From: Escherichia phage ECD7
Length of the DNA: 64,000 nucleotides
Sequence record: NC_041936.1
Strand: one strand, 5' to 3'
Part shown: in pieces, positions 1 through 64,000 of the stretch
Layout of the letters: every line of letters starts with the position of its first letter
Position numbering within the stretch: the stretch's first letter is position 1
Made by a program: the position numbers and the translations under genes
The notes under the pieces: model-generated
Seen by the model: only the letters and a program-made list of their open reading frames with translations
Databases searched by the model: none
What the model was told of the DNA's origin: nothing

Positions 1-130
1 CACATCAAAAGTTGATCAGGAAGAACACCAGGTCATCAAGGGTGACGATTGGGGTAAAATGGCTGGACGTTCAGAAATGTCCTACATTTTAGGAATCGAA
101 CTGCCACCGCTTGAGATTGACAACGCTTAA

Positions 131-718
131 CTAAATATCTAACCAAGACAAGTCAGATCCGCCCAAGATTTTTTCGACGGCGGATCTATTTTCTTGATGA
201 TATAAGTTAAAACATGGTATCCCATGTCTACGGGCAACATAAACAGCAATTCGAGTTCCTCCCGAAACGATTCCATTAACTTCTTTCGCCCAAAATATCA
301 CACAATCTACAGGGTCATCAAGTGTCTCACCTAAGACTTGAGCAACATTTCTAGAAAACAGATTTTGCATGTATAACGGTATAGAACGAGGATTATCATA
401 AACGTGTTCTAATTCATCCATCGCCAGATTTTTTTGTTCTAAGGTTTGCCATGCAATCACATCATGACCGTTATGCTTGTGGTCATAAAACTTCCAATTT
501 GGAATGAAAATTTTTCTATAATCTGGATCGTAATACTTCATGAAAGCATTGTCCATACCGTAAGCCCCTCCAGAATGCGCTACAACGCGATTTTCTGACA
601 ATACCCTCCCAATGGTACTAGCCATTATCAAAATGTCGCTAGGCGCTTTTCTAGAGCCGATTAAAGCACATCTACGAAGTGGTTTTACTCCAAATAGATC
701 TTGTAACTGGTCAAACAT
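131..718 (-). CDS. hypothetical protein, SLOG/DprA-LOG-like Rossmann fold (tentative)
   Basis: 195-aa ORF with ATG start; glycine-rich loops HSGGAYGMD and VSGGTRIA resemble SLOG/DprA/LOG nucleotide-binding motifs. Confidence 0.5.
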   Translation of the reverse strand: MFDQLQDLFGVKPLRRCALIGSRKAPSDILIMASTIGRVLSENRVVAHSGGAYGMDNAFMKYYDPDYRKIFIPNWKFYDHKHNGHDVIAWQTLEQKNLAMDELEHVYDNPRSIPLYMQNLFSRNVAQVLGETLDDPVDCVIFWAKEVNGIVSGGTRIAVYVARRHGIPCFNLYHQENRSAVEKILGGSDLSWLDI

Positions 719-1100
719 AATATTTCCTCCATAGAAAGCAATATCATACTACAAGTTAATAACAAATACAAGTATCCGCGTAGCGGAAGCGAGCACAGCG
801 AGCAATAAAACACTTCCAGTAATTGATTAATAAATGTTCGAAACAAATTTTTATTATTCTATAAGATAAGTCTTCGTTTTGATCATAATTTAATCATACA
901 TGTAAAAACTACACAAAAGGATATCGCTTCGCGAACTCCTACGGAGTATAACATTTGTGTTACAATATGTAGTGATTAATAATTAACCAAAGATACATTT
1001 TCTATGTTCTAAAGATCTTTCTTCGTTTTGATCATAATTTAATCAAACAGTATTAATATTGTGCACATGTAAACTAAAATTATGTTAATAACAGATACAA

Positions 1101-1128
1101 AAAAGCCGCCCCAAAGGACGGCTAATGT
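1101..1128 (-). terminator. rho-independent terminator-like hairpin
   Basis: GC-rich imperfect hairpin GCCGCCCC..GGACGGC followed by T-run on minus strand, just downstream of ORF 1132-1569. Confidence 0.4.
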
Positions 1129-1131
1129 TAA

Positions 1132-1569
1132 TTATTTGTTGATAACGATCTGATTTCGGCGAATGGTAACATTACTCTTAGAGATGATCAGATCATCCGG
1201 CACTACGTTAGTTTTGTATGGTTGGAAGCGAACAAGCATCTGATTGCGTTTAGACCCTTCCTTAATCTTGATTTCCATCTGGATATTGTTGCCTACGTGA
1301 GCAACCGCAATTTCACCTTTATTCTCATAGACCCACTTGCTGGTAACGTCTCCAGCAAAAGCCTTAATAACTTGCAATGCTTCGTCGTATGCGGTAGAGC
1401 TGTGAACTTTCAGAAGGCCAGCCGTAGCAAGACGTGAGCAGGTGATCGCCGGAGATTGCCAAACATCAACATTAATTTGCTCAATCAGAGTAACACCGCC
1501 CTGATCAACTGCTTTGAATGCTTCGAACATTGCCTTTTTCATTGCTACGTGGTTTTTACGGAATTTCAT
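1132..1569 (-). CDS. hypothetical protein
   Basis: 145-aa ORF, ATG start, terminator-like hairpin immediately downstream (approx 1101-1128). Confidence 0.55.
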   Translation of the reverse strand: MKFRKNHVAMKKAMFEAFKAVDQGGVTLIEQINVDVWQSPAITCSRLATAGLLKVHSSTAYDEALQVIKAFAGDVTSKWVYENKGEIAVAHVGNNIQMEIKIKEGSKRNQMLVRFQPYKTNVVPDDLIISKSNVTIRRNQIVINK

Positions 1570-1615
1570 AATTAGTCACCTCTATTGATTAGTTATTCAG
1601 AATATTAATTACAAA

Positions 1616-1891
1616 TCAGGACATTGCCCGTTTGAATGCGTCCATTATAACAGTGTTATTTGGCATGTCAACACGTTTTTGAACTTTATTTTTAAATTTT
1701 TTGTTGATGTGGTGTTTACGATAAACAACCTTTTCACGGTTGGCGTAAGCCTCGCGTGCGTCTTTTACCATCAACCATGCCTTAGCCGCATCTTGTCCGC
1801 TGATCCCGCCAATCTTCTTAGCAATATCAACAAAATTAAGACCGTGGTCTTCGCGTAGCATGTAAACCATTAACGCTGTTTTCTTGTCCAT
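1616..1891 (-). CDS. hypothetical protein (possible HTH)
   Basis: internal ATG (MDKKT...) chosen because it overlaps the stop of the upstream ORF in an ATGA arrangement; track ORF extends to 1999. Confidence 0.4.
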   Translation of the reverse strand: MDKKTALMVYMLREDHGLNFVDIAKKIGGISGQDAAKAWLMVKDAREAYANREKVVYRKHHINKKFKNKVQKRVDMPNNTVIMDAFKRAMS

Positions 1892-2088
1892 CACTTCGCC
1901 CCATTGACGATTAACAGGATAGTGATTAGCACCGGAAACTGGATCATGATAGTGCCAATAAACCGGATAAATGCATTTTCTGACTTCCACACATGACATG
2001 CGACTAGCTGATAGACCATTGTTGAAACCAGAACTAGGATATAAACCGAAAGCGGTGTAACTTCGATTAGTCGGGAAATCTCATTCAT
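1891..2088 (-). CDS. hypothetical small membrane protein
   Basis: 65-aa ORF, hydrophobic stretch VYILVLVSTMVYQLVA and C-terminal PVLITILLIV. Confidence 0.4.
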   Translation of the reverse strand: MNEISRLIEVTPLSVYILVLVSTMVYQLVACHVWKSENAFIRFIGTIMIQFPVLITILLIVNGAK

Positions 2089-2250
2089 ACTTCACCTCAT
2101 ACATTCATAAACACAACAACGAATAATACAGTAACAGTTATCAACGCCATTTTCAACCCCATATTCATAATATGTTCTTCGCCTCACTATGGACAGTAGC
2201 ATGTCGATGCGTGCCATTATAGACATCTAAATCGCTCTGTCAAGCACAAA

Positions 2251-2279
2251 AACAAAAAAGCCACCCCGAAGGATGGCTG
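2251..2279 (-). terminator. rho-independent terminator downstream of hoc
   Basis: AGCCATCC-TTCG-GGGTGGCT hairpin followed by TTTTTTGTTTTT on minus strand. Confidence 0.6.
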
Positions 2280-2289
2280 ATAGATTTCA

Positions 2290-3504
2290 TTAAGCAGGAT
2301 GCGTTTCACGAATGCGTAGAACTCGCTCTAACGTATCTCGGTCCAGTTTATGTAACTCTTTGGAATGATACATGAAACCATTGCGAGATTCCATGCAAGT
2401 GCAATCACTATATTTTTCTTCCGCTGCCGCGATTGTCTCCAGATCTTTGGCGTACTTGCTGGTTGAATAAACTTCTCGATCACGCCACTCTAACCCAGAC
2501 TCATTGAATTTAACAATCTCGTCAAATACCCACCATCCAATGTAGATAAATGAAGTTTTGCGCCACGGGATCGGGTGTACGTAACGAAACATTTTAACAA
2601 CTTCCATTGAACATTTTCGGCTTGTACTTGCTGCAACTTCTACTGTTTCATCTTCGATCTGTTGATATAGTTTAGCAACACACCAGAATTTGGCTGTGTC
2701 ATCGTAAGTAGCACTCTCTTTGAACAGATGACCGTCTGGAGTGATAGAAAATCCTTCCAGTGCTTCGCCGACCTCACTACCGATCAGAGTCGGTGACATT
2801 TGCCCTTCGCGCTGCAAATACCAGTTATATTTGATCGTCAAATTAGGCATACCGCTAGAATCGCCTACAATGTCCTCTGACACAACATAATTAAGTGATA
2901 TCTCATTACCTAGTGCCACGGTCTTTGATTCCACCACATCCTGATCTACGTTCATTGTTGCCAGCATTATTTTAGTCGATGCGCTAGCGGCTGAATCTTC
3001 CGACTCGCCCCACACTTTTACAGTATACACGCCGTTTTTATCTGCTGTAAATTCTTGGATCGTAATATCCTTTTTTGTGTCTATAACGTCATCGCCCTTA
3101 CTCCAACTATAATGTAGTTCATAGTTGTCTGCTGGAGTCTTCCCACCAGAAAAATTTACTGTTGCATGTAATTCTACGTCTTTTTGTGATGATACGTAGA
3201 AATGCTGCGGTTCGGTGATATTTACGATTAATTCAGCTTCTTCCATGAGGAAAACTTCAGATTCTACTGATGTCATCGTATCGGTATCTTGTACCGTTAC
3301 TTTATAGCTACCCGCATTTTCACTTGTTGCGTCTGCTACAGTTAGCGTAGCTGTGCTATTTTCATGCGGTTGGTCGTCTTTTGTCCATGTATATGTCAAA
3401 TTGCTGGGTAATGGTTCGTCACCCGCTACAGTCGCCGTTAAGGTGAAACCATCTCCAGCAAGAAAACATCTTTTGTTAGATTGTATTGATACTGTGAAAG
3501 CCAT
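2290..3504 (-). CDS. hoc: Hoc-like outer capsid decoration protein with Ig-like repeats
   Basis: 404 aa; repeated Ig-like modules (..YTWTKDD.., ..YSWSKGDD..); position upstream of inh-uvsW as in T4; terminator downstream. Confidence 0.7.
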   Translation of the reverse strand: MAFTVSIQSNKRCFLAGDGFTLTATVAGDEPLPSNLTYTWTKDDQPHENSTATLTVADATSENAGSYKVTVQDTDTMTSVESEVFLMEEAELIVNITEPQHFYVSSQKDVELHATVNFSGGKTPADNYELHYSWSKGDDVIDTKKDITIQEFTADKNGVYTVKVWGESEDSAASASTKIMLATMNVDQDVVESKTVALGNEISLNYVVSEDIVGDSSGMPNLTIKYNWYLQREGQMSPTLIGSEVGEALEGFSITPDGHLFKESATYDDTAKFWCVAKLYQQIEDETVEVAASTSRKCSMEVVKMFRYVHPIPWRKTSFIYIGWWVFDEIVKFNESGLEWRDREVYSTSKYAKDLETIAAAEEKYSDCTCMESRNGFMYHSKELHKLDRDTLERVLRIRETHPA

Positions 3505-3843
3505 ATAAAGCCACTCCCATCGAAAATCCGAATTTAATTAATTGAAATAGTTGATTGTCATCAACCAGATAACCATTGCGAGATTCCAATACATGAGTAT
3601 TAGAATAGTGATGCAACGAGGCCGAAATAATATCGATCTCGTCTGGGTATTTGTTCTGCTATAAAGTCTGCTGTACTAACAACAATCTTTAACAGAAGTG
3701 GATGACCAACGGAGCCATAAACCGGACCTTCTGTTTGATGTAATACATTGATTTTGTTAGACATGTAGTCTCCCTTTTTAATTGCATAACGGAACTACAA
3801 TTAAAATTATAACAAATATTTCACAACTTTTATCACCCAAAAA

Positions 3844-4569
3844 TTACTTGAGTGTGTGGAATTGGCTATGTTTAGTCTCTCGCACCTTGACAGACCCATC
3901 GCGTTTGATATAATAGATCAGTGACTTGAGGGTGTCGTGTACATACGCGTGCGGGAAACGCTCTGGATACTTCTTCCAATCTGGAGTATTAACGATCCAG
4001 TCGAAAATCCACCACGGGCAGGAGTAGTAACCACGACCGCCACCGATCAAGCAAATGGTCGGACGGAAGCCAGTAAGATCGCAAAATGAATCAGTGTCAT
4101 TTGCTGGGGAACGATGTTCTGCTTCGTCAGAGAAAATGTTTGCTACCGGAGATTCCACTTTAACTTCCGGTGCTTCTTCAACATCTGACTTAACTTCTTC
4201 GACCACTGGTTCAACTGCTGGAGATTCTTCTTTTGTTTCTTCAATGACGATCTCAGGTTCTTTCATTGCTTCAACCAGAGACGGGTCAACTTCGTCGAAT
4301 ACCACTTTATCATCTGCGGTGTCTGCTGCCAGAATAAGATCGTTAATACTGGTTCCTTCTGCCGGAGTTTCTTCTTCCATTTCGGAAGCCAGTTTAGTTA
4401 ATTCGGTTTCTACGAACTCGATCATGTTCTCTAGTGATAAAGTCTTTTTGACCTTAATATCAAATTGTTTTGCGTAGTCAGCTAATTCTGTTTTAGCTGT
4501 TTTCTGTGCTTCTTTGTCGTCGGACGCCGCAATAGCGCGGAGTTCTTCGAAATATTCTTTATCAAACAT
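3844..4569 (-). CDS. inh: acidic protein, Inh-like (prohead protease inhibitor) by synteny
   Basis: 241 aa, highly acidic; lies between hoc and uvsW as T4 inh does; no sequence motif recognised. Confidence 0.45.
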   Translation of the reverse strand: MFDKEYFEELRAIAASDDKEAQKTAKTELADYAKQFDIKVKKTLSLENMIEFVETELTKLASEMEEETPAEGTSINDLILAADTADDKVVFDEVDPSLVEAMKEPEIVIEETKEESPAVEPVVEEVKSDVEEAPEVKVESPVANIFSDEAEHRSPANDTDSFCDLTGFRPTICLIGGGRGYYSCPWWIFDWIVNTPDWKKYPERFPHAYVHDTLKSLIYYIKRDGSVKVRETKHSQFHTLK

Positions 4570-4595
4570 GTTATTCTCCTGATTGGGGGTGTTTG

Positions 4596-4603
4596 TATAA
4601 ATA
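4596..4603 (+). promoter_or_regulatory. T4-type late promoter (TATAAATA) for uvsW
   Basis: exact TATAAATA about 37 nt upstream of uvsW ATG. Confidence 0.55.
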
Positions 4604-4639
4604 TTTGTATACTGTATTTATTGAGTGAGGCTATTCGCT

Positions 4640-6142
4640 ATGCAAGATATTAAAATTCACTTTCTGAACTATTCCCATGTTCAAATTGAATGTAGCGATT
4701 CAATTTTATTAGAAATGCGAGATTATTTTAGTTTTGAAGTCGAGGGAGCGCGGTTTCAAAAAAGATTTAAGTATGGTGGATGGGATGGGCGTATTCGTCT
4801 TTTAGATTACAACGGAAAGCTGCCAATCGGCCTAACTAAAACCGTGGGAATCTTCGCTAAAAATATGGGCTATAGCGTATGGGTAGATCCTCGCTTATTC
4901 GAAAAAGAACAAGTTACAGAAGAAGAAATTACAAAATGGTGTAATGACTTAGAATTATATTCCGGTGCTAACAGGATCACCCCGCATTGGTATCAATCAA
5001 AGGCTGTCTTTGAAGGTATTCATCATAAACGCCGTATGTTAGTTTTGCCTACGTCCGCTGGTAAATCTGCGATTGCTTGTATGTTGTCTCGCTGGTACTT
5101 AGAGAACTACGAAGGGAAAGTGTTGATCATCGTTCCTACCACGTCGCTAGTGCTGCAAATGCGTGATGATTTTGTTGATTATCGCCAGTTTCCTTATGAA
5201 GCAATTCATACTATCATGAGCGGTACTAGTAAACACGTAGGTGATCGCCTGATCGTTGTTAGTACGTGGCAATCTGCATGTAAACAACCTCGTGAGTGGT
5301 TCCAGCAATTTGGGATGGTTATTGTTGACGAATGTCACAAAGCCACTGCTAAAAACCTGCTAAACATCGTTACTGATATGGATCATTGCCAATTTAAGAT
5401 CGGCATGACTGGTTCCCCTCGTGACGGGAAAGCTAACATGATGCAGTATGTCGGGCTTTTCGGTGACATTTCCAAGATCGTGAGTATTGACCGCCTGATG
5501 GAAGAAGGCCAGGTGACAAAACTGAAAATTAACTGTCTTTTCCTTCGTTATACCGATGAGGAATGTAGCGCGGTTAAGGGTAGAGAATATGCGGAAGAGA
5601 TCAAGTATATTACGTCTAACCCACGACGTAATAAGTTTGCTTGTAATTTGGCGCTAAAACTCGCTAAGAAGGGCGAAAACGTATTCCTGATGTTCCGCAA
5701 TACTAAGCACGGAAAACTTATGTATGACGCGTTACAGAAGGTACACGACAAGGTTTATTATATTGACGGTGGAGTTAAGACAGAAGAACGTGATGAATTT
5801 AAGAAATTAGCGGAAGGGGAAACCGGGATCATTTGTGTTGCGTCTTATGGTGTGTTCTCTACTGGTGTTTCAATTAAGAATTTGCACCATGTTATTTTCG
5901 GTCATCCAGTGAAGGAATCAACTATCGTTCGTCAGAGTATCGGTCGTGCATTGCGTAAACATGGTTCGAAAGACATTGCAACGGTCTGGGATCTTATAGA
6001 TCATCTGGCGGTGAAGACAAAGAGCAAGAATGCTAAGAAACAGTTTAGTCACCTTAATTATGCTCTTAAACATGCCCTTGAAAGAATAAAAATTTACAAC
6101 ACCGACCGATTCGAATATGTCACGAAAACCATCGAGATTTAA
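4640..6142 (+). CDS. uvsW: UvsW DNA helicase (SF2)
   Basis: N-terminus MQDIKIHF..FSFEVEGARFQKRFKYGGWDGRIRLLDY matches recalled T4 UvsW; Walker A PTSAGKS, DEAH-like VDECH; start moved from track GTG (4625) to ATG 4640; late promoter TATAAATA upstream. Confidence 0.9.
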   Translation: MQDIKIHFLNYSHVQIECSDSILLEMRDYFSFEVEGARFQKRFKYGGWDGRIRLLDYNGKLPIGLTKTVGIFAKNMGYSVWVDPRLFEKEQVTEEEITKWCNDLELYSGANRITPHWYQSKAVFEGIHHKRRMLVLPTSAGKSAIACMLSRWYLENYEGKVLIIVPTTSLVLQMRDDFVDYRQFPYEAIHTIMSGTSKHVGDRLIVVSTWQSACKQPREWFQQFGMVIVDECHKATAKNLLNIVTDMDHCQFKIGMTGSPRDGKANMMQYVGLFGDISKIVSIDRLMEEGQVTKLKINCLFLRYTDEECSAVKGREYAEEIKYITSNPRRNKFACNLALKLAKKGENVFLMFRNTKHGKLMYDALQKVHDKVYYIDGGVKTEERDEFKKLAEGETGIICVASYGVFSTGVSIKNLHHVIFGHPVKESTIVRQSIGRALRKHGSKDIATVWDLIDHLAVKTKSKNAKKQFSHLNYALKHALERIKIYNTDRFEYVTKTIEI

Positions 6143-6147
6143 TAAAT

Positions 6148-6172
6148 AGGGGCTTTAATGCCCCTTTATTTC
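6148..6172 (+). terminator. rho-independent terminator downstream of uvsW
   Basis: AGGGGCTTTAATGCCCCT hairpin followed by TTATTT. Confidence 0.55.
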
Positions 6173-6186
6173 TACGGAGATTAAAA

Positions 6187-6423
6187 ATGATTAGCTTTAA
6201 ACGTTTTTTGGTTGAGGCCGCTATTGACGGTTTCATGCGTAAGATTTATTCTTGTAATACTATCGAGGGATTAAATGAACTTGAGGAATATTATGAGAAG
6301 CGCAAGAAAGAAACAGAATTGAAACCTGCTGATGATATTTCGATCCGTGATGCCATCGCTGGACGCCGTAAGCAATTGGAAGCGGACAACGAGCCAGAAG
6401 AGGAGCCGGAAGAGGATTTTTAA
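6187..6423 (+). CDS. UvsW.1-like small protein
   Basis: 78-aa ORF immediately after uvsW, acidic C-terminus; synteny with T4 uvsW.1. Confidence 0.55.
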   Translation: MISFKRFLVEAAIDGFMRKIYSCNTIEGLNELEEYYEKRKKETELKPADDISIRDAIAGRRKQLEADNEPEEEPEEDF

Positions 6424-6425
6424 GA

Positions 6426-6453
6426 TATAAAAAAGCCCCATCAATGATGGGGC
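6426..6453 (-). terminator. rho-independent terminator (minus strand), hairpin shared with uvsW.1 3-prime end
   Basis: GCCCCATCAATGATGGGGC hairpin, TTTTTTATAT after it on minus strand. Confidence 0.55.
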
Positions 6454-6486
6454 AAAATAAACCAATTAAAATCGGTTATCAACAAA

Positions 6487-6663
6487 TTACATTAACAGCA
6501 TTGTTTGCTCTACGAGTTGTTCTTGTTCTTCGCCGTTCGCATCTTCACTAATCGAACGTTCTGTTACTAGCTGTAAGCAGTAGCCAGTGTGAACAACGCC
6601 GTTTTCTGTCTGGACTGCTAACGCATCCTCGACAGGTTGTTTACAACAAATACAGATTTTCAT
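6487..6663 (-). CDS. small Cys-containing hypothetical protein (uvsY.-2 position)
   Basis: 58-aa ORF read by eye (MKICICCKQPVEDALAVQTENGVVHTGYC...), ATG start, terminator hairpin downstream (6435-6453); not in ORF track because under 60 aa. Confidence 0.4.
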   Translation of the reverse strand: MKICICCKQPVEDALAVQTENGVVHTGYCLQLVTERSISEDANGEEQEQLVEQTMLLM

Positions 6664-6684
6664 AAAAATTCCTCCTGCATGTAT

Positions 6685-7092
6685 TTAGCGACCAGATTCC
6701 AGCATACGCAATTCTATAGCATTCTTGATCGCAAATCCACGAGATTTAACGATATCAAGTGCGCGACCAGCAAAATCCATTACCATCTGGTAATATGCAA
6801 TTTTCGTATCAAGCGGTAAGATCTCGTCGTCTGCTGCCATGACAACTTTCAATTCTGATTTCTCATATTCAGCACGACACCAGTCATCACTACGGTTAGT
6901 GTAAAAGTCAAGACGATTTTTCATAGCCTTTTTCTTTTTAGCCTCAAGAGCAATCGTCTCTCTTTTCGCCTCGCTGTAAATCCTTAACCACTTTGAGTAT
7001 ACTACCGGATTATTCAGCGCCTCCCATTGCAACTTAGTCGCATCGATCTTCATGTCAGCTTCTAATTGTTCTTTCAAATCGTTTAGGTCCAT
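6685..7092 (-). CDS. uvsY: UvsY recombination mediator
   Basis: 135 aa; ..KLQWEALNN..YSKWL..KSRGFAIKN.. matches recalled T4 UvsY. Confidence 0.85.
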   Translation of the reverse strand: MDLNDLKEQLEADMKIDATKLQWEALNNPVVYSKWLRIYSEAKRETIALEAKKKKAMKNRLDFYTNRSDDWCRAEYEKSELKVVMAADDEILPLDTKIAYYQMVMDFAGRALDIVKSRGFAIKNAIELRMLESGR

Positions 7093-7139
7093 AATATCCC
7101 CTTATTCACACTAAGACCTATATCATATCACACACAAAA

Positions 7140-7526
7140 TCACTTTGCAAGTCTTATGCGTAGTTGTTCAAGATCATCTGGGTTATCTATTACTGAAAAG
7201 TAGATTGATACTATGATTGAGTTATCGTCGTACTGCGGAGTTACTTCTACTGTCAGGTTTCGGACCCGTGGTTCATAGTTTCGGATCGCCTCATTGATGT
7301 TTTTTGATAAGGTATCCACTGTCAGTGGGTTCATGTTCTCAAACAGTGATTTATTGAGATCGCATCCAAACAGTGGATCAAATGGACGAGATCCCTTGCG
7401 AGTAGTCACGATCAGTAGAATAGAATCCTTAACCGCTTTAATCCCTATGTTCTTTTTAACGTCGTTATTCCACGATCTGGATATATTGAGATCCAAATCA
7501 GTATACATCTGATTAATAGTTGCCAT
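7140..7526 (-). CDS. 25: baseplate wedge subunit gp25
   Basis: TTRKGSRPFDPLFGCDL..FSVIDNPDD matches T4 gp25; start set to ATG (MATINQ..) 12 nt inside track ORF. Confidence 0.85.
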   Translation of the reverse strand: MATINQMYTDLDLNISRSWNNDVKKNIGIKAVKDSILLIVTTRKGSRPFDPLFGCDLNKSLFENMNPLTVDTLSKNINEAIRNYEPRVRNLTVEVTPQYDDNSIIVSIYFSVIDNPDDLEQLRIRLAK

Positions 7527-7534
7527 GTTATACC

Positions 7535-8164
7535 TCAAAGAATTTTAAGGAAACTGGATAGACCTGATAATGAATATACACCAGATTCCCCGCATTCGCA
7601 CTTGATCGGTACTGCCAGCGTGATTTGATTTCTTGTTAGCTCGTCGATCACTTCTTCCACTTTATCCGTGGTAAGCATATCCAGCACGCGGTCAAAGTCC
7701 TGTGCGTTCAGGTCGTCTATATTGAATTGCTGATCGCCGATCACGATATATTCGATACATGCAATTACCATCTGCATAATATCAACATCTTCTGTAAACT
7801 TAGGTTGACGAAATTTTATTTTTACTTGCCCTAAGTCCAGAATATACGGTTCAACTTCTGGTATCTGTGTGCGTGAAACATCAAGAGAGTATACTTTCTC
7901 TTTATTGCATACACCACACACCCAAGTAGCATCAATTTTCATCTTATTGAGGCTGTGACACCATAAGAGAAGAAAAATATATTCTGCTTCGCATTTCTCT
8001 AGCTCTAATGCATTGATCCCCGTACATTCATGTATGATCTCTATAACAACCTCTGACAGCTTGCCAGTCTCTTTTGCTGCTACCAGTTTTTGAAATTCGC
8101 CGAAGGTGAAAGCACGGGCGTGTATCAACTTTTCGCCTAATTGGATCTTGAAAAAGTATTGCAT
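7535..8164 (-). CDS. 26: baseplate hub subunit gp26
   Basis: 209 aa, position between gp25 and gp51 as in T4. Confidence 0.75.
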   Translation of the reverse strand: MQYFFKIQLGEKLIHARAFTFGEFQKLVAAKETGKLSEVVIEIIHECTGINALELEKCEAEYIFLLLWCHSLNKMKIDATWVCGVCNKEKVYSLDVSRTQIPEVEPYILDLGQVKIKFRQPKFTEDVDIMQMVIACIEYIVIGDQQFNIDDLNAQDFDRVLDMLTTDKVEEVIDELTRNQITLAVPIKCECGESGVYSLSGLSSFLKIL

Positions 8165-8206
8165 AATAAAACACCCTTTATAAACACATAGAATTATTTA
8201 GTATTT

Positions 8207-8214
8207 TATAAATA
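8207..8214 (+). promoter_or_regulatory. T4-type late promoter (TATAAATA) for gene 51
   Basis: exact TATAAATA about 20 nt upstream of gp51 ATG. Confidence 0.55.
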
Positions 8215-8234
8215 CCCGAAAGGGGGATTATACC

Positions 8235-9005
8235 ATGAATATTATCAGAATAAAACTACCGGAAGGTGTGCAGAGATTTAAACCATTCACGGTAAAAGAT
8301 TATAGAGATTTCCTTCTGGTGTCAACTGAAATTAAGATGAATCCAGAAGAAGAACAAACGATTCTTGATGAGCTATTAGAAGAAATATATCCAGAAGTAG
8401 ATCCGGCATTTCGTGAATATATTTTCCTGAATGTCTTTACTAGTTCAATTGGTAAAACTAAAATACCGCTTTGTTTTACTTGCCCGACTTGCAACAAAGA
8501 AAGAAAAATGTTGCTTAACTTACAGGTTGAAGCACTAAAACCAATCGTTCTAGAGGCCGCAGGGCTTAAAATAACTTTCCGGTATGTTAAACCATCAACC
8601 GACTATGCAAAAACGTTTCTGGATGCGATAGAGCGTGTATCTGATGGTATTAATGATTATCTATGGACTGAATTACCGGAAGAAGTTAGAGAACAGGTTA
8701 TCGATTCAATCTCATTTGCTGAATTTGAAGAAGTTGTTAAGCAGATGCACACAATCAAGATCGAACAAAAGATATCTTGTTGTGAAAGTCATGACCTGAA
8801 ATACATAGGTCTTCTTCCATTATTCAAATTGTTGTTGAATCCAGATGAGTTATTCATCTTTTATCGAATAAACCATCTATTGGCAAAATCAAATTATTCT
8901 ATCAGTGATCTTATGGATATGTTACCGGTCGAGAGAAACATTGCACTGACACTGGTCGAGAAAGACGTAAAAGAGGCAAATAATGCAAAGAACGGGGTTT
9001 CCTAA
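8235..9005 (+). CDS. 51: baseplate hub assembly protein gp51
   Basis: 256 aa, divergent from gp26, CxxC..C motif, late promoter TATAAATA 8207-8214 upstream; synteny. Confidence 0.75.
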   Translation: MNIIRIKLPEGVQRFKPFTVKDYRDFLLVSTEIKMNPEEEQTILDELLEEIYPEVDPAFREYIFLNVFTSSIGKTKIPLCFTCPTCNKERKMLLNLQVEALKPIVLEAAGLKITFRYVKPSTDYAKTFLDAIERVSDGINDYLWTELPEEVREQVIDSISFAEFEEVVKQMHTIKIEQKISCCESHDLKYIGLLPLFKLLLNPDELFIFYRINHLLAKSNYSISDLMDMLPVERNIALTLVEKDVKEANNAKNGVS

Positions 9006-10092
9006 TGTCTCAATAAAACTTTATCAGGATTATGAGGCATTTCTAAATCATCGCTTTATAGAATTGGGTGCTACCTTTGTTACAATGACTCTGCGTGATT
9101 CTATTCGTGGGGTGAACGAAGGATTGTTGCAATTCTATGATAATAAGGCGATGCATACAAAATTAAACGGGAGAGAGATCATTCAGATTTCGCTATCAAC
9201 TGCTAATACAGATGAAGTGTTTAACCGAATCTATGGGATCTCTCATAGTAATGTAACAATTGACCAAAAATCCGACAACATTTTAACATTCCAGTTAAAG
9301 AGCTATCACGAAACACTAAACCTTAAATTTTCCCGCTCATTGACAAATAACGCTGTTAATAACGTAACTAGCATGATTGATGCCATCTATAAGGAAGTTC
9401 CTTTATGGAAACCTACTATAAAGGGTGATAACGTTGTTATTCCTCGTTGTCCGTGGGTTAGTACCATAAATGACTATATGGATTTTGTGAGGGCATACGG
9501 GCAAAGCGTAGAAACCGAGTCTTTCGTGTATTGCTGGGAAGATTTTGATGGTATAACGATCGCTGGACACGATACAATATTAAAAAATGAGCCAATACCA
9601 GCTATAATCTGTGAGCCTAGACTCATGGGGCAATTTATTGATATGTCGCCTAATCTGATGGTTTTTAATTTCGAGTGGCAGACTAAGAGCAATGCTAAAG
9701 TTAAAAATTCATTTAGCAATGTGACATACACAACTATTGATTTTGTTACTAAGCAGTATAATAAAATTATTGTTGGTAATGGGGATAATATTGCACACTT
9801 TGCTCATGGTGGAGCTTATGGTGATTTAACTTATAAGAATGCGTTTTTGGAAGGGTCTAAACTCGCCACAATAGAACAATATGATTCATATGCTACCGCC
9901 GTGTGTCACGGTAATTTTTCGTTGCGCCCCGGTATGGTTATTCGATTCTTTGATGAGAAGCAACAAGCACGCAATGATTTTATTGTTGACGAAGTGGTGC
10001 ATGAAATTAGCCGAGAGCAATCATTAACTCACCTGTATATGATCGGTAACAGCGAAGAATTACAGGAAGTCAAATTTGAAGGTAAGATATAA
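8983..10092 (+). CDS. 27: baseplate hub subunit gp27
   Basis: N-terminus MQRTGFPNVSIKLYQDYEAFLNHRFIELGATF..GLLQFYD matches recalled T4 gp27. Confidence 0.85.
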   Translation: MQRTGFPNVSIKLYQDYEAFLNHRFIELGATFVTMTLRDSIRGVNEGLLQFYDNKAMHTKLNGREIIQISLSTANTDEVFNRIYGISHSNVTIDQKSDNILTFQLKSYHETLNLKFSRSLTNNAVNNVTSMIDAIYKEVPLWKPTIKGDNVVIPRCPWVSTINDYMDFVRAYGQSVETESFVYCWEDFDGITIAGHDTILKNEPIPAIICEPRLMGQFIDMSPNLMVFNFEWQTKSNAKVKNSFSNVTYTTIDFVTKQYNKIIVGNGDNIAHFAHGGAYGDLTYKNAFLEGSKLATIEQYDSYATAVCHGNFSLRPGMVIRFFDEKQQARNDFIVDEVVHEISREQSLTHLYMIGNSEELQEVKFEGKI

Positions 10093-10610
10093 TGACAGAA
10101 ACTAAACCTATGTTAAAATTTGTTGTTCCTGTAAAAAAATTAGAGATAAACGGGAAACATATCAAGATCCCAAAAATGGGGATTAAGCAACATCGATTAT
10201 TAAAAGATGTTCGTAGCTGTGATGAAACATTAAAGATTCTTCTTGATTCAATCTGTCCTGGGTTAAACGCTGCCGAGTCTGAATTGGTTATGCTTAACCT
10301 TTGTGCGTTTAATGGTAAGTGTCTGGAAGAAAAAGACGGTCTTAAGCTGTCTGATGTGTATATTTGTACAGAGACTGAATTTACTTTAAATGGTAAAGTC
10401 TTTAAATTTAAAAATCCAATGTATACTTCTGACCCCATTATCGATGACGCTGATTTCTTGAGTCATCATTATCACGATCCTAGTGTAGACTTCCATGATT
10501 TCCCAGCTTTTATTATGGATTGGGCTACAGGATTAAGAAAAACTATTGCACTGGATACACCGGAAGGTACTATCTATGGTGGAATTAACATATTGGATCG
10601 CCTATCATGA
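10092..10610 (+). CDS. 28: baseplate hub distal subunit gp28
   Basis: 172 aa, ATGA overlap with gp27 stop, synteny. Confidence 0.75.
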   Translation: MTETKPMLKFVVPVKKLEINGKHIKIPKMGIKQHRLLKDVRSCDETLKILLDSICPGLNAAESELVMLNLCAFNGKCLEEKDGLKLSDVYICTETEFTLNGKVFKFKNPMYTSDPIIDDADFLSHHYHDPSVDFHDFPAFIMDWATGLRKTIALDTPEGTIYGGINILDRLS

Positions 10611-12340
10611 ATGACGCATTAACATCATTTCGCGGGATGCGCAAGGAAGCGGAAGAAAACCCGATTGATAAACTTAACAAATTAGATAAACTTGATTCTA
10701 TTGATAATTTGCAAGCCGCTACCGAATTGGTGGCGGAGACAGTAGAACAAAAATCTAATGAAGTTGTTGGTGCGGTAGAGGATAACACCGCAGCCAATGA
10801 ATTGACGGCAGAAAATACACAATCTACCGCTGGCAATACCAAAAAAACTTATGAAGAATTGCAAAAACTCAATAATTTCTCTTCTCAGATGAATGAGAAA
10901 TTACGTGGTTTTGGTGTTATGATGGAACGTAGATTTGGTGTTGTCAGTAAAATGGCTAGCGGTATTGGTGCGATTGAAGAAGCACTGAAAAAACCGGAAC
11001 AACCGCAAACAATGCCATCACCTCAGCCAGTTTTGCCTACTGTACCGGAACAGCCTAATAATGACAACTATCAAGGTCTTCCAAAGAAAAAACCAGATGT
11101 TGAGGAACGGAAGAAAAAGAACGCCACAGATAAGCGTAATGCCGATTCTATGGAAAATCTTCTTAAAGTTGTTCGTGGAGGATTTAAAGAAACCATAGGT
11201 ATCTCTAATAAGGTCTTAGGGATGTTATTTAAGATCACCTTGACCGCTATGGCAGAAGCCGCAAAATGGGGTGCTATTTTGATGGGTATTGTTTTTGTCA
11301 TTGATACCCTGATGGTTCATTTCAGATATTGGAGCGATTTATTCGAGACAAAATTCAGTGAATTTATGGATAAAGCCGGAGAATGGGCTGGACCAATTAG
11401 TGATATTCTAACAACTATTCGTCAAGTTCGAGATTATTGGTCTAAAGGCGAATATGGAGAGTTAATTAAATCTCTTGTTATGGGTATTGGTGATGCATTC
11501 TATAAAACCTTTATCCAACTTGATCGAATTATCACTACTGGTATTGCTAAAATTCTTCGCATGATCCCTGGTATGGGTGATTATGCCGATAAGTTAGAAT
11601 ACGGTGCTTTAAAGTCTGCTGTCGCTCAAGGCTATACGCCAAATGAAAGAGAACTCGAATTAATGGATAAGGTCGAGTCTGAACATGAAGAAGACAAATA
11701 TGGAGAGCGTACTGGTTGGACCGGAAAAGCCCGTGATATTGGCGAAGCTATTGGGGATTCTATTAAGGATAAAGTTAACGAAGGTCTTGTTAGTCTGGGC
11801 TGGCGAGATCAAAAGGATGTTGACGCAGAGAAACGACAAGAAGAATTAAAACGCGGGGAATATAAGTCTGTTTCTGCTGAACAACGATCTGCTAGTCGTA
11901 AACTTAGAATTAAAAGCGAGGGCGCGATCAATAATATTAATGAAGTTATGGAGAATTTGAGCGGTGACTATGACAAAGAAAGAATGGGAGAGTTGAAAAA
12001 GGATATTGATGTTTACCGTGAGCAAGTTCAAGATCCTACATTAGTTGAAAGTGATCGTTCTCAGTTAGAGCGTCTTATTGAAAAATTTGATGAGATGTAT
12101 GCTGATAAAACTAAGGGTGCGGTTCCAGCTAATCCTGTTCCTGCAACTGAAACGGAAACAGCAAAACAAGCGGAACGTACTGAACAAATGCAGAAACAAG
12201 CTGCAATCCAGCAACAAACGACAAATCAGACCTCAAACGTAAATAATACACAAATTGTAACAAACAATAGAACTGTTAAACAGGGTGCACCAACAACTAG
12301 AATTGATGCCCCCGGTACAATTAATATGGGGAACTTTTAA
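10607..12340 (+). CDS. 29: baseplate hub subunit / tail length determinator gp29
   Basis: 577 aa, coiled-coil rich, synteny between 28 and 48. Confidence 0.8.
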   Translation: MNDALTSFRGMRKEAEENPIDKLNKLDKLDSIDNLQAATELVAETVEQKSNEVVGAVEDNTAANELTAENTQSTAGNTKKTYEELQKLNNFSSQMNEKLRGFGVMMERRFGVVSKMASGIGAIEEALKKPEQPQTMPSPQPVLPTVPEQPNNDNYQGLPKKKPDVEERKKKNATDKRNADSMENLLKVVRGGFKETIGISNKVLGMLFKITLTAMAEAAKWGAILMGIVFVIDTLMVHFRYWSDLFETKFSEFMDKAGEWAGPISDILTTIRQVRDYWSKGEYGELIKSLVMGIGDAFYKTFIQLDRIITTGIAKILRMIPGMGDYADKLEYGALKSAVAQGYTPNERELELMDKVESEHEEDKYGERTGWTGKARDIGEAIGDSIKDKVNEGLVSLGWRDQKDVDAEKRQEELKRGEYKSVSAEQRSASRKLRIKSEGAINNINEVMENLSGDYDKERMGELKKDIDVYREQVQDPTLVESDRSQLERLIEKFDEMYADKTKGAVPANPVPATETETAKQAERTEQMQKQAAIQQQTTNQTSNVNNTQIVTNNRTVKQGAPTTRIDAPGTINMGNF

Positions 12341-13398
12341 TGAAAATTAGTGTTATCAATGATGCCGTTGATAGCTTTAAAGCGGGGGTTAAAACCTCCG
12401 CTGGTTTTACCTCAAAAAATAAAGGGAAAACATTAACCGCTCAATTCCCCGCTGAACGTGCTAGCGGTAATGATGCTAGCGGTTATTATATCAACGACTT
12501 ATATAATAATGGTCTGTTATTCACTGCATACGATTATACATCTCGTACTACTGGATCGTTGCGTGATTTCAGGAAAAAGAAAAATGTTGCTAGCGGTTTT
12601 GGCGGTAGCGTTAATATCGCTGGTTTTGATTTAAATTTGGGAGGGAGAAATGCTGCATTTGACCGCGAGGCAATTGCTAATATTCTTCTTCCTCGTAGTC
12701 AATCTGACGTTGACGCTGCTAGCCATAAGTTTAATGATGTTGGTGAATCTGTCATTTCTCGCGGCGGTGGTACTTTAGGCGGTGCTCTTTCTAATATGGC
12801 ATCTACTGCCGTTTTTGGTGGTATCGAAAGTATTACTGGTGGATACCTTGCCGATCACGGTGAACAGATTTATAATACTGCGCGAAGCATGTATGCTGGT
12901 GCTGACGCACGAACTAAAAACTACGTATGGCATTTAACCCCACGTAGTATTGAAGACCTTCGCAATATTCTGATCATATACGAAACGTTTTTAGAATTGT
13001 CTTATGGATCTAGTGGTATTTCCAGCACCGCAAAAGAATTAAAAGCGGAAGTTGATGCGTGGTATAAAAATACACTATTGAGAAAATCCACCCCAGAGGA
13101 AGCGAAGAGAAATGATACTCTGTTTGAAGGGATCACCGATTTTCTATCAAACGCAATTACTGTATCTAACCCGACAATATGGATGATCTCTAACTTCGGT
13201 AAGCGTACATCGTTTGAAGGGCGTAGCGATGCATTTGGTCCCGCTCAGATCTCAAGTGTACGTCTGGACAAGTCGCCGGATGGTAAGTTTAATGGCCTTG
13301 CTATTTCTCCTAACTTGCCGAGTACCTTTGTTCTGGAAGTATCATTTAGAGAGATCTTGACACTTTCCCGTGGTACTATATTTGGGAGTGCGGTATAA
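12340..13398 (+). CDS. 48: baseplate tail tube cap gp48
   Basis: 352 aa, synteny, overlapping start/stop with neighbours. Confidence 0.8.
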   Translation: MKISVINDAVDSFKAGVKTSAGFTSKNKGKTLTAQFPAERASGNDASGYYINDLYNNGLLFTAYDYTSRTTGSLRDFRKKKNVASGFGGSVNIAGFDLNLGGRNAAFDREAIANILLPRSQSDVDAASHKFNDVGESVISRGGGTLGGALSNMASTAVFGGIESITGGYLADHGEQIYNTARSMYAGADARTKNYVWHLTPRSIEDLRNILIIYETFLELSYGSSGISSTAKELKAEVDAWYKNTLLRKSTPEEAKRNDTLFEGITDFLSNAITVSNPTIWMISNFGKRTSFEGRSDAFGPAQISSVRLDKSPDGKFNGLAISPNLPSTFVLEVSFREILTLSRGTIFGSAV

Positions 13399-14330
13399 TG
13401 TTTGATTTAAATGATTTTAACGAACAAGCCGCTAACCTTGACTTTCAGCGATCCAACTTATTCAGCGTGGCATTTGCCACCACTCCAAGTAATAAGACAC
13501 AAGCGATCCTAGAAAGTATGGGCGGTGCGGTATATGATATTATACCAAATGCATTAAATGACTATTTCGGGATTACTCGTGGTGATTATACTGACGCATT
13601 AACAAATCTTGCTGTACAGGGTGTTAGGCGTGCTGTTGATTCATCCGGTGTCAAAAAGTATCTTTTAGGTGCAATGTCATCCCGCGTAGTTCAATCTCTT
13701 CTGGGGCAATTTGATGTTGGTACATATGCGCTTGACTGGTTCAATATGGCATATAAGACAAGCGGTCTTCTGGTGTATGCTGTTAAGGTTCCAGAAAACA
13801 GATTGAATTATGAAATGGACCGTAACCACAATGCACCAAACATTCGAATTACCGGACGTGATTTTGATCCGCTTGTGTTGAGCTTTAGAATGGACTCTAG
13901 CGCATCAAACTATAGAGCAATGCAAGATTGGGTTAACTCAGTAGAAGACCCCGTCACAGGGCTTCGTGCGCTTCCTGTTGACGTTGAAGCGGATATTCAG
14001 GTCAACTTACATAACCGAATGGGAGTCCCTCACACGATCATGATGTTTAATGGTTGTGTTCCTGTTGGTGTGAGTGCACCGGAATTAACCTATGAAAACA
14101 ACAACGAAATTACAACATTCGATGTTACTTTTGCGTATAGGACTATGCAAACTGGTGCTGTAGGAGAGCAAGCCGCGCGAGAATGGATTGAGGATAAGGC
14201 AATAAACGCAATAACAAACACTTTCGGCAATAATTTACTTGATAGTGGGTTATCTGCTGCTGGTAATGCTTTATCGCGTCTAAATGGCGTTGGTGGGCGT
14301 GTGGTGAATACTGTCACCAACTGGTTCTAA
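13398..14330 (+). CDS. 54: baseplate tail tube initiator gp54
   Basis: 310 aa, synteny, strong terminator hairpin downstream. Confidence 0.8.
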   Translation: MFDLNDFNEQAANLDFQRSNLFSVAFATTPSNKTQAILESMGGAVYDIIPNALNDYFGITRGDYTDALTNLAVQGVRRAVDSSGVKKYLLGAMSSRVVQSLLGQFDVGTYALDWFNMAYKTSGLLVYAVKVPENRLNYEMDRNHNAPNIRITGRDFDPLVLSFRMDSSASNYRAMQDWVNSVEDPVTGLRALPVDVEADIQVNLHNRMGVPHTIMMFNGCVPVGVSAPELTYENNNEITTFDVTFAYRTMQTGAVGEQAAREWIEDKAINAITNTFGNNLLDSGLSAAGNALSRLNGVGGRVVNTVTNWF

Positions 14331-14338
14331 TAAGCGAA

Positions 14339-14368
14339 AGGCGGGGATAATCCCCGCCTTTTTATTTT
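14339..14368 (+). terminator. rho-independent terminator downstream of gene 54
   Basis: AGGCGGGGATAATCCCCGCCT hairpin followed by TTTTTATTTT. Confidence 0.65.
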
Positions 14369-14847
14369 GCTAAATCATTGCAATATTTTAGTGCCTTAGT
14401 TTGAAATTCTGCGCTGTTAAGTTCTTCATAACGGTCATAATCACCGTTTAATGCTGCCTTTCTTGCTTCTTGCTCTATCTGCATGTCAGACATGATAATA
14501 CAGCGATCCCGCGCTTTCATCTTCTCAAGTTGTATAGACTCTTCTTTCTGCTTGCGCAATTCTTCTTGACGCTTCTTTTCTTCTTGTGCTTTCTCTTCCC
14601 GCGCTTCTTTGATTGCATCCTTGAACATCTGCGTTTGTGGTGCTAAACCAACTTTAACGCGATCCACGTCTCGACGTTCCATTTTAGAAATAAAGCATGA
14701 TTCGATCTGATCATCACTTGCATATGCTGCTTTACATTCACGAAGCAAGAAAACCGGATCTGATTTAGCATTCATCATAGCTTCCATGTTGGCACAACCA
14801 GTAAGCATGAATGCAGCCGCAAGACCAATCAGTTTAATCATTTTCAT
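14362..14847 (-). CDS. predicted lipoprotein
   Basis: signal peptide with lipobox (..FMLTGCANM..), charged coiled-coil body. Confidence 0.6.
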   Translation of the reverse strand: MKMIKLIGLAAAFMLTGCANMEAMMNAKSDPVFLLRECKAAYASDDQIESCFISKMERRDVDRVKVGLAPQTQMFKDAIKEAREEKAQEEKKRQEELRKQKEESIQLEKMKARDRCIIMSDMQIEQEARKAALNGDYDRYEELNSAEFQTKALKYCNDLAK

Positions 14848-15668
14848 TTAGTCACCTCACCGAAAATTGTAAATTGTCTACGATTCTCATCGCCGAAAGA
14901 TTCTACTACGTCGTTTACCTTGACGCAAGTCCCGCGCGGTAAAATTACTTCACATTCGCAAGGGTTCCATGCAATTGACCCAACAACAAAACCTTTATGA
15001 TCTTTTACGTCAATTACCCATGATACATTACAAGAATGTTGCATCTTTCCGGTCATTGATTCATATCGATTCTCGCAATAAAGGCTAGTGCTGTTTGATA
15101 GCCATCCTCCAAAGATGATTGGTGTCATGCTGGTTGACACAAAGTTTTTAAAGGTAAATTCCTTATCTTCAATAATACGCTCTATTGTCTGAATGTCAAG
15201 ATGTTGACCGCGATAAAGAGTACCGTTTAACTTTTCGGTTTTATCCATGACACAATCCATCAAATCAACAATCTCTGATATCTCATCGGTCATGTCTTCT
15301 TCCCCTAAGAGAGCACCATTTACCCATTCGTATTGTTCGGACACATAATCACAGATTGCATTATATTCTGCTGGGGTTATGTTGTTATGTTTGTAATGTT
15401 TGAATACATTATCTCCAAAGTCTTCGGAGTGTACTTCATACATCACATTAATGATTTTCTTGACAAATCCATAATCTTGTGTCTCACGCTCAAGGAAGCG
15501 GATAACCTTCACATAATCATCAAAGTTAATCTGATCGCTGATCATCTCAGTGATCATGTAACCATTAATCCCCTCAATGTCATATGTTTCGATGTAATTA
15601 TCCATACGTTCCATCATTGATTCGCGTGATTCTTCTGAAAGACGAAAATCCTGTAATTTCTTGAACAT
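14844..15668 (-). CDS. Alt-like ADP-ribosyltransferase paralog
   Basis: 274 aa; shares YRGQ.., FKNFVSTS.., GGW and ECEVILPRG motifs with the C-terminal region of the adjacent Alt ORF (R-S-E ART signature). Confidence 0.7.
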   Translation of the reverse strand: MFKKLQDFRLSEESRESMMERMDNYIETYDIEGINGYMITEMISDQINFDDYVKVIRFLERETQDYGFVKKIINVMYEVHSEDFGDNVFKHYKHNNITPAEYNAICDYVSEQYEWVNGALLGEEDMTDEISEIVDLMDCVMDKTEKLNGTLYRGQHLDIQTIERIIEDKEFTFKNFVSTSMTPIIFGGWLSNSTSLYCENRYESMTGKMQHSCNVSWVIDVKDHKGFVVGSIAWNPCECEVILPRGTCVKVNDVVESFGDENRRQFTIFGEVTK

Positions 15669-15680
15669 TTTAAACCTCCC

Positions 15681-15720
15681 ATATAACAGAAAACGGGGCT
15701 AGTATAAAACTAGTCCCCGT
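15681..15720 (-). terminator. terminator-like hairpin between alt and alt-like gene
   Basis: ACGGGGCTAGT..ACTAGTCCCCGT long hairpin followed by T-rich run on minus strand. Confidence 0.45.
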
Positions 15721-15746
15721 TTGAGTCAACCATTATTTCTTAAAAA

Positions 15747-17798
15747 TTACATTTTAAATTTATCTGGCATTGCGTCTACAGATACCAGATCAGCGATAAG
15801 CTGACGTAGAGTTGCCTTATCTGCTTTCTTACGTTCGGTTTTAGCTTCGCTAATGAAGCTGGAGAAAGACAGGTCAGAAGCAGGTTTAACAACACCCTCA
15901 CGGATGAATGCATCACCGTCCGCGATCATCTCACCAGATTCTTGTAATGCTGCCAGTTCACTTTTGTTCATAATATGTGCCTCAATGTAATAAGTTTCTT
16001 GTGAATCCGTCGATGCCGTAGCACGAGTTACCGTATCAAAGGATAACACAACACCGCGAGGAAGTAAAATCTCGCATTCTTTGTAAGCAAATGCTTTGTT
16101 ACCTACTGGCAATACAGGGATGTTTTCCGCGCCAGCGATAGAGAAAGCAACATTAGCGCCACCTTCACCGCGAGAGCCAGCCATAGAATCAACACCAGCA
16201 ACGGCACTAGCCACGTTTGCATTCCAGCCACCAAAAATATTAGGCGCAAGGGAAGTGCTCACATAGTTTTTAAAGTAAAACGCTTTTTGCTTACGTGCAG
16301 TTTCCCACATTTGCGACCGGAAGTCCATACCACGATACAGAATAGTACCCGGATCAAGTTTAACACCATAGTTAGAGAAGGCATTATCCAGTGCATCGCA
16401 CATCTTGACCAATTCTTCTGGATCTGCGATTCCCTCAAACTCTTCCAGCTTGCGATCAGTTAGGAAGTTGTTCATATTGATGTATGCTGCATCGGCATAT
16501 TCGCTCAACACAAAACCTTCCGCGCCCGGCAGATCAAGATCAATATCTGCCATCATTTCACCCATGTTGCTAGCAATTGCTTCAAACATACCGGACGCAA
16601 CATTACGAAGGGCATCGGTTTTAATCTGGGTGATATGACTACGCAGCATTTCAGCTTTTACATCTGCTGGCATAGACTGGTCTACTCGATCCATTGCCAG
16701 GGCGGTGATCTTGTTTTCGAATACTTCCTCGCTCATGATTTCTTTTAAGCGTTTGATTGAGGCTGCGATAACTTCCGCAGACAACGGATCATATTGATCC
16801 TGAACTTTTACCAGTTCGCTTACTGCGTATTTTGCATCGGCTTCGCTTTCAAAAATAGTACGCATGAAACCATAGCGAGTGATAATATCACTTGTCCAGT
16901 CATTCAGAGAACGGGCGGTTGAACGTTCTAAGGCTTGACGGTCAATCAGAGTATTAAACTGTTTCTTAGGTTCGGCTTCGGTGATATCTTCTTCCGGTTT
17001 AAGATTAATTTTTTCTGGATGATTCACGTAGTCGCTGTTATAGGTCGCTTGAGTTTTCAGCATTTCTTCTTTAGTCAAACGAGATTTAGCCGCTACGCGT
17101 TGTTCTGCTTCCGCGTTTCGTTCTTCTTCTGACACAAGACTAGCCGCATACGCCTCATCTTTAGTCAGAGATTCACCAGTAGCCTTAGATACCCAGCGAT
17201 CACCTAAATCACTTTCTACTTTAGTGAACAAGGATTCATCAAGTTTAATCCCTTTAATCTTATCAATCGCCATCCCGCGACGTTTGACAACAACTAAAGC
17301 GATCTTTTTGCTGGTCATTACTTCCTGCTGGAATACTTCAAACTTCGGTGTACGACGCACCAAACGCTCTATAACGCGCTTAACCAGTTCGGTCTTACCT
17401 TTCATGCGGGATACGTTAAAACGGAACATAACAGCGTCTAATTGCGCTTTACGGGCTGTTTCCATAACCACATCAAAAGCACTTGCCATAACTGCAATCG
17501 GGTTATCACCTAGACCATTTTTAAGCTGTACAATACGACCGCTTTTGTTCATTTCACACAGTACAACGTGTGCGGTCTTGTCACCCATACGAATAATTTT
17601 AGGTGTTTTGTTGGTGAAGTTGCAAAGACGGACAATCACATCTTTATCGCGTGTCTGTACTGCAAAAAGCTGTTTAGGATTCTGCTTAGGCTTTAAGCAT
17701 TGTACCGGAGCAATACTGCCAAAGTTTTCTTCCTCTTCCGTCAACAGCCATTTCTCGAAAGATTCAATCATTAGATCGTCGATTTCTAAGTTAAACAT
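15747..17798 (-). CDS. alt: Alt ADP-ribosyltransferase (internal head protein)
   Basis: 683 aa (T4 Alt about 682); LYRGMDF, FKNYVSTSLAPNIFGGW, ECEILLPRG; position between gene 54 and ligase. Confidence 0.85.
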   Translation of the reverse strand: MFNLEIDDLMIESFEKWLLTEEEENFGSIAPVQCLKPKQNPKQLFAVQTRDKDVIVRLCNFTNKTPKIIRMGDKTAHVVLCEMNKSGRIVQLKNGLGDNPIAVMASAFDVVMETARKAQLDAVMFRFNVSRMKGKTELVKRVIERLVRRTPKFEVFQQEVMTSKKIALVVVKRRGMAIDKIKGIKLDESLFTKVESDLGDRWVSKATGESLTKDEAYAASLVSEEERNAEAEQRVAAKSRLTKEEMLKTQATYNSDYVNHPEKINLKPEEDITEAEPKKQFNTLIDRQALERSTARSLNDWTSDIITRYGFMRTIFESEADAKYAVSELVKVQDQYDPLSAEVIAASIKRLKEIMSEEVFENKITALAMDRVDQSMPADVKAEMLRSHITQIKTDALRNVASGMFEAIASNMGEMMADIDLDLPGAEGFVLSEYADAAYINMNNFLTDRKLEEFEGIADPEELVKMCDALDNAFSNYGVKLDPGTILYRGMDFRSQMWETARKQKAFYFKNYVSTSLAPNIFGGWNANVASAVAGVDSMAGSRGEGGANVAFSIAGAENIPVLPVGNKAFAYKECEILLPRGVVLSFDTVTRATASTDSQETYYIEAHIMNKSELAALQESGEMIADGDAFIREGVVKPASDLSFSSFISEAKTERKKADKATLRQLIADLVSVDAMPDKFKM

Positions 17799-17840
17799 TT
17801 TATATCCTCTAGTTGATAACCTATAAACCTATATTTATGA

Positions 17841-17862
17841 AAAAGGGGCTTAACGCCCCCTT
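17841..17862 (-). terminator. terminator-like hairpin upstream of alt
   Basis: AGGGGCTTAACGCCCC hairpin flanked by A- and T-runs, possibly bidirectional. Confidence 0.45.
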
Positions 17863-17865
17863 TTA

Positions 17866-18077
17866 TTATAATGCACCATCAAGCAATTGCTCTAAGGTGT
17901 ATCCTGAATAGTCTTTTTCAATCAGGATATATTTTCCTACTCGTTTAATCCAACCGCGCATTTCAACGTATTCTGCGTAGTTGATGGTGCGAGTTGTTCC
18001 ATCTTCCAGTAATGCAGTACCGATTTCGTTGATGCGGTCATAAGTTACGTCGGTAATGATGATTTCGATGTTAGCCA
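17866..18077 (-). CDS. hypothetical small early protein
   Basis: start set to ATG (MANIEI..) directly downstream of promoter cassette; track ORF extends into the promoter. Confidence 0.5.
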
Positions 18078-18143
18078 TTTGATACTCATTAGTAGTTCGT
18101 TTCGGTATGTGTGCATTATAGGGGATCACCGATCCCTTGTCAA
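18078..18143 (-). promoter_or_regulatory. early promoter cassette (PeSL-like) 1
   Basis: minus strand: TTGACA, 17-bp spacer containing inverted repeat GGGATCGGTGATCCCC, TATAAT, conserved leader ..CCGAAACGAAC.., then ATG. Confidence 0.6.
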
Positions 18144-18151
18144 CAACTTTT

Positions 18152-18670
18152 TTAGTTATTTTTTAATTGCTCATCTTGCAATAGGGCAATCACATGCTGG
18201 CGATGTTCTTCCGATTGAGGCACACCGAAAAAGTTTGTTTTGTAGAAATACTCTAATCGGTCTTCTCGTGTGCTCTCTTCCATCATGATCGCGGGTAGTC
18301 CGAGATTTCGGAAACGTCGCTTTTCTGCTGGCGTAAAATCACTGTAATACAGCATATAATCATCATTACCAGCAATGCTAAACTCATCCTTCATGAAAGA
18401 GAATATTGCGTTTAAACGCTGTTTACCGTCCACGATTTCGATTTCATAGCGAGAGCCATCATCAATCTTAGCCATTGCGATAGCACCAACCGGAAAATCA
18501 TTAATCAGGTTTTCGATAAACATACGTTTGTTTTCTGTGTCCCATACCAAAGGACGCTGATAATCTGGGTTCATGTTGATATAGCCATCTTCTAACCATG
18601 CTTCGTAAACAGAGATGACAAAGTTTTTAGTATTGGTATAGTAACGGCGTTTAGGCGTTAAACGGTTCAT
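18152..18670 (-). CDS. DUF262 (ParB/Srx-like nuclease/NTPase domain) protein
   Basis: motifs NPDYQRPLVW and DGKQRL are the DUF262 signature; start set to ATG (MNRLT..) with AGGAG SD, 1 nt after upstream stop. Confidence 0.6.
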   Translation of the reverse strand: MNRLTPKRRYYTNTKNFVISVYEAWLEDGYINMNPDYQRPLVWDTENKRMFIENLINDFPVGAIAMAKIDDGSRYEIEIVDGKQRLNAIFSFMKDEFSIAGNDDYMLYYSDFTPAEKRRFRNLGLPAIMMEESTREDRLEYFYKTNFFGVPQSEEHRQHVIALLQDEQLKNN

Positions 18671-18671
18671 A

Positions 18672-19001
18672 TTATAGTCTCCTGAATGGATCATCACGTA
18701 AATCAATATCTTTTAAGAACTCATCCCATGAATGGCGGATATTGTTCTTAATTCTCCAGATAAGCGCAGGGATTGAACGCTCTCCCATCTGGAAGTAAGG
18801 ATCATATGATCCGTATGCCCAATATGCTACTACAATTCCACAATCAGCGCAATAGTATTCTATTTCACTTGCTGGCGACCAAAGTCCATCAATATGATCA
18901 GTGATCTTGCTTTCGATGTTATGGCTATGACAATCAGGGCAACGGATGCAATGACCTTGTTTATCGTAATTTGACGTTAGAGAATACTTAAACAATCTCA
19001 T
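18672..19001 (-). CDS. zinc-ribbon-like hypothetical protein
   Basis: 109 aa, CIRCPDC...CADCG cysteine pairs. Confidence 0.5.
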   Translation of the reverse strand: MRLFKYSLTSNYDKQGHCIRCPDCHSHNIESKITDHIDGLWSPASEIEYYCADCGIVVAYWAYGSYDPYFQMGERSIPALIWRIKNNIRHSWDEFLKDIDLRDDPFRRL

Positions 19002-19717
19002 TATAGATCCTTATTGGCTTCAAATACTGCCTTTGCGAATCCTCGCGGCGTAAGTGACCTGATAGTCTTTGTTCTGGTTCCTTTCCCGCCTAGCTTAGAA
19101 TGCTGTTTGCTGTACCCTTTATTAATCTGCAACGGTTTCTTTTCTGGCATTATAAAGCCTTGTCCGGTCCATAAGCAAGTCTTTTTCGGGTACATATCAC
19201 GGGCGGCAATATACTCAGGAAACGTAGGATGCTTATCATCTTCCGGCAAATAACCGCCATATTCCCACGGATGGAACATGTAATCAGGCTTACGCCACAT
19301 ACTAGAGATAACGCTTACAGGATTCTCTATCATATAGGGAACTCCTAGCCATTCACCCAAATAAGCGGTTATTTTAGCTGCCCGTACATCATGAACTTGA
19401 ATCAATGGTCCTTGTTCTCGTTTCTTTCGTTCAAAGTGTGCAGCGCCACTAACAGCTAAATTGGTGCACGGTGGGAATGCAAATATAATATCCGGTTTCC
19501 CCCATTCAAGGTCCATTGCTCTTTCCAGCCAGTTCAAATCAATCCAGGTGTTTACATAGGTAATGTTTGGATGTTCAAATCTGGTATTATACTTTTTGTA
19601 TGTACCGTGGTCGGCGTCATCCGCATTAAAGCAGACTACCTTATGACCTGCTTTAGCCCATTCTAGCCCCATTATCCCCGATCCGTCAAAGTTGCAGAAT
19701 ATTAATTTTTGTTTCAT
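19001..19717 (-). CDS. compact C5-cytosine methyltransferase-like protein
   Basis: 238 aa; FCNFDGSGIMG (motif I-like FxGxG), DIIFAFPPCTNLAVSG (motif IV PC-like), MIENPVS (motif VI ENV-like); no obvious target-recognition domain. Confidence 0.55.
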   Translation of the reverse strand: MKQKLIFCNFDGSGIMGLEWAKAGHKVVCFNADDADHGTYKKYNTRFEHPNITYVNTWIDLNWLERAMDLEWGKPDIIFAFPPCTNLAVSGAAHFERKKREQGPLIQVHDVRAAKITAYLGEWLGVPYMIENPVSVISSMWRKPDYMFHPWEYGGYLPEDDKHPTFPEYIAARDMYPKKTCLWTGQGFIMPEKKPLQINKGYSKQHSKLGGKGTRTKTIRSLTPRGFAKAVFEANKDL

Positions 19718-19959
19718 ATACGACCCTTTAACCCAGCACAGATTTTAGTCGGTTCTTTACCGTGCCACATTAAGTAAAGTCCGTTAGTGCGGCCTTGTTT
19801 TGTATATGATTCTTTTCTGATCTTCTTATAGTATCGTGCTTCCTCAGCCGATTGTTTAGAATGCCGATCATAAAGGAAGAGGAACAAAGGCCAACCATTA
19901 GCGGCCTTAATGCAGTTATTAAGAAATTCCTTATTGCGTTTAATTAATTTTCTTTTCAC
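19714..19959 (-). CDS. hypothetical basic protein
   Basis: 81-aa ORF, overlapping stop/start with neighbours in the same operon. Confidence 0.5.
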   Translation of the reverse strand: MKRKLIKRNKEFLNNCIKAANGWPLFLFLYDRHSKQSAEEARYYKKIRKESYTKQGRTNGLYLMWHGKEPTKICAGLKGRI

Positions 19960-20207
19960 GCTGCCCCCATTGGTTTGATAGTAACAGAATCTAAAAGACC
20001 TTTGTTAGCCAGTTCGCGGCAAGTTTTCAGATCCGTAACTTCCCAGCCAGCCGCAATCAGGTTATCAATGAGGCTGTTAGCAACTTCCTCGCTCATGAAA
20101 GAGCACTGTTTGCCGATGGTGTAGCGCACACGCTGTAATTTCAGTTTACGGAAGCCTTTAACGTTCAGGTCTTTAGCGATTTTCTTTGCGGTTTCGATGT
20201 TAGCCAT
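19956..20207 (-). CDS. hypothetical small early protein
   Basis: 83 aa, first gene after promoter cassette at 20208-20276. Confidence 0.5.
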   Translation of the reverse strand: MANIETAKKIAKDLNVKGFRKLKLQRVRYTIGKQCSFMSEEVANSLIDNLIAAGWEVTDLKTCRELANKGLLDSVTIKPMGAA

Positions 20208-20276
20208 TGTTTGATTCTCCTAAGTGGTATCTCGTCTTGATGGTTGTATTGTAGGGGAGTTATCCTCCCCTGTCAA
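20208..20276 (-). promoter_or_regulatory. early promoter cassette (PeSL-like) 2
   Basis: TTGACA, 17-bp spacer with palindrome GGGGAGGATAACTCCCC, TACAAT, leader, GGAGAATCAAACAATG. Confidence 0.55.
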
Positions 20277-20290
20277 CACTTTTTATAAAA

Positions 20291-20458
20291 TTATTTGTTA
20301 ATTTCTGGTGCGTTGCTCGGATAGTAACCTTCTTTAACGCCCAGGTATTTCGCAACCATCCCTACAATCTTCTGTGCTACTACAATGTCAAATTTCAGAT
20401 AATCTTCGCCGTGGGTTTCAATGATATATGCTTCACATGCTGCTTTAGTCTCGAACAT
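20291..20458 (-). CDS. hypothetical 55-aa protein (copy 1 of duplicated gene)
   Basis: read by eye: MFETKAACEAYIIETHGEDYLKFDIVVAQKIVGMVAKYLGVKEGYYPSNAPEINK; near-identical paralog at 23549-23716; own promoter cassette. Confidence 0.5.
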   Translation of the reverse strand: MFETKAACEAYIIETHGEDYLKFDIVVAQKIVGMVAKYLGVKEGYYPSNAPEINK

Positions 20459-20520
20459 TTTGATTCTCCTATTTCGTTTCGGTATGGGTGTATTATAGGG
20501 GATCTCCCGATCCCCGTCAA
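20459..20520 (-). promoter_or_regulatory. early promoter cassette (PeSL-like) 3
   Basis: TTGACG, spacer GGGGATCGGGAGATCCCC, TATAAT, leader CCGAAACGAAAT, GGAGAATCAAAATG. Confidence 0.6.
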
Positions 20521-20534
20521 CAACTTTTTTAAAA

Positions 20535-20816
20535 TTATTCGTGATTAGTTTCGATGTTGTGCATTTTGCACCAGTTCAGCCAATCGCCCAGATCTTGATA
20601 GTTGATGCTTTTATCTGCTGCCATCGTTTTTGTCTTGATACCCATATGTGCGTTATGAGTAAGCATTTTTACAGTGAACTCAATTTTATCGCCTTTAGCT
20701 TTAACATCAACCAGTTTGGTCCACTGGCTACCAGCGCCGCGAATGTTCATGCCAACGATGTTTCCGATGTATGCTTCTTTGTTTTTCAGGATTTCGGTTG
20801 CTTTGATGAATTTCAT
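20535..20816 (-). CDS. hypothetical small early protein
   Basis: 93 aa, promoter cassette upstream. Confidence 0.55.
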   Translation of the reverse strand: MKFIKATEILKNKEAYIGNIVGMNIRGAGSQWTKLVDVKAKGDKIEFTVKMLTHNAHMGIKTKTMAADKSINYQDLGDWLNWCKMHNIETNHE

Positions 20817-20878
20817 TTTTGATTCTCCAGTTCGTTTCGGTATGGGTGTATTATGCTATGTTCTTACTTTGGTGTCAA
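20817..20878 (-). promoter_or_regulatory. early promoter cassette 4
   Basis: TTGACA, 17 bp, CATAAT, conserved leader and GGAGAATCAAAA ATG; spacer not palindromic here. Confidence 0.55.
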
Positions 20879-20885
20879 CAACTTT

Positions 20886-21155
20886 TTAGATATTTTCAGA
20901 AATAAATTTTAAAACTTGACGTAAATGTTTCTCATCTTTGATAGTCGCCGGAAGTTCTTCTTTTACTTCCTGTGCAAGATAGATATTTCCGTTCCAAGTG
21001 AAAGATCCGTCTTCGTTTACGCGATAGCTGAACATCCACTCGCAATCATTTTCGATTTCATATACACACAGAAGGGTGTAATCGTTAAAGCTATTGATTT
21101 CAAGGTCGAAGCCGTGACGTTTTGCAAAGTTGGTAGTGGTTTTAGTCAGTGCCAT
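20886..21155 (-). CDS. hypothetical small early protein
   Basis: 89 aa, promoter cassette upstream. Confidence 0.55.
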   Translation of the reverse strand: MALTKTTTNFAKRHGFDLEINSFNDYTLLCVYEIENDCEWMFSYRVNEDGSFTWNGNIYLAQEVKEELPATIKDEKHLRQVLKFISENI

Positions 21156-21224
21156 TGTTTGATTCTCCTAAGTGGTATCTAGTTTCGATGGGTGTATTAT
21201 GCTATACACAGGATCTGGTGTCAA
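21156..21224 (-). promoter_or_regulatory. early promoter cassette 5
   Basis: TTGACA, 17 bp, CATAAT, leader CATCGAAAC.., GGAGAATCAAACAATG. Confidence 0.55.
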
Positions 21225-21248
21225 TGCCTTTTTTAAAATTTTATGCAA

Positions 21249-21274
21249 TAAAAAAGCCGACGCTATGGTCGGCT
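21249..21274 (-). terminator. rho-independent terminator
   Basis: AGCCGACCATAGCGTCGGCT hairpin followed by TTTTTTATT on minus strand. Confidence 0.6.
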
Positions 21275-21281
21275 AATAAAA

Positions 21282-21590
21282 TCATTTAGACAAATAATCA
21301 TTCTGTGCAATCCGGTCGGCGTATGCTGGTGTTATGTCAATCGCCAGCACTTTAACGCGTGCTTTCTTGCGACCTGGGTTTTCTCGTAACCAGTGCTCAT
21401 GACCGTGAATATTTTTATACTGCGATGCTTCTTCGAAGGTACGGATCGGACCTGGGTAATCAGCGTAAAGGATCTCTAGATCTTCGGTGATGTAAAAATA
21501 TACATCGTAATTGCTGTTCTCTAGCTTAAGCAGAGACTTTCGGAACATTGGGAGATTTTCGCGGGTAAATTCAAAGATATTATCTTTCAT
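21282..21590 (-). CDS. HxHW-family small protein (paralog 1)
   Basis: 102 aa; ..YFYITEDLEILY..HGHEHW..VKVLAIDI..; terminator downstream. Confidence 0.55.
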   Translation of the reverse strand: MKDNIFEFTRENLPMFRKSLLKLENSNYDVYFYITEDLEILYADYPGPIRTFEEASQYKNIHGHEHWLRENPGRKKARVKVLAIDITPAYADRIAQNDYLSK

Positions 21591-21613
21591 AGTATTATCC
21601 TCAATAGTTGGAT

Positions 21614-21636
21614 GAAAAGGGGCGTTAACGCCCCCA
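21614..21636 (-). terminator. rho-independent terminator
   Basis: GGGGCGTTAACGCCCC hairpin then TTTTCAT on minus strand. Confidence 0.5.
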
Positions 21637-21640
21637 TATA

Positions 21641-21928
21641 TTAAAACAGTCCTTCCTGTACACCGTAGTAGAGTTCGTCGCTGATAATTTCATTAATGCG
21701 ACGGTGTGCATATTCCTGATTTGCGAAGTTGTCAGCAAGTTCTACTTTAGTTTCGCCGTCATGAGTCCATTTAGTGATAACTTTACCATCTGCAAATTTG
21801 AAGTTGAACTCTTTAGCTACTGCATCGCGTACCAGACGTGCAAACTTATTGTTGCGGATTGCATTGTCGGTTTCGTGTGCAGCGTGAGCAAATTTGTTAA
21901 CTTTCAGAGTGATAGTGATGTATGCCAT
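21641..21928 (-). CDS. hypothetical small early protein (VAKEFN family)
   Basis: 95 aa; shares VAKEFNFK block with ORF 24934-25245; promoter cassette upstream, terminator downstream. Confidence 0.55.
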   Translation of the reverse strand: MAYITITLKVNKFAHAAHETDNAIRNNKFARLVRDAVAKEFNFKFADGKVITKWTHDGETKVELADNFANQEYAHRRINEIISDELYYGVQEGLF

Positions 21929-22003
21929 AATTTGATTCTCCTAGTTAGAAAGTGTATCTCGTTTCGATGGGGATATTATGCTATACCCCCGATCTGGTGT
22001 CAA
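21929..22003 (-). promoter_or_regulatory. early promoter cassette 6
   Basis: TTGACA, 17 bp, CATAAT, leader ..CATCGAAACGAGATAC.., GGAGAATCAAATTATG. Confidence 0.55.
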
Positions 22004-22009
22004 CACTTT

Positions 22010-22288
22010 TTATAAAATAATTTTTTGATATTTTTCTATGATGTTCGTGTAAGTCACATCAACCGCTAGCACCGTTGCTTCGAATCCACCGTTTAGCCAA
22101 TGGCTATGATCATGGTCGTGAAAGAAACCTAGTCCAGTACGAAGACCTTCTTTATATTCTGCGCGTACATTCAGTTTGTCGTCGATAAACAGATAAAACC
22201 ATGAATTTTTACTAGGATTGATGATACAACCTTTCAGATTAGGGAGAATATCACGACTAAGAATAAATTTATCACCTACTTTGAACAT
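22010..22288 (-). CDS. HxHW-family small protein (paralog 2)
   Basis: start set to ATG (MFKVGDK..) with GAGGA SD; ..FYLFIDDKLNV..HDHSHW..TVLAVDV.. Confidence 0.55.
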   Translation of the reverse strand: MFKVGDKFILSRDILPNLKGCIINPSKNSWFYLFIDDKLNVRAEYKEGLRTGLGFFHDHDHSHWLNGGFEATVLAVDVTYTNIIEKYQKIIL

Positions 22289-22292
22289 AATA

Positions 22293-22613
22293 TTAGTCCT
22301 CACTTATAAGGTCAAACCAATTGTTTTTCGCATAATGCTTAATGCGTGCTTGATCTGCTTCCGCTGGTGATAGATTCCATGCAACCACTACAACTTCTGA
22401 CGCATCGTCATCAGTTTCTGATACCCAATGATTGTGATTCATACAGTTATTTGCTATCGAGTGAGCAAATGATTTCATCACTGGAGACGTATAATCATAG
22501 TAACGGATTTTCAGATTTTCATCAACATACAAATAGATCGTATAAGGTTTATATTCAGTAACCAGTAACAGACAGTTACGCAATTCTGGGAAAATCTTTT
22601 TAGTTAATTTCAT
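22293..22613 (-). CDS. HxHW-family small protein (paralog 3)
   Basis: 106 aa; ..YLYVDENLKIRY..NHNHW.. Confidence 0.5.
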   Translation of the reverse strand: MKLTKKIFPELRNCLLLVTEYKPYTIYLYVDENLKIRYYDYTSPVMKSFAHSIANNCMNHNHWVSETDDDASEVVVVAWNLSPAEADQARIKHYAKNNWFDLISED

Positions 22614-22815
22614 ATTCTAGTTCTCCGTAATACACAGTAATCCATTTTTCTTCATACTTTGTATCTTTCCAGCACACAACCCCGTTTACTGTGCAATCTT
22701 TGGAATTGACGAATGATTCATATTGTTCTGCATCTTCCATCATTTCATGAGCGGTCTTTTCATCGAATATATCGCAGATCGCTTTATATGCTCGATAATC
22801 TTTAAATTTGCTCAT
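22600..22815 (-). CDS. hypothetical small protein (MSKFKDY tandem paralog a)
   Basis: start set to ATG MSKFKDYRAYK; paralogous to next ORF. Confidence 0.5.
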   Translation of the reverse strand: MSKFKDYRAYKAICDIFDEKTAHEMMEDAEQYESFVNSKDCTVNGVVCWKDTKYEEKWITVYYGELEYEIN

Positions 22816-22817
22816 AA

Positions 22818-23027
22818 TTAACACCACTCAAGAGTTTTTGAAAACACATCTATCCATTGTTGAGTATATGCGGTTTCTTTCCATGATACAATACCAGTCG
22901 AATAATGGTTTTTGTTTCCAGAAAAGGACGGGCATTTTGATGCATCTTCCATCATCTTTTCGGCGAACTCTGGTGCGTATACTCGCAAGATCTGTTGATA
23001 TGCTTTGTAGTCTTTAAATTTGCTCAT
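22818..23027 (-). CDS. hypothetical small protein (MSKFKDY tandem paralog b)
   Basis: 69 aa MSKFKDYKAYQQ...; tandem duplicate of 22600-22815. Confidence 0.5.
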   Translation of the reverse strand: MSKFKDYKAYQQILRVYAPEFAEKMMEDASKCPSFSGNKNHYSTGIVSWKETAYTQQWIDVFSKTLEWC

Positions 23028-23292
23028 AATCGTTAACTACCTTATCAGCTTCTTTTATTGTTTTTACATCAACTGCGATAATACGTAAAGGTTCGTCGAA
23101 GGTCCACCAATGATCGTGAATATCAGCTTGTGATTTATCACCAAAGGAATCACGAATATCATTTTTACATTTATAGCTAATGTGACCGTTATAGTCAACA
23201 TAAAGGTAATTATCGAAAATCGGCGTTTTTAAGATCATACCGAAAAATCTTTCTTTGTGTGTCTTATCCAGCGTTGCAGTAATTCGCATCAT
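23014..23292 (-). CDS. HxHW-family small protein (paralog 4)
   Basis: 92 aa; ..YLYVDYNGHISY..HDHWW..RIIAVDV.. Confidence 0.55.
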   Translation of the reverse strand: MMRITATLDKTHKERFFGMILKTPIFDNYLYVDYNGHISYKCKNDIRDSFGDKSQADIHDHWWTFDEPLRIIAVDVKTIKEADKVVNDYEQI

Positions 23293-23304
23293 AATATATT
23301 CCTC

Positions 23305-23484
23305 TTAGAAAGGGATGGTCATTTCTTGAGCTTGTACATTCTCGTTAGGATTAAACTTCATCCAACCGATATTGTCTACCAGCATATACACATTTTTATC
23401 ATATCCTACGTGAGTAGTCAACACTAAATGTGCTTTACCTTCAACGATGATTTCCATGTACTTCTGAACTTCGATAGCTTTCAT
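23305..23484 (-). CDS. hypothetical 59-aa protein
   Basis: read by eye (MKAIEVQKYMEII...), ATG directly after promoter cassette; under 60 aa so absent from track. Confidence 0.45.
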   Translation of the reverse strand: MKAIEVQKYMEIIVEGKAHLVLTTHVGYDKNVYMLVDNIGWMKFNPNENVQAQEMTIPF

Positions 23485-23545
23485 TTTGATTCTCCGTTTG
23501 TTGTCTTGATGGGAGTATCTTACTACTCCCTTTAATCATTGTCAA
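23485..23545 (-). promoter_or_regulatory. early promoter cassette (PeSL-like) 7
   Basis: TTGACA, spacer then inverted repeat GGGAGTAGTAAGATACTCCC overlapping a TAAGAT -10, leader, GGAGAATCAAAATG. Confidence 0.5.
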
Positions 23546-23548
23546 CGA

Positions 23549-23716
23549 TTATTTGTTAATTTCCGGTGCGTTGCTTGGATAGTAACCTTCTTTAACACCC
23601 AGATATTTTGCAACCATTCCGGTGATCTTCTGTGCCACTACGATATCGAATTTCAGGTAGTCTTCACCGTGGGTTGCTACAATGTATGCTTCGCATTCTG
23701 CTTTAGTCTGGAACAT
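23549..23716 (-). CDS. hypothetical 55-aa protein (copy 2 of duplicated gene)
   Basis: MFQTKAECEAYIVATHGEDYLKFDIVVAQKITGMVAKYLGVKEGYYPSNAPEINK; roughly 85-90 percent nt identity by eye to 20291-20458. Confidence 0.5.
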   Translation of the reverse strand: MFQTKAECEAYIVATHGEDYLKFDIVVAQKITGMVAKYLGVKEGYYPSNAPEINK

Positions 23717-23778
23717 TTTGATTCTCCTTTATCTCGTTGGTATGTGTGCATTATAGGGGATCACCGATCCCCTGTCAA
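23717..23778 (-). promoter_or_regulatory. early promoter cassette (PeSL-like) 8
   Basis: TTGACA, GGGGATCGGTGATCCCC, TATAAT, leader, GGAGAATCAAAATG; duplicated with cassette 3 together with its gene. Confidence 0.6.
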
Positions 23779-23783
23779 CAACT

Positions 23784-24079
23784 TTATAATGCTTTATATG
23801 CGTATTTCATAAATTTGTCTGCCACTTCATTGGCATGTTCAGATTCTACGCCTGATTCGAGAACAATAGCTAGGTCGGTTTCGTCATTCCCGCCGTACCA
23901 ATGATTTGATGTTCGATTTTTTTCAATTGGAAATTGGTCACTTTTATCTGTGCGACAAAATACATCTAAATGCTCGTCGATGTAAAAGATCCAATCTTCA
24001 TAAAGAATAACGGTATTAGCCAGATTTTTATTGCCTTCAACGAAAGGTTCGGCTACAAACAAATTAGTATGTTCCATAG
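23784..24079 (-). CDS. HxHW-family small protein (paralog 5)
   Basis: start set to ATG MEHTNLFV.. (SD GAGGAAAT); ..ILYEDWIFYIDEHLDV..SNHW..LAIVLE. Confidence 0.5.
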
Positions 24080-24093
24080 TAATTTCCTCAAAA

Positions 24094-24285
24094 TTATACA
24101 GCTTCGTAAACTTCCCAATGTCCAACACCAGCACGCTTAACGAAAAGGTTTTCTTTGATGTTATTCATAAACGTCTGGATGGATTTAATGCGGTTTGAAG
24201 GTTTCCATTCTTCGTTGGCATTGCGTCGATACATCATAACATTACCAGTTCGCTTATATTCAGCAACCATTTTAAGACCACACAT
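24094..24285 (-). CDS. hypothetical small protein
   Basis: 63-aa ORF in same transcription unit. Confidence 0.45.
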   Translation of the reverse strand: MCGLKMVAEYKRTGNVMMYRRNANEEWKPSNRIKSIQTFMNNIKENLFVKRAGVGHWEVYEAV

Positions 24286-24342
24286 AATATTATCCTCAAT
24301 TTGCGGGAGAGTATTACCCCTCCCAATGATTGTTATGTTATA

Positions 24343-24663
24343 TCACACAAAATGGCGTGTCAATGCTTCTTTTGCGGTTCCGCTAAGACTTTCGATCTCG
24401 CCTGGCATAACATCAACCGCCAGAACTTCTACAACATCCTCGGACCCTAACCAGTGAGTATGGCCTTTGTAGAACTTGATAACCAGACTACCTTCCTCGT
24501 CCCATTTAACGCTATCGCTAGCCCACCACACATCACCGTCGATAAAGTTGATGTAAAGCACACTACGCAACATTGAATTAATTACTTTCAATACTGCGCC
24601 TTTCATCTCTTCCACGGTATGGTCTTCCATTTTGAAGACCATACCTACCTGAACTTTTGCCAT
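24343..24663 (-). CDS. HxHW-family small protein (paralog 6)
   Basis: 106 aa; ..LYINFIDGDVWW..KGHTHWLGSEDVVEVLAVDV.. Confidence 0.55.
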   Translation of the reverse strand: MAKVQVGMVFKMEDHTVEEMKGAVLKVINSMLRSVLYINFIDGDVWWASDSVKWDEEGSLVIKFYKGHTHWLGSEDVVEVLAVDVMPGEIESLSGTAKEALTRHFV

Positions 24664-24680
24664 TTAGTCACCTCTCTTTA

Positions 24681-24860
24681 TTACATAACAATCACGCCAG
24701 CCGTTGAAAGTTGATGTTTCAACTGAGCATTTTCTGCTACCGTCAAATCAATGATTTCTTGTGACGCTGCAATCATATATCCATTGGTGATATTGTTTTG
24801 CATCAGTTCAATGGTTTCTTCGTTGTAGCGGATTTTAGCGATGATTTCGTTGAAGTTCAT
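24681..24860 (-). CDS. hypothetical 59-aa protein
   Basis: read by eye (MNFNEIIAKIRYNEETIELMQ...), ATG directly after promoter cassette. Confidence 0.45.
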   Translation of the reverse strand: MNFNEIIAKIRYNEETIELMQNNITNGYMIAASQEIIDLTVAENAQLKHQLSTAGVIVM

Positions 24861-24924
24861 GATTGATTCTCCTAGTTCGTTTCGGTATGTGTGTAGTATA
24901 GGGGATCTCCCGATCCCCTGTCAA
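24861..24924 (-). promoter_or_regulatory. early promoter cassette (PeSL-like) 9
   Basis: TTGACA, GGGGATCGGGAGATCCCC, TATACT, leader ..CCGAAACGAAC.., GGAGAATCAATCATG. Confidence 0.6.
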
Positions 24925-24933
24925 CAACTTTTT

Positions 24934-25245
24934 TTAAAGTTTTTCCATGATAACGGTCATAATTACATCTTCTGCGCGAGCGGTCAGATTATCAGCGTCA
25001 GCATGTGGGCGGTTGGTTGTTACAGAGATAACACCGTTGCGCACTGGTTTGATATTGATATCAAGATGATCCGCGAAACGTTCGCCAGTTACAGAATGAA
25101 TTTTGGTGTTAAATTCTTTTGCCAGTGCCTTGCGAACTTCACGAATCAGGGTAGCGTTTTTCAGTTGGTTCTCCGCGCTCATGGTCTTCTGGGTGTTCAT
25201 GGTTCCGTCGAAGTCAATCATTGGCAGCGTTACGATGTATTTCAT
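24934..25245 (-). CDS. hypothetical small early protein (VAKEFN family)
   Basis: 103 aa; LAKEFNTK block shared with 21641-21928; promoter cassette upstream. Confidence 0.55.
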   Translation of the reverse strand: MKYIVTLPMIDFDGTMNTQKTMSAENQLKNATLIREVRKALAKEFNTKIHSVTGERFADHLDINIKPVRNGVISVTTNRPHADADNLTARAEDVIMTVIMEKL

Positions 25246-25319
25246 TTTTGATTCTCCGTTTAAGAAAGTGTGTTTCGTTTTGATGTGTGTAGTATAGGGG
25301 ATACGTGATCCCCTGTCAA
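25246..25319 (-). promoter_or_regulatory. early promoter cassette (PeSL-like) 10
   Basis: TTGACA, GGGGATCACGTATCCCC, TATACT, leader, GGAGAATCAAAAATG. Confidence 0.6.
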
Positions 25320-25332
25320 CAACTTTTTTGAA

Positions 25333-25809
25333 TTATTTTTCTTGATGCTCGCGCTCGTACTTTTCGAAATAAAATTCTACTGGCTGGTCATGAATTGACA
25401 GCAAGCCAAAGCGTTTAGCCGCTCGCAATCCCATATTGCGCTGAATGTACTTCTGGAAGTTCTCGCGTATACACTTACGCCAGTATTCTAAGCCCATACA
25501 GCTTTTATAAAGATTGCATTGTACACACGCCGGATTCATGTTATCAAGTATATCATGTTCCGGTTTATGCATTCCTACAACCTTATACTTCCACGACCCA
25601 TCATCATTACGGGCAATTCGTCCATTTTCATCATAGACTACCTTTGAGCGTCGCAATACTGGTTTGATATGGTCTGCGTGCCAGCGATCCCCTAGTTCCT
25701 CGCCACAATAGGCACAACGCCCACCGTATTTCATTTTCAGGATCTGGCGTTGCTCTTTCTTTGACAATTTTTTAGGTTTAGGGGCTTTCGCCCCTTCATT
25801 ATCACACAT
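25333..25809 (-). CDS. HNH endonuclease (free-standing, homing-type)
   Basis: CAYCG..DRWHADHIKP..N..CVQCN: HNH motif with paired CxxC zinc knuckles; start overlaps ligase stop. Confidence 0.7.
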   Translation of the reverse strand: MCDNEGAKAPKPKKLSKKEQRQILKMKYGGRCAYCGEELGDRWHADHIKPVLRRSKVVYDENGRIARNDDGSWKYKVVGMHKPEHDILDNMNPACVQCNLYKSCMGLEYWRKCIRENFQKYIQRNMGLRAAKRFGLLSIHDQPVEFYFEKYEREHQEK

Positions 25810-27298
25810 CGAATACCTCTTTTACTGTATTTGCAGTGGTCTTGTCGTAGCGAATACGTTTGATGATTGGGAGAAATAAAGAGAACTCCGGTTCATCTTC
25901 TTTACGTGATTTGCTGCGGATATACCCGTTGCATGTCATCTCAATGACTTTTCCAATCAGGTTATGACGGTCAGTCCATAACATTTCTCGGTCGAGTTCA
26001 TTTCGACGATCGAACGGAATTACACGTTCAGTACCATCATCACCTTTTTCGGTTGTAGTGTCGGTTAATCCCGATCCGGTGTTAGTCATCATTCGTCCGC
26101 ACGCACTACGGACAGTAAAACCGCCTACCTTATTGGGGTCTTTACTATGCGGATATACATCAACAATTTCCGCGTCGAAGTCAATCACTTCTTTAAATTT
26201 AACCTGATCTTTACTACGGCGATCTTCAAATACACCATGTAAATTTTTAAGGATAATACCTTCTAAGCCCATGTTTACATAGCGATGATATACTTCGCGA
26301 GCTTCATCGATATTGTTAACTACAGTGTTTTCGATTATCTGAACACGAGGATCGTTAAGTTCTTCAACAATCTGTTTTAGCTCTTCGAATCGATCTTTAT
26401 ATTGCTTCGTTGCTTTCTCGTTTCCGTAATACACATCACGGTCGATAACATCCCAGACAGTGTAAACAATACATTGGGCTTCTTCTTTTGGAATAGTTCC
26501 TTTCAGTGATTTGTTGAGGATACCATTTCCGGTCTGACGATCTGCAACAACGGATTCTTTCACCGCTTCCGCTACTGGCGTTAATGGCATTTCCTCTTCT
26601 TCAAATATCCATGACAGAGTACCATCATAAACGCTCTCAACGAAGTTCTGCGCTGGTGTTTGCGAAAGGGTAGGCATATATACCAATTCGCCATCTAGAA
26701 CAATTCCACGGCCTCGTAGACTCTCTAAAACCGCAAACAAATCATCAAGCCCTTGATAGGTATTACCTGAACGGGTATAGATTGCTAATGTTTCCCCGTC
26801 AATATCAGCCATACCACGAGCGCCATCGCTTTTAAGTTGTGCATACGCCGGATATTTGATATTGGCAATGGTCTTATCAGAACATGACGATGCAAGGTGG
26901 CACGGCTGCTGGGGGATCAGTTTCTTCCATACCTTGTTTGCAGTGGTAGCGGAACAACCGCATTCCAGGTCACGATTCAGGACCATCATTGCAACTTTAG
27001 CATCATCTTCTGACAAGCAAGTCAGAGTATCGGTAACTAGCTGTAATGCTGCATTACCAGTTACTTGACGTGTGGCAAGTTTATTTTTAAAGACTTGTAA
27101 TGCACCGGATAAAGACAATACAGACGAATAGCGCGATGGTTTATCGTATTTCTTTACGCCAAACGTAACCTGTTTGCAATATGCCAGATAAAAGCATTCT
27201 TTCAGTGTTTCATTGCTTGCAGATTCTTTCAGGATCTTTTCTTTCAGCGATGTTTTGTCTGTTGCTGCAAGCTGATTAATGATATTAAGAATTGACAT
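25802..27298 (-). CDS. 30: ATP-dependent DNA ligase gp30
   Basis: ..KYPAYAQLKSDGARG.. (adenylation motif I KxDG), LTGNAA.., DLECG.. match recalled T4 ligase; start moved from track GTG to ATG (MSILNI..). Confidence 0.9.
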   Translation of the reverse strand: MSILNIINQLAATDKTSLKEKILKESASNETLKECFYLAYCKQVTFGVKKYDKPSRYSSVLSLSGALQVFKNKLATRQVTGNAALQLVTDTLTCLSEDDAKVAMMVLNRDLECGCSATTANKVWKKLIPQQPCHLASSCSDKTIANIKYPAYAQLKSDGARGMADIDGETLAIYTRSGNTYQGLDDLFAVLESLRGRGIVLDGELVYMPTLSQTPAQNFVESVYDGTLSWIFEEEEMPLTPVAEAVKESVVADRQTGNGILNKSLKGTIPKEEAQCIVYTVWDVIDRDVYYGNEKATKQYKDRFEELKQIVEELNDPRVQIIENTVVNNIDEAREVYHRYVNMGLEGIILKNLHGVFEDRRSKDQVKFKEVIDFDAEIVDVYPHSKDPNKVGGFTVRSACGRMMTNTGSGLTDTTTEKGDDGTERVIPFDRRNELDREMLWTDRHNLIGKVIEMTCNGYIRSKSRKEDEPEFSLFLPIIKRIRYDKTTANTVKEVFDV

Positions 27299-27764
27299 TT
27301 TCACCTCGTTTTGTTAAACGTTCACGAATATCATTGAGGATACTACAAAATTCTGATTCGGTCAATATGGTCTTTAACGGATCAGTTCCACCTATACTAT
27401 GACGTAATTTCTTATTTCCGGTAGCGAGTAATGCTTTACAAAATTCTGGGTTATTCCGTGCCATCGTAACAAATGCCAGGTGCACCAGTCTGTAATAATG
27501 CTCACTCATTCGATGAATCGGGCGACCCTGAAAATATAGCATGTGATTCTCAATCTTTTCAGTCCTTCCGGTTCTTTTTGCCTTGCCACCGTGCATCAAA
27601 AAGATTTCTCTTTGCTTTTCTGGATTCTTGAATCTTAATCCCTGTAAAAATCCTTCTGTGCTGTTAATATCGCAACCAAATAGACGGAATGGTCTTTTAT
27701 TGAAGTTGCTCAATTCACCCGATGGATAAGGTCCACCCGCATAGATATCAATTTCAGAAGTCAT
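27285..27764 (-). CDS. NADAR (YbiA/DUF1768)-like protein
   Basis: pattern ..IYAGGPYPSGELSNF..STEGFLQGLRF..KALLATGNKKLRH resembles recalled E. coli YbiA/NADAR family; assignment by pattern only. Confidence 0.5.
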   Translation of the reverse strand: MTSEIDIYAGGPYPSGELSNFNKRPFRLFGCDINSTEGFLQGLRFKNPEKQREIFLMHGGKAKRTGRTEKIENHMLYFQGRPIHRMSEHYYRLVHLAFVTMARNNPEFCKALLATGNKKLRHSIGGTDPLKTILTESEFCSILNDIRERLTKRGENVNS

Positions 27765-27918
27765 TGAAACTAATCTCGCTAATCATAGAGAACGGATCAT
27801 AATCGTCATGAGGAATATCGATAGTAATCGAATGAGGATTTACCCATACACCAAACTGGTCTTCTTCGGTGAATACTTCGGTATGGATTTCTTGGATGTT
27901 TACATTCATAGTTTTCAT
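27754..27918 (-). CDS. hypothetical 54-aa acidic protein
   Basis: read by eye (MKTMNVNIQEIHTEVF...), stop overlaps start of NADAR-like gene; weak. Confidence 0.3.
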   Translation of the reverse strand: MKTMNVNIQEIHTEVFTEEDQFGVWVNPHSITIDIPHDDYDPFSMISEISFNDF

Positions 27919-28000
27919 AATAAAAATTCCTTAATAATCAATAACTTACAAAATCATATAGCCAAAATATAGCGGGATTATTACCCGCCGTTTAAAATCA

Positions 28001-28324
28001 TTAACCGTAAACTACCACAATATTCTGTTTGTGCGTTACAGTCCATTTCAGGTCGATCTCTTCTTCCTTCTTAACGCCGTTAATAACGTCTGGATGAGGA
28101 ACTTTATTAAGTTTCCCATGAGGAAGCAATACAGTCTTGCCCAGCAATTCTTTATCAACGTTATCACCGATATCAATAATCTTACCGACTAAAGGAATCT
28201 CTCCCATAGTTCGTTTTTGCTCGATGATAATACCAAAATCGCTCTTTACTTCGGTCCCTGCGCTTTCCGCTTTAGCTTCAATGATCACATAGTCACCAAG
28301 TGCTTTAGGAGTTTTAACGGTCAT
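28001..28324 (-). CDS. 31: co-chaperonin gp31 (GroES-like)
   Basis: 107 aa; ..LGDYVIIE..GIIIEQKR..GKIIDIG.. GroES/gp31-like pattern; position between ligase and cd. Confidence 0.7.
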   Translation of the reverse strand: MTVKTPKALGDYVIIEAKAESAGTEVKSDFGIIIEQKRTMGEIPLVGKIIDIGDNVDKELLGKTVLLPHGKLNKVPHPDVINGVKKEEEIDLKWTVTHKQNIVVVYG

Positions 28325-28360
28325 AATTTTCTTACCTCTTCAATTCATCTCAATAGTAAA

Positions 28361-28972
28361 TTATTTATATTTCGCGACCTTTGGATTTCGCCGCAGACCG
28401 GAATGTATTTGCGCTATACAACAATAAGAAACATTAAACATATCAGCTATAATTTGCTTCTTAACTTTTCCTTTAAGCCGCATTATTTCTTCGACTTGCG
28501 CATTTGTCAGTTTTGCCCGTGAGTGGTTTTCACCGACATTGTTATTGAGTCCAGTTCTAAATGAATGTCTCATATTTTCTAGTAAGGTTACTATTTCTAG
28601 ATTCCACACATAATTGCAGGTTTTTACACCATTGATGTGATTAACCTCAAGTCCGGTAACGTCTCCTAGAAATGCATTTGCTACAAGTCGATGTATCTTT
28701 TCGGCTTTAACTGAGATTTTACCATTGTCTTTTTGTTTTGACAATGTTGAATAATAATATCCATATCGGTCTAAAATTGGTTTTATTATTTTACCAGCCC
28801 GTTTTTGTTTTACGAGCTTAATATTACCGGGAGAAACTTCTCTATAAAATTCGATACTTCGGTCAATAGATCTCAATCTACCATAATTAGAGATTTCATA
28901 CCACGGATAACCTACAGCTTGTCTCCATTCTTCCGGCGCTGGTAATACGATATTATCATCTTTTGTTTCCAT
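28361..28972 (-). CDS. HNH homing endonuclease with NUMOD4-like N-terminus
   Basis: WYEISNYGRLRS (NUMOD4-like), EVNHINGVKTCN (HNH), GENHSRAKLT; start set to ATG two codons inside the track TTG start. Confidence 0.7.
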   Translation of the reverse strand: METKDDNIVLPAPEEWRQAVGYPWYEISNYGRLRSIDRSIEFYREVSPGNIKLVKQKRAGKIIKPILDRYGYYYSTLSKQKDNGKISVKAEKIHRLVANAFLGDVTGLEVNHINGVKTCNYVWNLEIVTLLENMRHSFRTGLNNNVGENHSRAKLTNAQVEEIMRLKGKVKKQIIADMFNVSYCCIAQIHSGLRRNPKVAKYK

Positions 28973-28974
28973 TG

Positions 28975-29301
28975 TCAACTGCCACCGTAAATTTCAACGA
29001 TCTGCGCTGGAGTCAGCCCGTCTACATTAATCAGACTATCAAGCCCAATACTACGGAAACCTTCAACTGCAATTTCATATACTGGCAAAGATGTTTCTGA
29101 TTCTTTACGCGGTTTTTCAACATTAGGAACTAACCACTTTTCGTATGTTTCGAAAGGCATCAGTGCCGGATCTCGCGTAGCGATCATATCTCGGACAGTA
29201 CCATCTTTCTTAGTAAACTGCAAAGAGTGAGTACCGACAGAAAACATTTTCTTTAGTGCTTCACGAAGTGCGATATTATCAATTTGTTCAGTCATTATCA
29301 A
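28975..29301 (-). CDS. hypothetical protein
   Basis: 108-aa ORF between HNH gene and cd. Confidence 0.5.
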   Translation of the reverse strand: MIMTEQIDNIALREALKKMFSVGTHSLQFTKKDGTVRDMIATRDPALMPFETYEKWLVPNVEKPRKESETSLPVYEIAVEGFRSIGLDSLINVDGLTPAQIVEIYGGS

Positions 29302-29794
29302 TACCCTTCAAATCAGTCAATAATGCTTTTGGAATACGCGTAACCGTAATGTCGGCTTTATCCAAAATATCAGCCCAATCACACCCACCATTTCGATCAT
29401 ATGTGTCGCAATAGTATAGATGTTTAATTCCACTGTTTGCAATTGCTTTAGCGCAATCTGGACACGGTGAAGCAGTACACCACATACTAGCGCCTTCAAT
29501 CGATACACCGCTACGGGCAGCAAACAAAATAGCATTTAATTCAGCATGGATCTCGTTTTTCTGTGACCATGCACTATGTTCTGGTCGTTTTTCTGGGATC
29601 ATTTTGCCGTCATCATCCAGCCAACCGCTTTTATGTGCATGACAGCTACAATTTACTTGCCCTGCTGGAGTGCCGTTAAATCCAGTAGAAATGATTCGCC
29701 CGTCTTTTTCGATCAGTGCGCCTACCTTCCACGAAACGCATTTAGAGTTCTTTGCGATTAGATAGGCGATCTGCATGTAAGTTTGTGACAACAT
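29288..29794 (-). CDS. cd: dCMP deaminase
   Basis: zinc-binding deaminase motifs HAELNAI and PCPDCAKAI; GALIEKDGRIISTGFNGTPAG matches recalled T4 Cd. Confidence 0.85.
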   Translation of the reverse strand: MLSQTYMQIAYLIAKNSKCVSWKVGALIEKDGRIISTGFNGTPAGQVNCSCHAHKSGWLDDDGKMIPEKRPEHSAWSQKNEIHAELNAILFAARSGVSIEGASMWCTASPCPDCAKAIANSGIKHLYYCDTYDRNGGCDWADILDKADITVTRIPKALLTDLKGIDND

Positions 29795-29815
29795 AATATA
29801 ATCCTCACATATTAA

Positions 29816-30019
29816 TTAACCGTATACGCGAAAGTATTCTACCGATCCGTCACTATACTGTTTTACATTGAATGTATTCACACCATGATCATTGCTCATA
29901 ATGACATATACACTGCGACGCTCATCACCAAACGGGTTAACTGGTGCGGGTTCAATTTCAACATTAAAACCACGTTTAGCAAGTGCTTCGCCTAATTGCT
30001 TGAGTTTATCGGTAAACAT
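29816..30019 (-). CDS. hypothetical small protein
   Basis: 67-aa ORF, ATGA-type junction with pseT. Confidence 0.5.
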   Translation of the reverse strand: MFTDKLKQLGEALAKRGFNVEIEPAPVNPFGDERRSVYVIMSNDHGVNTFNVKQYSDGSVEYFRVYG

Positions 30020-30897
30020 TAAAAGTCTCCGTAGTTAACCTGAAAACATTCTACACCAATTGAGCGGTACATGTCAACCACTTGATCACGGTCATCTACT
30101 GCCAAAACAACATGATAACGCGGTGCAATTTCAGAGAAGAAAATCTCTTTCTTTACTTCATGATCAGGACGACGATCATTAGTTTCACGTTGAAAGTGAT
30201 CACTAGGTTCGATACCTTGTTCACGCAACCATTGCAGAGTATCTTCTTCGCAAACATCCTCACGTCCTGAGCATGTAATGATACGATAACCATTATCACG
30301 ATACAGTTTAAGCATTTCGATCACTTGCGGACGCGGTTTATCTTCTTTGACCTTTGTCCAGTCAAACGGATGACGACCGCCCTTATCCGCTAATGTCCCA
30401 TCAATATCAAAGATCACTGCCTTTGGCAGCATGGTATTCGGTTTGTATACTTCTTGACCCATATATTCCTGCATCAGATAAAATTGGTTACGCAAATGAG
30501 ATAGCGGAATTGCTTTCTCTCCGCGATAGAAATTACGTTTCTTTAGTGTCTCAAATGATTCATTGAACACTTGCTCAGTATACACCGCGTTAAATTCTTT
30601 TGCAAGTTCTTTATAGAATACACGATGTTTTTCTTTCAGGTTAGTATCAGAGATAATGATACTTAATCCGCGTGATAGAGTCTCGCGAGCAATCATTCTC
30701 TGAATAGACTCTACCAGCTTTTCTTTTTCCTTAGTATACTTGTATTTCAAAAGTGAGTCAACACCAAACAACATAAGACGAAGATCATCACGATTCACAT
30801 TACGATAATTACTAAACCGTTTACATGTTTCCATAGCCCATGTAGTTTTACCGGACCCAGAACAACCAACGGTTAAAATCACTTCACATTTCGGCAT
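30019..30897 (-). CDS. pseT: polynucleotide 5-prime kinase / 3-prime phosphatase
   Basis: P-loop GCSGSGKTTW; HAD phosphatase motif AVIFDIDGTLA; C-terminus ..IGVECFQVNYGDF matches T4 Pnk; start set to ATG (MPKCEV..) with AAGGAG SD. Confidence 0.85.
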   Translation of the reverse strand: MPKCEVILTVGCSGSGKTTWAMETCKRFSNYRNVNRDDLRLMLFGVDSLLKYKYTKEKEKLVESIQRMIARETLSRGLSIIISDTNLKEKHRVFYKELAKEFNAVYTEQVFNESFETLKKRNFYRGEKAIPLSHLRNQFYLMQEYMGQEVYKPNTMLPKAVIFDIDGTLADKGGRHPFDWTKVKEDKPRPQVIEMLKLYRDNGYRIITCSGREDVCEEDTLQWLREQGIEPSDHFQRETNDRRPDHEVKKEIFFSEIAPRYHVVLAVDDRDQVVDMYRSIGVECFQVNYGDF

Positions 30898-31349
30898 TAT
30901 TTCTCCTTCGGTTTGCACCGTTCCTCATTAAGTTCTTTGCGATAATAACACATGATCAACTTACTTTCAAGTGTATATCTCTTAATATCCGCAAGCCAGA
31001 CTCTGAATTTTTGGGAGTCCTCCCACGACATAGAAACTCTAGGTTTACCGTCTATTGTATCCACTTTCAGGTCAATGTCAACTTTTTCTATTGGTGCTGG
31101 TAGTGGAGGATGTAATTTCGGTTCCTGTGAATAATGGTCCATTGTACACGAAGAAAGAGCAAATACAATAGGTACAGCGAAGACATGGATTATGGCGGTC
31201 TGAAAATTCTTATGTGCTTTCTTAAACATCCAGTGTATCACGAAAATTGAAAACACCATCAGGATAATAATGCTTGCACCTATCCCCAGATAATCAACCA
31301 GATTAAAATTGCTTATCTGCTCTTGCGTAGGCAATATTTCTATGCTCAT
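30897..31349 (-). CDS. hypothetical membrane protein
   Basis: 150 aa with two hydrophobic helices; TAATG overlap with pseT. Confidence 0.55.
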   Translation of the reverse strand: MSIEILPTQEQISNFNLVDYLGIGASIIILMVFSIFVIHWMFKKAHKNFQTAIIHVFAVPIVFALSSCTMDHYSQEPKLHPPLPAPIEKVDIDLKVDTIDGKPRVSMSWEDSQKFRVWLADIKRYTLESKLIMCYYRKELNEERCKPKEK

Positions 31350-31669
31350 TTAGTAGCCTCCTTTAATTCTTCGGTAAACTCCTTAAATGAATCATTAAGC
31401 TGTTTCTCTACCAACTTGGGTTTTTGTGCTACTACATAGCCTCGTGTAGCGTCTTTCATTGCTTTGTTTTGTTCTTCTGCAAACTTAGTTCTTATTCCGT
31501 ACATCTCCTTTTGTAGTGAGTCTACAACCTTCATCTTTTCATCTGTCTTTTTCTTATACTCTGTAAATTCCTGATTCAGTCGATCTACCTCCTTTTTATT
31601 TTCCCACCACATATTGCCACCTACCCCCAGCAACACAGATATGATAACAATGTATATCAGCTTTGACAT
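31346..31669 (-). CDS. hypothetical membrane-anchored coiled-coil protein
   Basis: start set to ATG MSKLIYIVIISVLL (N-terminal TM), charged coiled-coil tail. Confidence 0.5.
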   Translation of the reverse strand: MSKLIYIVIISVLLGVGGNMWWENKKEVDRLNQEFTEYKKKTDEKMKVVDSLQKEMYGIRTKFAEEQNKAMKDATRGYVVAQKPKLVEKQLNDSFKEFTEELKEATK

Positions 31670-31713
31670 ATTACCCCCAACGACAAAAGGCGGGGAACTA
31701 GCCCCGCTTATTA

Positions 31714-32883
31714 TTACCAATCAATCTTATCAGCCGGAATCAGTTTCTTATAATTCCGTAGATAGTAAGTTTTCATTGAAGCCAGAATACGGTCATAATC
31801 AAGACCATCAAATGCAATCATCAGACACATGAAAATATATGATTGTGCATCACCATGTTTACGTGATTCGATAGTCGCATTGGATGCATATGTCTTTCTG
31901 TCTTCTCCCGCGTGTGCGTTATAAAATTCTGTTGCTGTCGTAAAGGCATTGCGAAGAATGGACCTGAATGCTTCCTCGAATAGCTCGATTCGTTCCAGTG
32001 CTTCCGGTTCGCCTTCATATGCAGCACGCAAATCATCGGTTTCGCTTTCTACGACATAGTAGATCAGGTTATTAGGAAACATCGATGTGTTTTTAATGTT
32101 ATGCACACCAATATACCATTCACTCTTCACCTTGAACATTTGACCGTCTTTAGTGCGTGCAACAATTCCTTCGATACCTTCTGCGGTCCGAACTTCATCA
32201 AGAATATTGCTAAAACGCGCTGAATCAACCTGTAACGCATTTACCAGATGAGGACGTAGGATTGCGTCAGAAAATAGCATTTGATGCGGTACGTACTCTC
32301 CTGTGACGTTATGGCGTACATTCAGAAGTGTTAGCGACGGTTCAGAATATTCTACAACAATTCGGTTGCTGGGTGCTGTATATTCAAAGTTGAAAGTATA
32401 ATCAGATCCAATATCGGCGATCTTAGCGCGTAGATCCGCATACTTCTCTGAATACAGAAGACCGTTTGCTCTCTCTGCCTGGCTTGAGTACAAGGCCGCT
32501 TTAGACTTCAACTGAACATAGCCGTTATCAATGTATGTGCTTACTAGACTACCGTCCATTTTGTCCATGACCATTTCCACATCTTCCGGCTTAAAGCGAG
32601 CGCGATCATTCTCACCTAAATTAAAAAACTTCTCCATAGGACGAGATGCAATGCGGACAGGTCGGTCTTTATCATCGATTTCAAACATGATCCCGCGACA
32701 CTCTAACGCATCTGGTTTATTCCACATTTCCGGTTTGCTCAAGTACAGATAACTAAAAATGCGCATACGGGTTTGCATCGCCGTAATTTCATCTTTGTAA
32801 TAGAACGTATCAGATCCGTCACATAGTGTCATCAGATTTTTGAACAATGCTAAAACTTTTTTGTTGTTTTCTTTTGTTGACAT
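31714..32883 (-). CDS. rnlA: RNA ligase 1
   Basis: ..PDALECRGIMFE..RPVRIASRPMEKFFNL..DKMDGSLVSTY.. matches recalled T4 Rnl1 including the nucleotidyltransferase lysine motif. Confidence 0.85.
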   Translation of the reverse strand: MSTKENNKKVLALFKNLMTLCDGSDTFYYKDEITAMQTRMRIFSYLYLSKPEMWNKPDALECRGIMFEIDDKDRPVRIASRPMEKFFNLGENDRARFKPEDVEMVMDKMDGSLVSTYIDNGYVQLKSKAALYSSQAERANGLLYSEKYADLRAKIADIGSDYTFNFEYTAPSNRIVVEYSEPSLTLLNVRHNVTGEYVPHQMLFSDAILRPHLVNALQVDSARFSNILDEVRTAEGIEGIVARTKDGQMFKVKSEWYIGVHNIKNTSMFPNNLIYYVVESETDDLRAAYEGEPEALERIELFEEAFRSILRNAFTTATEFYNAHAGEDRKTYASNATIESRKHGDAQSYIFMCLMIAFDGLDYDRILASMKTYYLRNYKKLIPADKIDW

Positions 32884-33280
32884 AATTTGTGTTCCACTCT
32901 GGTTTAAATTTGGTGATCAAAACAGGTTCTTCGATATCGGCAGTGCTTATAATATCCTTACCTGTTGGATTTTCTATGTACAACTCAAAGCACTGGCGGT
33001 AATAGAATGTTACTGTCTTCCCTTCCTCTAGCGCCTTATGAATATTCTTACTCTTGCGAGTATCCGCCGTTGGTGTCTGTCTGTTAATGCTAGTCCGGTA
33101 ATAATTGATCCGCTTTCTGAGATTAACAGTCTGACCAATGTATACCAGTTCATCATCAACCGCAATAGCGTAAAGAACATTTAAACGGTTCTTCTGAGGC
33201 GGTAGAATCACATCACCATCTTTACACTCTAAACATGAATATTTAACGAATCCATAGTTTTCTATTAGCTCATTAATCAT
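32819..33280 (-). CDS. denA: endonuclease II (GIY-YIG)
   Basis: ..NVLYAIAVDDELVYIGQTVNLRKRINYYRT.. GIY-YIG motif; matches recalled T4 DenA; follows rnlA as in T4. Confidence 0.75.
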   Translation of the reverse strand: MINELIENYGFVKYSCLECKDGDVILPPQKNRLNVLYAIAVDDELVYIGQTVNLRKRINYYRTSINRQTPTADTRKSKNIHKALEEGKTVTFYYRQCFELYIENPTGKDIISTADIEEPVLITKFKPEWNTNYVNKRKQQKSFSIVQKSDDTM

Positions 33281-33300
33281 TATCCTTTCCTCACGTCACA

Positions 33301-33324
33301 ACAAAGGCGGGATTTCTCCCGCCC
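33301..33324 (-). terminator. rho-independent terminator
   Basis: GGCGGGAGAAATCCCGCC hairpin then TTTGTTGT on minus strand. Confidence 0.5.
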
Positions 33325-33330
33325 ACCTTA

Positions 33331-33729
33331 TTAACTTTCCAGAATATCGCGAGCTTCGTTACGCTCCTTGATGATTTTCAGGACAAATTCCAGTTTTTCT
33401 TTGTTCAGTGTTCCGTTTTCCATTGCTTCTTTGACGGTAAACACTCCGCCACCTTGCCCGTATACAGTGACAGTGATTTCACCTAACATCGTGGTATGAA
33501 AACCGCCAATTTTCGGTGATTCGAACGAAACAATCACCTCGCGGACAGTATTACCGTCGTTGATTTCTGAGAGGGTAATGTCGTTTTTGTAGGCGGTTGC
33601 CTTAACCATACGGATCAGCATAGTCTGATCTGGGGAGATGGTCATTTTGTCCATTGCATGTTGCAATGCAGCGTAACCGAAAACTTTAACGAAGTCCAGA
33701 ACGTCTTTGCGAGTTTGAAATTTAATCAT
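33331..33729 (-). CDS. hypothetical early protein
   Basis: 132 aa, promoter cassette upstream, terminator downstream. Confidence 0.55.
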   Translation of the reverse strand: MIKFQTRKDVLDFVKVFGYAALQHAMDKMTISPDQTMLIRMVKATAYKNDITLSEINDGNTVREVIVSFESPKIGGFHTTMLGEITVTVYGQGGGVFTVKEAMENGTLNKEKLEFVLKIIKERNEARDILES

Positions 33730-33799
33730 CTTGATACTCCTTAGTAAGTTAGTTTCGTTTCGATGGGGGTATATTACTACCCCCGTTCCATGCTGTCAA
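33730..33799 (-). promoter_or_regulatory. early promoter cassette (PeSL-like) 11
   Basis: TTGACA, spacer, GGGGGTAGTAATATACCCCC inverted repeat overlapping -10, leader CATCGAAACGAAAC. Confidence 0.5.
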
Positions 33800-34018
33800 C
33801 TACTTTTTAATGACAAGTTCGAATTTTGCTACCTTGCGTCCTCGTTTATTGAAAGCAACCCACGGACGGGTTTCAATGTAGAACAATTCTTCACCAATAA
33901 TGAATACTGGCTGATTGTAAAGGCGACCCATCAGGTCACGCTGGCGAATGGTAGTAGATTCGTATACTTCGCCTACTACAAAGTGTTTGCTGATAGAGTC
34001 GGTGCAGATAAATTTCAT
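33800..34018 (-). CDS. hypothetical small early protein
   Basis: 72 aa, promoter cassette upstream. Confidence 0.5.
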   Translation of the reverse strand: MKFICTDSISKHFVVGEVYESTTIRQRDLMGRLYNQPVFIIGEELFYIETRPWVAFNKRGRKVAKFELVIKK

Positions 34019-34080
34019 TTTGATTCTCCTTTGTTTCGTTTCGATGGGAGTATCTTACTACCCCCGTTATTCAGTGTCAA
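34019..34080 (-). promoter_or_regulatory. early promoter cassette (PeSL-like) 12
   Basis: TTGACA, GGGGGTAGTAAGATACTCCC, leader CATCGAAACGAAAC, GGAGAATCAAAATG. Confidence 0.5.
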
Positions 34081-34088
34081 CTACTTTT

Positions 34089-34307
34089 TTACTTGTTGTA
34101 TTCATTCCACCATTGGGTGAGCTTATCAATTATTTTTGTGTTTCTATCCAACTTATCCCACCGTTTTCGAGGGTTTATCAACCGGAATAGGTAAGGTGTA
34201 CTTGTTAAGTGGACTCGGTCAATATAGTGATTGATGTACTGTTTTTCGATTCTAAGTTTCATCTTTTTACGATGAAAATATGCAATAACTTGTTCTTCTG
34301 TTTCCAT
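34089..34307 (-). CDS. hypothetical small early protein
   Basis: 72 aa, promoter cassette upstream. Confidence 0.5.
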   Translation of the reverse strand: METEEQVIAYFHRKKMKLRIEKQYINHYIDRVHLTSTPYLFRLINPRKRWDKLDRNTKIIDKLTQWWNEYNK

Positions 34308-34360
34308 ATGTTCCTCCGTTTCGATGTGCGTATTATGCTATGGCAAGATCCGATTGTCAA
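34308..34360 (-). promoter_or_regulatory. early promoter cassette 13
   Basis: TTGACA, 17 bp, CATAAT, leader ..CATCGAAACGGAGGAACATATG. Confidence 0.5.
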
Positions 34361-34370
34361 CGCCCAATAA

Positions 34371-34396
34371 CAAAAAAGTCGCCACTATGGGCGACT
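34371..34396 (-). terminator. rho-independent terminator
   Basis: AGTCGCCCATAGTGGCGACT hairpin then TTTTTTGTTATT on minus strand. Confidence 0.6.
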
Positions 34397-34407
34397 TTGA
34401 ACAAACA

Positions 34408-34884
34408 TTAATCATGACCGTGATTGGCAATGTCCGCGCGTGTCTTATCTTTGTGATTTCCTACGTCAAAGACACGATAGCCGTTTTCTCTAAGAACTTT
34501 AATCACTTCTGGGTTATCCTCAAAGACTCCGACAACTTCATCTTTATCAAAGGATTTAATTACCTCTAATTTGATGTGATAGTCTTTACGGGAATCATTG
34601 CGACCTCTCATAAAGATTTTATCGAAACACACATCATTAGCGATCAGCCATTCCACCGTTTCTATGTAAGCATGTGAACTTCGTCCGGTGAGGATGTAAA
34701 TCAAATGCCCGTTGTCGGAAAGAGCATTAATAACACGGATTACATCGTAAATGGGGGAATCTCCCCCACATGCCTTGTTATATTCGATCCATGACTCGAC
34801 TTTATCAAGATTTTCGGTTGGCATCTTTGCTAGTCGATGTGTTGGATCTGTGATCGTAAAATCTAAATCGACAAAATATATCAT
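34408..34884 (-). CDS. HAD-superfamily phosphatase-like protein
   Basis: DxDxT motif (IYFVDLDFTITD) and ..YILTGRS.. resemble HAD motifs I and II. Confidence 0.55.
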   Translation of the reverse strand: MIYFVDLDFTITDPTHRLAKMPTENLDKVESWIEYNKACGGDSPIYDVIRVINALSDNGHLIYILTGRSSHAYIETVEWLIANDVCFDKIFMRGRNDSRKDYHIKLEVIKSFDKDEVVGVFEDNPEVIKVLRENGYRVFDVGNHKDKTRADIANHGHD

Positions 34885-36041
34885 AGATATTTCCCGAATC
34901 GGTTGTAGTCATCGTCTGTTAAATCGGTATTAACCTGAGATACCAGATACATAATCTCTACTTCTTGCGCCGCGTTTTGAACTTCGTCAGAGTTTAACCA
35001 CTTACGCATCCACGGTAAAGGATGACGACGAACACTAAACGGGCTTTTCAGTCCGGCAGCACGCATACGGGAATCTGCCAGGTATTCTACATAGGTTTTC
35101 AGAATTTCCGGTGACAGGTTAGGAATTGCCCCCATTGCGAATAAGTGGTCTACCCATTCTTTTTCTTGCTCGACAACATCCAGAAAGATTTTCGTTGCTT
35201 CGTCTTCAAGTTCTTCCGCAATCTGTTTCCACTCATCACCGTCAGCCCCCGTTTGCCATTGACGAATAATGTATTGTGTGCCTTTTAAGTGAAGTTGTTC
35301 ATCACGCGCAATAAATTTCATGATCTTCGCGTTACCTTCAAGTAAACCACGTTCGGCAAAGCTGAAAGTACATGCAAAGGAAACATAGAAACGGATTGCT
35401 TCCAGTGCATTAACGCAGTGTGCACACAGATAAATCGAAGCCATCAGATCTCGTTTTGTATCTTCAAAAAATCTTCTTGCATCATCTAATGCTGTCTGGT
35501 CGTCTCGTTCTTCCCAATAGCGGAGATCTTCTTTTGCATTCTCATACTTACGAATCCAATAAAGAACATCGTCATAGTATTGCCCGATAGATTCCGCTCG
35601 CTTCATGATAGCAGGGTTATCGATGATCTGGTCAAACTCACTAGCCGGATCAATAAAACAGTTACGCATAATGTGAGTATAACTGCGGCTATGAATTGTC
35701 TCGCTGAATGTCCATGTTTGCAACCATGTATCGAGAGTCGGATCAGATACAATTGGACCAAATGCTGCGGACGGTGCGCGACCTTGAATAGAATCAAGCA
35801 ATGTCTGATACTTCAAGTTTTCTGTAAAGAAACGTTTTTCAACATCGCCCATATTCAGATATTGAATGCGGTCGGTTGCAAGTGAAATCTCTTCTGGACG
35901 CCAGAAAAATGACAATTGCTTTTCGATCAGTTCTTCAAATACTTGATGACGCTGAATATCATAGCGAGCGATACCCAACCCACTACCCAGAAACATCGGT
36001 TCGTTCATAATATCAACATGTTCGCGGTTAAATACGCTCAT
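34881..36041 (-). CDS. nrdB: ribonucleotide reductase small subunit
   Basis: 386 aa; ferritin-like diiron pattern (..EAIRFYVSFA.., ..ARDEQLHL..); adjacent to nrdA. Confidence 0.9.
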   Translation of the reverse strand: MSVFNREHVDIMNEPMFLGSGLGIARYDIQRHQVFEELIEKQLSFFWRPEEISLATDRIQYLNMGDVEKRFFTENLKYQTLLDSIQGRAPSAAFGPIVSDPTLDTWLQTWTFSETIHSRSYTHIMRNCFIDPASEFDQIIDNPAIMKRAESIGQYYDDVLYWIRKYENAKEDLRYWEERDDQTALDDARRFFEDTKRDLMASIYLCAHCVNALEAIRFYVSFACTFSFAERGLLEGNAKIMKFIARDEQLHLKGTQYIIRQWQTGADGDEWKQIAEELEDEATKIFLDVVEQEKEWVDHLFAMGAIPNLSPEILKTYVEYLADSRMRAAGLKSPFSVRRHPLPWMRKWLNSDEVQNAAQEVEIMYLVSQVNTDLTDDDYNRFGKYL

Positions 36042-36056
36042 TAATTCACCTCACTA

Positions 36057-36224
36057 TCACTTTTTAACACAAAAGAACTTAGTATTTCTGTTTATTTCGA
36101 TATCCTGTTGCAACTCCTGCACGGCTTCAAAACAACTTTGATGTGATGAAAACTCTACGCTGGTAACAGTTCCTTTATTATATGACCCGACACTAACGGA
36201 AAGCAATAACCATAATGTAGCCAT
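36057..36224 (-). CDS. hypothetical 55-aa protein (tandem paralog a)
   Basis: read by eye: MATLWLLLSVSVGSYNKGTVTSVEFSSHQSCFEAVQELQQ...; TAATG overlap with paralog b. Confidence 0.4.
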   Translation of the reverse strand: MATLWLLLSVSVGSYNKGTVTSVEFSSHQSCFEAVQELQQDIEINRNTKFFCVKK

Positions 36225-36397
36225 TAGTTCACCTTCTGCTTTTCAATGCAATACAGATTCATAAAGCGTTTATTGTCTTCGCGTATAATCTCGCGAGCTT
36301 TAACGCAATCCTGCTTTGTTGCAAATTCAATGCTTGACATATTTCCGTAATTATACATTGAATTGCTTATTGCAATCAATAACCATACAGTAGCCAT
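36224..36397 (-). CDS. hypothetical 57-aa protein (tandem paralog b)
   Basis: read by eye: MATVWLLIAISNSMYNYGNMSSIEFATKQDCVKAREII... Confidence 0.4.
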   Translation of the reverse strand: MATVWLLIAISNSMYNYGNMSSIEFATKQDCVKAREIIREDNKRFMNLYCIEKQKVN

Positions 36398-36564
36398 TAT
36401 CCGACAACCTCAAAACATTTATCATCAGGAAGAATAGCCCATTCTACGCCGTATTCATCCTTAACGTAGTAGCAAGTCCCATCATGTCGAGCATCATATT
36501 CATCACCGACAACAAAGCTATCAGCTAGTTCAAAATCTACAGCAACACATTTTAATTTGGTCAT
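36397..36564 (-). CDS. hypothetical small early protein
   Basis: start set to ATG MTKLKCVAV.. just downstream of promoter cassette. Confidence 0.45.
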   Translation of the reverse strand: MTKLKCVAVDFELADSFVVGDEYDARHDGTCYYVKDEYGVEWAILPDDKCFEVVG

Positions 36565-36624
36565 AATAAAATCCTCACTTGTTTTTGATGGTTGTATTAT
36601 AGCGGGGATTTCTCCCCGCGTCAA
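36565..36624 (-). promoter_or_regulatory. early promoter cassette (PeSL-like) 14
   Basis: TTGACG, spacer with GCGGGGAGAAATCCCCGC palindrome, TATAAT, between nrdA and small genes. Confidence 0.5.
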
Positions 36625-36632
36625 CACTTATT

Positions 36633-38876
36633 TTACAGCTTGCAAGATGAGCACTCGCTAGCGTCTTCCGTACCATCAGCACCATCACGCACGTTAGCGT
36701 AATACAGTGTCTTGAGGCCGTAATATTGAGCAAACAACATATCATCTAATACATCAGCAATATCGACTTTACCAGTCTTATAAGTGCTTGGATCGTAGGA
36801 TGTGTTGGAACTAATCGCCTGATCTACAAACTTCTGCATGATCGCTGCCAGTGTCAGATAAGGCTTGTTACCTTTCTTGATCAGTGTCCAAAGCAGGTCA
36901 ATAACATCAGCATTATTCTCTACGTTCGGAATAACCTGATTAAATTGCCCTTCTTTCGATCCTTTAACCGATACAATCCCGCGAGGCGGTTCAATACCGT
37001 TTGTGCTGTTAGACACCTGAGAGGACGACTCACAAGGCATCAGCGCCGAAAGCGTACTGTTACGAATGCCATATTTTTTCAGGTCTTCGCGAAGTTCTTC
37101 CCAATCCATCTCATACACAGGATCAACCAGTTCATCTACTGTCTTTTTGTACCAGTCGATAGGCAGTTCACCGCGACCATAACGTGTTTCGTGCATCAGT
37201 TCGCAAGCACCCTTCTCTTTAGCCAGTTGTACACTAGCCTTAATCAGAGCATATTGCAAGCGTTCAAACGTTTTATGCGTAAACTCGTTAGCGTCTTCAT
37301 ATGTGAAGAAATTATCCGCCAGATATGATGCAAAGTTAGTCACACCAACACCCAGAGAGCGACGTTTTTTGGCTGTCAGAGCTTGTTCTACAGGATAATC
37401 CTGGTAATCTAACAGGTTGTCAAGTGCACGCACCATAACCATAGCAATGCGTTCTACTTCTTCCATATTTTCGATATCAAAGTTTCCTAAAACATATGCT
37501 GCCAAAGTACATAGGCTGATCTCTGAATCATCACGACCCATCGGTTTTGTTGGCAGAGCAATTTCACAACACAGGTTAGATTGTTTAATCGGTGCTACAT
37601 TACGAATAAACGCCCCGTGATTGTTCATGTTGTCTGTGAACGCTGGATAGATTCGACCAGTGTTAAAACGTTCAATTGCCACCGCTAAAAACAGGTCTTC
37701 GGCTTTAACACGAGTTTTACGAACACTCGGATCTTTTTCCAGTTTTTCGTAAAGCTGGCGGAAACCTTCCTCATCTCGGAAGTACAGATCCCACAACAAG
37801 CCACCTGCAACATCTGGACTAAACAGAGTAATGTAATCCCGTTTGAGGAATCGCTCTACCATCAGGTTATTAATCTGTACGCCGTAATCAAGATGACGAA
37901 TGCGGTTATCTTCTACCCCTTTGTTGTTCTTCAACACAATCAGACTTTCAAACTCTAAATGCCACATTGGGTAATAGAGAGTCGCCGCCCCGCCACGAAT
38001 ACCGCCTTGTGAACATGACTTAACGGCAGTCTGAAAATGTTTCCAGAATGGGATAACGCCAGTATGACGAACTTCACCATGCCCGATCTTAGATCCTTCC
38101 GCACGAATCATGCCAGCGTTGATACCGATGCCAGCACGCTTGCTAATATACTTGATGATTGCATTTGCGGTTTCATTAATACCCTGCAATGAATCATCAG
38201 ATTCGATCACCACACACGAACTAAATTGGCGTGTTGGGGTACGCACACCAGCCATAATCGGAGTAGGCAGAGAAATTTGCTTATTAGCAACAGCATTATA
38301 AAAATCAATCACATGTTCAAGTCGATTTTCTGTCTCTTCTTGATGTAAGCACATACCGATCAGCATATACGCAAATTGCGGTGTTTCAATGATTTTCTTA
38401 GTGCTGCGATCCTGAACAAGATATTTCTCTTTTAACTGCATCGCACCAGCATAGGTCATTTTAAAATCAAGTTTATGGTCGATGAATTTCTCCAGATATT
38501 CCACTTCTTCACGGGAATACTTTTGCAGAATTTCGCGATCATATTTTCCGGTTGCAATATTACGCTCAATATGGCTATAAAAATCAATAGGTTGGAATTG
38601 ACCGTATACTGATTTACGAAGCGCGAACATTGCAAGGTTACTTGCTACATATTGATAATCAGGTGTTTCTACAGTAATGTTATCTGCGGCGACCTTAATC
38701 AATACTTTCTGGATATCATTGGTAGACATACCTTCTGTCAGAAGTGGTTCAACCATATCAAATAATTCATATGGGTCAACGTTATGACCTTCGGCTGCCG
38801 CTTCCAGAATTTTCATTACTTTTTCTTTTTCAAACGGAACAGTCAGACCGGAAGACTTAACAACATTTTTAATCAT
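36633..38876 (-). CDS. nrdA: ribonucleotide reductase large subunit
   Basis: 747 aa; N-terminal ATP-cone-like region, catalytic ..NLCCEIALP.. and C-terminal ..CSSCKL redox tail. Confidence 0.9.
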   Translation of the reverse strand: MIKNVVKSSGLTVPFEKEKVMKILEAAAEGHNVDPYELFDMVEPLLTEGMSTNDIQKVLIKVAADNITVETPDYQYVASNLAMFALRKSVYGQFQPIDFYSHIERNIATGKYDREILQKYSREEVEYLEKFIDHKLDFKMTYAGAMQLKEKYLVQDRSTKKIIETPQFAYMLIGMCLHQEETENRLEHVIDFYNAVANKQISLPTPIMAGVRTPTRQFSSCVVIESDDSLQGINETANAIIKYISKRAGIGINAGMIRAEGSKIGHGEVRHTGVIPFWKHFQTAVKSCSQGGIRGGAATLYYPMWHLEFESLIVLKNNKGVEDNRIRHLDYGVQINNLMVERFLKRDYITLFSPDVAGGLLWDLYFRDEEGFRQLYEKLEKDPSVRKTRVKAEDLFLAVAIERFNTGRIYPAFTDNMNNHGAFIRNVAPIKQSNLCCEIALPTKPMGRDDSEISLCTLAAYVLGNFDIENMEEVERIAMVMVRALDNLLDYQDYPVEQALTAKKRRSLGVGVTNFASYLADNFFTYEDANEFTHKTFERLQYALIKASVQLAKEKGACELMHETRYGRGELPIDWYKKTVDELVDPVYEMDWEELREDLKKYGIRNSTLSALMPCESSSQVSNSTNGIEPPRGIVSVKGSKEGQFNQVIPNVENNADVIDLLWTLIKKGNKPYLTLAAIMQKFVDQAISSNTSYDPSTYKTGKVDIADVLDDMLFAQYYGLKTLYYANVRDGADGTEDASECSSCKL

Positions 38877-38943
38877 ATTACCTCACTTCATATTTTAGCA
38901 GGAACAAGTTTATCCTCCATAACGGGGCTTTCGCCCCCTTTGT

Positions 38944-40176
38944 TTATACTGCCATTTGAGCGGTGATCGCTGGATGGCTTTGATAGTTGTGAATTTTAAA
39001 GTCTTTCGGAGTCTTTGTCAATACCTCATCTAAAGATTTAAATTCCGGCAACTCAATTGTTGGTTTATCAAACGGAACACGGTTTAACTGTTCCATAACT
39101 TGATCAAAATGGTTTTTGTAAATGTGAGTATCTCCGCCGGAGAAAATCAGTTCACCAACTTCAAGGTCGCACATTTTCGCTATGATGTGAGTTAACAGCG
39201 CATAGCTGGCGACGTTAAAGGGCAAGCCCAAAAAGCTGTCTACGCTTCTCTGAAACCACATGCAAGATAGTTTACCTTCATTGACGTAGAATTGCACGAA
39301 AGGATGACATACACCTAATACAGCATTATGTGTTCCTTGTACGTTCCATGAGTCAATAATGATCCGGCGATCCGTTGGATTGTTTTTAATTTGTTCAATC
39401 ACGTTTTGTAACTGGTCTTCCCAAATCTTCGGGCGATAGACATATTCTTCATCGTCTTTAGTGCTCGATGTGTCTACGTCCATACTAGCAAAGATCGTGG
39501 TATCTGGTGCTAAAATATCCCCACCCAGATAATCACTATCAAGCAGATAACCGAAATAACCATCATCTACCCATTCCTGGAATCCCCACAAGCAATATGC
39601 ATCATTAACAAAATTAGATTGAGTCTTCCAGTGGTCTGCTACTAAGAATAGATTATATTCAGAATCAAACTCTTCATAACGCATACCACGCCAGATAGCA
39701 CATAAACGGTCTTCTGTTTCATTGGTTGGCGTAAAGTCTTCTACCCACGGGTGCTTAAATGTATGTGTATATTTGCTCTTAACGCGCTTAATTTTGACTT
39801 CCCCGTGTGGATGAATCGGTTTGCGTCGCCACGCCATACCATACATATTGCCAACATTATAGCCGTTGAATCGTAGCGGATTCTTTTCTTTCATATCAAG
39901 ACAGTTGCCGCGCCAAATGTCGAAGGCTTCTTCGTCAAACCGACCGCGTGTAATTTCCTGTAAGCGACGGCGGTCAAGTGATCCCTCCATAAACCATAGC
40001 AACTCGCCAATTACAGAGGCTGTAGCCATCTTTTTAGTGGTCAGTAATGGGAAACCCTTGCTTAAATCAATTCGCATCTCTGCGCCGAATTTAGAGAGCG
40101 TACCTACCCCCGTGCGGTCTTCACGAGGCCAGCCATTATCAAGAACATCACGCAACAGTTTCAAATATTCTTTCAT
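38944..40176 (-). CDS. td: thymidylate synthase with a large internal insertion
   Basis: DRTGVGTLS, PLLTTKK, ELLWFM, ..VCHPFVQFYV.. (active-site Cys), FLGLPFNVASYALL; about 115-125 extra residues between WRR and DQLQNV relative to ThyA. Confidence 0.8.
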   Translation of the reverse strand: MKEYLKLLRDVLDNGWPREDRTGVGTLSKFGAEMRIDLSKGFPLLTTKKMATASVIGELLWFMEGSLDRRRLQEITRGRFDEEAFDIWRGNCLDMKEKNPLRFNGYNVGNMYGMAWRRKPIHPHGEVKIKRVKSKYTHTFKHPWVEDFTPTNETEDRLCAIWRGMRYEEFDSEYNLFLVADHWKTQSNFVNDAYCLWGFQEWVDDGYFGYLLDSDYLGGDILAPDTTIFASMDVDTSSTKDDEEYVYRPKIWEDQLQNVIEQIKNNPTDRRIIIDSWNVQGTHNAVLGVCHPFVQFYVNEGKLSCMWFQRSVDSFLGLPFNVASYALLTHIIAKMCDLEVGELIFSGGDTHIYKNHFDQVMEQLNRVPFDKPTIELPEFKSLDEVLTKTPKDFKIHNYQSHPAITAQMAV

Positions 40177-40417
40177 CCCACATCACCTTTTTCTTGTTGA
40201 TTGCTTTCTTACGCAGTTTTGCTACTGTCTCGTCAATATTGATAAAGACAACGCCCGGATCGAATACAGTAACAGGTCTTGAAATATCGCTATTTTCCTG
40301 TACTGGAAGCCATGATGCTTTAGCTTCATCATAGAGATATTGTAAACCGTAATAATCTACGGCTACTGCGTAGTTTTCACTGGTAGCCGTCCATAATTGA
40401 ATAATACCGACTTTCAT
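40148..40417 (-). CDS. hypothetical small protein
   Basis: start set to ATG MKVGIIQL..; overlaps td start. Confidence 0.45.
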   Translation of the reverse strand: MKVGIIQLWTATSENYAVAVDYYGLQYLYDEAKASWLPVQENSDISRPVTVFDPGVVFINIDETVAKLRKKAINKKKVMWDERIFETVA

Positions 40418-40509
40418 TATTGTTCCCGTCCGCAATGTAAACACCGACTACCAGCAAACATCAAAGATTCACCACAATGTTTGCACTCATAATCTGTCAG
40501 AATTTTCAT
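40417..40509 (-). CDS. tiny zinc-ribbon ORF (30 aa)
   Basis: read by eye MKILTDYECKHCGESLMFAGSRCLHCGREQ; CxxC..CxxC; tightly packed between frd and next gene with TAATG overlap. Confidence 0.3.
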   Translation of the reverse strand: MKILTDYECKHCGESLMFAGSRCLHCGREQ

Positions 40510-40510
40510 G

Positions 40511-41092
40511 TTACGCCTTCTTACGTTCTAAAATTTGTTCGCTGATCAGGTAATTATCAAGGAAGTAATTATGTTCTTCTTTTGTTGCAAAGTCAAAATA
40601 TAATTCCTGAATCATTTCCTTAGAGATACCAACATCATATTCAAATGGATCGTTGACCCCTGAACGTTGAACATACGTTAACACAATACGGTCCGCAAAG
40701 TCAACTGCTTTTTCAATCAGGGAAGGTCCACCGATAACACTTACCAAACCTTGCGTTTTCTCCAGGACTTTTAACAGATCCTTTAATTCGTCATCATTAG
40801 TAATTGCGGTATACACATCTGGTTGGTCGCCGTTTTTTGTTTTCGGTTCTGGCTTGCTGGTATCGGTGCTAACAACCACATTCAAACGTCCCCAAAGTGC
40901 TTTAGGCAGACTTTCAAAGGTGTTACGTCCCATTACTACCGCAGCAAAATCAACATCGCCAATAGTGCGGATTTTAAAGTTTTCCATATCCTTTTTGATT
41001 GGACGATCCCACGGTAAACCGCCTTTAAAACCAAACGCCCAATTTTCATCTGACATTTTAGTGTTGCCAATCGCAAATACACATTGAATCAT
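40511..41092 (-). CDS. frd: dihydrofolate reductase
   Basis: ..IQCVFAIG..GFKGGLPW.. DHFR N-terminal pattern; start set to ATG with GGAG SD; adjacent to td. Confidence 0.8.
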   Translation of the reverse strand: MIQCVFAIGNTKMSDENWAFGFKGGLPWDRPIKKDMENFKIRTIGDVDFAAVVMGRNTFESLPKALWGRLNVVVSTDTSKPEPKTKNGDQPDVYTAITNDDELKDLLKVLEKTQGLVSVIGGPSLIEKAVDFADRIVLTYVQRSGVNDPFEYDVGISKEMIQELYFDFATKEEHNYFLDNYLISEQILERKKA

Positions 41093-41106
41093 AATATAAT
41101 CTCCTA

Positions 41107-41436
41107 TCAAATCAGTTTGAAATAGTTGTCTTGCACGTTTTCTTCTGTGATTGCCGTTTTAAATTCTTGACCGTTATCCGGTGTTATGACATAGCGGTCT
41201 GAATAATCACGCCATCTTTTCAGCATACTGACGCCAACATTAACACCATTTTCCCAGAAACGGAAGGTAATCATTTTTGTTTCATATCGGTAATCACTTT
41301 GAATCAAGCTACCATCACCGCGACGTGATTCATAAACCGTAATACATTCACGGTTAGCGGCTTTAAGGCATTCTTCAATAGTGCCACACGAGACAATTTC
41401 TGTTGAGTCATCTACGATTTGTTCTACAGTCCACAT
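41107..41436 (-). CDS. hypothetical early protein
   Basis: 109 aa, promoter cassette upstream. Confidence 0.5.
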   Translation of the reverse strand: MWTVEQIVDDSTEIVSCGTIEECLKAANRECITVYESRRGDGSLIQSDYRYETKMITFRFWENGVNVGVSMLKRWRDYSDRYVITPDNGQEFKTAITEENVQDNYFKLI

Positions 41437-41485
41437 AATATAATTCTCTCTTCGTTTCGATGTTTGTATTATACATCATCTGTAT
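41437..41485 (-). promoter_or_regulatory. early promoter cassette 15
   Basis: TTGACA, 17 bp, TATAAT-like (ATAATACAAAC), leader CATCGAAACGAAGAG. Confidence 0.5.
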
Positions 41486-41491
41486 TCGGTG

Positions 41492-41821
41492 TCAACCTTT
41501 TTGTTCCATGAAAAGCGGTGCTGTTTCTTCTTTCAGTTTAATAACTAGCGCGGAAACTTCATCAAGAAAATCTTTTTCCATATGAGCAAGCATTGATTTA
41601 GAATCTTTGATGACTTTCAAAGAATATTCACTTAGATTTCCTTTTCCTAACAATAATGCAGGATACACACTATGTGGGATCTCGATTTCATGATATTCGC
41701 TCATAGTATAATATTTGTGAATTTTTAAATCTATATTTCTTCGTTGTACGTCTACATCAGCAATGACATACAGAAGTTCAATTTTATCACTTTTCTGGGA
41801 AAGGGTAGCATTCAAAAACAT
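41492..41821 (-). CDS. hypothetical early protein
   Basis: 109 aa, promoter cassette upstream. Confidence 0.5.
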   Translation of the reverse strand: MFLNATLSQKSDKIELLYVIADVDVQRRNIDLKIHKYYTMSEYHEIEIPHSVYPALLLGKGNLSEYSLKVIKDSKSMLAHMEKDFLDEVSALVIKLKEETAPLFMEQKG

Positions 41822-41878
41822 TGTTAATCCTCCGTTGTTTCGATGCTTGTATTATACAACCTCATCTCAGCATGTCAA
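41822..41878 (-). promoter_or_regulatory. early promoter cassette 16
   Basis: TTGACA, 17 bp, TATAAT, leader CATCGAAACAACGGAGGATTAACAATG. Confidence 0.5.
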
Positions 41879-41903
41879 CACCTTTTTCATAAAATTTTAG
41901 GCA

Positions 41904-41930
41904 ATAAAAAAGCCTCCCCGAAGGGAGGCT
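41904..41930 (-). terminator. rho-independent terminator downstream of gene 32
   Basis: AGCCTCCCTTCGGGGAGGCT hairpin then TTTTTTATT on minus strand. Confidence 0.65.
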
Positions 41931-41940
41931 GTAAAATTCA

Positions 41941-42165
41941 TTACATCGCTAACAGAGAGTCCAGGTCATCCAGATCAGAAGCGGAGGAAGTACCGCCACC
42001 CAGGTCCAGAGATGCCATCAGATCATCAGCGGAAGAATCTGACGCTGTGCTAGTTGCGGTAGTACCAGCGTCGAATGCATTCATCTGTGCATCGAAATCA
42101 TCAAGCTGGCTGTTAATCGCTGCCGCAGCACCAGAAGCCGCAGTACCAGCTACCAGCTTACGCCT
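41941..42165 (-). other. 32: gp32 C-terminal acidic domain encoded out of frame
   Basis: minus-strand frame shifted relative to 42150-42887 translates ..[44 protein letters not shown], typical of the gp32 acidic tail; no start codon of its own. Confidence 0.6.
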
Positions 42166-42887
42166 TTAACTTTCTTAAATTTAGCATCCAGTTCCTCGAA
42201 AGATTTAAACTGGTCTTTTGCTACGATAACATCAATATCTACCATGTTTTCGAACAGATATTTCTGGAATGCTTCATCTTCGATGTTCGGAATCGCTGAT
42301 TGCTGCATGAAACGTGAATCATCGTAGTTCAGGAATTTATCTACTTTCTTAGCTTTCAGAAGGAAGTTAGCGCCTTCGAACGGACATACGATGTTTACAG
42401 GTTTTTCGCCCAATTCCGTGTTTACGTTGCTCATTGCCAGAATCTTGTCATAAATTTTCTTACCGAAGCGGAATTTAAATACTTTACCTTCGTTTTCCGG
42501 CGCTTTCGGATCTTTCATGACCAGAATGTTTGCGAAGTAAGAAGATTTACGCTTAACATCTTGATATTCTTTATTGTTGGTGTTGTACAGGTCATTTTCG
42601 CTAATGTATTTGCACACAGGGCAAGAATCAAAATCACCGTGGGTGCTAGGGCAGTTTTCCCAATAATACTTACCATTTACTTTGAAAGAATGGTTTACAA
42701 GGTTGATGATCGGTAAACCGTCTTCGGTGCGTGCCGGAAGAAAACGAATCACCGCTTCACCGTTACCCGCCGCGTCAGTTTTAATCTTCCACTCTTTCGG
42801 ATCTTCTTTGGAGAAGCCGTTGCTACCTTTCAGTGCTGCCAGTTGAGCTTGCAGTTTGGAAGAATCTTGACGACGAAAAATGTTCAT
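42150..42887 (-). CDS. 32: ssDNA-binding protein gp32, N-terminal and core domains (ORF ends prematurely)
   Basis: ..[32 protein letters not shown].., ..[12 protein letters not shown].., ..[15 protein letters not shown].., ..[14 protein letters not shown].. match recalled T4 gp32; start set to ATG MNIFRRQ..; ORF stops at TAG 42150-42152 before the acidic tail. Confidence 0.8.
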
Positions 42888-42953
42888 AATTATACCTCTT
42901 TTATACATTAACTATTAATTTGCTAGATTATTATACAGATTTAAATTTACTTG

Positions 42954-43634
42954 TCAACTATTTGTTTCGGCTTTTAATTGAGATATTTCTTTACACTCTT
43001 TAACTACTTTAACAAATAATGCTCTTGCTTTTGCGGCGTCAATAACAAGTAGTTTCTTGTACGCCTTCATTTTAACACTATAAGTTTGCCAAATCAAGTC
43101 TTTGGCTACCTTGTCGTGTTCGTCGATTATATTTAGAAAGCTATCTAACAACATAAACGACTCAAACGATATAATCCGATTTTGCAGTAGTTTAAAAATA
43201 CCGCTTGTTTCGGTTGCGGGATTATATGTAATTAGCTCTTTAAGAGTAACCCCGCGTTTCTCTGAGAAGTATACCAGACTTTTAATGTCATCGTCAAATC
43301 GTGTTGCAGCATCAGTGATCTTACCGATATACTCCATGTAAAATCCGTATGCGTCAACATCAGTGATTTCACCTACCCATGCATCGGTATTAGCTACCAG
43401 ATTGCTTAGGAATAGGAAGTATAATTCTCTTAGATTGTACTTTTCCGCTAATTTTGCGAAATAATACTTATCTCTGCGTTTATTGAATGCGGCATCAGAC
43501 AACCGCATCCTCCAATTGTATTTTACGCAATCATAACGCCCGTTCATGTGAGCTTTCATCATGCAATATAACATATACACAGATTTAGCATTAATTCGCA
43601 TATCTGGATCTGGAGGAAGACGGTTTCTGATCAT
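42954..43634 (-). CDS. 59: helicase loader gp59
   Basis: ..AKSVYMLYCMMKAHMNGRYDCVKYNWRMRLSDAAFNKRRDKYYF.. matches recalled T4 gp59. Confidence 0.8.
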   Translation of the reverse strand: MIRNRLPPDPDMRINAKSVYMLYCMMKAHMNGRYDCVKYNWRMRLSDAAFNKRRDKYYFAKLAEKYNLRELYFLFLSNLVANTDAWVGEITDVDAYGFYMEYIGKITDAATRFDDDIKSLVYFSEKRGVTLKELITYNPATETSGIFKLLQNRIISFESFMLLDSFLNIIDEHDKVAKDLIWQTYSVKMKAYKKLLVIDAAKARALFVKVVKECKEISQLKAETNS

Positions 43635-43643
43635 ACATACCCC

Positions 43644-43898
43644 TTAAATATCGAGAGTGTTGGTCGGTTCGTCGATCACTCCCTTCCTGAGCGTTCTATT
43701 TACTATACATTCTTGTGTGATCTTGTCAATAATGGACACAGGAATATACTTCTGATAGTGACCATATTCGATAGAGTTTTCCTCTACAAACTGCGTTGTC
43801 GCTTCAAGATAAGTCAATCCCTCTTCAACAACCAGTTTTTCGATTGCAAGACCGTTTGCTGTTTTGTTCGCGGCTTTTACCGCATGTTCATTAAGCAT
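43644..43898 (-). CDS. 33: late transcription co-activator gp33-like (by synteny)
   Basis: small acidic protein between 59 and dsbA; start set to internal ATG (MLNEHAV..). Confidence 0.5.
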   Translation of the reverse strand: MLNEHAVKAANKTANGLAIEKLVVEEGLTYLEATTQFVEENSIEYGHYQKYIPVSIIDKITQECIVNRTLRKGVIDEPTNTLDI

Positions 43899-44166
43899 TG
43901 AACACCCGATCATAGAGTTCTACCGCTTCGTCGCGTTCTGCTTCGAAGGTTTCGCGCTGTTGCTGGTGATACAGTTTAAACAGAATGCCCCACATTTTAC
44001 CATCTACGCCTAATTCTTCTTTAGCACGCTGCTTGATCTCTTTGATCTTATCGCCATATGCTTCTTGAATGGTTTTCTGATCGCTGGCTTCTTTAATCAG
44101 TTGTGCCAGGGTATTTCCGTGCACTGCTTCGTCGAATACTACTTTTTCTTTTTTCTGTTCAGTCAT
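43891..44166 (-). CDS. dsbA: DsbA-like dsDNA-binding protein (by synteny)
   Basis: 91-aa charged protein at the T4 dsbA position. Confidence 0.55.
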   Translation of the reverse strand: MTEQKKEKVVFDEAVHGNTLAQLIKEASDQKTIQEAYGDKIKEIKQRAKEELGVDGKMWGILFKLYHQQQRETFEAERDEAVELYDRVFNA

Positions 44167-44170
44167 AATA

Positions 44171-44776
44171 TTAACCCTCTTTCGTCATTAATTGAAAACC
44201 ACGTTCAGCTTTTGAGATTTCGCTAGGACGTAAATCGTCACCCACATATTCTAGCATCATTTCTCGGATAATGTCAAGTGCTTTTTCATCACCTGATTTT
44301 AACTCGAACTCAAGTTCATAATGAGCAGTGTCGCCCATTCCTTCGCCTACTTTGCCATAATAGAAAGTGTCTTTGCACATTTCCACTATACCGCAACCCA
44401 GATCTAGAGTCAATGACTTGCGATATGTCATTACTTGCATTATTGTAGTGATATAGTCTGAGTTTACCCCTAGACTATCAATAAAATGGACGAACTCATC
44501 CCAATTTGAAAATGTCATTTCCTCGCGGTTGAATAGTCCAGATTCATTATCACCCATTTTGACCATGATCTCTGATTTTCTACAGTCAAGTCGTGCATAA
44601 ATTCCTTTTTGACGTAGCGCATGGTCTTCGGTATCATAATAAAATTCGTGTTTTAATATGTTATCTCGGTCTACGATATTATAACCGTCATACATTGCTA
44701 CCCACAAATCACAGATGGTTTCGACGCCAATTTGTGAGTGTGCATAGTATTTTAATTCAAGTTCTTTCATAGTCAA
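44171..44776 (-). CDS. CYTH-like (triphosphate tunnel metalloenzyme) domain protein
   Basis: N-terminal ExExK signature (MKELELKYY) and C-terminal ..HYELEFELK..; inserted between dsbA and rnh, absent from T4. Confidence 0.5.
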   Translation of the reverse strand: MTMKELELKYYAHSQIGVETICDLWVAMYDGYNIVDRDNILKHEFYYDTEDHALRQKGIYARLDCRKSEIMVKMGDNESGLFNREEMTFSNWDEFVHFIDSLGVNSDYITTIMQVMTYRKSLTLDLGCGIVEMCKDTFYYGKVGEGMGDTAHYELEFELKSGDEKALDIIREMMLEYVGDDLRPSEISKAERGFQLMTKEG

Positions 44777-44779
44777 CCC

Positions 44780-45727
44780 TTAGAACTCACCAATTTTCTG
44801 CAACATTTTAACTAACGCATTTGTTACAAAATAATTATAAATTTTACCGCGTGGTGCTGGTTTAGATTTCTCCCATGCCAACAAAATTTCATATTCGATG
44901 TTATCAGGAATAAATTCAAAATCAATAAGTTCGCGGTTTTCGTCAAAGCGTCGTGCTTCTTCCTCTGTCATCAAAGACTTTGGATCTTCGGCATCGAAAA
45001 TTTGCTCTAACCATTTGGTTGCAATTGGTTTAGCTCGTTCCCCTTCCAGTCGTGAGATAATGAAATCACTACGGCACTTGATAGAAGCTACACCGTCTTT
45101 TGCGTCACCCTTAACACATTTTACCATAAGGTCTTTGTAAGGGCTACCATATTTGCATTTCTTCCATGCTTTCTGTACTGGCGCCCACTGTTTCACATTT
45201 TTGTATTTGTGCAACTGTGTGTAGTCACCATCGCCGGAGTTGATTAGCACCTGGCGACCTTCTACAGAAAACTTTTTAGTTAACACAGCTATTATATCAT
45301 CCGCTTCAACTTTGTCAACCTTAATAACGTGATAAGGCATATTCTCTTTAAACTCTTCGGTGATCTTATTGATCGCAGCAAAGATCATCTCCCAATCACG
45401 CGGATCTGCGTCTCGTTTTTCCTTACGGTTGCGTTTATAGTAAGGGGCGATATCACGTCGCCAGTAACCTTTGCTTGAATCAAAAGCAAGTACCGTAATA
45501 GGGTATTGCTCTTTGAATTTTGTCATATTATAACGCATGGTGTCAAGAATAAGATGACGGATCATGCCTTCATTAATAGGATCTTCCGGTTTAAAGGTAT
45601 GCGAGATAGTAGCAATCATAAGCTGCGACATATCAATCAAATGCACACCCTCCGGCAGTTTATCTTCTGGATCATCGAAGAAATCATTAAGTGTAGCGGT
45701 AGTTTTTGTAAACGGGTTATACGTCAT
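44780..45727 (-). CDS. rnh: RNase H / flap endonuclease
   Basis: ..MPYHVIKVDKVEADDIIAVLTKKFSVEGRQVLINSGDGDYTQLHKYKNVKQW.. matches recalled T4 RNase H. Confidence 0.85.
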   Translation of the reverse strand: MTYNPFTKTTATLNDFFDDPEDKLPEGVHLIDMSQLMIATISHTFKPEDPINEGMIRHLILDTMRYNMTKFKEQYPITVLAFDSSKGYWRRDIAPYYKRNRKEKRDADPRDWEMIFAAINKITEEFKENMPYHVIKVDKVEADDIIAVLTKKFSVEGRQVLINSGDGDYTQLHKYKNVKQWAPVQKAWKKCKYGSPYKDLMVKCVKGDAKDGVASIKCRSDFIISRLEGERAKPIATKWLEQIFDAEDPKSLMTEEEARRFDENRELIDFEFIPDNIEYEILLAWEKSKPAPRGKIYNYFVTNALVKMLQKIGEF

Positions 45728-45729
45728 AA

Positions 45730-45915
45730 TTAAGTTCTCTCCACTCTCACAACAACATATTCGCCAAACGAGTTAGATACTTCACGATCATACCCATATT
45801 TCTCCATAACTCGCAGAATTGCATTGTTTAATTCGGCGCGGAAATAATTGTAATCCTTATCAGGGATTCTGTCAACTACCCATTTTGCACCTTCTGACAA
45901 ATCAACTTTAACCAT
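45730..45915 (-). CDS. hypothetical small protein
   Basis: 61-aa ORF upstream of rnh, same strand. Confidence 0.5.
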   Translation of the reverse strand: MVKVDLSEGAKWVVDRIPDKDYNYFRAELNNAILRVMEKYGYDREVSNSFGEYVVVRVERT

Positions 45916-45953
45916 AATATATCATCCTCTTTTGTTTCTATCAAGCCTCATTT

Positions 45954-45961
45954 TATAAATA
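45954..45961 (+). promoter_or_regulatory. T4-type late promoter (TATAAATA) for gene 34
   Basis: exact TATAAATA about 29 nt upstream of gp34 ATG. Confidence 0.6.
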
Positions 45962-45989
45962 TGAACATACTATAAAAGGAGACCCAATA

Positions 45990-48900
45990 ATGGCAGATTT
46001 TTCTCAACATTTCAAGGCCACATTTGGCTTTGACGCTGGTAATGAAAAGGTCGTCAATGTAGCATTGGCTGATAAGAATGTCAACACCGATGCGGTCAAC
46101 GTTGAATTTTTCAATTACCATAATGGTATTACTCAGTATGACACAACTCGCGGTTATGATCAATACGGAACTACAATCTATCAAAACCGTCCGTATTATG
46201 CAAAAGAAGATATCACAAAGCCAGCAGGTGATTTTGACCCGACTAAATGGCAAGCACTGCGCACGGACCCACGTTGGGATTATATTGCAGCAACTTCCGG
46301 TGATACTCCTTTACAGTCTGGTGATTATATCGCAGCAGATGGTCAATTTGCAAACTTGACTTTCTCTATGCCAACTAAACCAGCAGAGGGAGACACTATA
46401 ACAGTAAAAGATATCGGTGGCAAGTGTGGTGTTAACGAATTATCGTTCTTGAGTTCAGGACATGAGTTTTACCATAACGGTAATGTGTATAACCGAAAAT
46501 GGTATTGCACTACCCCGTATGCAATGAACTATTTCATCTTTGTTCGTAATCGTTGGCATGTTTATCAGACAGGAACAGAGCCACGCGGGGTGTACGCACA
46601 GCCAGCGATTGATGCTATTCAAATGCAGAATGGTGATCAGGTCTTTCGTCGTAGTTCGTTGGGTAATATTACCTTAGTGCTTCCTAAGTTTGCCAACAAT
46701 GGCGACATGATCCAGACTACAGACCTTGACGGATTAACCGCAACCAACCACGTTACGGTTAAAGTTCATGAGCACGCAGAAGAACAATCAATTGGCACGT
46801 CCGGTCTAAAAGAGATTATCGGTAAGCGTAGCGGTCATGGTGTATTCATCTTTGACAAGACGGAAAACTTATGGCGTTTGTGGGATGGTGATCAGTCTGT
46901 TCGTCTTAAACCGATCATCGATGACACTCGCTTGCAACCTAATAGCTATGTTGCCGTATTTGGTGATCGTGATGTTACTCTGACGCTGCCGACCAATGTC
47001 GAGCCGGGTGATCGTATTCAAGTTTCTATGCAGTATATGCACGGAAACCAGACTTGCCGAATCATTACCTCAGAAGAGGATACAAAAATCCTTATGCAGA
47101 AAAACATGGTTCAGTTTCCTAAGCGTAGCGAGTACCCATTCAATGGGACCGATACATGGACGGGAGTTTCTGAATTGTCTTTCAACGCTGCAAATGATTA
47201 TGTACCTTATCTGGAGTTCTCTTATTCAGAAGGTGATGATGGTAAGAAATACTGGTTGGTGGCACATGCTCACCCGATTGTAGAACGAGTAGATCCGACT
47301 CGTAAAGACCGTGTTGGTGTAATTGCACTGGCTACCCAGACTGAAACGAATAAAAACCATGAAGAGAATCCTAGCGACGAAGTTGCAGTAACACCAAAAA
47401 TGCTGGCTAATAAAACCGCCAACGAAACTCGACGCGGTATTGCTCGAATTGCAACTCAAGCGGAAACGCATCAAGATACTGGTTCCAACTTCCTGGATGA
47501 TGTTATCGTTACGCCTAAAAAGTTAAATGACTGTGTTGCTACCGAAGCCCGTCGTGGTGTGATGGAAATTGCAACCCAGCACGAAACCAATGAAGGTTTA
47601 GACGATACCCGCGCTATTACTCCTAAGAAATTAGAAGAACGTCGCGCTTCCGAAGATCTCGCTGGTATTGCTGAAATTGTTCAGGTTGGCGGTAGTGCTG
47701 CCGCTCGACGTGGCGAAGCTGGTACAGGGATCTATAACATCAACGACCATGCTAAAATTGTTACGCCAAAAAACATCAACGAGGTCAAGGCGACCGAAAC
47801 TTCCCGTGGTGTTGGCTATCTGGCAACTGACGCGGAAGTGCAAGGGGCTACAGAATCAACCCCGCAAGATGCTTTACTAATCACGACTCGCACGCTAACG
47901 AAACGTACTGCTACCGAATCGCGCACTGGTATCGCTGAAATTGCAACACAGGAAGAAACAAACTTAGGTCAAAGTGATAACCATATCATCACGCCTAAAA
48001 AGCTGCATACTCGCCGCGCAACGGAAACTTTACACGGTTTAGCAGAAATTGCAACTCAGCCGGAATTTGACGCAGGTCTTGACGATGCTCGCATTTCTAC
48101 CCCATTGAAGATTAAAACCTTCTTTGAGAATGCACAGCGTTTGAAAGTAGATCCGACTCAGGGGCTTAACCTTACTGGTGATTTGTGGCAAGGTATCATG
48201 ATCCGCGGTCTGGACGCAACCGAAGACACAAAAGGTGTCGCTAAAGTTGCTACTACTCAGCTTACGGATGCTGGTCAAGATGATACTACAATCATCACGC
48301 CTAAAAAGCTGCAAGGCAAAAAGGCCACAGAAGGTAAAGAAGGTATTATCCGAGTTGGTACTCAAGCCGAAACCGTGGCTGGTACACTGGCTAATGTAGC
48401 AATTTCTCCGAAGAACTTCAAATATGTTGTTCAGACAGAGGATACATGGAAAGCAACCGAAGCGCGTCGTGGTTTCTTGAAAGTTGCCACTCAGGAAAAC
48501 TGTTTTGTTGGTGATAATCTGCAAGGTTCTACTCAAGAACTAGGAAACTACCAGCATGACGGAATTGCTGTTACCCCGAAAGGATTAAACTACGCACTTG
48601 CTAATTTCTTACCTAAGATGGCAACCGCTCAGAATAGTTTGAAATTAGGTAACGTAGAGGCCGCTAAATGGGCGCGTAGAGACATTGACCAGACCATAGA
48701 GAGCAATTACACGTTTAATAAAAACGTTAACGTGAAGGGCGATTTAGAGTGCTTAAAATCAGGTTCCTTTGAAACTCTGTATGTGACTAAGAACTCTACT
48801 GATGATCCGAGTAATGGTCATCTGGTGTTGGGTGAGCGTGGAGTTGACGGTCACACCGGAATTACTCTGCATGGCACAACCGCATCGGAAGGCATGAAAA

Positions 48901-49730
48901 ACTCCTGGTCTATTATCGTTGGTGGTACTGGAACGGCGCAAGCAGTTAATAGTGGCGCTATCGCTTTCGGTCAAATCAATGATGGTGGAGTCGTCGAGCA
49001 TTACGCCTTTGCTATGGAACACACTGGCGACGCGACAGCATATAGAAACTTAATGGCAGGTCGTAACCTGTATGCAAAACAAGGCGGTTTATACATTGTT
49101 GACCTGTCTAATCCGGCAATGACTCGTTCCTCAGATGGTATGCTGAATATCGGTCACGGTGGAAGTGTTAACATCAAGGCAGGTCATCAAACGTTAACTA
49201 CAGAGATCGCCGGACAGAAATATCAGATCGTACACGCAGGAAACGCCGACGAAGTTCTTAACCGTCGGTTTGTTAAGAATGCTGGCGATACAATGGTCGG
49301 TAAGCTGACTATGGATAATGCGCCTATTGTTTCTGTTAAGCATGAAGCTAGCGCGGCAACCGCTCCGGCAATCGGTAACATCGGTTTCTGGAATATGCGA
49401 GTTACTACCCAGAACATCAAAGAAACTTATCCAGAGAAGAAAAACGGTACTCTGATGCAATGGGGTACTGACGCGGACGGGCTTACCCAGCTTTGGTCCC
49501 CTGATGGTACTCATAAACATTATATCCGTTCCGGTACTGGTGGTCAATGGACCGCATGGGGTGAAATTTACACCAAACAGAATAAGCCTACCGCTCAGGA
49601 AATCGGGGCAGTTGTTGCAGAAGGTGGTTTAATGAACTCTATGACGGTTCGTGATTGGATCAAAGTTGGTAATGTTAAAATCATCGCCAATAATCTGACT
49701 CGTACCGTAGACTTTATCTGGGAAGACTAA
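45990..49730 (+). CDS. 34: long tail fibre proximal subunit gp34
   Basis: 1246 aa; N-terminus MADFSQHF..FDAGNEKVVNVALADKNVNTDAVNVEF..TRGY matches T4 gp34; internal ~30-aa repeats (..TPKKL..ATE..G.AEIATQ.E..); late promoter TATAAATA 45954-45961. Confidence 0.9.
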   Translation: MADFSQHFKATFGFDAGNEKVVNVALADKNVNTDAVNVEFFNYHNGITQYDTTRGYDQYGTTIYQNRPYYAKEDITKPAGDFDPTKWQALRTDPRWDYIAATSGDTPLQSGDYIAADGQFANLTFSMPTKPAEGDTITVKDIGGKCGVNELSFLSSGHEFYHNGNVYNRKWYCTTPYAMNYFIFVRNRWHVYQTGTEPRGVYAQPAIDAIQMQNGDQVFRRSSLGNITLVLPKFANNGDMIQTTDLDGLTATNHVTVKVHEHAEEQSIGTSGLKEIIGKRSGHGVFIFDKTENLWRLWDGDQSVRLKPIIDDTRLQPNSYVAVFGDRDVTLTLPTNVEPGDRIQVSMQYMHGNQTCRIITSEEDTKILMQKNMVQFPKRSEYPFNGTDTWTGVSELSFNAANDYVPYLEFSYSEGDDGKKYWLVAHAHPIVERVDPTRKDRVGVIALATQTETNKNHEENPSDEVAVTPKMLANKTANETRRGIARIATQAETHQDTGSNFLDDVIVTPKKLNDCVATEARRGVMEIATQHETNEGLDDTRAITPKKLEERRASEDLAGIAEIVQVGGSAAARRGEAGTGIYNINDHAKIVTPKNINEVKATETSRGVGYLATDAEVQGATESTPQDALLITTRTLTKRTATESRTGIAEIATQEETNLGQSDNHIITPKKLHTRRATETLHGLAEIATQPEFDAGLDDARISTPLKIKTFFENAQRLKVDPTQGLNLTGDLWQGIMIRGLDATEDTKGVAKVATTQLTDAGQDDTTIITPKKLQGKKATEGKEGIIRVGTQAETVAGTLANVAISPKNFKYVVQTEDTWKATEARRGFLKVATQENCFVGDNLQGSTQELGNYQHDGIAVTPKGLNYALANFLPKMATAQNSLKLGNVEAAKWARRDIDQTIESNYTFNKNVNVKGDLECLKSGSFETLYVTKNSTDDPSNGHLVLGERGVDGHTGITLHGTTASEGMKNSWSIIVGGTGTAQAVNSGAIAFGQINDGGVVEHYAFAMEHTGDATAYRNLMAGRNLYAKQGGLYIVDLSNPAMTRSSDGMLNIGHGGSVNIKAGHQTLTTEIAGQKYQIVHAGNADEVLNRRFVKNAGDTMVGKLTMDNAPIVSVKHEASAATAPAIGNIGFWNMRVTTQNIKETYPEKKNGTLMQWGTDADGLTQLWSPDGTHKHYIRSGTGGQWTAWGEIYTKQNKPTAQEIGAVVAEGGLMNSMTVRDWIKVGNVKIIANNLTRTVDFIWED

Positions 49731-49762
49731 TTAAAGGGGGCGAAAGCCCCTATGGGGTTATT

Positions 49763-50902
49763 ATGACACAAGATATAGAATTACGCAATACTGGAATTAG
49801 GTTTGCGCATTTCGACGAAGACTCTGCGACATTTACCAGCATTTCAGAAAATAACTCTGTGATGTATAAGCTGGAAGTGCGCGGATCTAATGCGGATTCT
49901 ACCAAACCAGCAAGGATTAGATTTAATGGAGTGGAGATCGTTGGCACTGGCTATGAAAATGGCCTAAATTTTAAAGTTCTTACTCCAACTGGACAACTAC
50001 ACGAAGAAAAGGTATTCTATGGTCGCGGTGCTGTTTTGGCAATGCGTGATTATCTTTCTTTGCTGAAAGGTGACTATATCATTGCGATGGCAACGCATGG
50101 AGAATTGTTTGCAGATCCGATAAGTGATGATGTATTTTCTAAGCTGGGATCTGTATCATTCCCGAATCACATTTTGTTACAGCAAATGCCTCGTGTATCA
50201 TATGCAGCAATTTATTCTACTAAAATGGGTAAAATTGTGTGCGAAGGTATGCAAGCGACCCACGGGGAAGGACAAGATTCATCTATACAAATTGAGAAAG
50301 TCTATGATACTATAGATGATCTTGCTATAACAGGAACACCACAACGATTTTTAGATTATCCGGTTGAGTATGTTAGCGAAGATGCCGAACATTTCGAGCT
50401 AATACAATGGCCTCACGATGAGATCAGCGCCCCACTTGAGGATTTTAACATAAAGGCAGGTGACAAACTATCAATATCCTTTGAATTGTTCCGTGATAGT
50501 GCCGCAGCCGCAGCCAACGTAACAGCGCGTTTCTATCACAACTACTTCACCGATGGACAATATCAAACTGGTGTTCGATACAATGCCAGCAAAAAAGACC
50601 AATGGGAAAAGTTTGAAGCCGTCTATACCGTACCGGAAGGAGTTGATAGTGTAGTAACTGGTTGTATCAGATATCCAACCAACTCAAGTGAAGGTATTGT
50701 TAAAATTAGAAACATACTAATAACGCCGATCAGTGGAGTCGTCAAAACTACTGGTCCTACTTCATTTGGTGTTAATGGTGTTAGAACAACTCATATTCAG
50801 GATAACGGTGATTTTACTAACCCTGTAATGAGTCTTCTTAAACTGCCTAGAGATAATAAACACATCACATCCAACAACTTTAAAGAGTTCGATGTTGATT
50901 AA
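49763..50902 (+). CDS. 35: tail fibre hinge gp35
   Basis: 379 aa, synteny between 34 and 36, terminator downstream. Confidence 0.75.
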   Translation: MTQDIELRNTGIRFAHFDEDSATFTSISENNSVMYKLEVRGSNADSTKPARIRFNGVEIVGTGYENGLNFKVLTPTGQLHEEKVFYGRGAVLAMRDYLSLLKGDYIIAMATHGELFADPISDDVFSKLGSVSFPNHILLQQMPRVSYAAIYSTKMGKIVCEGMQATHGEGQDSSIQIEKVYDTIDDLAITGTPQRFLDYPVEYVSEDAEHFELIQWPHDEISAPLEDFNIKAGDKLSISFELFRDSAAAAANVTARFYHNYFTDGQYQTGVRYNASKKDQWEKFEAVYTVPEGVDSVVTGCIRYPTNSSEGIVKIRNILITPISGVVKTTGPTSFGVNGVRTTHIQDNGDFTNPVMSLLKLPRDNKHITSNNFKEFDVD

Positions 50903-50913
50903 CATTTTTAACA

Positions 50914-50944
50914 AGCCGATCCTCGTGGTCGGCTTTATTTTTAT
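50914..50944 (+). terminator. rho-independent terminator downstream of gene 35
   Basis: AGCCGATCCTCGTGGTCGGCT hairpin followed by TTATTTTTAT. Confidence 0.6.
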
Positions 50945-51062
50945 ACAGTTGGTTAAATTATAACCAAAACGAAGAAAGATCTTTAGAATATAGAAAAGTT
51001 TGTTTCGGTTAAAAATTAGTCAGTGCCTACGGCACGTCGCGAAGCGATATTTTGTTAACATT

Positions 51063-51070
51063 CTATAAAT
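51063..51070 (+). promoter_or_regulatory. T4-type late promoter (TATAAATA) for gene 36
   Basis: exact TATAAATA about 35 nt upstream of gp36 ATG. Confidence 0.6.
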
Positions 51071-51104
51071 ACTCGGAACTATAACTAATTTTTGAGGTTA
51101 CTTT

Positions 51105-52595
51105 ATGGCAGATTTGAAATATGGATCTACTGTAGGTGGATCTCCCATTTGGACGCAAGGAAACTTGACGATCCAGCCAGCGGGGGATCAGCTTTTCTAC
51201 AAAGGTCATAAAATCTATACCGCTTTTGATAGACCTTCGGCTACCGATTTTGATGCTGTTAGTGCATCCGAAGGTGGAACATTTCAAAAGCAAGTTCATT
51301 TCGAGGAAGGTTTAAGCGTAGGTAGCGCATCGGCTGGAGAAACCAAAAAGAATGGTATCTTTAAAGGTCAGAGTGACGCTGCTAATTTTGACGGCGTAAG
51401 CTGGGGTTTGCATTCATGGAAGTCAATCGGCTTTGTTAATGCCCGTGATGGCGTTATTATGGCGTATATTGACACCACAACGGGCGAATTTAAGTCTAAA
51501 GGGACTATCGAAGGGACAACCATTAAAGACACAGGTCAACGCGTCTATAGCCCTGTTAATAAACCAACGAATAATGATTTAGATTTGGTGTCTCGTCGCG
51601 GTGATACTCTCACAGGAACATATAATTTAAACACTGTCACTGTTAAACTATCGGTTGATTCGAAATTAATTGCAAGGGAACGTGATTTAATTAATTTTGA
51701 TGCGACTAAGATCTATTATGGTAACGTTCTTGATACGTTGGTCTTCCGAAGTAAAGATGAGCCTACCATTTTTGTTAATGGCAAAGAAGGTCGTTTTTAT
51801 CACACCAACAATAAACCAACTAAAGCCGATGTTGGACTAGGAAATGTCACCAATGATGCACAGGTTAAACGTGCTGGTGATATTATGGAAGGTAACTTGC
51901 AAGCGCCTAGAATGTTGGCGACAAACGATCCTGCTGGTCCTAATGAATTGGTTCGTTTGAGCTACTTTGAGAGAAAATCAATGGTAGCAAATCCAACCAT
52001 CATAGGAAACGTTGATTGGAACACTCTTATTAATCGCGGTATCTATCGTGTGGAAAATGCTGGGTCGGGTACTAATAAACCGTCTGATAGCTATTATAAC
52101 GGCGTTTTGATGGTATATCGCCCAGAAGATGCGGTCGGCACTCGTCGAATTGTTCAGGTGTATTATCCTGAATCTATTGACCATCCGATGTGCTGGCGTT
52201 CTTGTTCTAATGAATCATGGACTGCATGGAACTATGTAGATCACCGTAAATTAGCCGATATTCGCTATGTTAACGTAACTGGCGATACCATGACAGGACC
52301 GTTAACTGTTCCGGCTGCAAACGGTGTTAGAACGGCTAAAACTAACTATAACGGGGATAACTGTTATGCGGCGTTAAGCGGTGCTGATGGTACTGCTATG
52401 ATTCACCGCATTAGTGATATTAAAGGGACCGAAAAGCTGGGGATCACCCACGACTCAAAGGTCGTGTTTTTCCGTTCTAGAAACAATACTCAAACCGTGG
52501 ACCGCTATCAGCTTTATCATGAAGGCAATAAGCCTACTCCGGCTGATGTTGGAGCGGTTCCACTTAATGCGGTGATTGATTTTGGTACTTTCTAA
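51105..52595 (+). CDS. 36: long tail fibre distal subunit gp36
   Basis: N-terminus MADLKYGSTVGGSPIWTQGN.. matches T4 gp36 N-terminus; late promoter TATAAATA 51063-51070; longer than the T4 protein as I recall it. Confidence 0.8.
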   Translation: MADLKYGSTVGGSPIWTQGNLTIQPAGDQLFYKGHKIYTAFDRPSATDFDAVSASEGGTFQKQVHFEEGLSVGSASAGETKKNGIFKGQSDAANFDGVSWGLHSWKSIGFVNARDGVIMAYIDTTTGEFKSKGTIEGTTIKDTGQRVYSPVNKPTNNDLDLVSRRGDTLTGTYNLNTVTVKLSVDSKLIARERDLINFDATKIYYGNVLDTLVFRSKDEPTIFVNGKEGRFYHTNNKPTKADVGLGNVTNDAQVKRAGDIMEGNLQAPRMLATNDPAGPNELVRLSYFERKSMVANPTIIGNVDWNTLINRGIYRVENAGSGTNKPSDSYYNGVLMVYRPEDAVGTRRIVQVYYPESIDHPMCWRSCSNESWTAWNYVDHRKLADIRYVNVTGDTMTGPLTVPAANGVRTAKTNYNGDNCYAALSGADGTAMIHRISDIKGTEKLGITHDSKVVFFRSRNNTQTVDRYQLYHEGNKPTPADVGAVPLNAVIDFGTF

Positions 52596-52599
52596 TTTT

Positions 52600-52625
52600 A
52601 GCGGGGATTATCTCCCCGCTTTTCT
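52600..52625 (+). terminator. rho-independent terminator downstream of gene 36
   Basis: AGCGGGGATTATCTCCCCGCT hairpin followed by TTTCT. Confidence 0.5.
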
Positions 52626-52665
52626 AAATAATATTATTCTAATAACCGTTTAAGGATTTTATAAA

Positions 52666-55608
52666 ATGGCAGATTTAAGCAGAATCCAATTTAAACGCAC
52701 TAGCACTAAAGGTCGTAAACCTGATGCTAGTACGATGAATCCGGGGGAATTGGCAATCAACCTTGCGGATCAATATCTTCTTACTAAAAATGATTCCGGT
52801 GCTATTATCAATTTAAGTTGTCCTCCGGTGTATGACCGCGATGTTACAATGGCGGGTAAGGTTAAAGGTAATAATTATATCTTAAGTAAAACCGCCAACT
52901 ATTTGGAAGACCAGACAGCGAGAGATCTTAACTACTTTGGCGCTTTCTGTACCAATGGTCTTGATGGTCTTCTCGAACTCACGCTAAACGTTCCTCACTC
53001 TTCCGGTGTCCAACATGGTCGAGGATTTACTTTCCAGTATGGGCACACTGGATCGCGCGTAGAAACTTATGGATATAATGCACAAGGACAAAAAGCATTT
53101 AGCTATAAAATGTATCACGAAGGTGATAAACCAACTCCAGGAGAATTGAACGTTTATAGCAAACAAGAAGTTGACCGTATGTTTGTTAAAACCGTTAAAC
53201 TTGCTACAGTTCCTGTTGATATAGTTGACGGTTATTTTAAATTAGCGACTGCGATGATTCCGCAAAACGGTCGTAGCGTATTTTTCCGTATTCATGGTGG
53301 TAACGGATATAACGTTACTGCATACGATCAAGTTGATATTGTAGAAATTGTTATTCGCAGTGGAAATAATCGTCCTAAAGGTGTTAACGTTATTGCATAC
53401 CGCCGAAATACAAACAAAGCATTTGATGTTTTGGCTGTTAATACTTCTGGTGATAACTATGATATCTACGTGAAATATCAGCGTTACACTGATAACGTTA
53501 TTGTTGAATTTGGTAAAAGTGTTGATGTTGATCTGGTAGTCCATGACGTTCCAGATTTTGTTGTTGATCGTCCTGTTGGCGATAATGTTATTGGCGGTCG
53601 CGCGGTAACTCTTTTCAACACCGAAAACAAACGAGGTGTGTTGAGTTTTGACGACAACACACAAAATAGTTATGATATTGTTCACTTGAGTAATGATAGG
53701 GGTACTGGACGGAAATATATTCGTAAATTCCGTAGCAACTATAACGAAATGATCTGGCATGAGACGGTTCAAGGTTCTACTTATCGACTCGCCACGGGTA
53801 GTACAGATGCCCAGGAGATTCTATCCGTTGAATCTAGTAGCTCTATTGCTGGGACTCATAAAGGTAATATTCTTTCTGGTCGAATGATGTTGGGTGGCGG
53901 TAGTAATGTTATTACCTTGCGGCGTCCTGCTGGTCAATCCAACCATATTACGTTTCAAGATAATCGGACTGGATCTATTACCCGTCAAGGGTGGATCGGT
54001 TATGGTAATGCTGATACTAACGTTTTTGAATGGTATAGTGATGTAGGTGGTACTTCTATTCGTCACCACATCGACGGACAGATCGAACTTGCAACCGGTA
54101 ACACAAAACGAGTTTATACTAACGCTCAATTCATCTCAATGAATAGCAACGCCTACCGTATGCTATACGGTAATTATGGTGCATTCTGGCGTAATGACGG
54201 CGTTAAAGTTTATCTTCTTTCTACTGCCGAAAATGATAAATTGGGTGGATGGAATAGCTATCGTCCATTCATTTATGATTTAACTTCCGGTAACGTTCAA
54301 TTAGGCGGTGATGGTAACGAAGATGCATTAACGTTAGAACTTGCTTCTCGTGCCGCTCGCTTTAGTAATGACGTTTACATTAAGAAAGGGCATTTGACTT
54401 TCGACGCTGGGCGCTCTGGATCTCGCGATTACTTCCGGTTTAACCATTGGGGTGATAGCAATAATGCCCGTGATAACATTCTATATCTAGAAGACAGTAA
54501 AGGTCGACATTTTAGCACCGAGCGTAATATGGCAACGGGTGCATTAAAAGCCGACTTCTTAGGCGATCTTGAAGTTGGTGGTAAGTTGACATGGGGTAAA
54601 AATACAGCTACATCTAGCTTTAATATTCGTGCATGGGGTAGTGATTCTCGTAAGCAAGTATTAGAATGCGCGGATGAAAGTGGTTGGCATTGGTATACCC
54701 AACGTGCTGGCGGTCCAGGTACTGAATTAATCGATTTTGCCATTAATGGTACTGTTAAGCCTAAAGCAATTCACACTGGCGGTAATATTACCCTGAACGG
54801 TCCTGATATTGAGTTTAAACGCGCTGGCAATAAGCACATCTGGTTTAGAGATCCAGACGGTTTAGAGTTAGGCTTGATGTACTGCGATGATGCTGGTGCT
54901 ATTCGATTCCGTGGTCAGAAACAAGCCCAAGCGTGGAAATTTGCAGATAAAATGATCCAGTTGGAATCTGGTACTGTAACCGGTGGCGGTAATGGCCTGA
55001 TTCGTGGTGAAGTTGCTGGCGGTAGTTGGGCTAGCTGGCGTGACCGTGCTGCTGGCCTTATGGTTGGGTGTCCTCAATCCACCAACTCGGCACATAACGT
55101 ATGGAAAGCGACGCATTGGGGTAAATATCACATTGCAGCAATGGCTGTACATGTTCCTGATGGTACTATTACCAATGCTTTAGCTCGCCTAAACGTTCAT
55201 GACGCCAACTTTGACTTTAGCGCATCCGGTGACTTGTCGGCAGGTCGTAACGGTTCGTTTAACGATGTGTATATTCGTTCTGATGCTCGCCTTAAAATCA
55301 ATAAGGAAGAGTATAAGGAGAATGCCACCGATAAAGTTAATCGCTTGACGGTATACACCTATGACAAGGTTAAATCTTTAACCGACCGTACTGTCATTGC
55401 TCATGAAGTTGGTATTATTGCTCAGGATCTTGAAAAAGAATTGCCGGAAGCCGTAACAACTTCTAAGATCGGCGACCCAGATAATCCAGAAGAGATCTTA
55501 ACAATTTCTAACTCTGCTGTCAACGCTCTTTTAATTAAGGCGTTTCAGGAAATGAGCAAAGAATTGAAAGCCGTTAAAGCTGAACTAGCAGAACTTAAAA
55601 AGAATTAA
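52666..55608 (+). CDS. 37: long tail fibre distal subunit gp37 with C-terminal intramolecular chaperone domain
   Basis: N-terminus ..IQFKRTSTKGRKPDASTMNPGELAINL.. matches T4 gp37; C-terminus ..YIRSDARLKINKEE.. to end resembles peptidase S74 autoproteolytic chaperone domains. Confidence 0.85.
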   Translation: MADLSRIQFKRTSTKGRKPDASTMNPGELAINLADQYLLTKNDSGAIINLSCPPVYDRDVTMAGKVKGNNYILSKTANYLEDQTARDLNYFGAFCTNGLDGLLELTLNVPHSSGVQHGRGFTFQYGHTGSRVETYGYNAQGQKAFSYKMYHEGDKPTPGELNVYSKQEVDRMFVKTVKLATVPVDIVDGYFKLATAMIPQNGRSVFFRIHGGNGYNVTAYDQVDIVEIVIRSGNNRPKGVNVIAYRRNTNKAFDVLAVNTSGDNYDIYVKYQRYTDNVIVEFGKSVDVDLVVHDVPDFVVDRPVGDNVIGGRAVTLFNTENKRGVLSFDDNTQNSYDIVHLSNDRGTGRKYIRKFRSNYNEMIWHETVQGSTYRLATGSTDAQEILSVESSSSIAGTHKGNILSGRMMLGGGSNVITLRRPAGQSNHITFQDNRTGSITRQGWIGYGNADTNVFEWYSDVGGTSIRHHIDGQIELATGNTKRVYTNAQFISMNSNAYRMLYGNYGAFWRNDGVKVYLLSTAENDKLGGWNSYRPFIYDLTSGNVQLGGDGNEDALTLELASRAARFSNDVYIKKGHLTFDAGRSGSRDYFRFNHWGDSNNARDNILYLEDSKGRHFSTERNMATGALKADFLGDLEVGGKLTWGKNTATSSFNIRAWGSDSRKQVLECADESGWHWYTQRAGGPGTELIDFAINGTVKPKAIHTGGNITLNGPDIEFKRAGNKHIWFRDPDGLELGLMYCDDAGAIRFRGQKQAQAWKFADKMIQLESGTVTGGGNGLIRGEVAGGSWASWRDRAAGLMVGCPQSTNSAHNVWKATHWGKYHIAAMAVHVPDGTITNALARLNVHDANFDFSASGDLSAGRNGSFNDVYIRSDARLKINKEEYKENATDKVNRLTVYTYDKVKSLTDRTVIAHEVGIIAQDLEKELPEAVTTSKIGDPDNPEEILTISNSAVNALLIKAFQEMSKELKAVKAELAELKKN

Positions 55609-55650
55609 GGAAAATTCCCAGGGAAGGGAAACTACTAAGGAGAAACGGCT

Positions 55651-55890
55651 GTGGTCTATAATATCATCATTGGTGCTTTGTCTAATTTCGGAATGAAATT
55701 ATTGTCAAAGTTAATTAGTGAAAAGATGCTCACTAAAATTTTCTTCTACTGCGCTCGTCGTCTTGCGGCTTATACCAATACGCCAATTGATGATCGTTTT
55801 GTGGAAGAACTTTATAAGGAGTTTAATAAAGATCAGTCAGAAGATAGTAACGAGCAAGATAAACCTAGTGATAGTCAAGTACCTAAATAA
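55651..55890 (+). CDS. hypothetical small protein (GTG start)
   Basis: 79 aa, AAGGAG SD 8 nt upstream of GTG; hydrophobic N-terminus, acidic tail; occupies the gp38 position but is not gp38-like. Confidence 0.4.
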   Translation: MVYNIIIGALSNFGMKLLSKLISEKMLTKIFFYCARRLAAYTNTPIDDRFVEELYKEFNKDQSEDSNEQDKPSDSQVPK

Positions 55891-55923
55891 GAGTACACTG
55901 TCATAGTTATCTTAGGGCATTAT

Positions 55924-56580
55924 ATGCAAGTTTCTGAAAAAGAGAAAGACTTTGCTATCTCAAATGTCCTGCGCGCTATTTTCACAACTAAAAGCACGGA
56001 GTTGCTCGTACTTCGTGTTTTTGCTGCCGTCGTGTTGTCCATATTGGCATTTGTCGTTTATAGTAAAAACGAGTTATTTGCGCTTTATAAAGAGACTCGT
56101 TATGAGACTTATGCTCACATTCTCCAGGTAGAGAAAGACCGCAATTTTGATAATGCAGCACAGGAGCAGTTACAGATAGTTCATGTGTCGGCTGATGCCG
56201 ATTTTTCTGCTGTTTTTAGTTTTCGTCCGAAAAACCTAAACTATTTTGTTGATTTGGTGGCATATGAAGGAAAGCTACCGCACACAATCGATGAAAAAAA
56301 TTTAGGCGGATTCCCTATCAATAAAACGAGTGAAGAATATCGTAGGCATCTTTTAGGTAAATCATATTTTACCGATAAAGATTTCCAGTATATTCCATCA
56401 AGAGAAAAGAAATTAGAGAATATCGATATAGGTTTCATGTATTCTTGTCCTATATTCAATCTCGATAATGTCTATTCTGGTAGTATCGCCATTTCATGGA
56501 AGAATAAACCGGATATTGACATTGAGAATTTAGATACTCTTTGCAATCAATCTGCCAGAATCCTCGGAAGGATTAGATAA
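55924..56580 (+). CDS. t: holin T
   Basis: 218 aa; ..YETYAHILQVEKDRNFDNAAQEQLQIVHVSADADFSAVFSFRPKNLNYFVDLVAYEGKLP..ARILGR matches recalled T4 holin T. Confidence 0.85.
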   Translation: MQVSEKEKDFAISNVLRAIFTTKSTELLVLRVFAAVVLSILAFVVYSKNELFALYKETRYETYAHILQVEKDRNFDNAAQEQLQIVHVSADADFSAVFSFRPKNLNYFVDLVAYEGKLPHTIDEKNLGGFPINKTSEEYRRHLLGKSYFTDKDFQYIPSREKKLENIDIGFMYSCPIFNLDNVYSGSIAISWKNKPDIDIENLDTLCNQSARILGRIR

Positions 56581-56585
56581 CTTAA

Positions 56586-56617
56586 AGGGGAAGCCTTTCG
56601 GCCTCCCCTTCTTTTTA
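56586..56617 (+). terminator. rho-independent terminator downstream of holin t
   Basis: GGGGAAGCCTTTCGGCCTCCCC hairpin followed by TTCTTTTTATT. Confidence 0.65.
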
Positions 56618-56863
56618 TTGGCGCATAGAAGCCCCTGAATCACATTTTGACGCTGTATGATGAAAACAGGTAGCGTACCAGTCATCGGCTTGTTTGTCTT
56701 CGTCAGAAAACGCGTAATTGCGTTGTATGCCGTTTTCTACTTTGACCAGTGCAATAGCTGTTTCTGGAAGATCAATCAATCGGACAAAATCGCCATCTTC
56801 CCATTCTACACGAGCAATATCATAACCCATCTCAAAGTATACAATCGCTTGTTCTAATTTCAT
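56615..56863 (-). CDS. DUF2829-like (Tad2-like) small protein, tentative
   Basis: 82 aa; ..LEQAIVYFEMGYDIARVEWEDG.. and C-terminal ..DKQADDWY.. follow the pattern I associate with DUF2829; pattern-level only. Confidence 0.45.
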   Translation of the reverse strand: MKLEQAIVYFEMGYDIARVEWEDGDFVRLIDLPETAIALVKVENGIQRNYAFSDEDKQADDWYATCFHHTASKCDSGASMRQ

Positions 56864-57192
56864 TCTGGAAACTTCCCGTAAATGTTCTCTGCCAACATAC
56901 GCGCATCGCTAATGATATCTTTCATGCTATGACCGTAGTGTTCAGCCATTGAGTTGACACAATCAACAAAGAAATTATAACGGCGACGGTTTAAGATTTC
57001 TTCTCTGCTATAGTTTTCATATTTGACGGTCGAGTGTGCTTTCTCGATTGCCTTGATTGCTATATTGACTTCATTGATAATGGTTTTAGCATTGTATGCG
57101 CCACGACGGATCAGGATATTTGTCAATTCTCTTGCAATATCTTGCAATTCTTCATATTCATGTTCAAACATAATCAACCTCTCAAAATACAA
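56860..57192 (-). CDS. hypothetical early protein
   Basis: 110-aa ORF. Confidence 0.5.
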   Translation of the reverse strand: MYFERLIMFEHEYEELQDIARELTNILIRRGAYNAKTIINEVNIAIKAIEKAHSTVKYENYSREEILNRRRYNFFVDCVNSMAEHYGHSMKDIISDARMLAENIYGKFPE

Positions 57193-57195
57193 TCC

Positions 57196-57540
57196 TTACA
57201 GATGAAAACCTGTTACGATCACCGCATCGATCTTACCGCTAGGAATAAACGGTTCGCCCTCTTTTATTTCAACTTTGAATTGATGCCATTTCGCTAATAC
57301 TTCTTCCGGTACACCCAGCGATTCGGCGTCTGCTTTAGTTTCATCCATAATCCAACTAGGCTGCATGAGAGCATAGTTTACATAGTCCATTTCTGGGGTC
57401 ATGTCATCAATGTTAATATATTTGCAGTTGACGCGTTTCAGAATTTCAAATTCTTTATTGTCAACCTGTACCATGTATAATTCAGTAGTTTCTGGAATCA
57501 GTTCCCACACAATCAGTACATTTTTCATAGTTCGCCTCAC
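57196..57540 (-). CDS. hypothetical early protein
   Basis: 114-aa ORF. Confidence 0.5.
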   Translation of the reverse strand: MRRTMKNVLIVWELIPETTELYMVQVDNKEFEILKRVNCKYINIDDMTPEMDYVNYALMQPSWIMDETKADAESLGVPEEVLAKWHQFKVEIKEGEPFIPSGKIDAVIVTGFHL

Positions 57541-57905
57541 TTAACAAACATTTTCTTTAATGCTTTCAGGATCGTTGCTTCCGGCGCTTCTTCCGGTGGA
57601 GGAAGCAATTCTACCACTTCCTCTTCCAACTCGATATAGTCTACCAGATATTCTACATAGAATGCAAGTGCTTCCATGAAATTAAATGCTACATCCGATT
57701 CACCACAAGCGCCTACATGCATTGTATAAACATCACTGCGATCAAGTTTGTGGATGCTTCCCAGATAGTTTCGGTTATACCAGACTTCCCACACTTTCAG
57801 CTTTCCGGTTTTGGTTGCTGTTTTATAATCGGTTTCGTAATGATGCAATTGACGTTGCAAATCATTGATAATAACACATTTTTCGTAATTGTTTTGAATT
57901 TCCAT
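57537..57905 (-). CDS. hypothetical early protein
   Basis: 122-aa ORF with acidic tail. Confidence 0.5.
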   Translation of the reverse strand: MEIQNNYEKCVIINDLQRQLHHYETDYKTATKTGKLKVWEVWYNRNYLGSIHKLDRSDVYTMHVGACGESDVAFNFMEALAFYVEYLVDYIELEEEVVELLPPPEEAPEATILKALKKMFVK

Positions 57906-57915
57906 GATGTAATCC

Positions 57916-58107
57916 TCACTTATCGTTAAGAAGTTCTAAAACTTTCTGTCGTACTTTGTCAATATTAGTTGATTCAAAAACTGTACGGTATCCCCAGCTT
58001 TGACCGTATGAGCGGTTGCAATCTCCATATCCCCATTGTTCAACCTGGTAGTATTCAAGGAATGGATGCTGCCGAACTATGATACCATCGCGATTAAAAA
58101 TTACCAT
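57916..58107 (-). CDS. hypothetical small protein
   Basis: 63-aa ORF. Confidence 0.45.
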   Translation of the reverse strand: MVIFNRDGIIVRQHPFLEYYQVEQWGYGDCNRSYGQSWGYRTVFESTNIDKVRQKVLELLNDK

Positions 58108-58130
58108 AATATAATCCTCACGTCAACAAC

Positions 58131-58418
58131 TTATTTTCGGTTGTGGTCACGATATGTTTTAAAATATCCCTCGTACCACGGTAAAATATCTGGATTTTTA
58201 CCACTATACAGACTTTTAACCATCATGTCAATAAGGCCATCTGGTGTTTGATAGTTTCCAGCTTTTATAAGCTCTCTGATTAAAATCTCTCTGTATATGT
58301 CTTTCGGATCTTCGTAATCAACTTGTATTGTGGTTGTGGTCTCATTCAATTTTGTTTCTGGAGTATCTCGCATTGCATCCCACCAATCTTTTGTGACCTT
58401 AATGTTATTGAATTGCAT
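58131..58418 (-). CDS. hypothetical early protein
   Basis: 95-aa ORF. Confidence 0.5.
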   Translation of the reverse strand: MQFNNIKVTKDWWDAMRDTPETKLNETTTTIQVDYEDPKDIYREILIRELIKAGNYQTPDGLIDMMVKSLYSGKNPDILPWYEGYFKTYRDHNRK

Positions 58419-58429
58419 AATTTAACCTC

Positions 58430-59188
58430 TTACTTGCAAACGTATTGATCTACATCAATTGCGCCACCGAATGTGGGATGACGTTTTTCAAATCGAATAG
58501 TTCCGTCGTTTGGTTCGAAAACGGAGTATTCATATAGATCTTTCTTGCCAACATTCTTATAAAACCCACCTTTAGTCATAACGGTTTCTTGTACGTTTGC
58601 TTTGTGTACGTTGTATTCGTCAATGTATACAAAATCAACCATCTTCCCATTTTTAATGGTTACTTTAAGATCTCCTGGCTGGTTTCCATATTTTGCATAC
58701 AGTGGAGCCTCTTTAATTTTTGTGGAAATTCCATCTTTCATACTCCACTCATAACGAACGGTGCATTGATAGGTAAAAGTTTCGACCTTCGGTTCTTCTA
58801 CCACTTTTGCTTCCTGTTTCGGTTGTTCTTCTTCAACCTTCGCAGAAGTCTCTGAATCTCTCTCTGACTCGGTTTCTTCTTTAGGTAATACATTCATCAA
58901 GTTTTGGATTTGAGCGTTATATACAACCTCCAGTGGCTGAATCTGCCCGATATTGATCATTGTATCACGAACAGTTTTATTCCAGTTGCGTTGCTCTTGT
59001 TTAAGAGACGGATCAATCTTAACAGCCTTAACATATACCTCATGAAGTTTCGAATCCAGTGCGGAGATTGACTCATTAGCACAAATAAACTTCTCTGATT
59101 TGGTAGTGGCTTTAGCGCAATCAAAGGACGCAGCATTAGCACCGAAAGCAGTAGCGGAAAGAACGATAGCAGCGATAATGTTTTTCAT
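58430..59188 (-). CDS. secreted protein with DUF1311 (LprI-like) N-terminal domain, tentative
   Basis: cleavable signal peptide MKNIIAAIVLSATAFGANAAS; ..FDCAKA..FICANE..LD..L..Y......QRNW..RD.. pattern; promoter cassette upstream. Confidence 0.55.
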   Translation of the reverse strand: MKNIIAAIVLSATAFGANAASFDCAKATTKSEKFICANESISALDSKLHEVYVKAVKIDPSLKQEQRNWNKTVRDTMINIGQIQPLEVVYNAQIQNLMNVLPKEETESERDSETSAKVEEEQPKQEAKVVEEPKVETFTYQCTVRYEWSMKDGISTKIKEAPLYAKYGNQPGDLKVTIKNGKMVDFVYIDEYNVHKANVQETVMTKGGFYKNVGKKDLYEYSVFEPNDGTIRFEKRHPTFGGAIDVDQYVCK

Positions 59189-59251
59189 AATATATTCCTC
59201 AATGTTTTGTCTTGATGGGAGTATCTTACTACTCCCTTAATCCGGTGTCAA
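59189..59251 (-). promoter_or_regulatory. early promoter cassette (PeSL-like) 17
   Basis: TTGACA, CCGGATTAAGGGAGTAG, TAAGAT with GGGAGTAGTAAGATACTCCC inverted repeat, leader CATCAAGACAAAAC. Confidence 0.5.
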
Positions 59252-59258
59252 CTACTTT

Positions 59259-59414
59259 TTAAATTTCTTCTACAGTAAAGTCTTCAATGTTGTTGTGCTC
59301 GGAGAACGTTGCCAGACCAGCATTCCATGCATCATCCTCAGAGAAGAATACACCGTAACGTTCATATCCTTTAGCGCCTTCAAATTTAACCATTAATTTG
59401 TGAGTATGTTTCAT
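59259..59414 (-). CDS. hypothetical small early protein
   Basis: start set to ATG MKHTHKL.. downstream of promoter cassette. Confidence 0.45.
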   Translation of the reverse strand: MKHTHKLMVKFEGAKGYERYGVFFSEDDAWNAGLATFSEHNNIEDFTVEEI

Positions 59415-59473
59415 TTTGATTCTCCTTCGTTGTCTTGATGGGTTTAGTATAGGGGATCGCCGATCCCCTGTCA
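59415..59473 (-). promoter_or_regulatory. early promoter cassette (PeSL-like) 18
   Basis: TTGACA, GGGGATCGGCGATCCCC, TATACT, leader, GGAGAATCAAAATG. Confidence 0.6.
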
Positions 59474-59484
59474 ACAACTATTTT

Positions 59485-59697
59485 TTAATTTTTACCCGCT
59501 CGTGCATTAATACGCATTTTCTGCATAGCCATGATCTGGCTTACTGCTTCTTCTTTACGTTCTTGCGTGATAACGTGACCAGATTCAGCAAACTCTCCCG
59601 CAACTTCTTCTACGATCTCGCGAACTTGAGAACGTCCAAAGATGCGGTTTCCTTCGTAGCTCATAAATTCAGTCACTACTTGCTCAATAGATTTCAT
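59485..59697 (-). CDS. hypothetical small early protein
   Basis: 70 aa, promoter cassette upstream. Confidence 0.5.
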   Translation of the reverse strand: MKSIEQVVTEFMSYEGNRIFGRSQVREIVEEVAGEFAESGHVITQERKEEAVSQIMAMQKMRINARAGKN

Positions 59698-59755
59698 GTG
59701 ATTCTCCTTTTGTTTGGTATTTGTGTATTATGCAATGATGGATTATGGAAGTCAA
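59698..59755 (-). promoter_or_regulatory. early promoter cassette 19
   Basis: TTGACT, 17 bp, CATAAT, leader, GGAGAATCACATG. Confidence 0.45.
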
Positions 59756-59767
59756 CAACTTTTAAAA

Positions 59768-59794
59768 TAAAAAAGCCGACCACAAGGATCGGCT
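59768..59794 (-). terminator. rho-independent terminator
   Basis: AGCCGATCCTTGTGGTCGGCT hairpin then TTTTTTATTTT on minus strand. Confidence 0.6.
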
Positions 59795-59804
59795 TAATAA
59801 TCAG

Positions 59805-60200
59805 TTACTTACTAAATTTCTTTTTGGCTTCGTCTACTGCATGAGATGCTAGTACCGCTGCCGCATGTGCACTTTTATCTGTGTTGCAGAGAACACCCAG
59901 ATAAACATCACGCCAAAGTTTAATCATCTCATAGATCATATCAATATCATTTTCTTGTTTGTTGGCGATGCTATTCGTTGTTATCTGGTAAGGTAACGGC
60001 TTAATCTGTACTGGTTCCGCCATAGGGCTAATCGGTTTCGGATCAGTCATAATAGGTGCTGTTGTGGGTGGTGTTTTCCATACACCATTATTCCACGGTT
60101 TAATCGTTGTGTCGTAAAGTTTATAAGGATTTTTGTCTGGGTCAACCATCCATGCATGATGAGTACCCAAACCATTTGAAGTGATGCGTCGTTCAGTCAT
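59805..60200 (-). CDS. hypothetical protein
   Basis: 131 aa, terminator hairpin downstream. Confidence 0.5.
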   Translation of the reverse strand: MTERRITSNGLGTHHAWMVDPDKNPYKLYDTTIKPWNNGVWKTPPTTAPIMTDPKPISPMAEPVQIKPLPYQITTNSIANKQENDIDMIYEMIKLWRDVYLGVLCNTDKSAHAAAVLASHAVDEAKKKFSK

Positions 60201-60203
60201 AAT

Positions 60204-60407
60204 TTATTTCCTCTCTGAAAATTCTTTCATCAAGCTGTCGATCTTTGCTCTGTGTTCTGGTGTGTTTGTCATCTCTGCTAATTTGCTCAGAGATTCAATA
60301 GTGATCCGGTTGGCTTCTTCCATAGTCTCAACGACCATTGGCACAATCTTTTTATTGTTGTACACAAATGCAATATAACCGCCTTCTGGATATTCTTTCA
60401 TAATCAA
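60204..60407 (-). CDS. hypothetical small protein
   Basis: 67-aa ORF immediately downstream of gene 52. Confidence 0.5.
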   Translation of the reverse strand: MIMKEYPEGGYIAFVYNNKKIVPMVVETMEEANRITIESLSKLAEMTNTPEHRAKIDSLMKEFSERK

Positions 60408-61765
60408 CCCTTCTTAAGTTCTTTAAGATCTTTCTTATATTCCTTCATTGCGGTCGTCTTTGTCCAATACTCATATTCACTATGATGTTTATCGGCATCT
60501 TTGACCAGTCGATCATACTCTTCTTGAGTAACGCTATACAATGGCATAGAAACTAGCTTATCGGCGTATGGACGCAGTTTTTCATGTCCATTGATGGATT
60601 GCATTACCTCGGCCTTTTTCTTTCCCTGTAGCTCGATTTCGCCCTTAATTACAAGGTCGATAAATTCGGCTTTAGCCATTGCATAATTGTATGCTTCCAG
60701 CGTTTCCGCTTGCATCAATTCAATGCGTTTATCGACATACCCTAATCGGATTTCGACGAATCGACGGATCAGATCACTAGCTTTATCGAATACTTCAACT
60801 AGACCACGTTCGTTAACTACTACGATATTCTGGGCTACTAACTGCGTTAGTTTAAAATCCTTCATGATTTGCTCATGTCGAGCGGATTCATCTTCGCTTT
60901 TGAAATAATCACGTTTCAGTGTTACTTCAAATCTGAATCCGTCCTTAGAGCAACGGTCATTATATGAGACAATCAGATCTTTTTCTTCCAGTGCATCCAG
61001 TACCGCTACATATTCTTCACGGTCGAACTTATAAGGAACTTCTGATATTGTCAGTTTAGTCTTGCCGTTTAGTTCATATATACCCTCAAGAATAACACCA
61101 TCGCGATCATCTCGCGGGATAACTTTACCCGTGAATTTTGGGAATTGAACACTAGGTTCTTTATCCAGTTTTCCGGCAAGTGCTAGCTCTGTGCATTCAA
61201 TGAGGCTTTCCAGTGAATGCGGTAAAATGTCAGTTTTATACCCTGAAGCAATACCACTAATACCATTAGCCAATACCATTGGCACAACTGGCAAGTAGAA
61301 CGCTGGCGGGATGTGTTCCAGATCTTCGTGCTTAGGTGCGCAATTCATATCTTTATAGATTTTAAAGAAGTTTTCATGTACACGAGCAAAGATATAACGT
61401 GCCGCACCTGCTTTCTGGACTAAACGCGATCCGAAGTTACCTTGACCGTCAAGCAGTGGAGTATTATTGCTCCATGTATTCGCCATGAGTGATCCGGCTT
61501 CTACGGCATTAGTTTCGCCGTGGTGATACCCCAACTCAGCGACACCAGATCCAATATCTGCCATCTTACGGAATTTCTTACGGTCGCCTTTACTCTTTTG
61601 CAAAGCACATTCCATAACAAAGCGTTGCACTGGTTTAAGCCCATCCACTAATTGAGGAATCCCGCGTTCCTCGGCAGAATAGATCGCATATTCCTTAGCT
61701 TCATTATGTACAATGCTTTCAAGGCTGCGGTAAGTAACTGATTTATTCATCTTCACCTCATACAC
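60404..61765 (-). CDS. 52: DNA topoisomerase II medium subunit gp52 (GyrA-like)
   Basis: ..DGLKPVQRFV.. GyrA/ParC N-terminal signature; 453 aa (T4 gp52 about 440). Confidence 0.85.
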   Translation of the reverse strand: MYEVKMNKSVTYRSLESIVHNEAKEYAIYSAEERGIPQLVDGLKPVQRFVMECALQKSKGDRKKFRKMADIGSGVAELGYHHGETNAVEAGSLMANTWSNNTPLLDGQGNFGSRLVQKAGAARYIFARVHENFFKIYKDMNCAPKHEDLEHIPPAFYLPVVPMVLANGISGIASGYKTDILPHSLESLIECTELALAGKLDKEPSVQFPKFTGKVIPRDDRDGVILEGIYELNGKTKLTISEVPYKFDREEYVAVLDALEEKDLIVSYNDRCSKDGFRFEVTLKRDYFKSEDESARHEQIMKDFKLTQLVAQNIVVVNERGLVEVFDKASDLIRRFVEIRLGYVDKRIELMQAETLEAYNYAMAKAEFIDLVIKGEIELQGKKKAEVMQSINGHEKLRPYADKLVSMPLYSVTQEEYDRLVKDADKHHSEYEYWTKTTAMKEYKKDLKELKKG

Positions 61766-62120
61766 GCTTACAAATCACATTCTTTACTTTATCAGATTTA
61801 TCAGCCCAATCCAATAGCCATTTTAACGGAAGGATTGAAACAATAAACGGGGCAGCAATCAAAGCAAACATGATACACCGGATAATCAGGAAAGCGCAAG
61901 TAACAAAGCTAGCGATAGCGATCCCGACAAAACAAAATACCATAGAAAACAGAGTAATGATATAGAAAGGCCAGAATACCCACTCCCGCATCTTAACGCC
62001 TTTGTATTCTCTGAATTGCTTAAAATCTACAAACAACTCTCGGATAGACGCGTACAGGACCGAAAAATCATCTTTCATTGCTCTGAATGAGCAATCTTCT
62101 ATTTTAGAATGACCTAGCAT
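61758..62120 (-). CDS. hypothetical membrane protein
   Basis: 120 aa with two hydrophobic helices. Confidence 0.5.
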   Translation of the reverse strand: MLGHSKIEDCSFRAMKDDFSVLYASIRELFVDFKQFREYKGVKMREWVFWPFYIITLFSMVFCFVGIAIASFVTCAFLIIRCIMFALIAAPFIVSILPLKWLLDWADKSDKVKNVICKRV

Positions 62121-62122
62121 TA

Positions 62123-62416
62123 TTAACCGCCTTTCATCATTGATACTGGAATTGTTTTCTGATTTGTGTATAATTGGCCTACTTCAATTTTTTCTTGAAT
62201 CACCACGACGTTACAATATCCACTGTCTTTAAGTTTTCTGATAATAACTCGCTTTTGTTCGTCGGTGATAGGATTGACTGTTCTCACCAATTCACCGCAA
62301 ATAATAGCACCATCTTTACAATTACCAGTAACTTTCATGCTACGACCGTGAACAACAACCACATCACCGCAAATCACATTTTCGTCGTCGTATTTGGTAA
62401 TAACCGTGACCGTCAT
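62123..62416 (-). CDS. hypothetical protein
   Basis: 97-aa ORF. Confidence 0.5.
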   Translation of the reverse strand: MTVTVITKYDDENVICGDVVVVHGRSMKVTGNCKDGAIICGELVRTVNPITDEQKRVIIRKLKDSGYCNVVVIQEKIEVGQLYTNQKTIPVSMMKGG

Positions 62417-62430
62417 AATGTATTCCCTCT

Positions 62431-62454
62431 AAGAAAGGCCGCGCAAAGCGGCCT
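62431..62454 (-). terminator. terminator-like hairpin
   Basis: AGGCCGCTTTGCGCGGCCT hairpin, short T-run. Confidence 0.35.
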
Positions 62455-62461
62455 ATGTTGA

Positions 62462-62788
62462 TTATTGTTCTACAGTATAACCGTTGTTTTCAAGCCATAC
62501 AATAACAATCTTTTCACCAATTTCATCGAGCATTTCATCAGAGCCATATTCTTTGATGAAAATCGATGGATCGTTATTGCTTACTACGTGCTGGATCACA
62601 ACATGTTCAGGAATTGCGTCTAGCAGTTCGCTATGATCATACTCATTAACGATATCTTCAACACTAACATTATTAACCAAATCAACATCATCCATAGTCA
62701 CAGTAACGCGACCGGACGGACGCAATGAATATTGGCTACTTTCAACTTCAACATGTGCACTTTCGCAAGTAACTTTCATATCAACCAT
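62462..62788 (-). CDS. hypothetical acidic protein
   Basis: 108-aa ORF, terminator-like hairpin downstream. Confidence 0.5.
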   Translation of the reverse strand: MVDMKVTCESAHVEVESSQYSLRPSGRVTVTMDDVDLVNNVSVEDIVNEYDHSELLDAIPEHVVIQHVVSNNDPSIFIKEYGSDEMLDEIGEKIVIVWLENNGYTVEQ

Positions 62789-62802
62789 AATTAATTCCTC
62801 TG

Positions 62803-63804
62803 TTAGTAATGGCTAAACCCTTCGGTTACATCTTCAACCACATAGTAACGATGGCAGCGCATTTTGGCATTCGCATAATCTTTCGGGATACTTACAACGT
62901 GACGAGGATCAACTTTGCATTTAATGATTCGGCCTCGTCCACCTCCATAGTGCGGAATATAGTGTTTCGCTGCAACGTGGAGGCCATTAGAGCAAGTGCG
63001 ATCATCATCTGGGTCCACGTCTTTACGCTTCATTTTAACCGTGCGCCCTGGGCTATTATCAAACGTATGCGTAAAGAAATCTTTATAATCAACATCAACA
63101 CGTTTCCATGCATAGAAACATCCATCTTCCCCGATCTCAATGTCGTTGTGCTCTAAGAAGTCAAACAGACGATCTACCGCCTTACGGCTAGGATTCTTCT
63201 TGCACTTCTCAAAGAAGTTCAGATAGTGCGTATATGGCTTATTCTCTTTAATAGACTCAACAACTCGACGAGTCAGATTATTATCAAGAACAATATTATG
63301 ATAATACACAATACCATTTTCGATACGGAAAGCGCCGTGATAATATACTTCAACCGCTTTCTTAATGTCAATCAGCGTAATTGCTTTAATAAAATCATTC
63401 TGCTTAACTGCTTCCAGTGCTTCCTTAAAGTTAACATGTGATGGATCAGCAGTATAAACAATGTCACCGCATGTAATAGTAATAAACTTAGTTGAGGCTA
63501 TGGCTACGATTTTTGAGGTAGTAGTCACGGGCTTTTTTGCGCGTTCACCGCCTTTTCCTTTACTGGTTTTACGGCGTGCTTTACGTTTTTCTAGTGCCTT
63601 GCGACCTTCCGCTACTGCGTCTTTCTGAATCAGTAATACACGGGAGGCAGTACGACGAGATACCCCAAATGCTGCCGCAAGTGCTTCGCGGGTAGTAAAC
63701 TTACCTTCGCCCCACTGTTTAGCCAGTTTGATTTGTTTTTCAGAATCCAGGCATTGAACGTTACGGTCAGAGACGGTGATTTTTGCTTTAGTCATAGTAT
63801 TCAT
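62803..63804 (-). CDS. rIIB: rIIB lysis-inhibition / membrane integrity protein
   Basis: ..KAVDRLFDFLEHNDIEIGEDGCFYAWKRV..FTHTFDNSPGRTVKM..CSNGLHV..VVSIPKDYANAKMRCHRYYVVEDVTE.. matches recalled T4 rIIB. Confidence 0.8.
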   Translation of the reverse strand: MNTMTKAKITVSDRNVQCLDSEKQIKLAKQWGEGKFTTREALAAAFGVSRRTASRVLLIQKDAVAEGRKALEKRKARRKTSKGKGGERAKKPVTTTSKIVAIASTKFITITCGDIVYTADPSHVNFKEALEAVKQNDFIKAITLIDIKKAVEVYYHGAFRIENGIVYYHNIVLDNNLTRRVVESIKENKPYTHYLNFFEKCKKNPSRKAVDRLFDFLEHNDIEIGEDGCFYAWKRVDVDYKDFFTHTFDNSPGRTVKMKRKDVDPDDDRTCSNGLHVAAKHYIPHYGGGRGRIIKCKVDPRHVVSIPKDYANAKMRCHRYYVVEDVTEGFSHY

Positions 63805-63857
63805 TCCTCTATTAGTTGGGCGACTATCGCCGCCCGATTCACAACATTATACCAGAA

Positions 63858-63989
63858 TTATTTTGCTTCGACAACCTTGCGGATTGTGCGGTCTGATACA
63901 TTATAGATTCGTGCCAGTTCACCTTTAGTCAAGCCGCGAGCGTATTGTTTACGGATGGTTTCTTTCTGGATAGCGGTCAGTTTAGTCAT
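63858..63989 (-). CDS. small HTH-like ORF (43 aa)
   Basis: read by eye MTKLTAIQKETIRKQYARGLTKGELARIYNVSDRTIRKVVEAK; helix-turn-helix-like; window ends shortly after. Confidence 0.3.
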   Translation of the reverse strand: MTKLTAIQKETIRKQYARGLTKGELARIYNVSDRTIRKVVEAK

Positions 63990-64000
63990 AATATCACCTC

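Follow-up and report, generated by a model that had tools for sequence, protein, structure and literature searches.

Nineteen promoter cassettes of an RB49-like Krischvirus and their relation to PeSLs

Cassettes along the window

The window analysed here, a stretch of 64,000 nucleotides of Escherichia phage ECD7 (NC_041936.1), is 95-98% identical to Krischvirus genomes (RB49/phi1 group) and belongs to an RB49-like Krischvirus, a T4-type coliphage. It carries nineteen minus-strand repeats, each directly upstream of an ATG and designated below by the position of that codon. An earlier note had placed all of them correctly, apart from an error of one nucleotide in the first (18077 for 18078).

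The leftmost cassette, 18078 (18076..18170), precedes an ORF185-like gene and has the hairpin GGGATCGGTGATCCC in its -35/-10 spacer and a Shine-Dalgarno (SD) region mutated to TGAG. It is followed by 20207 (20205..20303), with the spacer hairpin GGGGAG-GATAA-CTCCCC, by 20458 (20456..20546), with GGGGATC-GGGA-GATCCCC in its spacer and an ORF191-like gene of 55 aa downstream, and by 20816 (20814..20906), classed as a PeSL-family cassette without hairpin (MFE 0). Cassette 21155 (21153..21274) has a canonical intrinsic terminator upstream (21255-21274) in addition to a weak 6-bp hairpin spanning the -10. Hairpins also lie across the -10 of 21928 (21926..22041; GGGGGTAT..ATATCCCC, long leader) and 23484 (23482..23573; GGGAGTA-GTAAGA-TACTCCC), and in the spacers of 23716 (23714..23807; ORF205-like gene) and 24860 (24858..24952; ORF209-like gene), the latter spacer being 18 bp long. 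Cassette 25245 (25243..25349) heads an ORF210-like gene. Further along, GGGGGTA..TACCCCC spans the -10 of 33729 (33727..33827), as does a hairpin including one G-T pair in 34018 (34016..34108), while 34307 (34305..34398) has a short leader, no core hairpin and a canonical terminator upstream (34375-34398). The spacer hairpin GCGGGGA-GAAA-TCCCCGC is found in 36564 (36562..36651), together with a ribosome site of a second type (GAGGATTTTATTATG); 41436 (41434..41522), again a PeSL-family cassette, has no convincing hairpin. The upstream terminator CAGCCTCCC-TTCG-GGGAGGCTTTTTT belongs to 41821 (41819..41931), which heads a 109-aa ORF. Finally, 59188 (59186..59279) has a hairpin across the -10 and heads the gene of a 252-aa LprI-domain protein, 59414 (59412..59501) has the spacer hairpin GGGGATC-GGC-GATCCCC, and 59697 (59695..59796) has an upstream terminator. 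No Pfam family was found for 18 of the 19 first ORFs.

Two broad-sense PeSLs, absent from the earlier note, lie on the minus strand at 15666..15729 (TTGACT-17-TATACT, hairpin GGGGACTAG..CTAGCCCC across the -10, different leader) and 24283..24363 (TTGACA-17-TAACAT, hairpin GGGAG..CTCCC downstream of the -10). At 58105..58130, on the same strand, an apparent cassette relic consists of GTTGTTGAC and, immediately adjoining it, the ribosome site GTGAGGATTATATTATG, and has neither -10 nor leader.

The promoter described earlier, a -35 TTGACA followed after 17 bp by a TATAAT-like -10, was confirmed. The -35 is TTGACA in 16 copies, TTGACG in 2 and TTGACT in 1; the spacer is 17 bp long in 16 copies, two others having 16 bp and one 18 bp; and the -10 (TATAAT in 6, CATAAT in 5, TATACT in 3, TAAGAT in 3, TACAAT and TAATAT in 1 each) matches TATAAT at 4 or more of its 6 positions in all 19. 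These copies are the top matches of a promoter scan. An A-tract of at least 4 lies upstream in 16/19 copies, and the A+T content of the 20 nt upstream is 60-95%, versus 59.6% in the whole window. With this A-rich element a unit measures about 85-100 bp, and the 60-75 bp given previously holds for the segment from -35 to ATG. The leader, 24-46 nt long, starts with (A/C)C(A/C)CCAT(ACC/C)(G/A)AAAC..., and all 19 copies end on an SD and a start codon. The translation initiation region had been called near-invariant, which is true of about two thirds of the copies (GGAGAATCA in 12/19); 3-4 copies have a ribosome site of a second type, GAGGAWTWTATTATG. The GGAG ascribed to the conserved leader is found in the SD region of 15/19 copies.

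The copies share more than generic promoter features. A profile built from all 19 recovered exactly these 19 in the window at 34.8-61 bits, the next match scoring 8.6 bits, and in leave-one-out searches every copy was found again, with scores of 18.6-61 bits, whereas non-cassette window sequence never exceeded 10.8 bits. With up to 2 mismatches, GGAGAATCAAAATG gave 10 matches for 1.06 expected, a number obtained in 0 of 100 shuffles. The cassettes are a sharply bounded sequence family: counted from the ATG, copies resemble each other between about -100 and +16, and the resemblance does not continue into the genes, with the exception of the pair 20458/23716. BLAST with the cassette sequence retrieved 64 phage records. 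Nearly all of them were Krischvirus, and the others were weak matches in phages of Cronobacter and Pectobacterium.

Relation to RB49 PeSLs and to other phage repeats

PeSLs were defined in the RB49/phi1 lineage, at about 51 per genome (Arbiol et al. 2010, Genome Biol Evol 2:140, PMC2839356), and the resemblance to them proposed in the earlier note held. The window belongs to this lineage and its cassettes show the features of the published definition (sigma70 promoter, AT-rich upstream region, a stable and often polyG/polyC stem-loop at one of the five positions described, SD and start codon, location upstream of ORFans mainly in hyperplastic regions), both of which support this interpretation. 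The nineteen repeats are thus very probably PeSL cassettes of an RB49-like Krischvirus, a portable expression signal of about 90 bp per unit. Their regions correspond in RB49 to ORF185-211, 225-228, 233, 239-240 and 262-266, the first of these being the hyperplastic region studied in PMC2839356. Cassette 25245 is identical to RB49 PeSL211/210 from -97 to the ATG (98 nt), and 23716 is nearly so to PeSL206/205, with two differing positions and a match at 99 of 104 aligned positions. Terminator activity and promoter activity (~13,000 Miller units) were reported for these RB49 elements; promoter activity is published for PeSL206/205, and in a lacZ assay the PeSL211/210 stem-loop acted as a transcription terminator (PMC2839356). 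The consensus published for mapped early 5' ends of RB49, C-rich at -3 to -1, also agrees with the cassettes.

The window has in common with RB49 and phi1 (PMC2839356) the genus, the genomic region (ORF185-211, ORF225-228, ORF239-241 slot, ORF262-266), the architecture and positional classes of the stem-loop, and ORF192, ORF211 and ORF186-type indels; the cassettes themselves present no essential difference. Particular to the window are its slot contents (ORF186, ORF192, ORF195/196, ORF211 and ORF226 are missing, and a 109-aa ORF occupies the ORF240 slot) and its chimeric cassette at 18078. These cassettes have already been published as PeSLs, and the finding is correct but ordinary.

The PeSLs of T4/PST and KVP40/nt-1 (Comeau, Arbiol & Krisch 2014, PMC4122927) are similar composite promoter-terminator motifs bordering variable genes in hyperplastic regions, but their sequence families are lineage-specific. 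T4 early promoters, also of a strong sigma70 type, share the CAT start and the A-rich UP region of the cassettes and differ in their -35 (GTTTAC in T4, TTGACA in the cassettes). T1-like phages, of the family Drexlerviridae, carry a multi-copy 21-nt intergenic repeat, aaATAGCACnnnTTGnTAAAA, whose function is given as unknown in the TLS paper (PMC11447400). Like the cassettes, it is co-oriented with transcription and precedes start codons, by ~76 nt. In the contigs examined it is followed, exactly 17 nt on, by a -10-like hexamer, a hairpin across this hexamer, a CCCCATCGAAACGAA-type leader and an SD, which is the downstream half of the cassettes, whereas its upstream half is unlike theirs and has no canonical -35. 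The same downstream half also occurs in Certrevirus and in lambdoid pL promoters.

Recombination at the cassettes

The cassettes had been proposed as recombination substrates, and comparison with 8 relatives bore this out: indels are bounded by cassettes, some cassettes at junctions are chimeric, and modules have been swapped. A cassette is touched in 12 of 17 indels or replacements, and cassettes stand at both ends in 9 of the 17, where the HSPs overlap by 33-106 bp. The enrichment of cassettes at indels gave a binomial p=1.4e-7 against a gene-junction null that is crude, and events shared by descent were merged by eye. The 5/17 structural differences away from cassettes include two homing-endonuclease insertions. 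An extra gene is inserted at the 5' edge of 20458 in RB49 and JSE; 21155 borders an indel of 406 bp, which in RB49 and Brandy holds ORF195/196; ORF211, at the 5' edge of 25245, is present or absent depending on the relative; and ORF226 is missing from the window at 33729 by a cassette-by-cassette deletion (HSP overlap of 95 bp). Cassette 41436 is the right-hand border of a gene slot that occurs in three allelic states, and the 109-aa ORF of 41821 has an endonuclease in its place in RB49, Phi1 and JEP8 and is missing in PHB13 and JSE. At 59697, RB49 has an additional 469 bp (ORF265/266) between two cassettes.

Chimeric cassettes occur at junctions, as expected from cassette-by-cassette recombination. 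This is seen at the ORF186 deletion of the window, where the 5' half of 18078 matches the ORF186 cassette and the 3' half the ORF185 cassette of JEP8/Phi1, and at a 1.1-kb deletion in PTE-Eco09. One 17-nt hairpin spacer precedes 4 unrelated genes in different phages, a single gene has 4 different spacers across 9 phages, and the slot orthologous to 24860 contains 4 different hairpin modules in 9 phages. At the level of sequence, comparative genomics shows that both genes and sub-modules are exchanged between cassettes; mini-circles carrying a single hybrid PeSL have been reported from experiment (PMC2839356).

Selection on expression could keep strong early promoters and ribosome sites alike, recombination between them being incidental and not the driver of gene shuffling. 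The conserved UP tract, -35, -10, CAT start, unstructured A-rich leader, strong SD and AAA second codon each have a plausible role in expression, and the occurrence of the same discriminator and initial transcribed sequence in unrelated phages suggests a functional optimum. We regard this account as rather unlikely: hairpin loops and spacer bases without obvious expression role are identical in non-orthologous copies and differ in orthologous ones, between phages 95-97% identical, and it is opposed as well by the chimeric cassettes lying exactly at deletion junctions, by the nine indels with cassettes at both ends and by the mini-circles.

Hairpins, leaders and the proposed mode of action

The earlier note did not mention the stem-loop, the defining feature of PeSLs, which is present in 17/19 copies. 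In 8 copies it lies within the -35/-10 spacer, in 5 it spans the -10, and in 4 it is a terminator upstream of the AT-rich tract; among the 19 copies searched, a hairpin was missing at 20816 and 41436. Promoter cores are more stably folded than dinucleotide shuffles (mean z -2.2, p=5e-6), and the stems occur as compensatory variants, e.g. GGGGATC/GATCCCC, GGGGAG/CTCCCC, GGGAGTA/TACTCCC and GGGTGTAT/ATACACCC. None of the 13 promoter-embedded hairpins is followed by a canonical U-tract, which only the 4 upstream terminators carry. Two of these were flagged by a simple terminator scan confined to 17500-37000 (21274 and 34398), and those of 41821 and 59697 were read from the sequence. Folding energies of the sense and antisense strands did not differ (p=0.62), so that sequence alone does not establish an RNA-level role of the hairpins.

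The same lack of strand asymmetry would be expected of DNA-level palindromes, acting as operators through which a protein of phage or host would shut off early promoters, or as cruciform nuclease targets. The interval between -35 and -10 is a classic place for an operator palindrome, and the recurrent GGGGATC..GATCCCC contains Dam GATC sites. We find this unlikely, given that the palindromes vary in sequence and position (spacer, across the -10, downstream, upstream) and that pairing alone is conserved, which fits a structure and not a sequence-specific binding site; moreover, when the PeSL211/210 stem-loop alone was inserted between a promoter and lacZ, expression fell as sharply as with rrnB T1 (PMC2839356). 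Another account, in which small genes were duplicated in tandem along with their upstream regions (paralogous families) and left the repeats as a side effect, is very unlikely, since a single pair among the 19 first ORFs fits (cassette plus 55-aa ORF, 20291-20546 versus 23549-23807, 85% DNA and 91% protein identity), the other pairs show no similarity at E<1e-3, and DNA similarity between copies ends at about +16 and -100.

The predicted 5' UTRs are less folded than shuffles in 19/19 copies (mean z +1.09, p=3e-8). The RegB/S1 site of T4 is an 11-nt sequence, GGAGRAYARAA, single-stranded and usually located in the SD of early mRNA (Durand et al. 2006, PMC1702504). The cassettes similarly have GGAG in the SD, with an A-rich tract after it, in leaders predicted to be unstructured: GGAGAAUCAAA, in 10 copies, matches the consensus at 10/11 positions, and 5 further GGAG copies at 8-9/11. 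They differ by a C at position 8, where the consensus strongly prefers A. A divergent regB is reported in RB49; the genes of the window, like those annotated in the corresponding regions of its relatives, did not include regB. As the earlier note suggested, the leaders are plausible candidate targets of RegB, in agreement with the literature.

Under the PeSL interpretation, the A-rich UP-like tract and near-consensus sigma70 promoter would be recognized, as soon as infection has begun, by host RNA polymerase in its unmodified form; early transcription from such a promoter was shown for the near-identical RB49 elements. Transcripts would start at the conserved CAT and continue into the A-rich unstructured leader, whose strong SD GGAGAAUCAAA, 7-9 nt before the ATG, may ensure uniformly high early translation and would probably be cut later by RegB/S1. 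The G+C-rich hairpin, in or next to the promoter, would be transcribed only by read-through from upstream and would attenuate, terminate or cap the read-through transcript. This effect was shown for the PeSL211/210 stem-loop, identical to that of 25245 (PMC2839356), and we infer it for the other cassettes. Homologous recombination takes place between cassettes because about 50 near-identical copies, in one orientation, front unrelated small genes; as the comparative genomics shows, it deletes, inserts and swaps the flanked ORFans and exchanges cassette sub-modules. PeSLs in this reading both turn on small early genes and act as the recombination points at which these genes are swapped.

The PeSL family of the window

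The window is 95-98% identical to the Krischvirus genomes JEP8, kvi, PHB13, RB49, Phi1 and JSE, and is colinear with RB49 from alt to rIIB, a stretch that includes gene 30, nrdAB, gene 32 and the tail-fibre genes. Promoter-early stem-loop cassettes (PeSLs) were defined in RB49 and phi1, as a sigma70-type early promoter with an AT-rich upstream region, a stem-loop occupying one of five positions, a Shine-Dalgarno sequence (SD) and a start codon; each genome has 51-52 of these elements of about 100 bp, most of them sited ahead of ORFans in hyperplastic regions (Arbiol et al., PMC2839356). The earlier note had likened 19 repeats of the window to this class. Two copies, named like all others by the coordinate of their ATG, match PeSLs tested in RB49. 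The copy at 25245 is identical, from -97 to the ATG, to RB49 PeSL211/210, whose stem-loop cut lacZ read-through as strongly as rrnB T1, and the copy at 23716 is identical at 99 of 104 positions to RB49 PeSL206/205, with a reported activity of about 13,000 Miller units (PMC2839356). Nolan et al. (PMC1524935) state that the RB49 early-promoter consensus agrees with the mapped 5' ends of early transcripts. Nineteen copies in 39% of the genome are consistent with the published PeSL density, and some GenBank records already mark these sites as promoters. The 19 repeats are a rediscovery of a published element, already known.

All 19 minus-strand units were found, each with an ATG at its 3' end (18078, 20207, 20458, 20816, 21155, 21928, 23484, 23716, 24860, 25245, 33729, 34018, 34307, 36564, 41436, 41821, 59188, 59414 and 59697); among the ORF starts proposed previously only the first had to be moved, from 18077 to 18078. 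The -35 is TTGACA in 16/19 copies (TTGACG in two, TTGACT in one), and the spacer measures 17 bp in 16/19 (16 bp in two copies, 18 bp in one). The -10 hexamers are TATAAT (6 copies), CATAAT (5), TATACT (3), TAAGAT (3), TACAAT (1) and TAATAT (1). An A-rich tract precedes the -35, with a run of at least four A in 16/19 copies. On the 3' side of the -10, a C-rich discriminator is followed by a conserved CAT and by a leader of 24-46 nt, whose first bases are AT(ACC|C)(G/A)AAAC, and the SD lies 7-9 nt from the ATG. The sequence GGAGAATCA occurs in 12/19 copies and GGAG in the SD region of 15/19, while a second type of ribosome site, GAGGAWTWTATTATG, is found in 3-4 copies.

These units form a sharply bounded family. 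A profile built from the 19 copies recovered exactly these 19 in the window with scores of 34.8-61 bits, the next-best site reaching 8.6 bits. In leave-one-out searches all copies scored 18.6-61 bits and the rest of the window at most 10.8 bits, and the 14-mer of the ribosome site, allowing up to 2 mismatches, occurred 10 times in the window for 1.06 expected. The family is therefore not a chance set of promoter-like sites. No Rfam family reached its gathering score over the whole window, and the leader matches no known RNA element. In IMG/VR, the exact spacer-hairpin cassette matched a single 150-kb contig.

Three near-consensus early promoters on the minus strand were missed by this tight-family profile because their leaders are unrelated to that of the 19 copies. 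They are located at 15666-15729 (with a hairpin across the -10), 24283-24363 (with a hairpin downstream of the -10) and 1619-1671, and the broad PeSL definition of the 2010 paper would cover them. An apparent decayed cassette is located at 58105-58130 (minus strand), where AAGTTGTTGAC is fused to the ribosome site GTGAGGATTATATTATG without -10 or leader; this site serves a 63-aa ORF (57916-58107), and the intergenic gap measures only 23 nt.

Among the first ORFs headed by the cassettes, 18/19 have no Pfam family, the exception being 59188 with an LprI domain. The sole paralogous pair is 20458 and 23716 (91% amino-acid identity), which corresponds to a segmental duplication of a cassette with its 55-aa ORF (20291-20546, ORF191-like, and 23549-23807, ORF205-like in RB49 numbering; 85% DNA identity). 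For all other pairs of cassettes, DNA similarity is confined to the stretch between about -100 and +16, counted from the ATG. Gene duplication was rejected as the origin of the repeats: with one paralogous pair only and a similarity ending near +16, they are not a by-product of it.

The shared stretch includes the first 4-5 codons (MK.I, MANIE). The similarity thus enters otherwise unrelated coding sequences by 11-16 nt (MANIE.., MK(F/Y)I..), the copies at 18078 and 20207 sharing ATGGCTAACATCGAA and those at 20816 and 25245 ATGAAAT(T/A)CATC. Either selection on the ribosome site extends over these codons, or the N-terminal coding region is an occasional site of crossover.

Stem-loops, leaders and candidate RegB sites

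The stem-loop that defines PeSLs, absent from the earlier note, is present. A G+C-rich hairpin fills the spacer between -35 and -10 in 8/19 copies (for instance GGGGATC-GGT-GATCCCC), the -10 forms the loop of the hairpin in 5/19 (for instance GGGAGTA-GTAAGA-TACTCCC), and a canonical intrinsic terminator lies just 5' of the A-rich tract in 4/19; the copies at 20816 and 41436 have no stem-loop of any class. A simple terminator scan of 17500-37000 flagged only the upstream terminators of this kind at 21274 and 34398, and none of the hairpins embedded in promoters.

Compared with dinucleotide shuffles, the promoter cores fold more stably (mean z -2.2, p=5e-6), and the predicted 5' UTRs, taken with the first 33 coding bases, are without exception less structured (mean z +1.09, p=3e-8). 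The leaders are about 50% A. Over 115 unique cassette variants collected from the window phage and its relatives, the stems vary by paired changes with pairing kept. Sense and antisense folding energies did not differ among these 115 cassettes (p=0.62), and G-T pairs accounted for 18 of 797 stem pairs. With no strand bias in folding energy, sequence alone is compatible with action of the hairpin either as RNA or as DNA.

The earlier note had also pointed to the leader as a target for a RegB-like endoribonuclease. The RegB/S1 site is an 11-nt single-stranded RNA with consensus GGAGRAYARAA, of which the T4 form is GGAGAAUAAAA (PMC1702504). Ten copies of the window carry GGAGAAUCAAA, which matches this consensus at 10/11 positions; at position 8 it has C in place of the strongly preferred A. 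The leaders carrying these candidate sites are predicted to be unstructured. The divergent RegB of RB49 cuts the GGAU SD of its own gene; regB does not lie within the 64-kb window. It is reasonable to regard the cassette SDs as putative RegB targets.

For near-identical elements elsewhere, promoter and terminator activity and mini-circles have been shown (PMC2839356); for the window, we infer that every copy is active and that RegB cleaves. In the mechanism that we propose, host RNA polymerase would start from every cassette shortly after infection. Only transcription from upstream promoters would run through the hairpin, which would limit or cap read-through, so that each small block would be expressed mainly from its own promoter, and the unstructured A-rich leader with its strong SD would ensure uniform, high translation. 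RegB/S1 would probably inactivate the ribosome sites of the cassettes later.

Recombination at the cassettes

The cassettes had been proposed as recombination substrates, and comparison of gene content with related genomes reveals cassette-bounded indels, chimeric junctions and module swaps. The window was compared with RB49, Phi1, JEP8, PHB13, JSE, Brandy, PTE-Eco09 and E26 by chaining BLAST alignment segments (HSPs) with overlaps allowed. After collapsing shared events, 17 differences of at least 70 bp, either indels or replacements, separate the window from these 8 relatives; 12 have a cassette at one end at least and 9 at both ends. In the latter 9, the flanking HSPs overlap by 33-106 bp, which is the signature of direct-repeat recombination. 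Against a crude null model placing event ends at random gene junctions (19 of about 78 with cassettes), the count of events bounded at both ends gave p=1.4e-7 and the breakpoints located at cassettes (15/25) p=1.6e-4.

Cases include the presence or absence of ORF186 (a cassette-associated indel at 18096-18151), the indels of ORF195/196 (21177-21273) and ORF265/266 (59699-59731), and ORF226, missing from the window at 33718-33812. Brandy lacks ORF210, as well as ORF191 together with its own cassette, and PTE-Eco09 has a 1.1-kb deletion of four ORFs between the cassettes at 24860 and 23716. The cassette-bounded slot at 41503-41823 has three allelic states: it contains a 109-aa ORFan in the window and a 1.36-1.6 kb endonuclease gene (ORF240) in RB49, Phi1 and JEP8, and is empty in PHB13 and JSE. 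Five of the 17 events lie away from cassettes, two of them being homing-endonuclease insertions. One of these two, a 640-bp insertion (28348-28987) between genes 31 and 31.1 with no bounding cassettes, carries a NUMOD4+HNH_3 homing endonuclease ORF (28361-28978, minus strand); it is found in the window and PHB13 and missing from RB49, Phi1, JEP8 and JSE.

The cassette at 18078 is a clear-cut chimera. From the upstream flank to the -10, with the -35 and the hairpin, it corresponds to the ORF186 cassette of JEP8; from the distal leader through the SD into the gene it corresponds to the ORF185 cassette, and the crossover falls within the shared CA(T/C)ACCGAAACGA. The junction cassette of PTE-Eco09 is chimeric in like manner. 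Sub-modules change place as well: one and the same 17-nt spacer, GGGGATCGGTGATCCCC, is found in different phages in front of four unrelated genes, and the ORF209 slot displays four different hairpin spacers among nine phages otherwise 95-97% identical. Such movement of sub-modules between slots argues against similarity maintained by selection alone.

In the proposed mechanism, about 50 co-oriented copies of about 90 bp would serve as substrates for the very active homologous recombination of the phage. Genes would be deleted, inserted (through the reported mini-circles) or swapped, and in every case the newcomer would bring a functional promoter and ribosome site with it.

Similar modules in other phage groups

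We regard it as possible, if rather doubtful, that the downstream half of the cassette is a module common to unrelated enterobacterial phage families. This half consists of the -10, a hairpin spanning or preceding it, the C-rich discriminator, an initial transcribed sequence (AUCGAAACGAA(A)C or AUACCAAC), the A-rich leader and the SD. Among the IMG/VR matches listed for the leader 16-mer CCCATCGAAACGAAAC, lambdoid and T1-like contigs were found instead of Krischvirus. CCCCATCGAAACGAAAC, which spans the discriminator and the start of the transcript, follows the -10 in identical register in other phage groups, namely in the annotated phi80 pL and in T1-like Drexlerviridae contigs.

The extent of the likeness differs between groups. 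The phi80-type lambdoid pL has only the discriminator and initial transcribed sequence in common with the window cassettes. In phi80 (L136:375-420), pL is followed by TACTCCATCGAAACGAAAC, the same discriminator and initial transcribed sequence as in the copy at 34018, and in at least 12 lambdoid operator/promoter (immunity) types, including contigs L008-L014, a conserved block starts exactly at CCCATCGAAACGAAACATCGACAGC.

T1-like cassettes match the window cassettes over the downstream half. They occur in multiple copies in IMG/VR contigs L042, L061, L065, L080, L109 and L122 (for instance L109:5095-5190). Among 68 unique instances of the T1-like repeat ATAGCACnnnTTGnTAAAA, 67 are followed exactly 17 nt later by a -10-like hexamer, which a hairpin spans in 61; the 3' part comprises a leader of AUCGAAACGAA- or CCCCATCGAAACGAA-type, an SD and an ATG at 72-85 nt. 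The TLS paper (PMC11447400) gives the function of this 21-nt repeat as unknown, an open question.

The Krischvirus profile scores the T1-like cassettes at 19-21.5 bits and those of the Certrevirus PBES 02 at 24-31 bits (two of them at 30.6 and 24.0). In this rV5-like Cronobacter phage (L135:465-4700), consecutive small ORFs each have a cassette made up of TTGAC, a G+C spacer hairpin, TATAAT, an A/C-rich leader and an SD, a PeSL-like architecture in a phage that is not T4-like. Over its first 58 nt, which contain the ATAGCAC..TTGCTAAAAC repeat, the T1-like cassette has a match of about 82% in Klebsiella phage PMBT1 and its relatives (H180-H182), whose genomes of about 176 kb are clearly not T1-like; this match may hint at cassette sharing between families.

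The likeness between families may reflect either exchange of promoter modules or convergence on an optimal strong-promoter start. The resemblance to T1-like, Certrevirus and lambdoid pL elements is the only possibly new point of this work. For annotation, the analysis marks 19 early transcription and translation starts, or about 22 counting PeSLs in the broad sense. With 8 further genomes, the comparison goes beyond the two genomes analysed in 2010, and its cassette-bounded indels, chimeric junctions and mobile hairpin modules support the published model. The cassettes also explain the mosaic small-gene regions among RB49-like therapeutic coliphages. If the module is indeed common to these families, promoter cassettes would be exchanged between them, or the transcript start would have a host-directed function. 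The T1-like repeat would then find its explanation in a PeSL-like promoter cassette of which it forms the upstream portion, and could be given a testable function.

What the first reader, a model, noticed from the sequence alone, without database searches (positions are those of the whole stretch)
18152..20207. Operon pairing a DUF262 protein with a compact C5-cytosine-methyltransferase-like protein and a zinc-ribbon protein
Five overlapping minus-strand ORFs are transcribed from one early promoter cassette (20208-20276): two small proteins, a 238-aa protein carrying C5-MTase motifs I (FxGxG), IV (FPPC) and VI (ENP) but no target-recognition domain, a Cys-rich zinc-ribbon protein, and a 172-aa protein with the DUF262 signature (YQRPLVW, DGKQRL). 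DUF262 is the N-terminal domain of modification-dependent restriction enzymes such as GmrSD, so a phage-encoded stand-alone DUF262 coupled to a truncated MTase-like catalytic core is not a standard T4 module. It sits in the alt-ligase hyperplastic region and could be a DNA/nucleotide modification or counter-defence module.
Basis: partly seen in the sequence, partly recalled or inferred. Interest (0 to 1): 0.7.

Follow-up and report, generated by a model that had tools for sequence, protein, structure and literature searches.

The report
Phage early cassette with Dcm-like methylase
This is a real five-gene early cassette of RB49-like coliphages; its methylase belongs to a common phage cytosine-methylase family with one tested member, and its pairing with a small DUF262 protein is specific to this phage genus, so the find is fairly ordinary.

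Summary
Five overlapping minus-strand ORFs (18152-20207) follow a sigma-70-like early promoter, and four are under strong purifying selection. The window is a Krischvirus, and the unit equals RB49p187-p190.

- **238-aa protein:** it is not a truncated core. It is a full-length member of a compact "Dcm-like" C5-cytosine methyltransferase family found in 1,523 phage records. It is 55% identical to a protein whose length and residues (C82, E128, K175, K176) match the phage K42 Dcm. A preprint reports that K42 Dcm makes 5mC and triggers retron Ec86.
- **172-aa protein:** it is a complete minimal ParB/DUF262 NTP-binding domain with all three motifs. It has no DNA-binding or nuclease domain. Its family has about 2,100 stand-alone phage and prophage members.
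- **Pairing:** it is not general. None of 80 loci with the methylase carries the DUF262 or zinc-ribbon gene. None of 55 non-Krischvirus DUF262 loci carries this methylase. Unrelated methylases do lie near the short DUF262 in a minority of lineages.

Best reading: a cassette bounded by PeSL-type repeats that holds independently distributed accessory genes. Interest is low to moderate; this is a new member of a known kind.

The parts
20240..20298 (-). Upstream PeSL-type regulatory cassette with the early promoter (-35 TTGACA at 20276-20271, -10 TACAAT at 20253-20248) and a G+C-rich inverted repeat between the hexamers
   Evidence: Promoter scan, 11 of 12 matches. Member of a repeat family with 4-5 copies in 17700-21400. 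The inverted repeat is read from the sequence. Same kind of element as the PeSLs of RB49 and phi1 (PMC2839356).
19956..20207 (-). 83-aa protein of unknown function (RB49p190 equivalent, phrog_14908)
   Evidence: ORF. phrog_14908 at 6e-59. 2-4 synonymous against 1-2 non-synonymous changes in relatives. Weak PADLOC match to the C-terminal part of RT_UG35.
19714..19959 (-). 81-aa basic protein (GTG start; RB49p189.1 equivalent, phrog_7065); dispensable
   Evidence: ORF. phrog_7065 at 8.5e-37. Relaxed constraint: 7-9 non-synonymous against 2-7 synonymous changes. Precisely deleted in phage JK32, and not detected in contig L088, where the methylase follows the 83-aa ORF directly.
19001..19717 (-). 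238-aa compact Dcm-like DNA C5-cytosine methyltransferase (RB49p189 equivalent). Motif I F10-G12-S13-G14, catalytic P83-C84, E131-N132-P133, K177-K178.
18672..19001 (-). 109-aa four-cysteine zinc-ribbon protein (C20xxC23 ... C51xxC54; RB49p188 equivalent, phrog_2993)
   Evidence: ORF. Weak TFIIB zinc-ribbon hit. phrog_2993 at 5e-34. Relatives in 291 phage records, including Nonagvirus and Felixounavirus, without an adjacent methylase or DUF262. 164 representative clusters, nearly all small stand-alone proteins.
18152..18670 (-). 172-aa stand-alone minimal ParB/DUF262 domain protein (RB49p187 equivalent). Motifs: Q38-R39...W43, D81-G-K-Q-R85, F142...N146.
   Evidence: PF03235 at E = 4.8e-20. 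PADLOC NsnA at 7e-21 and PD-T4-2_A at 4.5e-12. AF2 pLDDT 93.8. Foldseek hits to ParB, Noc, PadC, BrxU and SspE. Profile hits to solved DUF262 proteins 9jfl and 7p9k. Family of 2,119 proteins; the 120 best are 139-282 aa, mostly 160-195.
18093..18165 (-). Downstream PeSL-type cassette with the promoter of the next unit (TTGACA-17-TATAAT, 18143-18115); marks the 3' boundary of the five-gene unit
   Evidence: Promoter scan, 12 of 12 matches. Repeat families D1 and D2.

Best explanation
The region is one early transcription unit of a Krischvirus (RB49-like T4-type phage). It is bounded by two copies of the PeSL-type promoter/stem-loop cassette, which is known to shuffle accessory ORFs in this genus. 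It holds five accessory genes that are distributed independently of one another across phages.

**The 238-aa protein.** It is a full-length member of the compact phage 'Dcm-like' DNA C5-cytosine methyltransferase family.
- Shown here: family membership, an intact active site and a C5-methylase fold.
- Reported by others for a homologue: 5mC formation on retron msDNA at a CCWGG site, and triggering of retron Ec86.
- Inferred: early in infection it uses SAM to put 5mC on sparse sites of this phage's otherwise unmodified cytosine DNA (and on host DNA), giving partial protection from restriction.
- Inferred: the price is exposure to methylation-sensing defences such as retron Ec86, Dazbog and BrxU/GmrSD-type or Mcr-type enzymes.

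**The 172-aa protein.** It is a complete but minimal ParB/DUF262 nucleotide-binding domain with no DNA-binding or nuclease module.
- Shown here: the fold and the three motifs.
- Inferred: it binds or hydrolyses an NTP and acts on its own as an accessory factor, most plausibly in phage-host or phage-phage conflict. It is not an obligate subunit of the methylase.

**The other three.** The zinc-ribbon protein and the two small proteins are independent early accessory proteins of unknown role.
For: **Identity of the window and unit**
- The unit is 97-98% identical to 55 Krischvirus genomes. It is annotated as RB49p187-p190 in RB49.
- Promoters and repeated cassettes flank the unit. PeSLs are described for exactly this genus (PMC2839356).

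**Cassette-like variation**
- Phage MIZ5 lacks all five genes, and the flanking genes are joined.
- JK32 lacks only the 81-aa ORF. The ORF is also undetected in L088.

**Methylase**
- 55% identity to the 711-bp tonijn gene, whose product has C82, E128, K175 and K176. That is the gene length and residue numbering reported for phage K42 Dcm in preprint 10.1101/2023.08.16.553469.
- TB34, which carries the unit, has no bulk base modification and is not cut by BrxU (PMC13390438). This fits sparse, site-specific methylation.

**Independence of the genes**
- 0 of 80 loci with the methylase carry a DUF262, zinc-ribbon, p83 or p81 homologue within 5 kb.
- 0 of 55 non-Krischvirus DUF262 loci carry this methylase or the zinc ribbon.
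- RB43, Miro and ST64B carry the short DUF262 in other contexts.
- The zinc-ribbon family shows no fusions to either partner.

**Selection**
- Rough dN/dS of about 0.05-0.1, derived from the raw counts.
Against: - No activity, specificity or expression was measured for this phage's proteins.
- The methylase falls below Pfam's PF00145 threshold. It gives no significant profile match to E. coli Dcm or to any PDB sequence. Assignment to the C5 superfamily therefore rests on motifs, fold and one preprint about a 55%-identical relative.
- CCWGG is under-represented in the window, 32 observed against 70 expected. That is not what full self-protection of that site would predict.
- The BASEL study found no simple link between phage methylase genes and restriction resistance (PMC8594841).
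- The short DUF262 lies beside unrelated DNA methylases in about five other lineages. A functional link between the two activities is therefore not excluded.
- Tight translational coupling of methylase, zinc ribbon and DUF262 is kept in all Krischvirus genomes examined that carry the unit.
Confidence: 0.62

Rival explanations
1. The methylase, zinc-ribbon protein and DUF262 protein work together as one modification or counter-defence module. In one version the minimal DUF262 domain is a decoy or dominant-negative inhibitor of host DUF262-based sensors of modified DNA (GmrSD/BrxU, Dazbog, Menshen, SspE) that the phage's own 5mC would otherwise provoke. In another version it is an NTP-driven targeting or regulatory partner of the methylase, analogous to ParB-methylase fusion proteins.
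For: - The three genes are translationally coupled and co-conserved under purifying selection in Krischvirus.
- The whole unit is gained or lost together in MIZ5.
- The short DUF262 lies directly beside unrelated DNA methylases in other lineages: SPPY-type in L148/L149, PF01555 in L138, a D12 Dam plus a PF00145 C5 methylase in L095, and DUF4942/MTS in L109.
- A ParB_N-PF01555 fusion lies 1.1 kb from the DUF262 in L138.
- Host DUF262 systems respond to cytosine methylation. Dazbog is triggered by the SPR C5 methylase (10.1101/2022.08.27.505566), and BrxU cuts 5mC DNA (PMC13390438).
Against: - None of 80 Dcm-like methylase loci has a DUF262 or zinc-ribbon homologue.
- About 85% or more of short-DUF262 loci have no methylase-like ORF within 2.2 kb: only 8 of 57 viral and 1 of 15 genome loci have one by a motif screen.
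- The largest lineages (RB43-like, Miro-like, most ST64B-like) lack such an ORF.
- No fusion proteins were found.
- Co-transcription and overlapping codons are the norm for unrelated T4-type early genes (my own knowledge of T4 biology).
- Host GmrSD families share almost nothing beyond the DGQQR motif (PMC12373910), which makes a general heterodimerising decoy hard to picture.
Confidence: 0.15
2. The short DUF262 protein is a phage-borne defence or superinfection-exclusion factor. It would be a stripped-down sensor of foreign or modified DNA that hinders competing phages, and would be unrelated to the methylase.
For: - Its best defence-library matches are sensor subunits: NsnA at 7e-21 and PD-T4-2_A at 4.5e-12.
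- The family is common in enterobacterial prophages, next to Ead/Ea22-type accessory genes.
- One GenBank record labels it a DefenseFinder protein (H180).
Against: - It has no effector or DNA-binding domain, and no conserved neighbour that could supply one.
- In Krischvirus it is expressed from an early promoter of a strictly lytic phage.
Confidence: 0.1
3. The 238-aa enzyme does not methylate DNA cytosine in this phage. It might act on another substrate (tRNA, as Dnmt2 does, or a nucleotide) or transfer another group (as carboxymethyl-transferring C5 enzymes do).
For: - There is no target-recognition domain.
- Motif IV is PPCT rather than PCQ, and motif VI is ENP rather than ENV.
- It falls below the PF00145 threshold.
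- TB34 DNA showed no modified nucleoside (PMC13390438).
Against: - A 55%-identical family member with the same four key residues is reported to produce 5mC on DNA in vivo, by LC-MS (10.1101/2023.08.16.553469).
- The best structural matches are DNA methylases, DNMT3A/B, which also have a small recognition region.
- The TB34 assay did not report host Dam or Dcm marks from its DH5alpha host either (that DH5alpha is dam+ dcm+ is my own knowledge). It was therefore blind to sparse methylation.
Confidence: 0.07

Closest known systems
Phage K42 (KarlJaspers/Bas06-like, Drexlerviridae) Dcm, the trigger of retron Ec86 (preprint 10.1101/2023.08.16.553469); the same family is annotated 'Dcm-like C5 cytosine methyltransferase' in BASEL phages
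   Same: Same compact length (236-238 aa). Homology runs end to end: 55% identity to tonijn gp41 and 57% to the Bas01 protein. The catalytic Cys, the Glu and the Lys-Lys pair are conserved. The predicted fold is DNMT3-like.
   Different: The host genome is a 164-kb T4-type myovirus, not a T1-like siphovirus. Activity, sequence specificity and retron triggering are untested for this protein. It sits in a PeSL-bounded unit with a zinc-ribbon gene and a DUF262 gene, which the other phages lack.
Canonical bacterial and eukaryotic DNA C5-cytosine methyltransferases (PF00145: M.HhaI, E. coli Dcm, DNMT3A/B)
   Different: Much shorter, with no separate target-recognition domain. Motifs read PPCT and ENP. 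Lys-Lys replaces the Arg residues of motif VIII. It falls below the Pfam threshold and has no significant profile match to E. coli Dcm.
GmrSD/BrxU-family type IV restriction enzymes, and the DUF262 sensor subunits of Menshen (NsnA), Dazbog (DzbA), PD-T4-2, SspE and DndB
   Same: The ParB/DUF262 domain has all three motifs: QRxxxW, DGxQR and FxxxN (motif definitions from PMC12065111).
   Different: It is only 172 aa. It has no ParBDB-type DNA-binding domain, no DUF1524/HNH or other effector, and no partner gene that supplies one. It is encoded by a lytic phage and expressed early.
PeSL regulatory cassettes of RB49 and phi1 (Arbiol, Comeau et al. 2010, PMC2839356)
   Same: Repeated early-promoter plus stem-loop units flank small groups of accessory ORFs in the hyperplastic region next to alt. 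Whole units are present or absent between close relatives.
   Different: Nothing different was found. The unit studied here was not singled out in that paper.

Membership tests
Compact phage Dcm-like C5 methyltransferase family (phrog_757; K42 Dcm) | Full-length homology at about 225-250 aa | tested here: met
   phrog_757 at 8.1e-91 over residues 1-237. 55-65% identity over 97-100% of the length to many members.
Compact phage Dcm-like C5 methyltransferase family (phrog_757; K42 Dcm) | Residues mutated in the inactive K42 Dcm (C82, E128, K175, K176) are conserved | tested here: met
   They correspond to C84, E131, K177 and K178. tonijn gp41 carries the published numbering and aligns column for column. 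C84, E131 and K178 are invariant in 48 homologues.
Compact phage Dcm-like C5 methyltransferase family (phrog_757; K42 Dcm) | Forms 5-methylcytosine on DNA and triggers retron Ec86 | not testable with these tools
   Reported only for K42 Dcm (10.1101/2023.08.16.553469). This needs methylome mapping and plating on Ec86-carrying hosts.
DNA C5-cytosine methyltransferase superfamily (PF00145) | Motif I (FxGxG), motif IV (Pro-Cys nucleophile) and motif VI (ENV-type Glu), in that order | tested here: met
   F10-D-G12-S13-G14, P83-C84 and E131-N132-P133. All are invariant or nearly invariant. The spelling is variant: PPCT and ENP.
DNA C5-cytosine methyltransferase superfamily (PF00145) | Score above Pfam's gathering threshold | tested here: not met
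   15.2 bits against a cut-off of 22, covering only motifs I-IV. 11 of 48 relatives hit at E <= 0.01. hhalign against E. coli Dcm gives E = 0.25 and aligns motif IV only.
DNA C5-cytosine methyltransferase superfamily (PF00145) | C5-methylase catalytic-domain fold | tested here: met
DNA C5-cytosine methyltransferase superfamily (PF00145) | Separate target-recognition domain between motifs VIII and IX | tested here: not met
   Only about 20-30 residues of loop lie between strand 180-185 and the C-terminal helices.
DUF262 / ParB-DUF262 domain (PF03235) | Score above the Pfam threshold, plus motifs QRxxxW, DGxQR and FxxxN | tested here: met
   73 bits against a cut-off of 33.2. Q38-R39...W43, D81-G-K-Q-R85 and F142...N146 are invariant in the family. 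Motif definitions are from PMC12065111.
DUF262 / ParB-DUF262 domain (PF03235) | ParB/Srx fold | tested here: met
   pLDDT 93.8. Foldseek hits ParB, Noc, PadC, BrxU, SspE, Osa and sulfiredoxin.
DUF262 / ParB-DUF262 domain (PF03235) | NTP binding or hydrolysis | not testable with these tools
   Inferred only, from the conserved DGxQR motif.
GmrSD-type type IV restriction enzyme | C-terminal DUF1524/HNH nuclease, fused or encoded by an adjacent gene | tested here: not met
   The protein ends about 25 residues after motif III. Neither the four co-transcribed proteins nor the four flanking ORFs have a nuclease domain.
Menshen NsnA / DndB / SspE-type sensor | ParBDB DNA-binding domain after the DUF262, and partner genes (NsnB/NsnC and equivalents) | tested here: not met
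   PADLOC NsnA matches only positions 47-188 of 385. The family is about 160-190 aa. No ABC-ATPase or effector gene lies in the unit.
PeSL-bounded mobile cassette of RB49-type phages | Repeated early promoter with a stem-loop at both ends, and presence/absence of the unit between close relatives | tested here: met
   Repeat copies at 18093-18165 and 20240-20298, with more upstream. Promoters. MIZ5 lacks the unit.

The most novel reading that the evidence does not exclude
The roughly 170-aa stand-alone DUF262 proteins of phages and prophages (about 2,100 known, none characterised as far as my searches found) would be a new class of viral counter-defence factor. On this reading they are minimal ParB-like NTP-binding heads that blunt host DUF262-based sensors of modified DNA, or otherwise assist orphan phage methylases. 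In Krischvirus this protein would be kept next to the Dcm-like methylase because 5mC is what such sensors detect.
Probability: 0.12. Interest if true: 0.65.

Novelty: new member of a known kind. Interest (0 to 1): 0.3.

Why it matters
Krischviruses are T4-type phages that are generally reported to have ordinary cytosine, so a site-specific methylase is one of their few obvious ways to mark DNA. Knowing that it belongs to the retron-Ec86-triggering Dcm family predicts which hosts will restrict or abort these therapy-candidate phages.

The minimal DUF262 family is the more open question. It is widespread in phages, intact in all nucleotide-binding motifs, and unstudied as far as I could find. 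Natural variants with the unit (MIZ2, MIZ3, MIZ6) and without it (MIZ5) offer a ready comparison.

Tried and rejected
- **PDB sequence searches for the methylase.** Neither the single sequence nor the 48-sequence profile found anything.
- **hhalign of the family profile against E. coli Dcm.** Not significant; only motif IV aligned.
- **NCBIfam.** No family for the methylase or the DUF262.
- **Rfam on 17700-20600.** No match, so there is no RNA-element alternative.
- **ORF before the short DUF262 in RB43 and Miro.** I tested whether it is a diverged zinc ribbon. It is not: it has no cysteines and 18-22% identity.
- **Rosetta-stone fusions of the zinc ribbon.** Searching 1.84 billion representatives gave 164 hits. 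Nearly all are small stand-alone proteins. The two long hits are repetitive matches outside the ribbon.
- **Genome-collection scan for the short DUF262.** It mostly returned long GmrSD-type proteins. Only about 15 loci were usable.
- **'NsnA' literature search.** Run with the wrong match mode and wasted.
- **Bulk hypermodification reading.** Rejected. TB34 carries the unit but has unmodified DNA by HPLC/MS, while its 99.96%-identical sibling SAP differs in modification (PMC13390438).
- **'Truncated methylase' reading.** Rejected. The compact length is the family norm.
Full report
**What is there.** The window is a Krischvirus, an RB49-like T4-type coliphage. The stretch 18100-20300 is 97-98% identical to 55 genomes of that genus. 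RB49 itself annotates the same five genes as RB49p190, p189.1, p189 ('DNA methyltransferase'), p188 and p187, just upstream of alt.

A TTGACA-17-TACAAT promoter lies at 20276-20248, upstream of the first ORF. A perfect consensus promoter at 18143-18115 starts the next unit immediately after the last stop. No convincing terminator lies between them.

Both promoters are embedded in copies of a roughly 60-nt repeat that recurs at 20470-20542, 20828-20906 and 21188-21252. This is the PeSL type of mobile regulatory cassette described for RB49 and phi1 (PMC2839356).

Comparison with six Krischvirus relatives shows purifying selection on four ORFs. For the methylase there are 10-24 synonymous against 1-5 non-synonymous changes. 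The 81-aa ORF is under relaxed constraint. No Rfam family matches the region.

**The 238-aa protein.**
- *Sequence families.* Pfam's C5-methylase model hits only weakly: 15.2 bits against a threshold of 22, covering motifs I-IV. PHROGs places the whole protein in phrog_757, 'DNA methyltransferase', at 8e-91.
- *Family size.* The family has 7,322 proteins in the metagenome-scale search, almost all 220-260 aa. Relatives occur in 1,523 phage records, including Drexlerviridae, Dhillonvirus, Vequintavirus and Klebsiella siphoviruses.
- *Conserved residues.* FDGSG, PPCT, ENP, a Lys-Lys pair and a C-terminal KLGGK..TK.IRSLTPRG block are invariant or nearly so.
- *No separate recognition domain.* Only a short loop lies where canonical enzymes carry the target-recognition domain.
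- *Link to experiment.* A preprint on retron Ec86 (10.1101/2023.08.16.553469) studied the 711-bp 'Dcm-like' gene of phage K42. It modelled the protein on DNMT3A and inactivated it with C82A/E128A/K175A/K176A. It detected 5mC on retron msDNA by LC-MS and mapped the effect to a CCWGG site. The Warwickvirus tonijn has a 711-bp gene whose product carries C82, E128, K175 and K176. It is 55% identical to the window's protein, where the same residues are C84, E131, K177 and K178. The BASEL Bas01 protein, annotated 'Dcm-like C5 cytosine methyltransferase', is 57% identical.

The 238-aa protein is therefore a new member of a known family that has one reported activity.

**The 172-aa protein.** DUF262 is confirmed: PF03235 at E = 4.8e-20, and profile hits to solved DUF262 proteins, including BrxU. 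The model (pLDDT 93.8) has the ParB/Srx fold, with matches to ParB, Noc, PadC, BrxU, SspE, Osa and sulfiredoxin.

All three DUF262 motifs defined in the Menshen analysis (PMC12065111) are present and invariant in relatives: QRxxxW, DGxQR and FxxxN. The protein ends about 25 residues after motif III. It lacks the DNA-binding domain and the nuclease or effector parts that accompany DUF262 in GmrSD, Menshen NsnA, SspE and DndB.

It belongs to a large family: 2,119 proteins, of which the 120 best are 139-282 aa and mostly 160-195. Members occur in other T4-type phages (RB43, RB16, Miro and other Slopekvirus, Cronobacter and Yersinia phages) and in ST64B-like prophages. My searches found no description of this family.

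**Is the pairing meaningful?** I tested it in both directions.
- *From the methylase.* Among 80 viral loci that encode a relative of the methylase, none has a homologue of the DUF262, the zinc ribbon or the two small ORFs within 5 kb. No neighbour family is shared by more than 29 of the 80.
- *From the DUF262.* Among 55 non-Krischvirus loci that encode the short DUF262, none has this methylase or the zinc ribbon. Neighbours are lineage-specific.
- *Specific contexts.* In RB43 and Miro the preceding ORF of about 110 aa is unrelated to the zinc ribbon.
- *The zinc ribbon.* Its family occurs in Nonagvirus and Felixounavirus among nucleotide-metabolism genes. Its 164 representative clusters are nearly all small stand-alone proteins, with no fusion to either partner.
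- *Within Krischvirus.* MIZ5 lacks the whole unit, with the flanking genes joined. JK32 lacks exactly the 81-aa ORF, which leaves the methylase with a GTG start. Contig L088 also shows no 81-aa ORF.

The juxtaposition is therefore confined to one genus and looks like cassette content rather than a conserved system.

**A caveat that keeps a weaker link alive.** In the closest non-Krischvirus relatives of the DUF262 (44-46% identity), it lies directly after an SPPY-type amino-methyltransferase. Other cases:
- L138 has a PF01555 methylase overlapping the DUF262 stop, and a ParB_N-PF01555 fusion 1.1 kb further on.
- L095 has a D12 Dam 215 bp upstream and a canonical PF00145 C5 methylase 791 bp downstream.
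- L109 has a DUF4942/MTS protein 317 bp downstream.

By a motif screen, 8 of 57 viral loci and 1 of 15 usable genome loci have a methylase-like ORF within 2.2 kb. This is a minority. My rough guess for background is 5-7%, and I did not measure it, so I treat the excess as suggestive and not established.

It is still notable that host DUF262 systems respond to cytosine methylation. Dazbog is triggered by the SPR C5 methylase (10.1101/2022.08.27.505566), and BrxU cuts 5mC DNA (PMC13390438).

**What the unit probably does.**
- *Shown.* Gene structure, promoter and cassette boundaries; family memberships; folds; conserved active-site and nucleotide-binding motifs; independent distributions.
- *Reported by others for a homologue.* 5mC formation and retron Ec86 triggering.
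- *Inferred.* The methylase is made early and methylates sparse sites on phage and host DNA, giving some protection from restriction. This exposes the phage to methylation-sensing defences.

This fits the HPLC/MS result for the Krischvirus TB34, which carries the unit. TB34 showed no detectable modified nucleoside and its DNA was not cut by BrxU (PMC13390438). That excludes bulk modification but not sparse methylation. The phage was grown on DH5alpha (dam+ dcm+, from my own knowledge), and no host marks were reported either.

Two points weigh against a clean protection story. CCWGG is depleted in the window, 32 observed against 70 expected. The BASEL study found no simple link between phage methylase genes and restriction resistance.

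For the DUF262 protein I commit only to nucleotide binding or hydrolysis by a stand-alone ParB-like head acting in phage-host or phage-phage conflict. A decoy role against DUF262-type sensors is the most interesting reading the data leave open, and I put it at about 0.12.

**Verdict.** The methylase is a new member of a known, already annotated family with one tested member. The DUF262 protein belongs to an uncharacterised but widespread minimal family. The 'operon pairing' is specific to one genus. Interest is 0.3.

Noticed in passing
window 18093-18165, 20240-20298, 20470-20542, 20828-20906, 21188-21252: A repeated cassette of about 60 nt, with an early promoter and a G+C-rich inverted repeat between the -35 and -10 hexamers, precedes almost every small gene group in this stretch. 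These look like the PeSL elements described for RB49 and phi1.
   Followed up: partly
window 20886-21155 (minus strand, 89 aa, phrog_6147): Homologues of this small ORF (46-65% identity) lie about 1.9 kb upstream of the Dcm-like methylase in 14 of 80 unrelated viral loci. It therefore recurs near the methylase in other phages, which the DUF262 gene does not. Its function is unknown.
   Followed up: partly
L148:3953-5026, L149:3939-4946, L138:5416-6123 and 6537-7850, L095:3911-4777 and 6298-7251, L109:5809-7449: In several unrelated phage lineages the short stand-alone DUF262 gene lies beside DNA methylases of different families: SPPY-type, PF01555, a ParB_N-PF01555 fusion, D12 Dam, PF00145 C5, and DUF4942/MTS.
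   Followed up: partly
window 19956-20207 (83-aa protein): Weak PADLOC match (E = 2.3e-5) to positions 722-785 of the 938-position model for the defence-associated reverse transcriptase RT_UG35. It may be chance or a shared small domain.
   Followed up: no
L144 (phage JK32) and L088, aligned to window 19714-19959: In JK32 the 81-aa ORF is precisely deleted at a TGAAA microhomology, which leaves the methylase gene with a GTG start overlapping the stop of the 83-aa ORF. The JK32 record instead annotates a shorter methylase from an internal ATG. L088 also shows no 81-aa ORF; its junction was not examined.
   Followed up: yes
L143 (phage MIZ5), corresponding to window about 18150-20530: This Krischvirus lacks the whole five-gene unit and the adjacent 55-aa ORF, with the neighbouring genes joined. 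Its siblings MIZ2, MIZ3 and MIZ6 from the same host carry the unit, so they form a natural with/without pair.
   Followed up: partly
whole window (64 kb): Several short G+C-rich sites are under-represented against a Markov expectation: CCWGG 0.46, GGCC 0.41 and CCSGG 0.29 (observed/expected). GATC is not, at 1.06.
   Followed up: no
Literature on Krischvirus TB34 and SAP (L002 = TB34): A 2026 paper reports that SAP carries glucosylated hydroxymethylcytosine, while TB34 (99.96% identical) has plain cytosine, and finds no known pathway genes (PMC13390438). Both genomes match this stretch in full at the same 97.2% identity (H26 and H27), so the unit is unlikely to explain the difference.
   Followed up: partly

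What the first reader, a model, noticed from the sequence alone, without database searches (positions are those of the whole stretch)
20291..23778. Recent duplication of a gene-plus-promoter module 3.2 kb apart
The 55-aa ORF with its upstream promoter cassette at 20291-20520 is repeated at 23549-23778 with roughly 85-90 percent nucleotide identity by eye (proteins differ at about 5 positions). The two copies bracket the HxHW paralog cluster, so they could mediate deletion or amplification of the intervening block by homologous recombination.
Basis: seen in the sequence. Interest (0 to 1): 0.45.

Follow-up and report, generated by a model that had tools for sequence, protein, structure and literature searches.

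The report
Old duplicated promoter-gene cassette in phage
Two copies of a small early gene with its own strong promoter sit 3.26 kb apart in an RB49-like coliphage; the duplication is ancient, not recent, but related phage genomes show that the copies do recombine, twice deleting the block between them, which is an ordinary case of the known PeSL cassette shuffling.

Summary
The repeat is real. Window 20290-20527 and 23548-23785 (genes on the minus strand) match at 85.5% (E = 3e-73), from just upstream of the -35 box to the stop codon of a 55-aa ORF; the proteins differ at exactly 5 residues. The window is a Krischvirus (RB49-like T4-type coliphage). The copies are orthologues of RB49 ORF191 (A) and ORF205 (B). 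Each is a "PeSL + ORFan" cassette (promoter-early stem-loop, Arbiol et al. 2010), in the hyperplastic region that paper studied.

"Recent" is wrong. Synonymous sites are near saturation (dS about 1.0, dN/dS 0.05), and paralogue pS (0.52) is 5-6 times orthologue pS across the genus (0.08-0.10). 50 of 57 Krischvirus records carry both copies.

The recombination idea is supported. Phages Cognac and FL04 have one chimeric copy joining B's upstream flank to A's downstream flank, so exactly one repeat period is missing. Their switch points and flanking haplotypes differ, which points to two independent deletions. Five copies in two-copy genomes carry clustered conversion tracts (p <= 0.001). Five records lack copy A through other deletions; in JK32 and UPWr_E1 the junction is a chimeric PeSL. 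No amplification was seen.

Only 4 of the 6 HxHW paralogues lie between the copies. The protein's function is unknown. This is a new instance of a known mechanism, of modest interest.

The parts
20291..20458 (-). Copy A coding sequence: 55-aa ORF, orthologue of RB49 ORF191 / phi1 ORF191 (PHROG 8009, function unknown).
   Evidence: ORF list; PHROG match E = 7e-38; 98-100% identical to RB49p191 and phi1p191.
20459..20527 (-). PeSL of copy A: AT-rich tract, -35 TTGACG (20515-20520), stem-loop GGGGATC-GGGA-GATCCCC (20498-20515), -10 TATAAT (20492-20497), Shine-Dalgarno AGGAG, then the ATG.
   Evidence: Pattern and promoter scans; stem-loop fold; layout matches the PeSL description in PMC2839356.
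23549..23716 (-). Copy B coding sequence: 55-aa ORF, orthologue of RB49 ORF205 / phi1 ORF205.
23717..23785 (-). PeSL of copy B: -35 TTGACA (23773-23778), stem-loop GGGGATC-GGT-GATCCCC (23756-23772), -10 TATAAT (23750-23755), a 12/12 sigma-70 consensus match. It is the counterpart of PeSL206/205.
   Evidence: A wild-type clone of PeSL206/205 gave about 13,000 Miller units in a lacZ fusion (PMC2839356).
20528..23547 (-). Intervening block of ten small early ORFs of unknown function (orthologues of RB49 ORF204 to ORF193). It includes four HxHW paralogues, a tandem pair of phrog_8471 genes, and internal PeSLs at 20850-20878, 21196-21224 and 21975-22003. The block plus one repeat copy (3258 bp) is absent from phages Cognac and FL04.
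20208..20290 (-). PeSL downstream of copy A, driving the ORF190 orthologue (promoter 20248-20276, stem-loop GGGGAG..CTCCCC). It is the partner in the PeSL x PeSL exchange that removes copy A alone in JK32 and UPWr_E1.
23485..23548 (-). PeSL-like element downstream of copy B (TTGACA-N17-TAAGAT with stem-loop GGGAGTA..TACTCCC). The A/B similarity ends here.
24863..24931 (-). PeSL upstream of the ORF209 orthologue. It is 94% identical to copy A's PeSL, which shows that the promoter part belongs to a dispersed family.
   Evidence: (family D4).
18093..18150 (-). PeSL that is 88% identical to copy A's PeSL. It is the partner of the 2.3-kb deletion (window 20459..18154) seen in phage MIZ4.

Best explanation
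The two segments are ancient paralogous 'PeSL + ORFan' cassettes in a hyperplastic, early-transcribed region of a Krischvirus (RB49-like T4-type phage), between the DNA ligase gene (gp30) and alt. Each unit is self-contained. [quoted passage not shown] Both genes are kept by purifying selection. Because they form a 238-bp direct repeat of about 85% identity, the phage's general recombination system occasionally pairs them ectopically. This gives short gene-conversion tracts between A and B. More rarely it gives a crossover that deletes the 3,258-bp repeat period, leaving one chimeric cassette; the reciprocal product would be a 3.26-kb circle. Shown here: the anatomy, the age of the duplication, the purifying selection, the two deletion genomes and the conversion tracts. 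Shown by others: the promoter activity of the copy B cassette, and circle formation by PeSL exchange in this region. Inferred: the enzymes involved (the T4-type UvsX/UvsY and gp46/47 pathway), the origin of the duplication by re-insertion of a cassette at another PeSL, and the existence of a 3.26-kb circle.
For: Anatomy: the repeat runs from the -35 box to the stop codon and ends at the next PeSL. Identity of the locus: the window is 93-98% identical to Krischvirus genomes, with copy A = ORF191 and copy B = ORF205. [quoted passage not shown] Age and selection: dS 1.0 and dN/dS 0.047; paralogue pS 0.52 against orthologue pS 0.08-0.10; 50 of 57 records have two copies; A and B are each other's nearest relatives compared with outgroups. 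Deletion: in Cognac and FL04 the sequence runs from B's upstream flank through one copy into A's downstream flank. Their diagnostic-site strings are B x10, a x22, B x3 (Cognac) and B x1, a x34 (FL04). Only these 2 of 57 records span the junction, and all other records break at the repeat ends. The upstream flanks of the two are 89% identical to each other, while Cognac's is 99.5% identical to two-copy JEP8. Conversion: runs of 5-9 consecutive foreign-type sites in PTE-Eco09 A and B, Skers A, JSE A and kvi A, each with permutation p <= 0.001. Cassette-level gain or loss: JK32 and UPWr_E1 lack copy A exactly and have a chimeric PeSL at the junction.
Against: The longest perfectly identical runs between A and B are only 20, 18 and 16 nt, so this is a poor substrate, and the event is rare in the sample (2 of 57 records). 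No tandem amplification was found. Because Skers copy A already carries a B-type 5'UTR, the exact crossover position in Cognac is ambiguous. Raw reads for Cognac and FL04 were not available, so a misassembly cannot be formally excluded. No circle and no recombination event was observed directly for this pair. The function of the 55-aa protein is unknown: there is no Pfam match, and the AlphaFold model has low confidence (pLDDT 68) and shows only two helices.
Confidence: 0.85

Rival explanations
1. This is the reader's version: a recent segmental duplication of a gene-plus-promoter module, with too little time since for the copies to diverge much.
For: Overall nucleotide identity of 85% and only 5 amino-acid differences look recent at first sight.
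Against: 19 of the 25 coding differences are at third codon positions. pS is 0.56, dS about 1.0 and dN/dS 0.047. Paralogue divergence is 5-6 times orthologue divergence across the genus. Both copies are present, at the same relative positions, in RB49, phi1, JSE, GEC-3S and about 46 other records.
Confidence: 0.02
2. The two copies did not arise by duplication within this lineage. Instead they were acquired separately: a diverged allele from another phage was inserted at a second PeSL, for example through a PeSL mini-circle during co-infection.
For: The repeat unit has exactly the boundaries of a PeSL + ORF cassette. Cassette A is gained or lost as a unit in JK32 and UPWr_E1. Homologues exist in unrelated siphoviruses (Swiduovirus, Skatevirus) and on a contig with a different gene context, so the gene does move between genomes.
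Against: A and B are closer to each other (90% aa) than to any outside homologue found (82% or less). No donor lineage with an intermediate allele was found in 5.8 billion proteins, where only 4 clusters matched. This rival concerns only the origin of the two copies; it does not change what they do now.
Confidence: 0.2
3. The single-copy layout of Cognac and FL04 is ancestral, and the two-copy layout arose by insertion of the 3.26-kb block.
For: PeSL exchanges are proposed to be reversible (PMC2839356). A circle carrying the block plus one cassette could integrate by homology.
Against: The single copies are mosaics of present-day B-type and A-type alleles. Cognac's flank is 99.5% identical to that of a two-copy genome, whereas A and B differ at about half of their synonymous sites. 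The two single-copy genomes have different junctions and different haplotypes. Even under this reading the repeats would still be the site of exchange.
Confidence: 0.05
4. The deletions and mosaics are artefacts of short-read assembly across similar repeats.
For: Repeats are a classic cause of collapsed assemblies, and no reads were examined.
Against: The copies share no exact run longer than 20 nt, so collapse is unlikely with the k-mer sizes assemblers usually use (my own knowledge). The same deletion occurs in two genomes from different records, with different junctions and flanks. Conversion tracts occur in five copies from four independently deposited genomes.
Confidence: 0.04

Closest known systems
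PeSL (promoter-early stem-loop) + ORFan cassettes of RB49/phi1-type phages (Arbiol, Comeau, Kutateladze, Adamia, Krisch 2010, PMC2839356; Comeau et al. 2014, PMC4122927)
   Same: It is the same phage genus and the same hyperplastic region. The element order is the same: AT-rich tract, -35 box, G/C stem-loop, -10 box, Shine-Dalgarno site, ATG. Copy B's cassette is the counterpart of the tested PeSL206/205, and copy A lay inside the published mini-circle H. The chimeric PeSL junctions seen here (JK32, UPWr_E1, MIZ4) switch in the zone reported there, between the -10 box and the ATG.
   Different: In the published cases the shared sequence is only the roughly 70-100-nt PeSL, flanking unrelated ORFs. 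Here the ORF is duplicated as well, so the homology is 238 nt. The exchanges include gene conversion inside the coding sequence and a larger (3.26 kb, ten-ORF) deletion. Neither the ORF191/ORF205 paralogy nor conversion between the two is mentioned in the main text of the paper; its supplement could not be read.
Deletions between short direct repeats in non-essential regions of phage T4 (for example the deletion series of Mosig et al. 1998, cited in PMC2839356)
   Same: Loss of several small non-essential early ORFs from a hyperplastic region by exchange between short similar sequences.
   Different: Those repeats are much shorter motifs. Here the repeat is a complete gene-plus-promoter unit, and the events are natural polymorphisms among isolates rather than laboratory mutants.
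Integron gene cassettes and phage 'morons' (the comparisons made by Arbiol et al.)
   Same: Small self-contained units (a gene with its own expression signals) that are gained and lost at defined intergenic sites.
   Different: No integrase or attC-type site is involved. Exchange appears to rely on general homologous recombination between the promoter cassettes or, here, between whole paralogous cassettes.

Membership tests
PeSL (promoter-early stem-loop) cassette | Sigma-70 consensus -35 and -10 hexamers at 17-nt spacing in an intergenic position, oriented with the downstream gene. | tested here: met
   Copy A has TTGACG-N17-TATAAT (11/12) and copy B has TTGACA-N17-TATAAT (12/12), both on the minus strand directly upstream of the ORFs.
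PeSL (promoter-early stem-loop) cassette | [quoted passage not shown] | tested here: met
   GGGGATC-loop-GATCCCC lies between the hexamers in both copies, and the predicted 7-8-bp stem is present in the MFE and centroid folds. The z-score against shuffles is only -0.6 (A) and -2.5 (B), because the flanks are AT-rich.
PeSL (promoter-early stem-loop) cassette | An AT-rich tract upstream of the -35 box that contains the stop codon of the upstream gene, and a Shine-Dalgarno site plus start codon at the 3' end. | tested here: met
   Read directly from the sequence: TAATTTTAAAAAAGTTGTTGAC ... AGGAGAATCAAAATG.
PeSL (promoter-early stem-loop) cassette | Repeated many times in the genome, mostly in hyperplastic regions and upstream of ORFans. 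| tested here: met
   Nine matches of 11-12/12, all on the minus strand and all intergenic, lie between 18.1 and 25.3 kb. The pattern gives 27 hits in the window against 4.8 expected. Related copies are at 18093, 24863, 25273 and 59412.
PeSL (promoter-early stem-loop) cassette | Promoter and terminator/attenuator activity. | not testable with these tools
   Promoter activity was shown by others for PeSL206/205, the counterpart of copy B's cassette (about 13,000 Miller units; PMC2839356). Terminator activity was shown only for PeSL211/210. Nothing has been measured for copy A's cassette.
PeSL (promoter-early stem-loop) cassette | Acts as a site of recombination that produces indels between related phages. 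| tested here: met
   Chimeric PeSL junctions are found in JK32 and UPWr_E1 (copy A lost) and in MIZ4 (2.3 kb lost). The B/A chimeric cassette in Cognac and FL04 has its switch inside the PeSL or the Shine-Dalgarno-to-ATG zone.
Recent segmental duplication | Synonymous divergence between the copies no greater than between orthologues of closely related genomes. | tested here: not met
   pS is 0.52 between paralogues against 0.08-0.10 between orthologues; dS is about 1.0.

The most novel reading that the evidence does not exclude
The two paralogous cassettes could be more than accidental homology. They could be kept as the 'bookends' of an excisable 3.26-kb super-cassette of ten early ORFans, including four HxHW paralogues, which leaves and re-enters genomes as a circle and so moves as a unit between co-infecting Krischviruses. 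Under this reading, the central coding region that resists conversion would mark a functional split between the A and B proteins. The evidence does not exclude this, but it shows only loss of the block, never its transfer or a circle.
Probability: 0.07. Interest if true: 0.55.

Novelty: new member of a known kind. Interest (0 to 1): 0.3.

Why it matters
This finding adds population-level evidence to the PeSL shuffling model. When the gene next to a PeSL is duplicated as well, the extended homology supports gene conversion and multi-gene deletion in nature. At least two independent natural phages have lost a ten-gene early block, including four of six HxHW paralogues, and were still isolated as viable phages. 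So that block is dispensable on their isolation hosts. For genome annotators it is a caution: 85% nucleotide identity in a short, strongly constrained gene can hide a saturated synonymous divergence. Beyond that it is an expected consequence of a published mechanism, not a new kind of system.

Tried and rejected
The function of the 55-aa protein could not be established. Pfam gave no hit. PHROGs gave only family 8009, of unknown function. The 5.8-billion-protein search returned only 4 clusters, all unnamed. AlphaFold2 on a 5-sequence alignment gave pLDDT 67.6 and a plain two-helix hairpin, so I did not run a fold search, because matches to such a model would be meaningless.

The genomic context of the divergent homologue P0003 is unrelated and did not help to date the duplication. 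IMG/VR gave only one contig; it has copy B only and a different deletion. The ten block proteins gave no Pfam family above the curated cut-off and only unknown-function PHROGs.

Literature searches for Krischvirus + PeSL, and for gene conversion in RB49, found nothing beyond the two PeSL papers. The supplement of Arbiol 2010 is not held as text.

I first suspected that relatives with a longer matched span carried a 1.4-kb insertion between the copies. JEP8 has the same spacing as the window (3258 nt). Spacing does vary in others (RB49 4326, G2494 3793, JSE 3479) because of extra cassettes such as ORF192.

I considered and rejected these readings: a tandem or transposon-type repeat (no transposase and no terminal inverted repeats), chance similarity (E = 3e-73), and similarity confined to the promoter (the coding part is 85% identical).
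Full report
**1. The observation**

The genes in this part of the window are on the minus strand.
- Copy A is the ORF at 20291-20458 and copy B is the ORF at 23549-23716; each encodes 55 aa.
- The repeat finder reports 20290-20527 against 23548-23785, at 84% ungapped identity over 238 nt and a spacing of 3258 nt.
- A local alignment shows that similarity starts at AAAGTTGTTGAC (the -35 region) and ends at the TAA stop codon. Beyond the stop, each copy runs into a different promoter-like element.
- A blastn of copy A against the whole window gives copy B at 85.5% over 241 columns, E = 3e-73, and no third full-length copy.
- The coding part is 85.1% identical, and the proteins differ at exactly 5 positions.

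**2. What the window is**

The region 19500-24500 matches 57 phage records at 90-99% identity, all RB49-like T4-type coliphages of the genus Krischvirus. In RB49 and phi1 numbering:
- copy A is ORF191 and copy B is ORF205;
- the genes between them are ORF204 down to ORF193;
- ORF206-210, an HNH endonuclease gene (ORF212) and the DNA ligase gene (gp30) lie upstream of B;
- ORF190, ORF189.1, a Dcm-type methyltransferase and alt lie downstream of A.

**3. The promoter cassette is a PeSL**

Each copy is preceded by these elements in order: an AT-rich tract that holds the upstream gene's stop codon, TTGACG or TTGACA, a GGGGATC-loop-GATCCCC hairpin, TATAAT, AGGAG and the ATG. This is the "promoter-early stem-loop" (PeSL) described for phi1 and RB49 by Arbiol et al. 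2010 (PMC2839356).
- That paper cloned PeSL206/205, the counterpart of copy B's cassette, and measured about 13,000 Miller units from a wild-type clone.
- Its inverse-PCR mini-circle "H" contained ORFs 191-194, so it included copy A. [quoted passage not shown]
- In the window, nine near-perfect promoter matches, all on the minus strand and all intergenic, lie between 18.1 and 25.3 kb.
- Copy A's PeSL is 94% identical to the PeSL at 24863-24931, which drives an unrelated gene. That is closer than it is to copy B's PeSL.

So the promoter part belongs to a dispersed family. What is specific to this pair is the duplicated coding sequence.

**4. The duplication is old**

Of the 25 coding differences, 19 are at third codon positions. 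Nei-Gojobori estimates are pS 0.56, dS about 1.0, dN 0.047 and dN/dS 0.047. Across 13 A copies and 14 B copies from 15 relatives plus the window:

| Comparison | Mean pS |
|---|---|
| A against A (orthologues) | 0.079 |
| B against B (orthologues) | 0.101 |
| A against B (paralogues) | 0.52 |

- A tblastn search finds two copies in 50 of 57 Krischvirus records and three copies in none.
- A and B are each other's closest relatives (90% aa). A divergent homologue (P0003) is 82% and 78% identical to A and B, and 51-aa homologues in the siphoviruses Swiduovirus and Skatevirus are 68-72% identical.

The duplication therefore predates the sampled radiation of the genus, and both copies are under strong purifying selection. 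"Recent" is refuted.

**5. The copies do recombine: deletion**

Seven Krischvirus records have one copy. In Cognac and FL04 the single gene sits between B's upstream neighbours (the ORF206-208 orthologues) and A's downstream neighbours (ORF190, then ORF189.1).
- At the nucleotide level the alignment to the window runs from the B flank through the copy to 23548. Independently, it runs from 20527 or 20529 through the same copy into the A flank. So exactly one repeat period (3258 bp) is missing.
- At 35 sites that distinguish A from B across the population, Cognac reads B x10 (promoter and 5'UTR), a x22 (coding), B x3. FL04 reads B x1, a x34.
- The switch therefore lies in the Shine-Dalgarno-to-ATG-to-codon-3 stretch in Cognac and at or near the -35 box in FL04.
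- The upstream flanks of the two phages are only 89% identical to each other. Cognac's flank is 99.5% identical to two-copy JEP8, and FL04's nearest relative is G2494 at 95%.
- Searching all phage records with the Cognac junction shows that only these two span it in one piece. Every other genome's match breaks at query position 429-433 or 670, which are the two ends of the repeat.

The simplest reading is two independent deletions by exchange between B and A. One caveat: Skers copy A already carries a B-type 5'UTR, so the Cognac crossover could lie further upstream if its parent was similar.

**6. The copies do recombine: gene conversion**

In two-copy genomes, foreign-type states occur in uninterrupted runs:

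| Copy | Run of foreign-type sites | Location |
|---|---|---|
| PTE-Eco09 A | 9 B-type | 5'UTR plus the first codons |
| PTE-Eco09 B | 6 A-type | mid-coding |
| Skers A | 5 B-type | 5'UTR |
| JSE A | 5 B-type | promoter spacer |
| kvi A | 5 B-type | 3' coding |

Permuting the site order gives p <= 0.001 for each run. This lowers the within-genome divergence (PTE-Eco09 pS 0.39, kvi 0.45). Parallel point mutation to exactly the paralogue's state at adjacent sites is not a credible alternative.

**7. Cassette-level gain and loss**

- JK32 and UPWr_E1 lack copy A alone. The junction is a chimeric PeSL: its 5' part (through the -10 box) is the PeSL upstream of A, and its 3' part is the PeSL downstream of A.
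- MIZ4 lacks window 20459..18154, joined at two PeSLs.
- PTE-Eco09 lacks the ORF206-209 orthologues, so copy B directly follows the ORF210 orthologue.
- An IMG/VR contig has copy B only and a deletion (22087..20119) that is not at PeSLs.
- The A-B spacing ranges from 3256 to 4326 nt among genomes, because of extra cassettes such as ORF192 in RB49.

**8. Mechanism**

Shown here or by others:
- a self-contained early expression unit, duplicated long ago;
- both copies conserved;
- ectopic exchange between them in nature.

Inferred:
- The exchanges are made by the phage's general recombination machinery. T4-type phages recombine at very high rates through UvsX/UvsY and gp46/47 (my own knowledge of T4 biology, not tested here).
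- The original duplication arose by re-insertion of an excised cassette at another PeSL. This fits the unit's boundaries, which run from the start of one PeSL to the start of the next, but it is not proven.
- The reciprocal product of the deletion is a 3.26-kb circle, analogous to the published 0.4-1.4-kb mini-circles.

The longest perfectly matching runs between A and B are 20, 18 and 16 nt. This explains why crossovers are rare (2 of 57 records) and why the Cognac switch interval contains the 18-nt run AGGAGAATCAAAATGTTC.

**9. The block and the protein**

- The ten ORFs between the copies have no Pfam family above cut-off and only unknown-function PHROGs.
- The HxHW proteins are a true paralogue family with shared motifs YLYIDE...HxHW...VLAVDV.
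- The 55-aa protein is PHROG 8009 of unknown function and is rare in databases (4 clusters). It is predicted, at low confidence, to be two helices with a disordered, invariant C-terminal tail KEGYYPSNAPEINK.

My best guess is a small early host-interaction protein, but nothing here tests that.

**10. Comparison with the known, and verdict**

Every sequence-level defining feature of a PeSL cassette that could be tested here is met. Promoter activity is published for copy B's counterpart. The deletion and conversion events are what the PeSL shuffling model predicts once the neighbouring ORF is also duplicated. I found no paper that notes the ORF191/ORF205 paralogy, the Cognac/FL04 deletion or the conversion tracts. 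So this is a new, well-documented instance of a known kind, of modest interest.

Noticed in passing
window 21282-21590, 22010-22303, 22293-22613, 23014-23292, 23784-24134, 24343-24663 (all minus strand): Six paralogous proteins of about 92-116 aa share the motifs YLYIDE..L.I.Y, an invariant H-W (HxHW in five of them) and VLAVDV. They map to phrog_9345, 17255 and 15972, with no Pfam match. Cognac and FL04 lack four of the six. The conserved His/Trp motif hints at metal or ligand binding, but the function is unknown.
   Followed up: partly
window 22600-22827 and 22818-23027 (minus strand): A tandem pair of paralogous small genes (75 and 69 aa, both phrog_8471, both with the N-terminal motif MSKFKDY.AY), about 70% nucleotide identity over 97 nt. 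This is a second and probably also old duplication inside the block.
   Followed up: no
window 24863-24931 against 20459-20527; also 18093-18150 and 59412-59479: PeSLs that drive unrelated genes are up to 94% identical to copy A's PeSL, which is closer than the PeSLs of the two paralogous cassettes are to each other. This suggests that the promoter cassettes are homogenised or exchanged independently of the genes they drive.
   Followed up: partly
L018 (IMGVR_UViG_3300045988_033703) 7613-7628; window 22087 and 20119: A metagenomic Krischvirus contig has copy B only, and a 1.97-kb deletion whose ends lie inside two ORFs (the ORF199 and ORF190 orthologues) with a 16-nt overlap, not at PeSLs. It is either an illegitimate or microhomology deletion, or an assembly artefact.
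   Followed up: no
L015 (phage PTE-Eco09) 3334-3884: Copy B follows the ORF210 orthologue directly; the four genes that normally lie upstream (ORF206-209) are missing. The same genome has conversion tracts in both copies, so this locus has been especially active in that lineage.
   Followed up: partly
L016 (Escherichia phage swi2) 2501-2656; L017 (Salmonella phage SeSz-2) 2501-2656: 51-aa homologues (70-72% identical) of the 55-aa protein occur in 45-48-kb siphoviruses (Swiduovirus, Skatevirus). They sit next to the large terminase gene and have no PeSL-type palindromic promoter. So this small ORFan has moved between unrelated phage groups.
   Followed up: partly
window 17837-17871 and 21612-21646: A 35-nt direct repeat (83% identical) containing a GGGGC..TTAACGCCCC hairpin followed by T-rich sequence. 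These are terminator-like elements (annotated as terminators at the equivalent positions in GEC-3S and G2494) and are distinct from the PeSLs.
   Followed up: no
window 19001-19717 (minus strand): A Dcm-type cytosine-5 DNA methyltransferase gene lies just downstream of copy A (annotated as DNA methyltransferase or Dcm in relatives). MIZ4 has lost it together with copy A in a PeSL-to-PeSL deletion, so it too is dispensable in some lineages.
   Followed up: no
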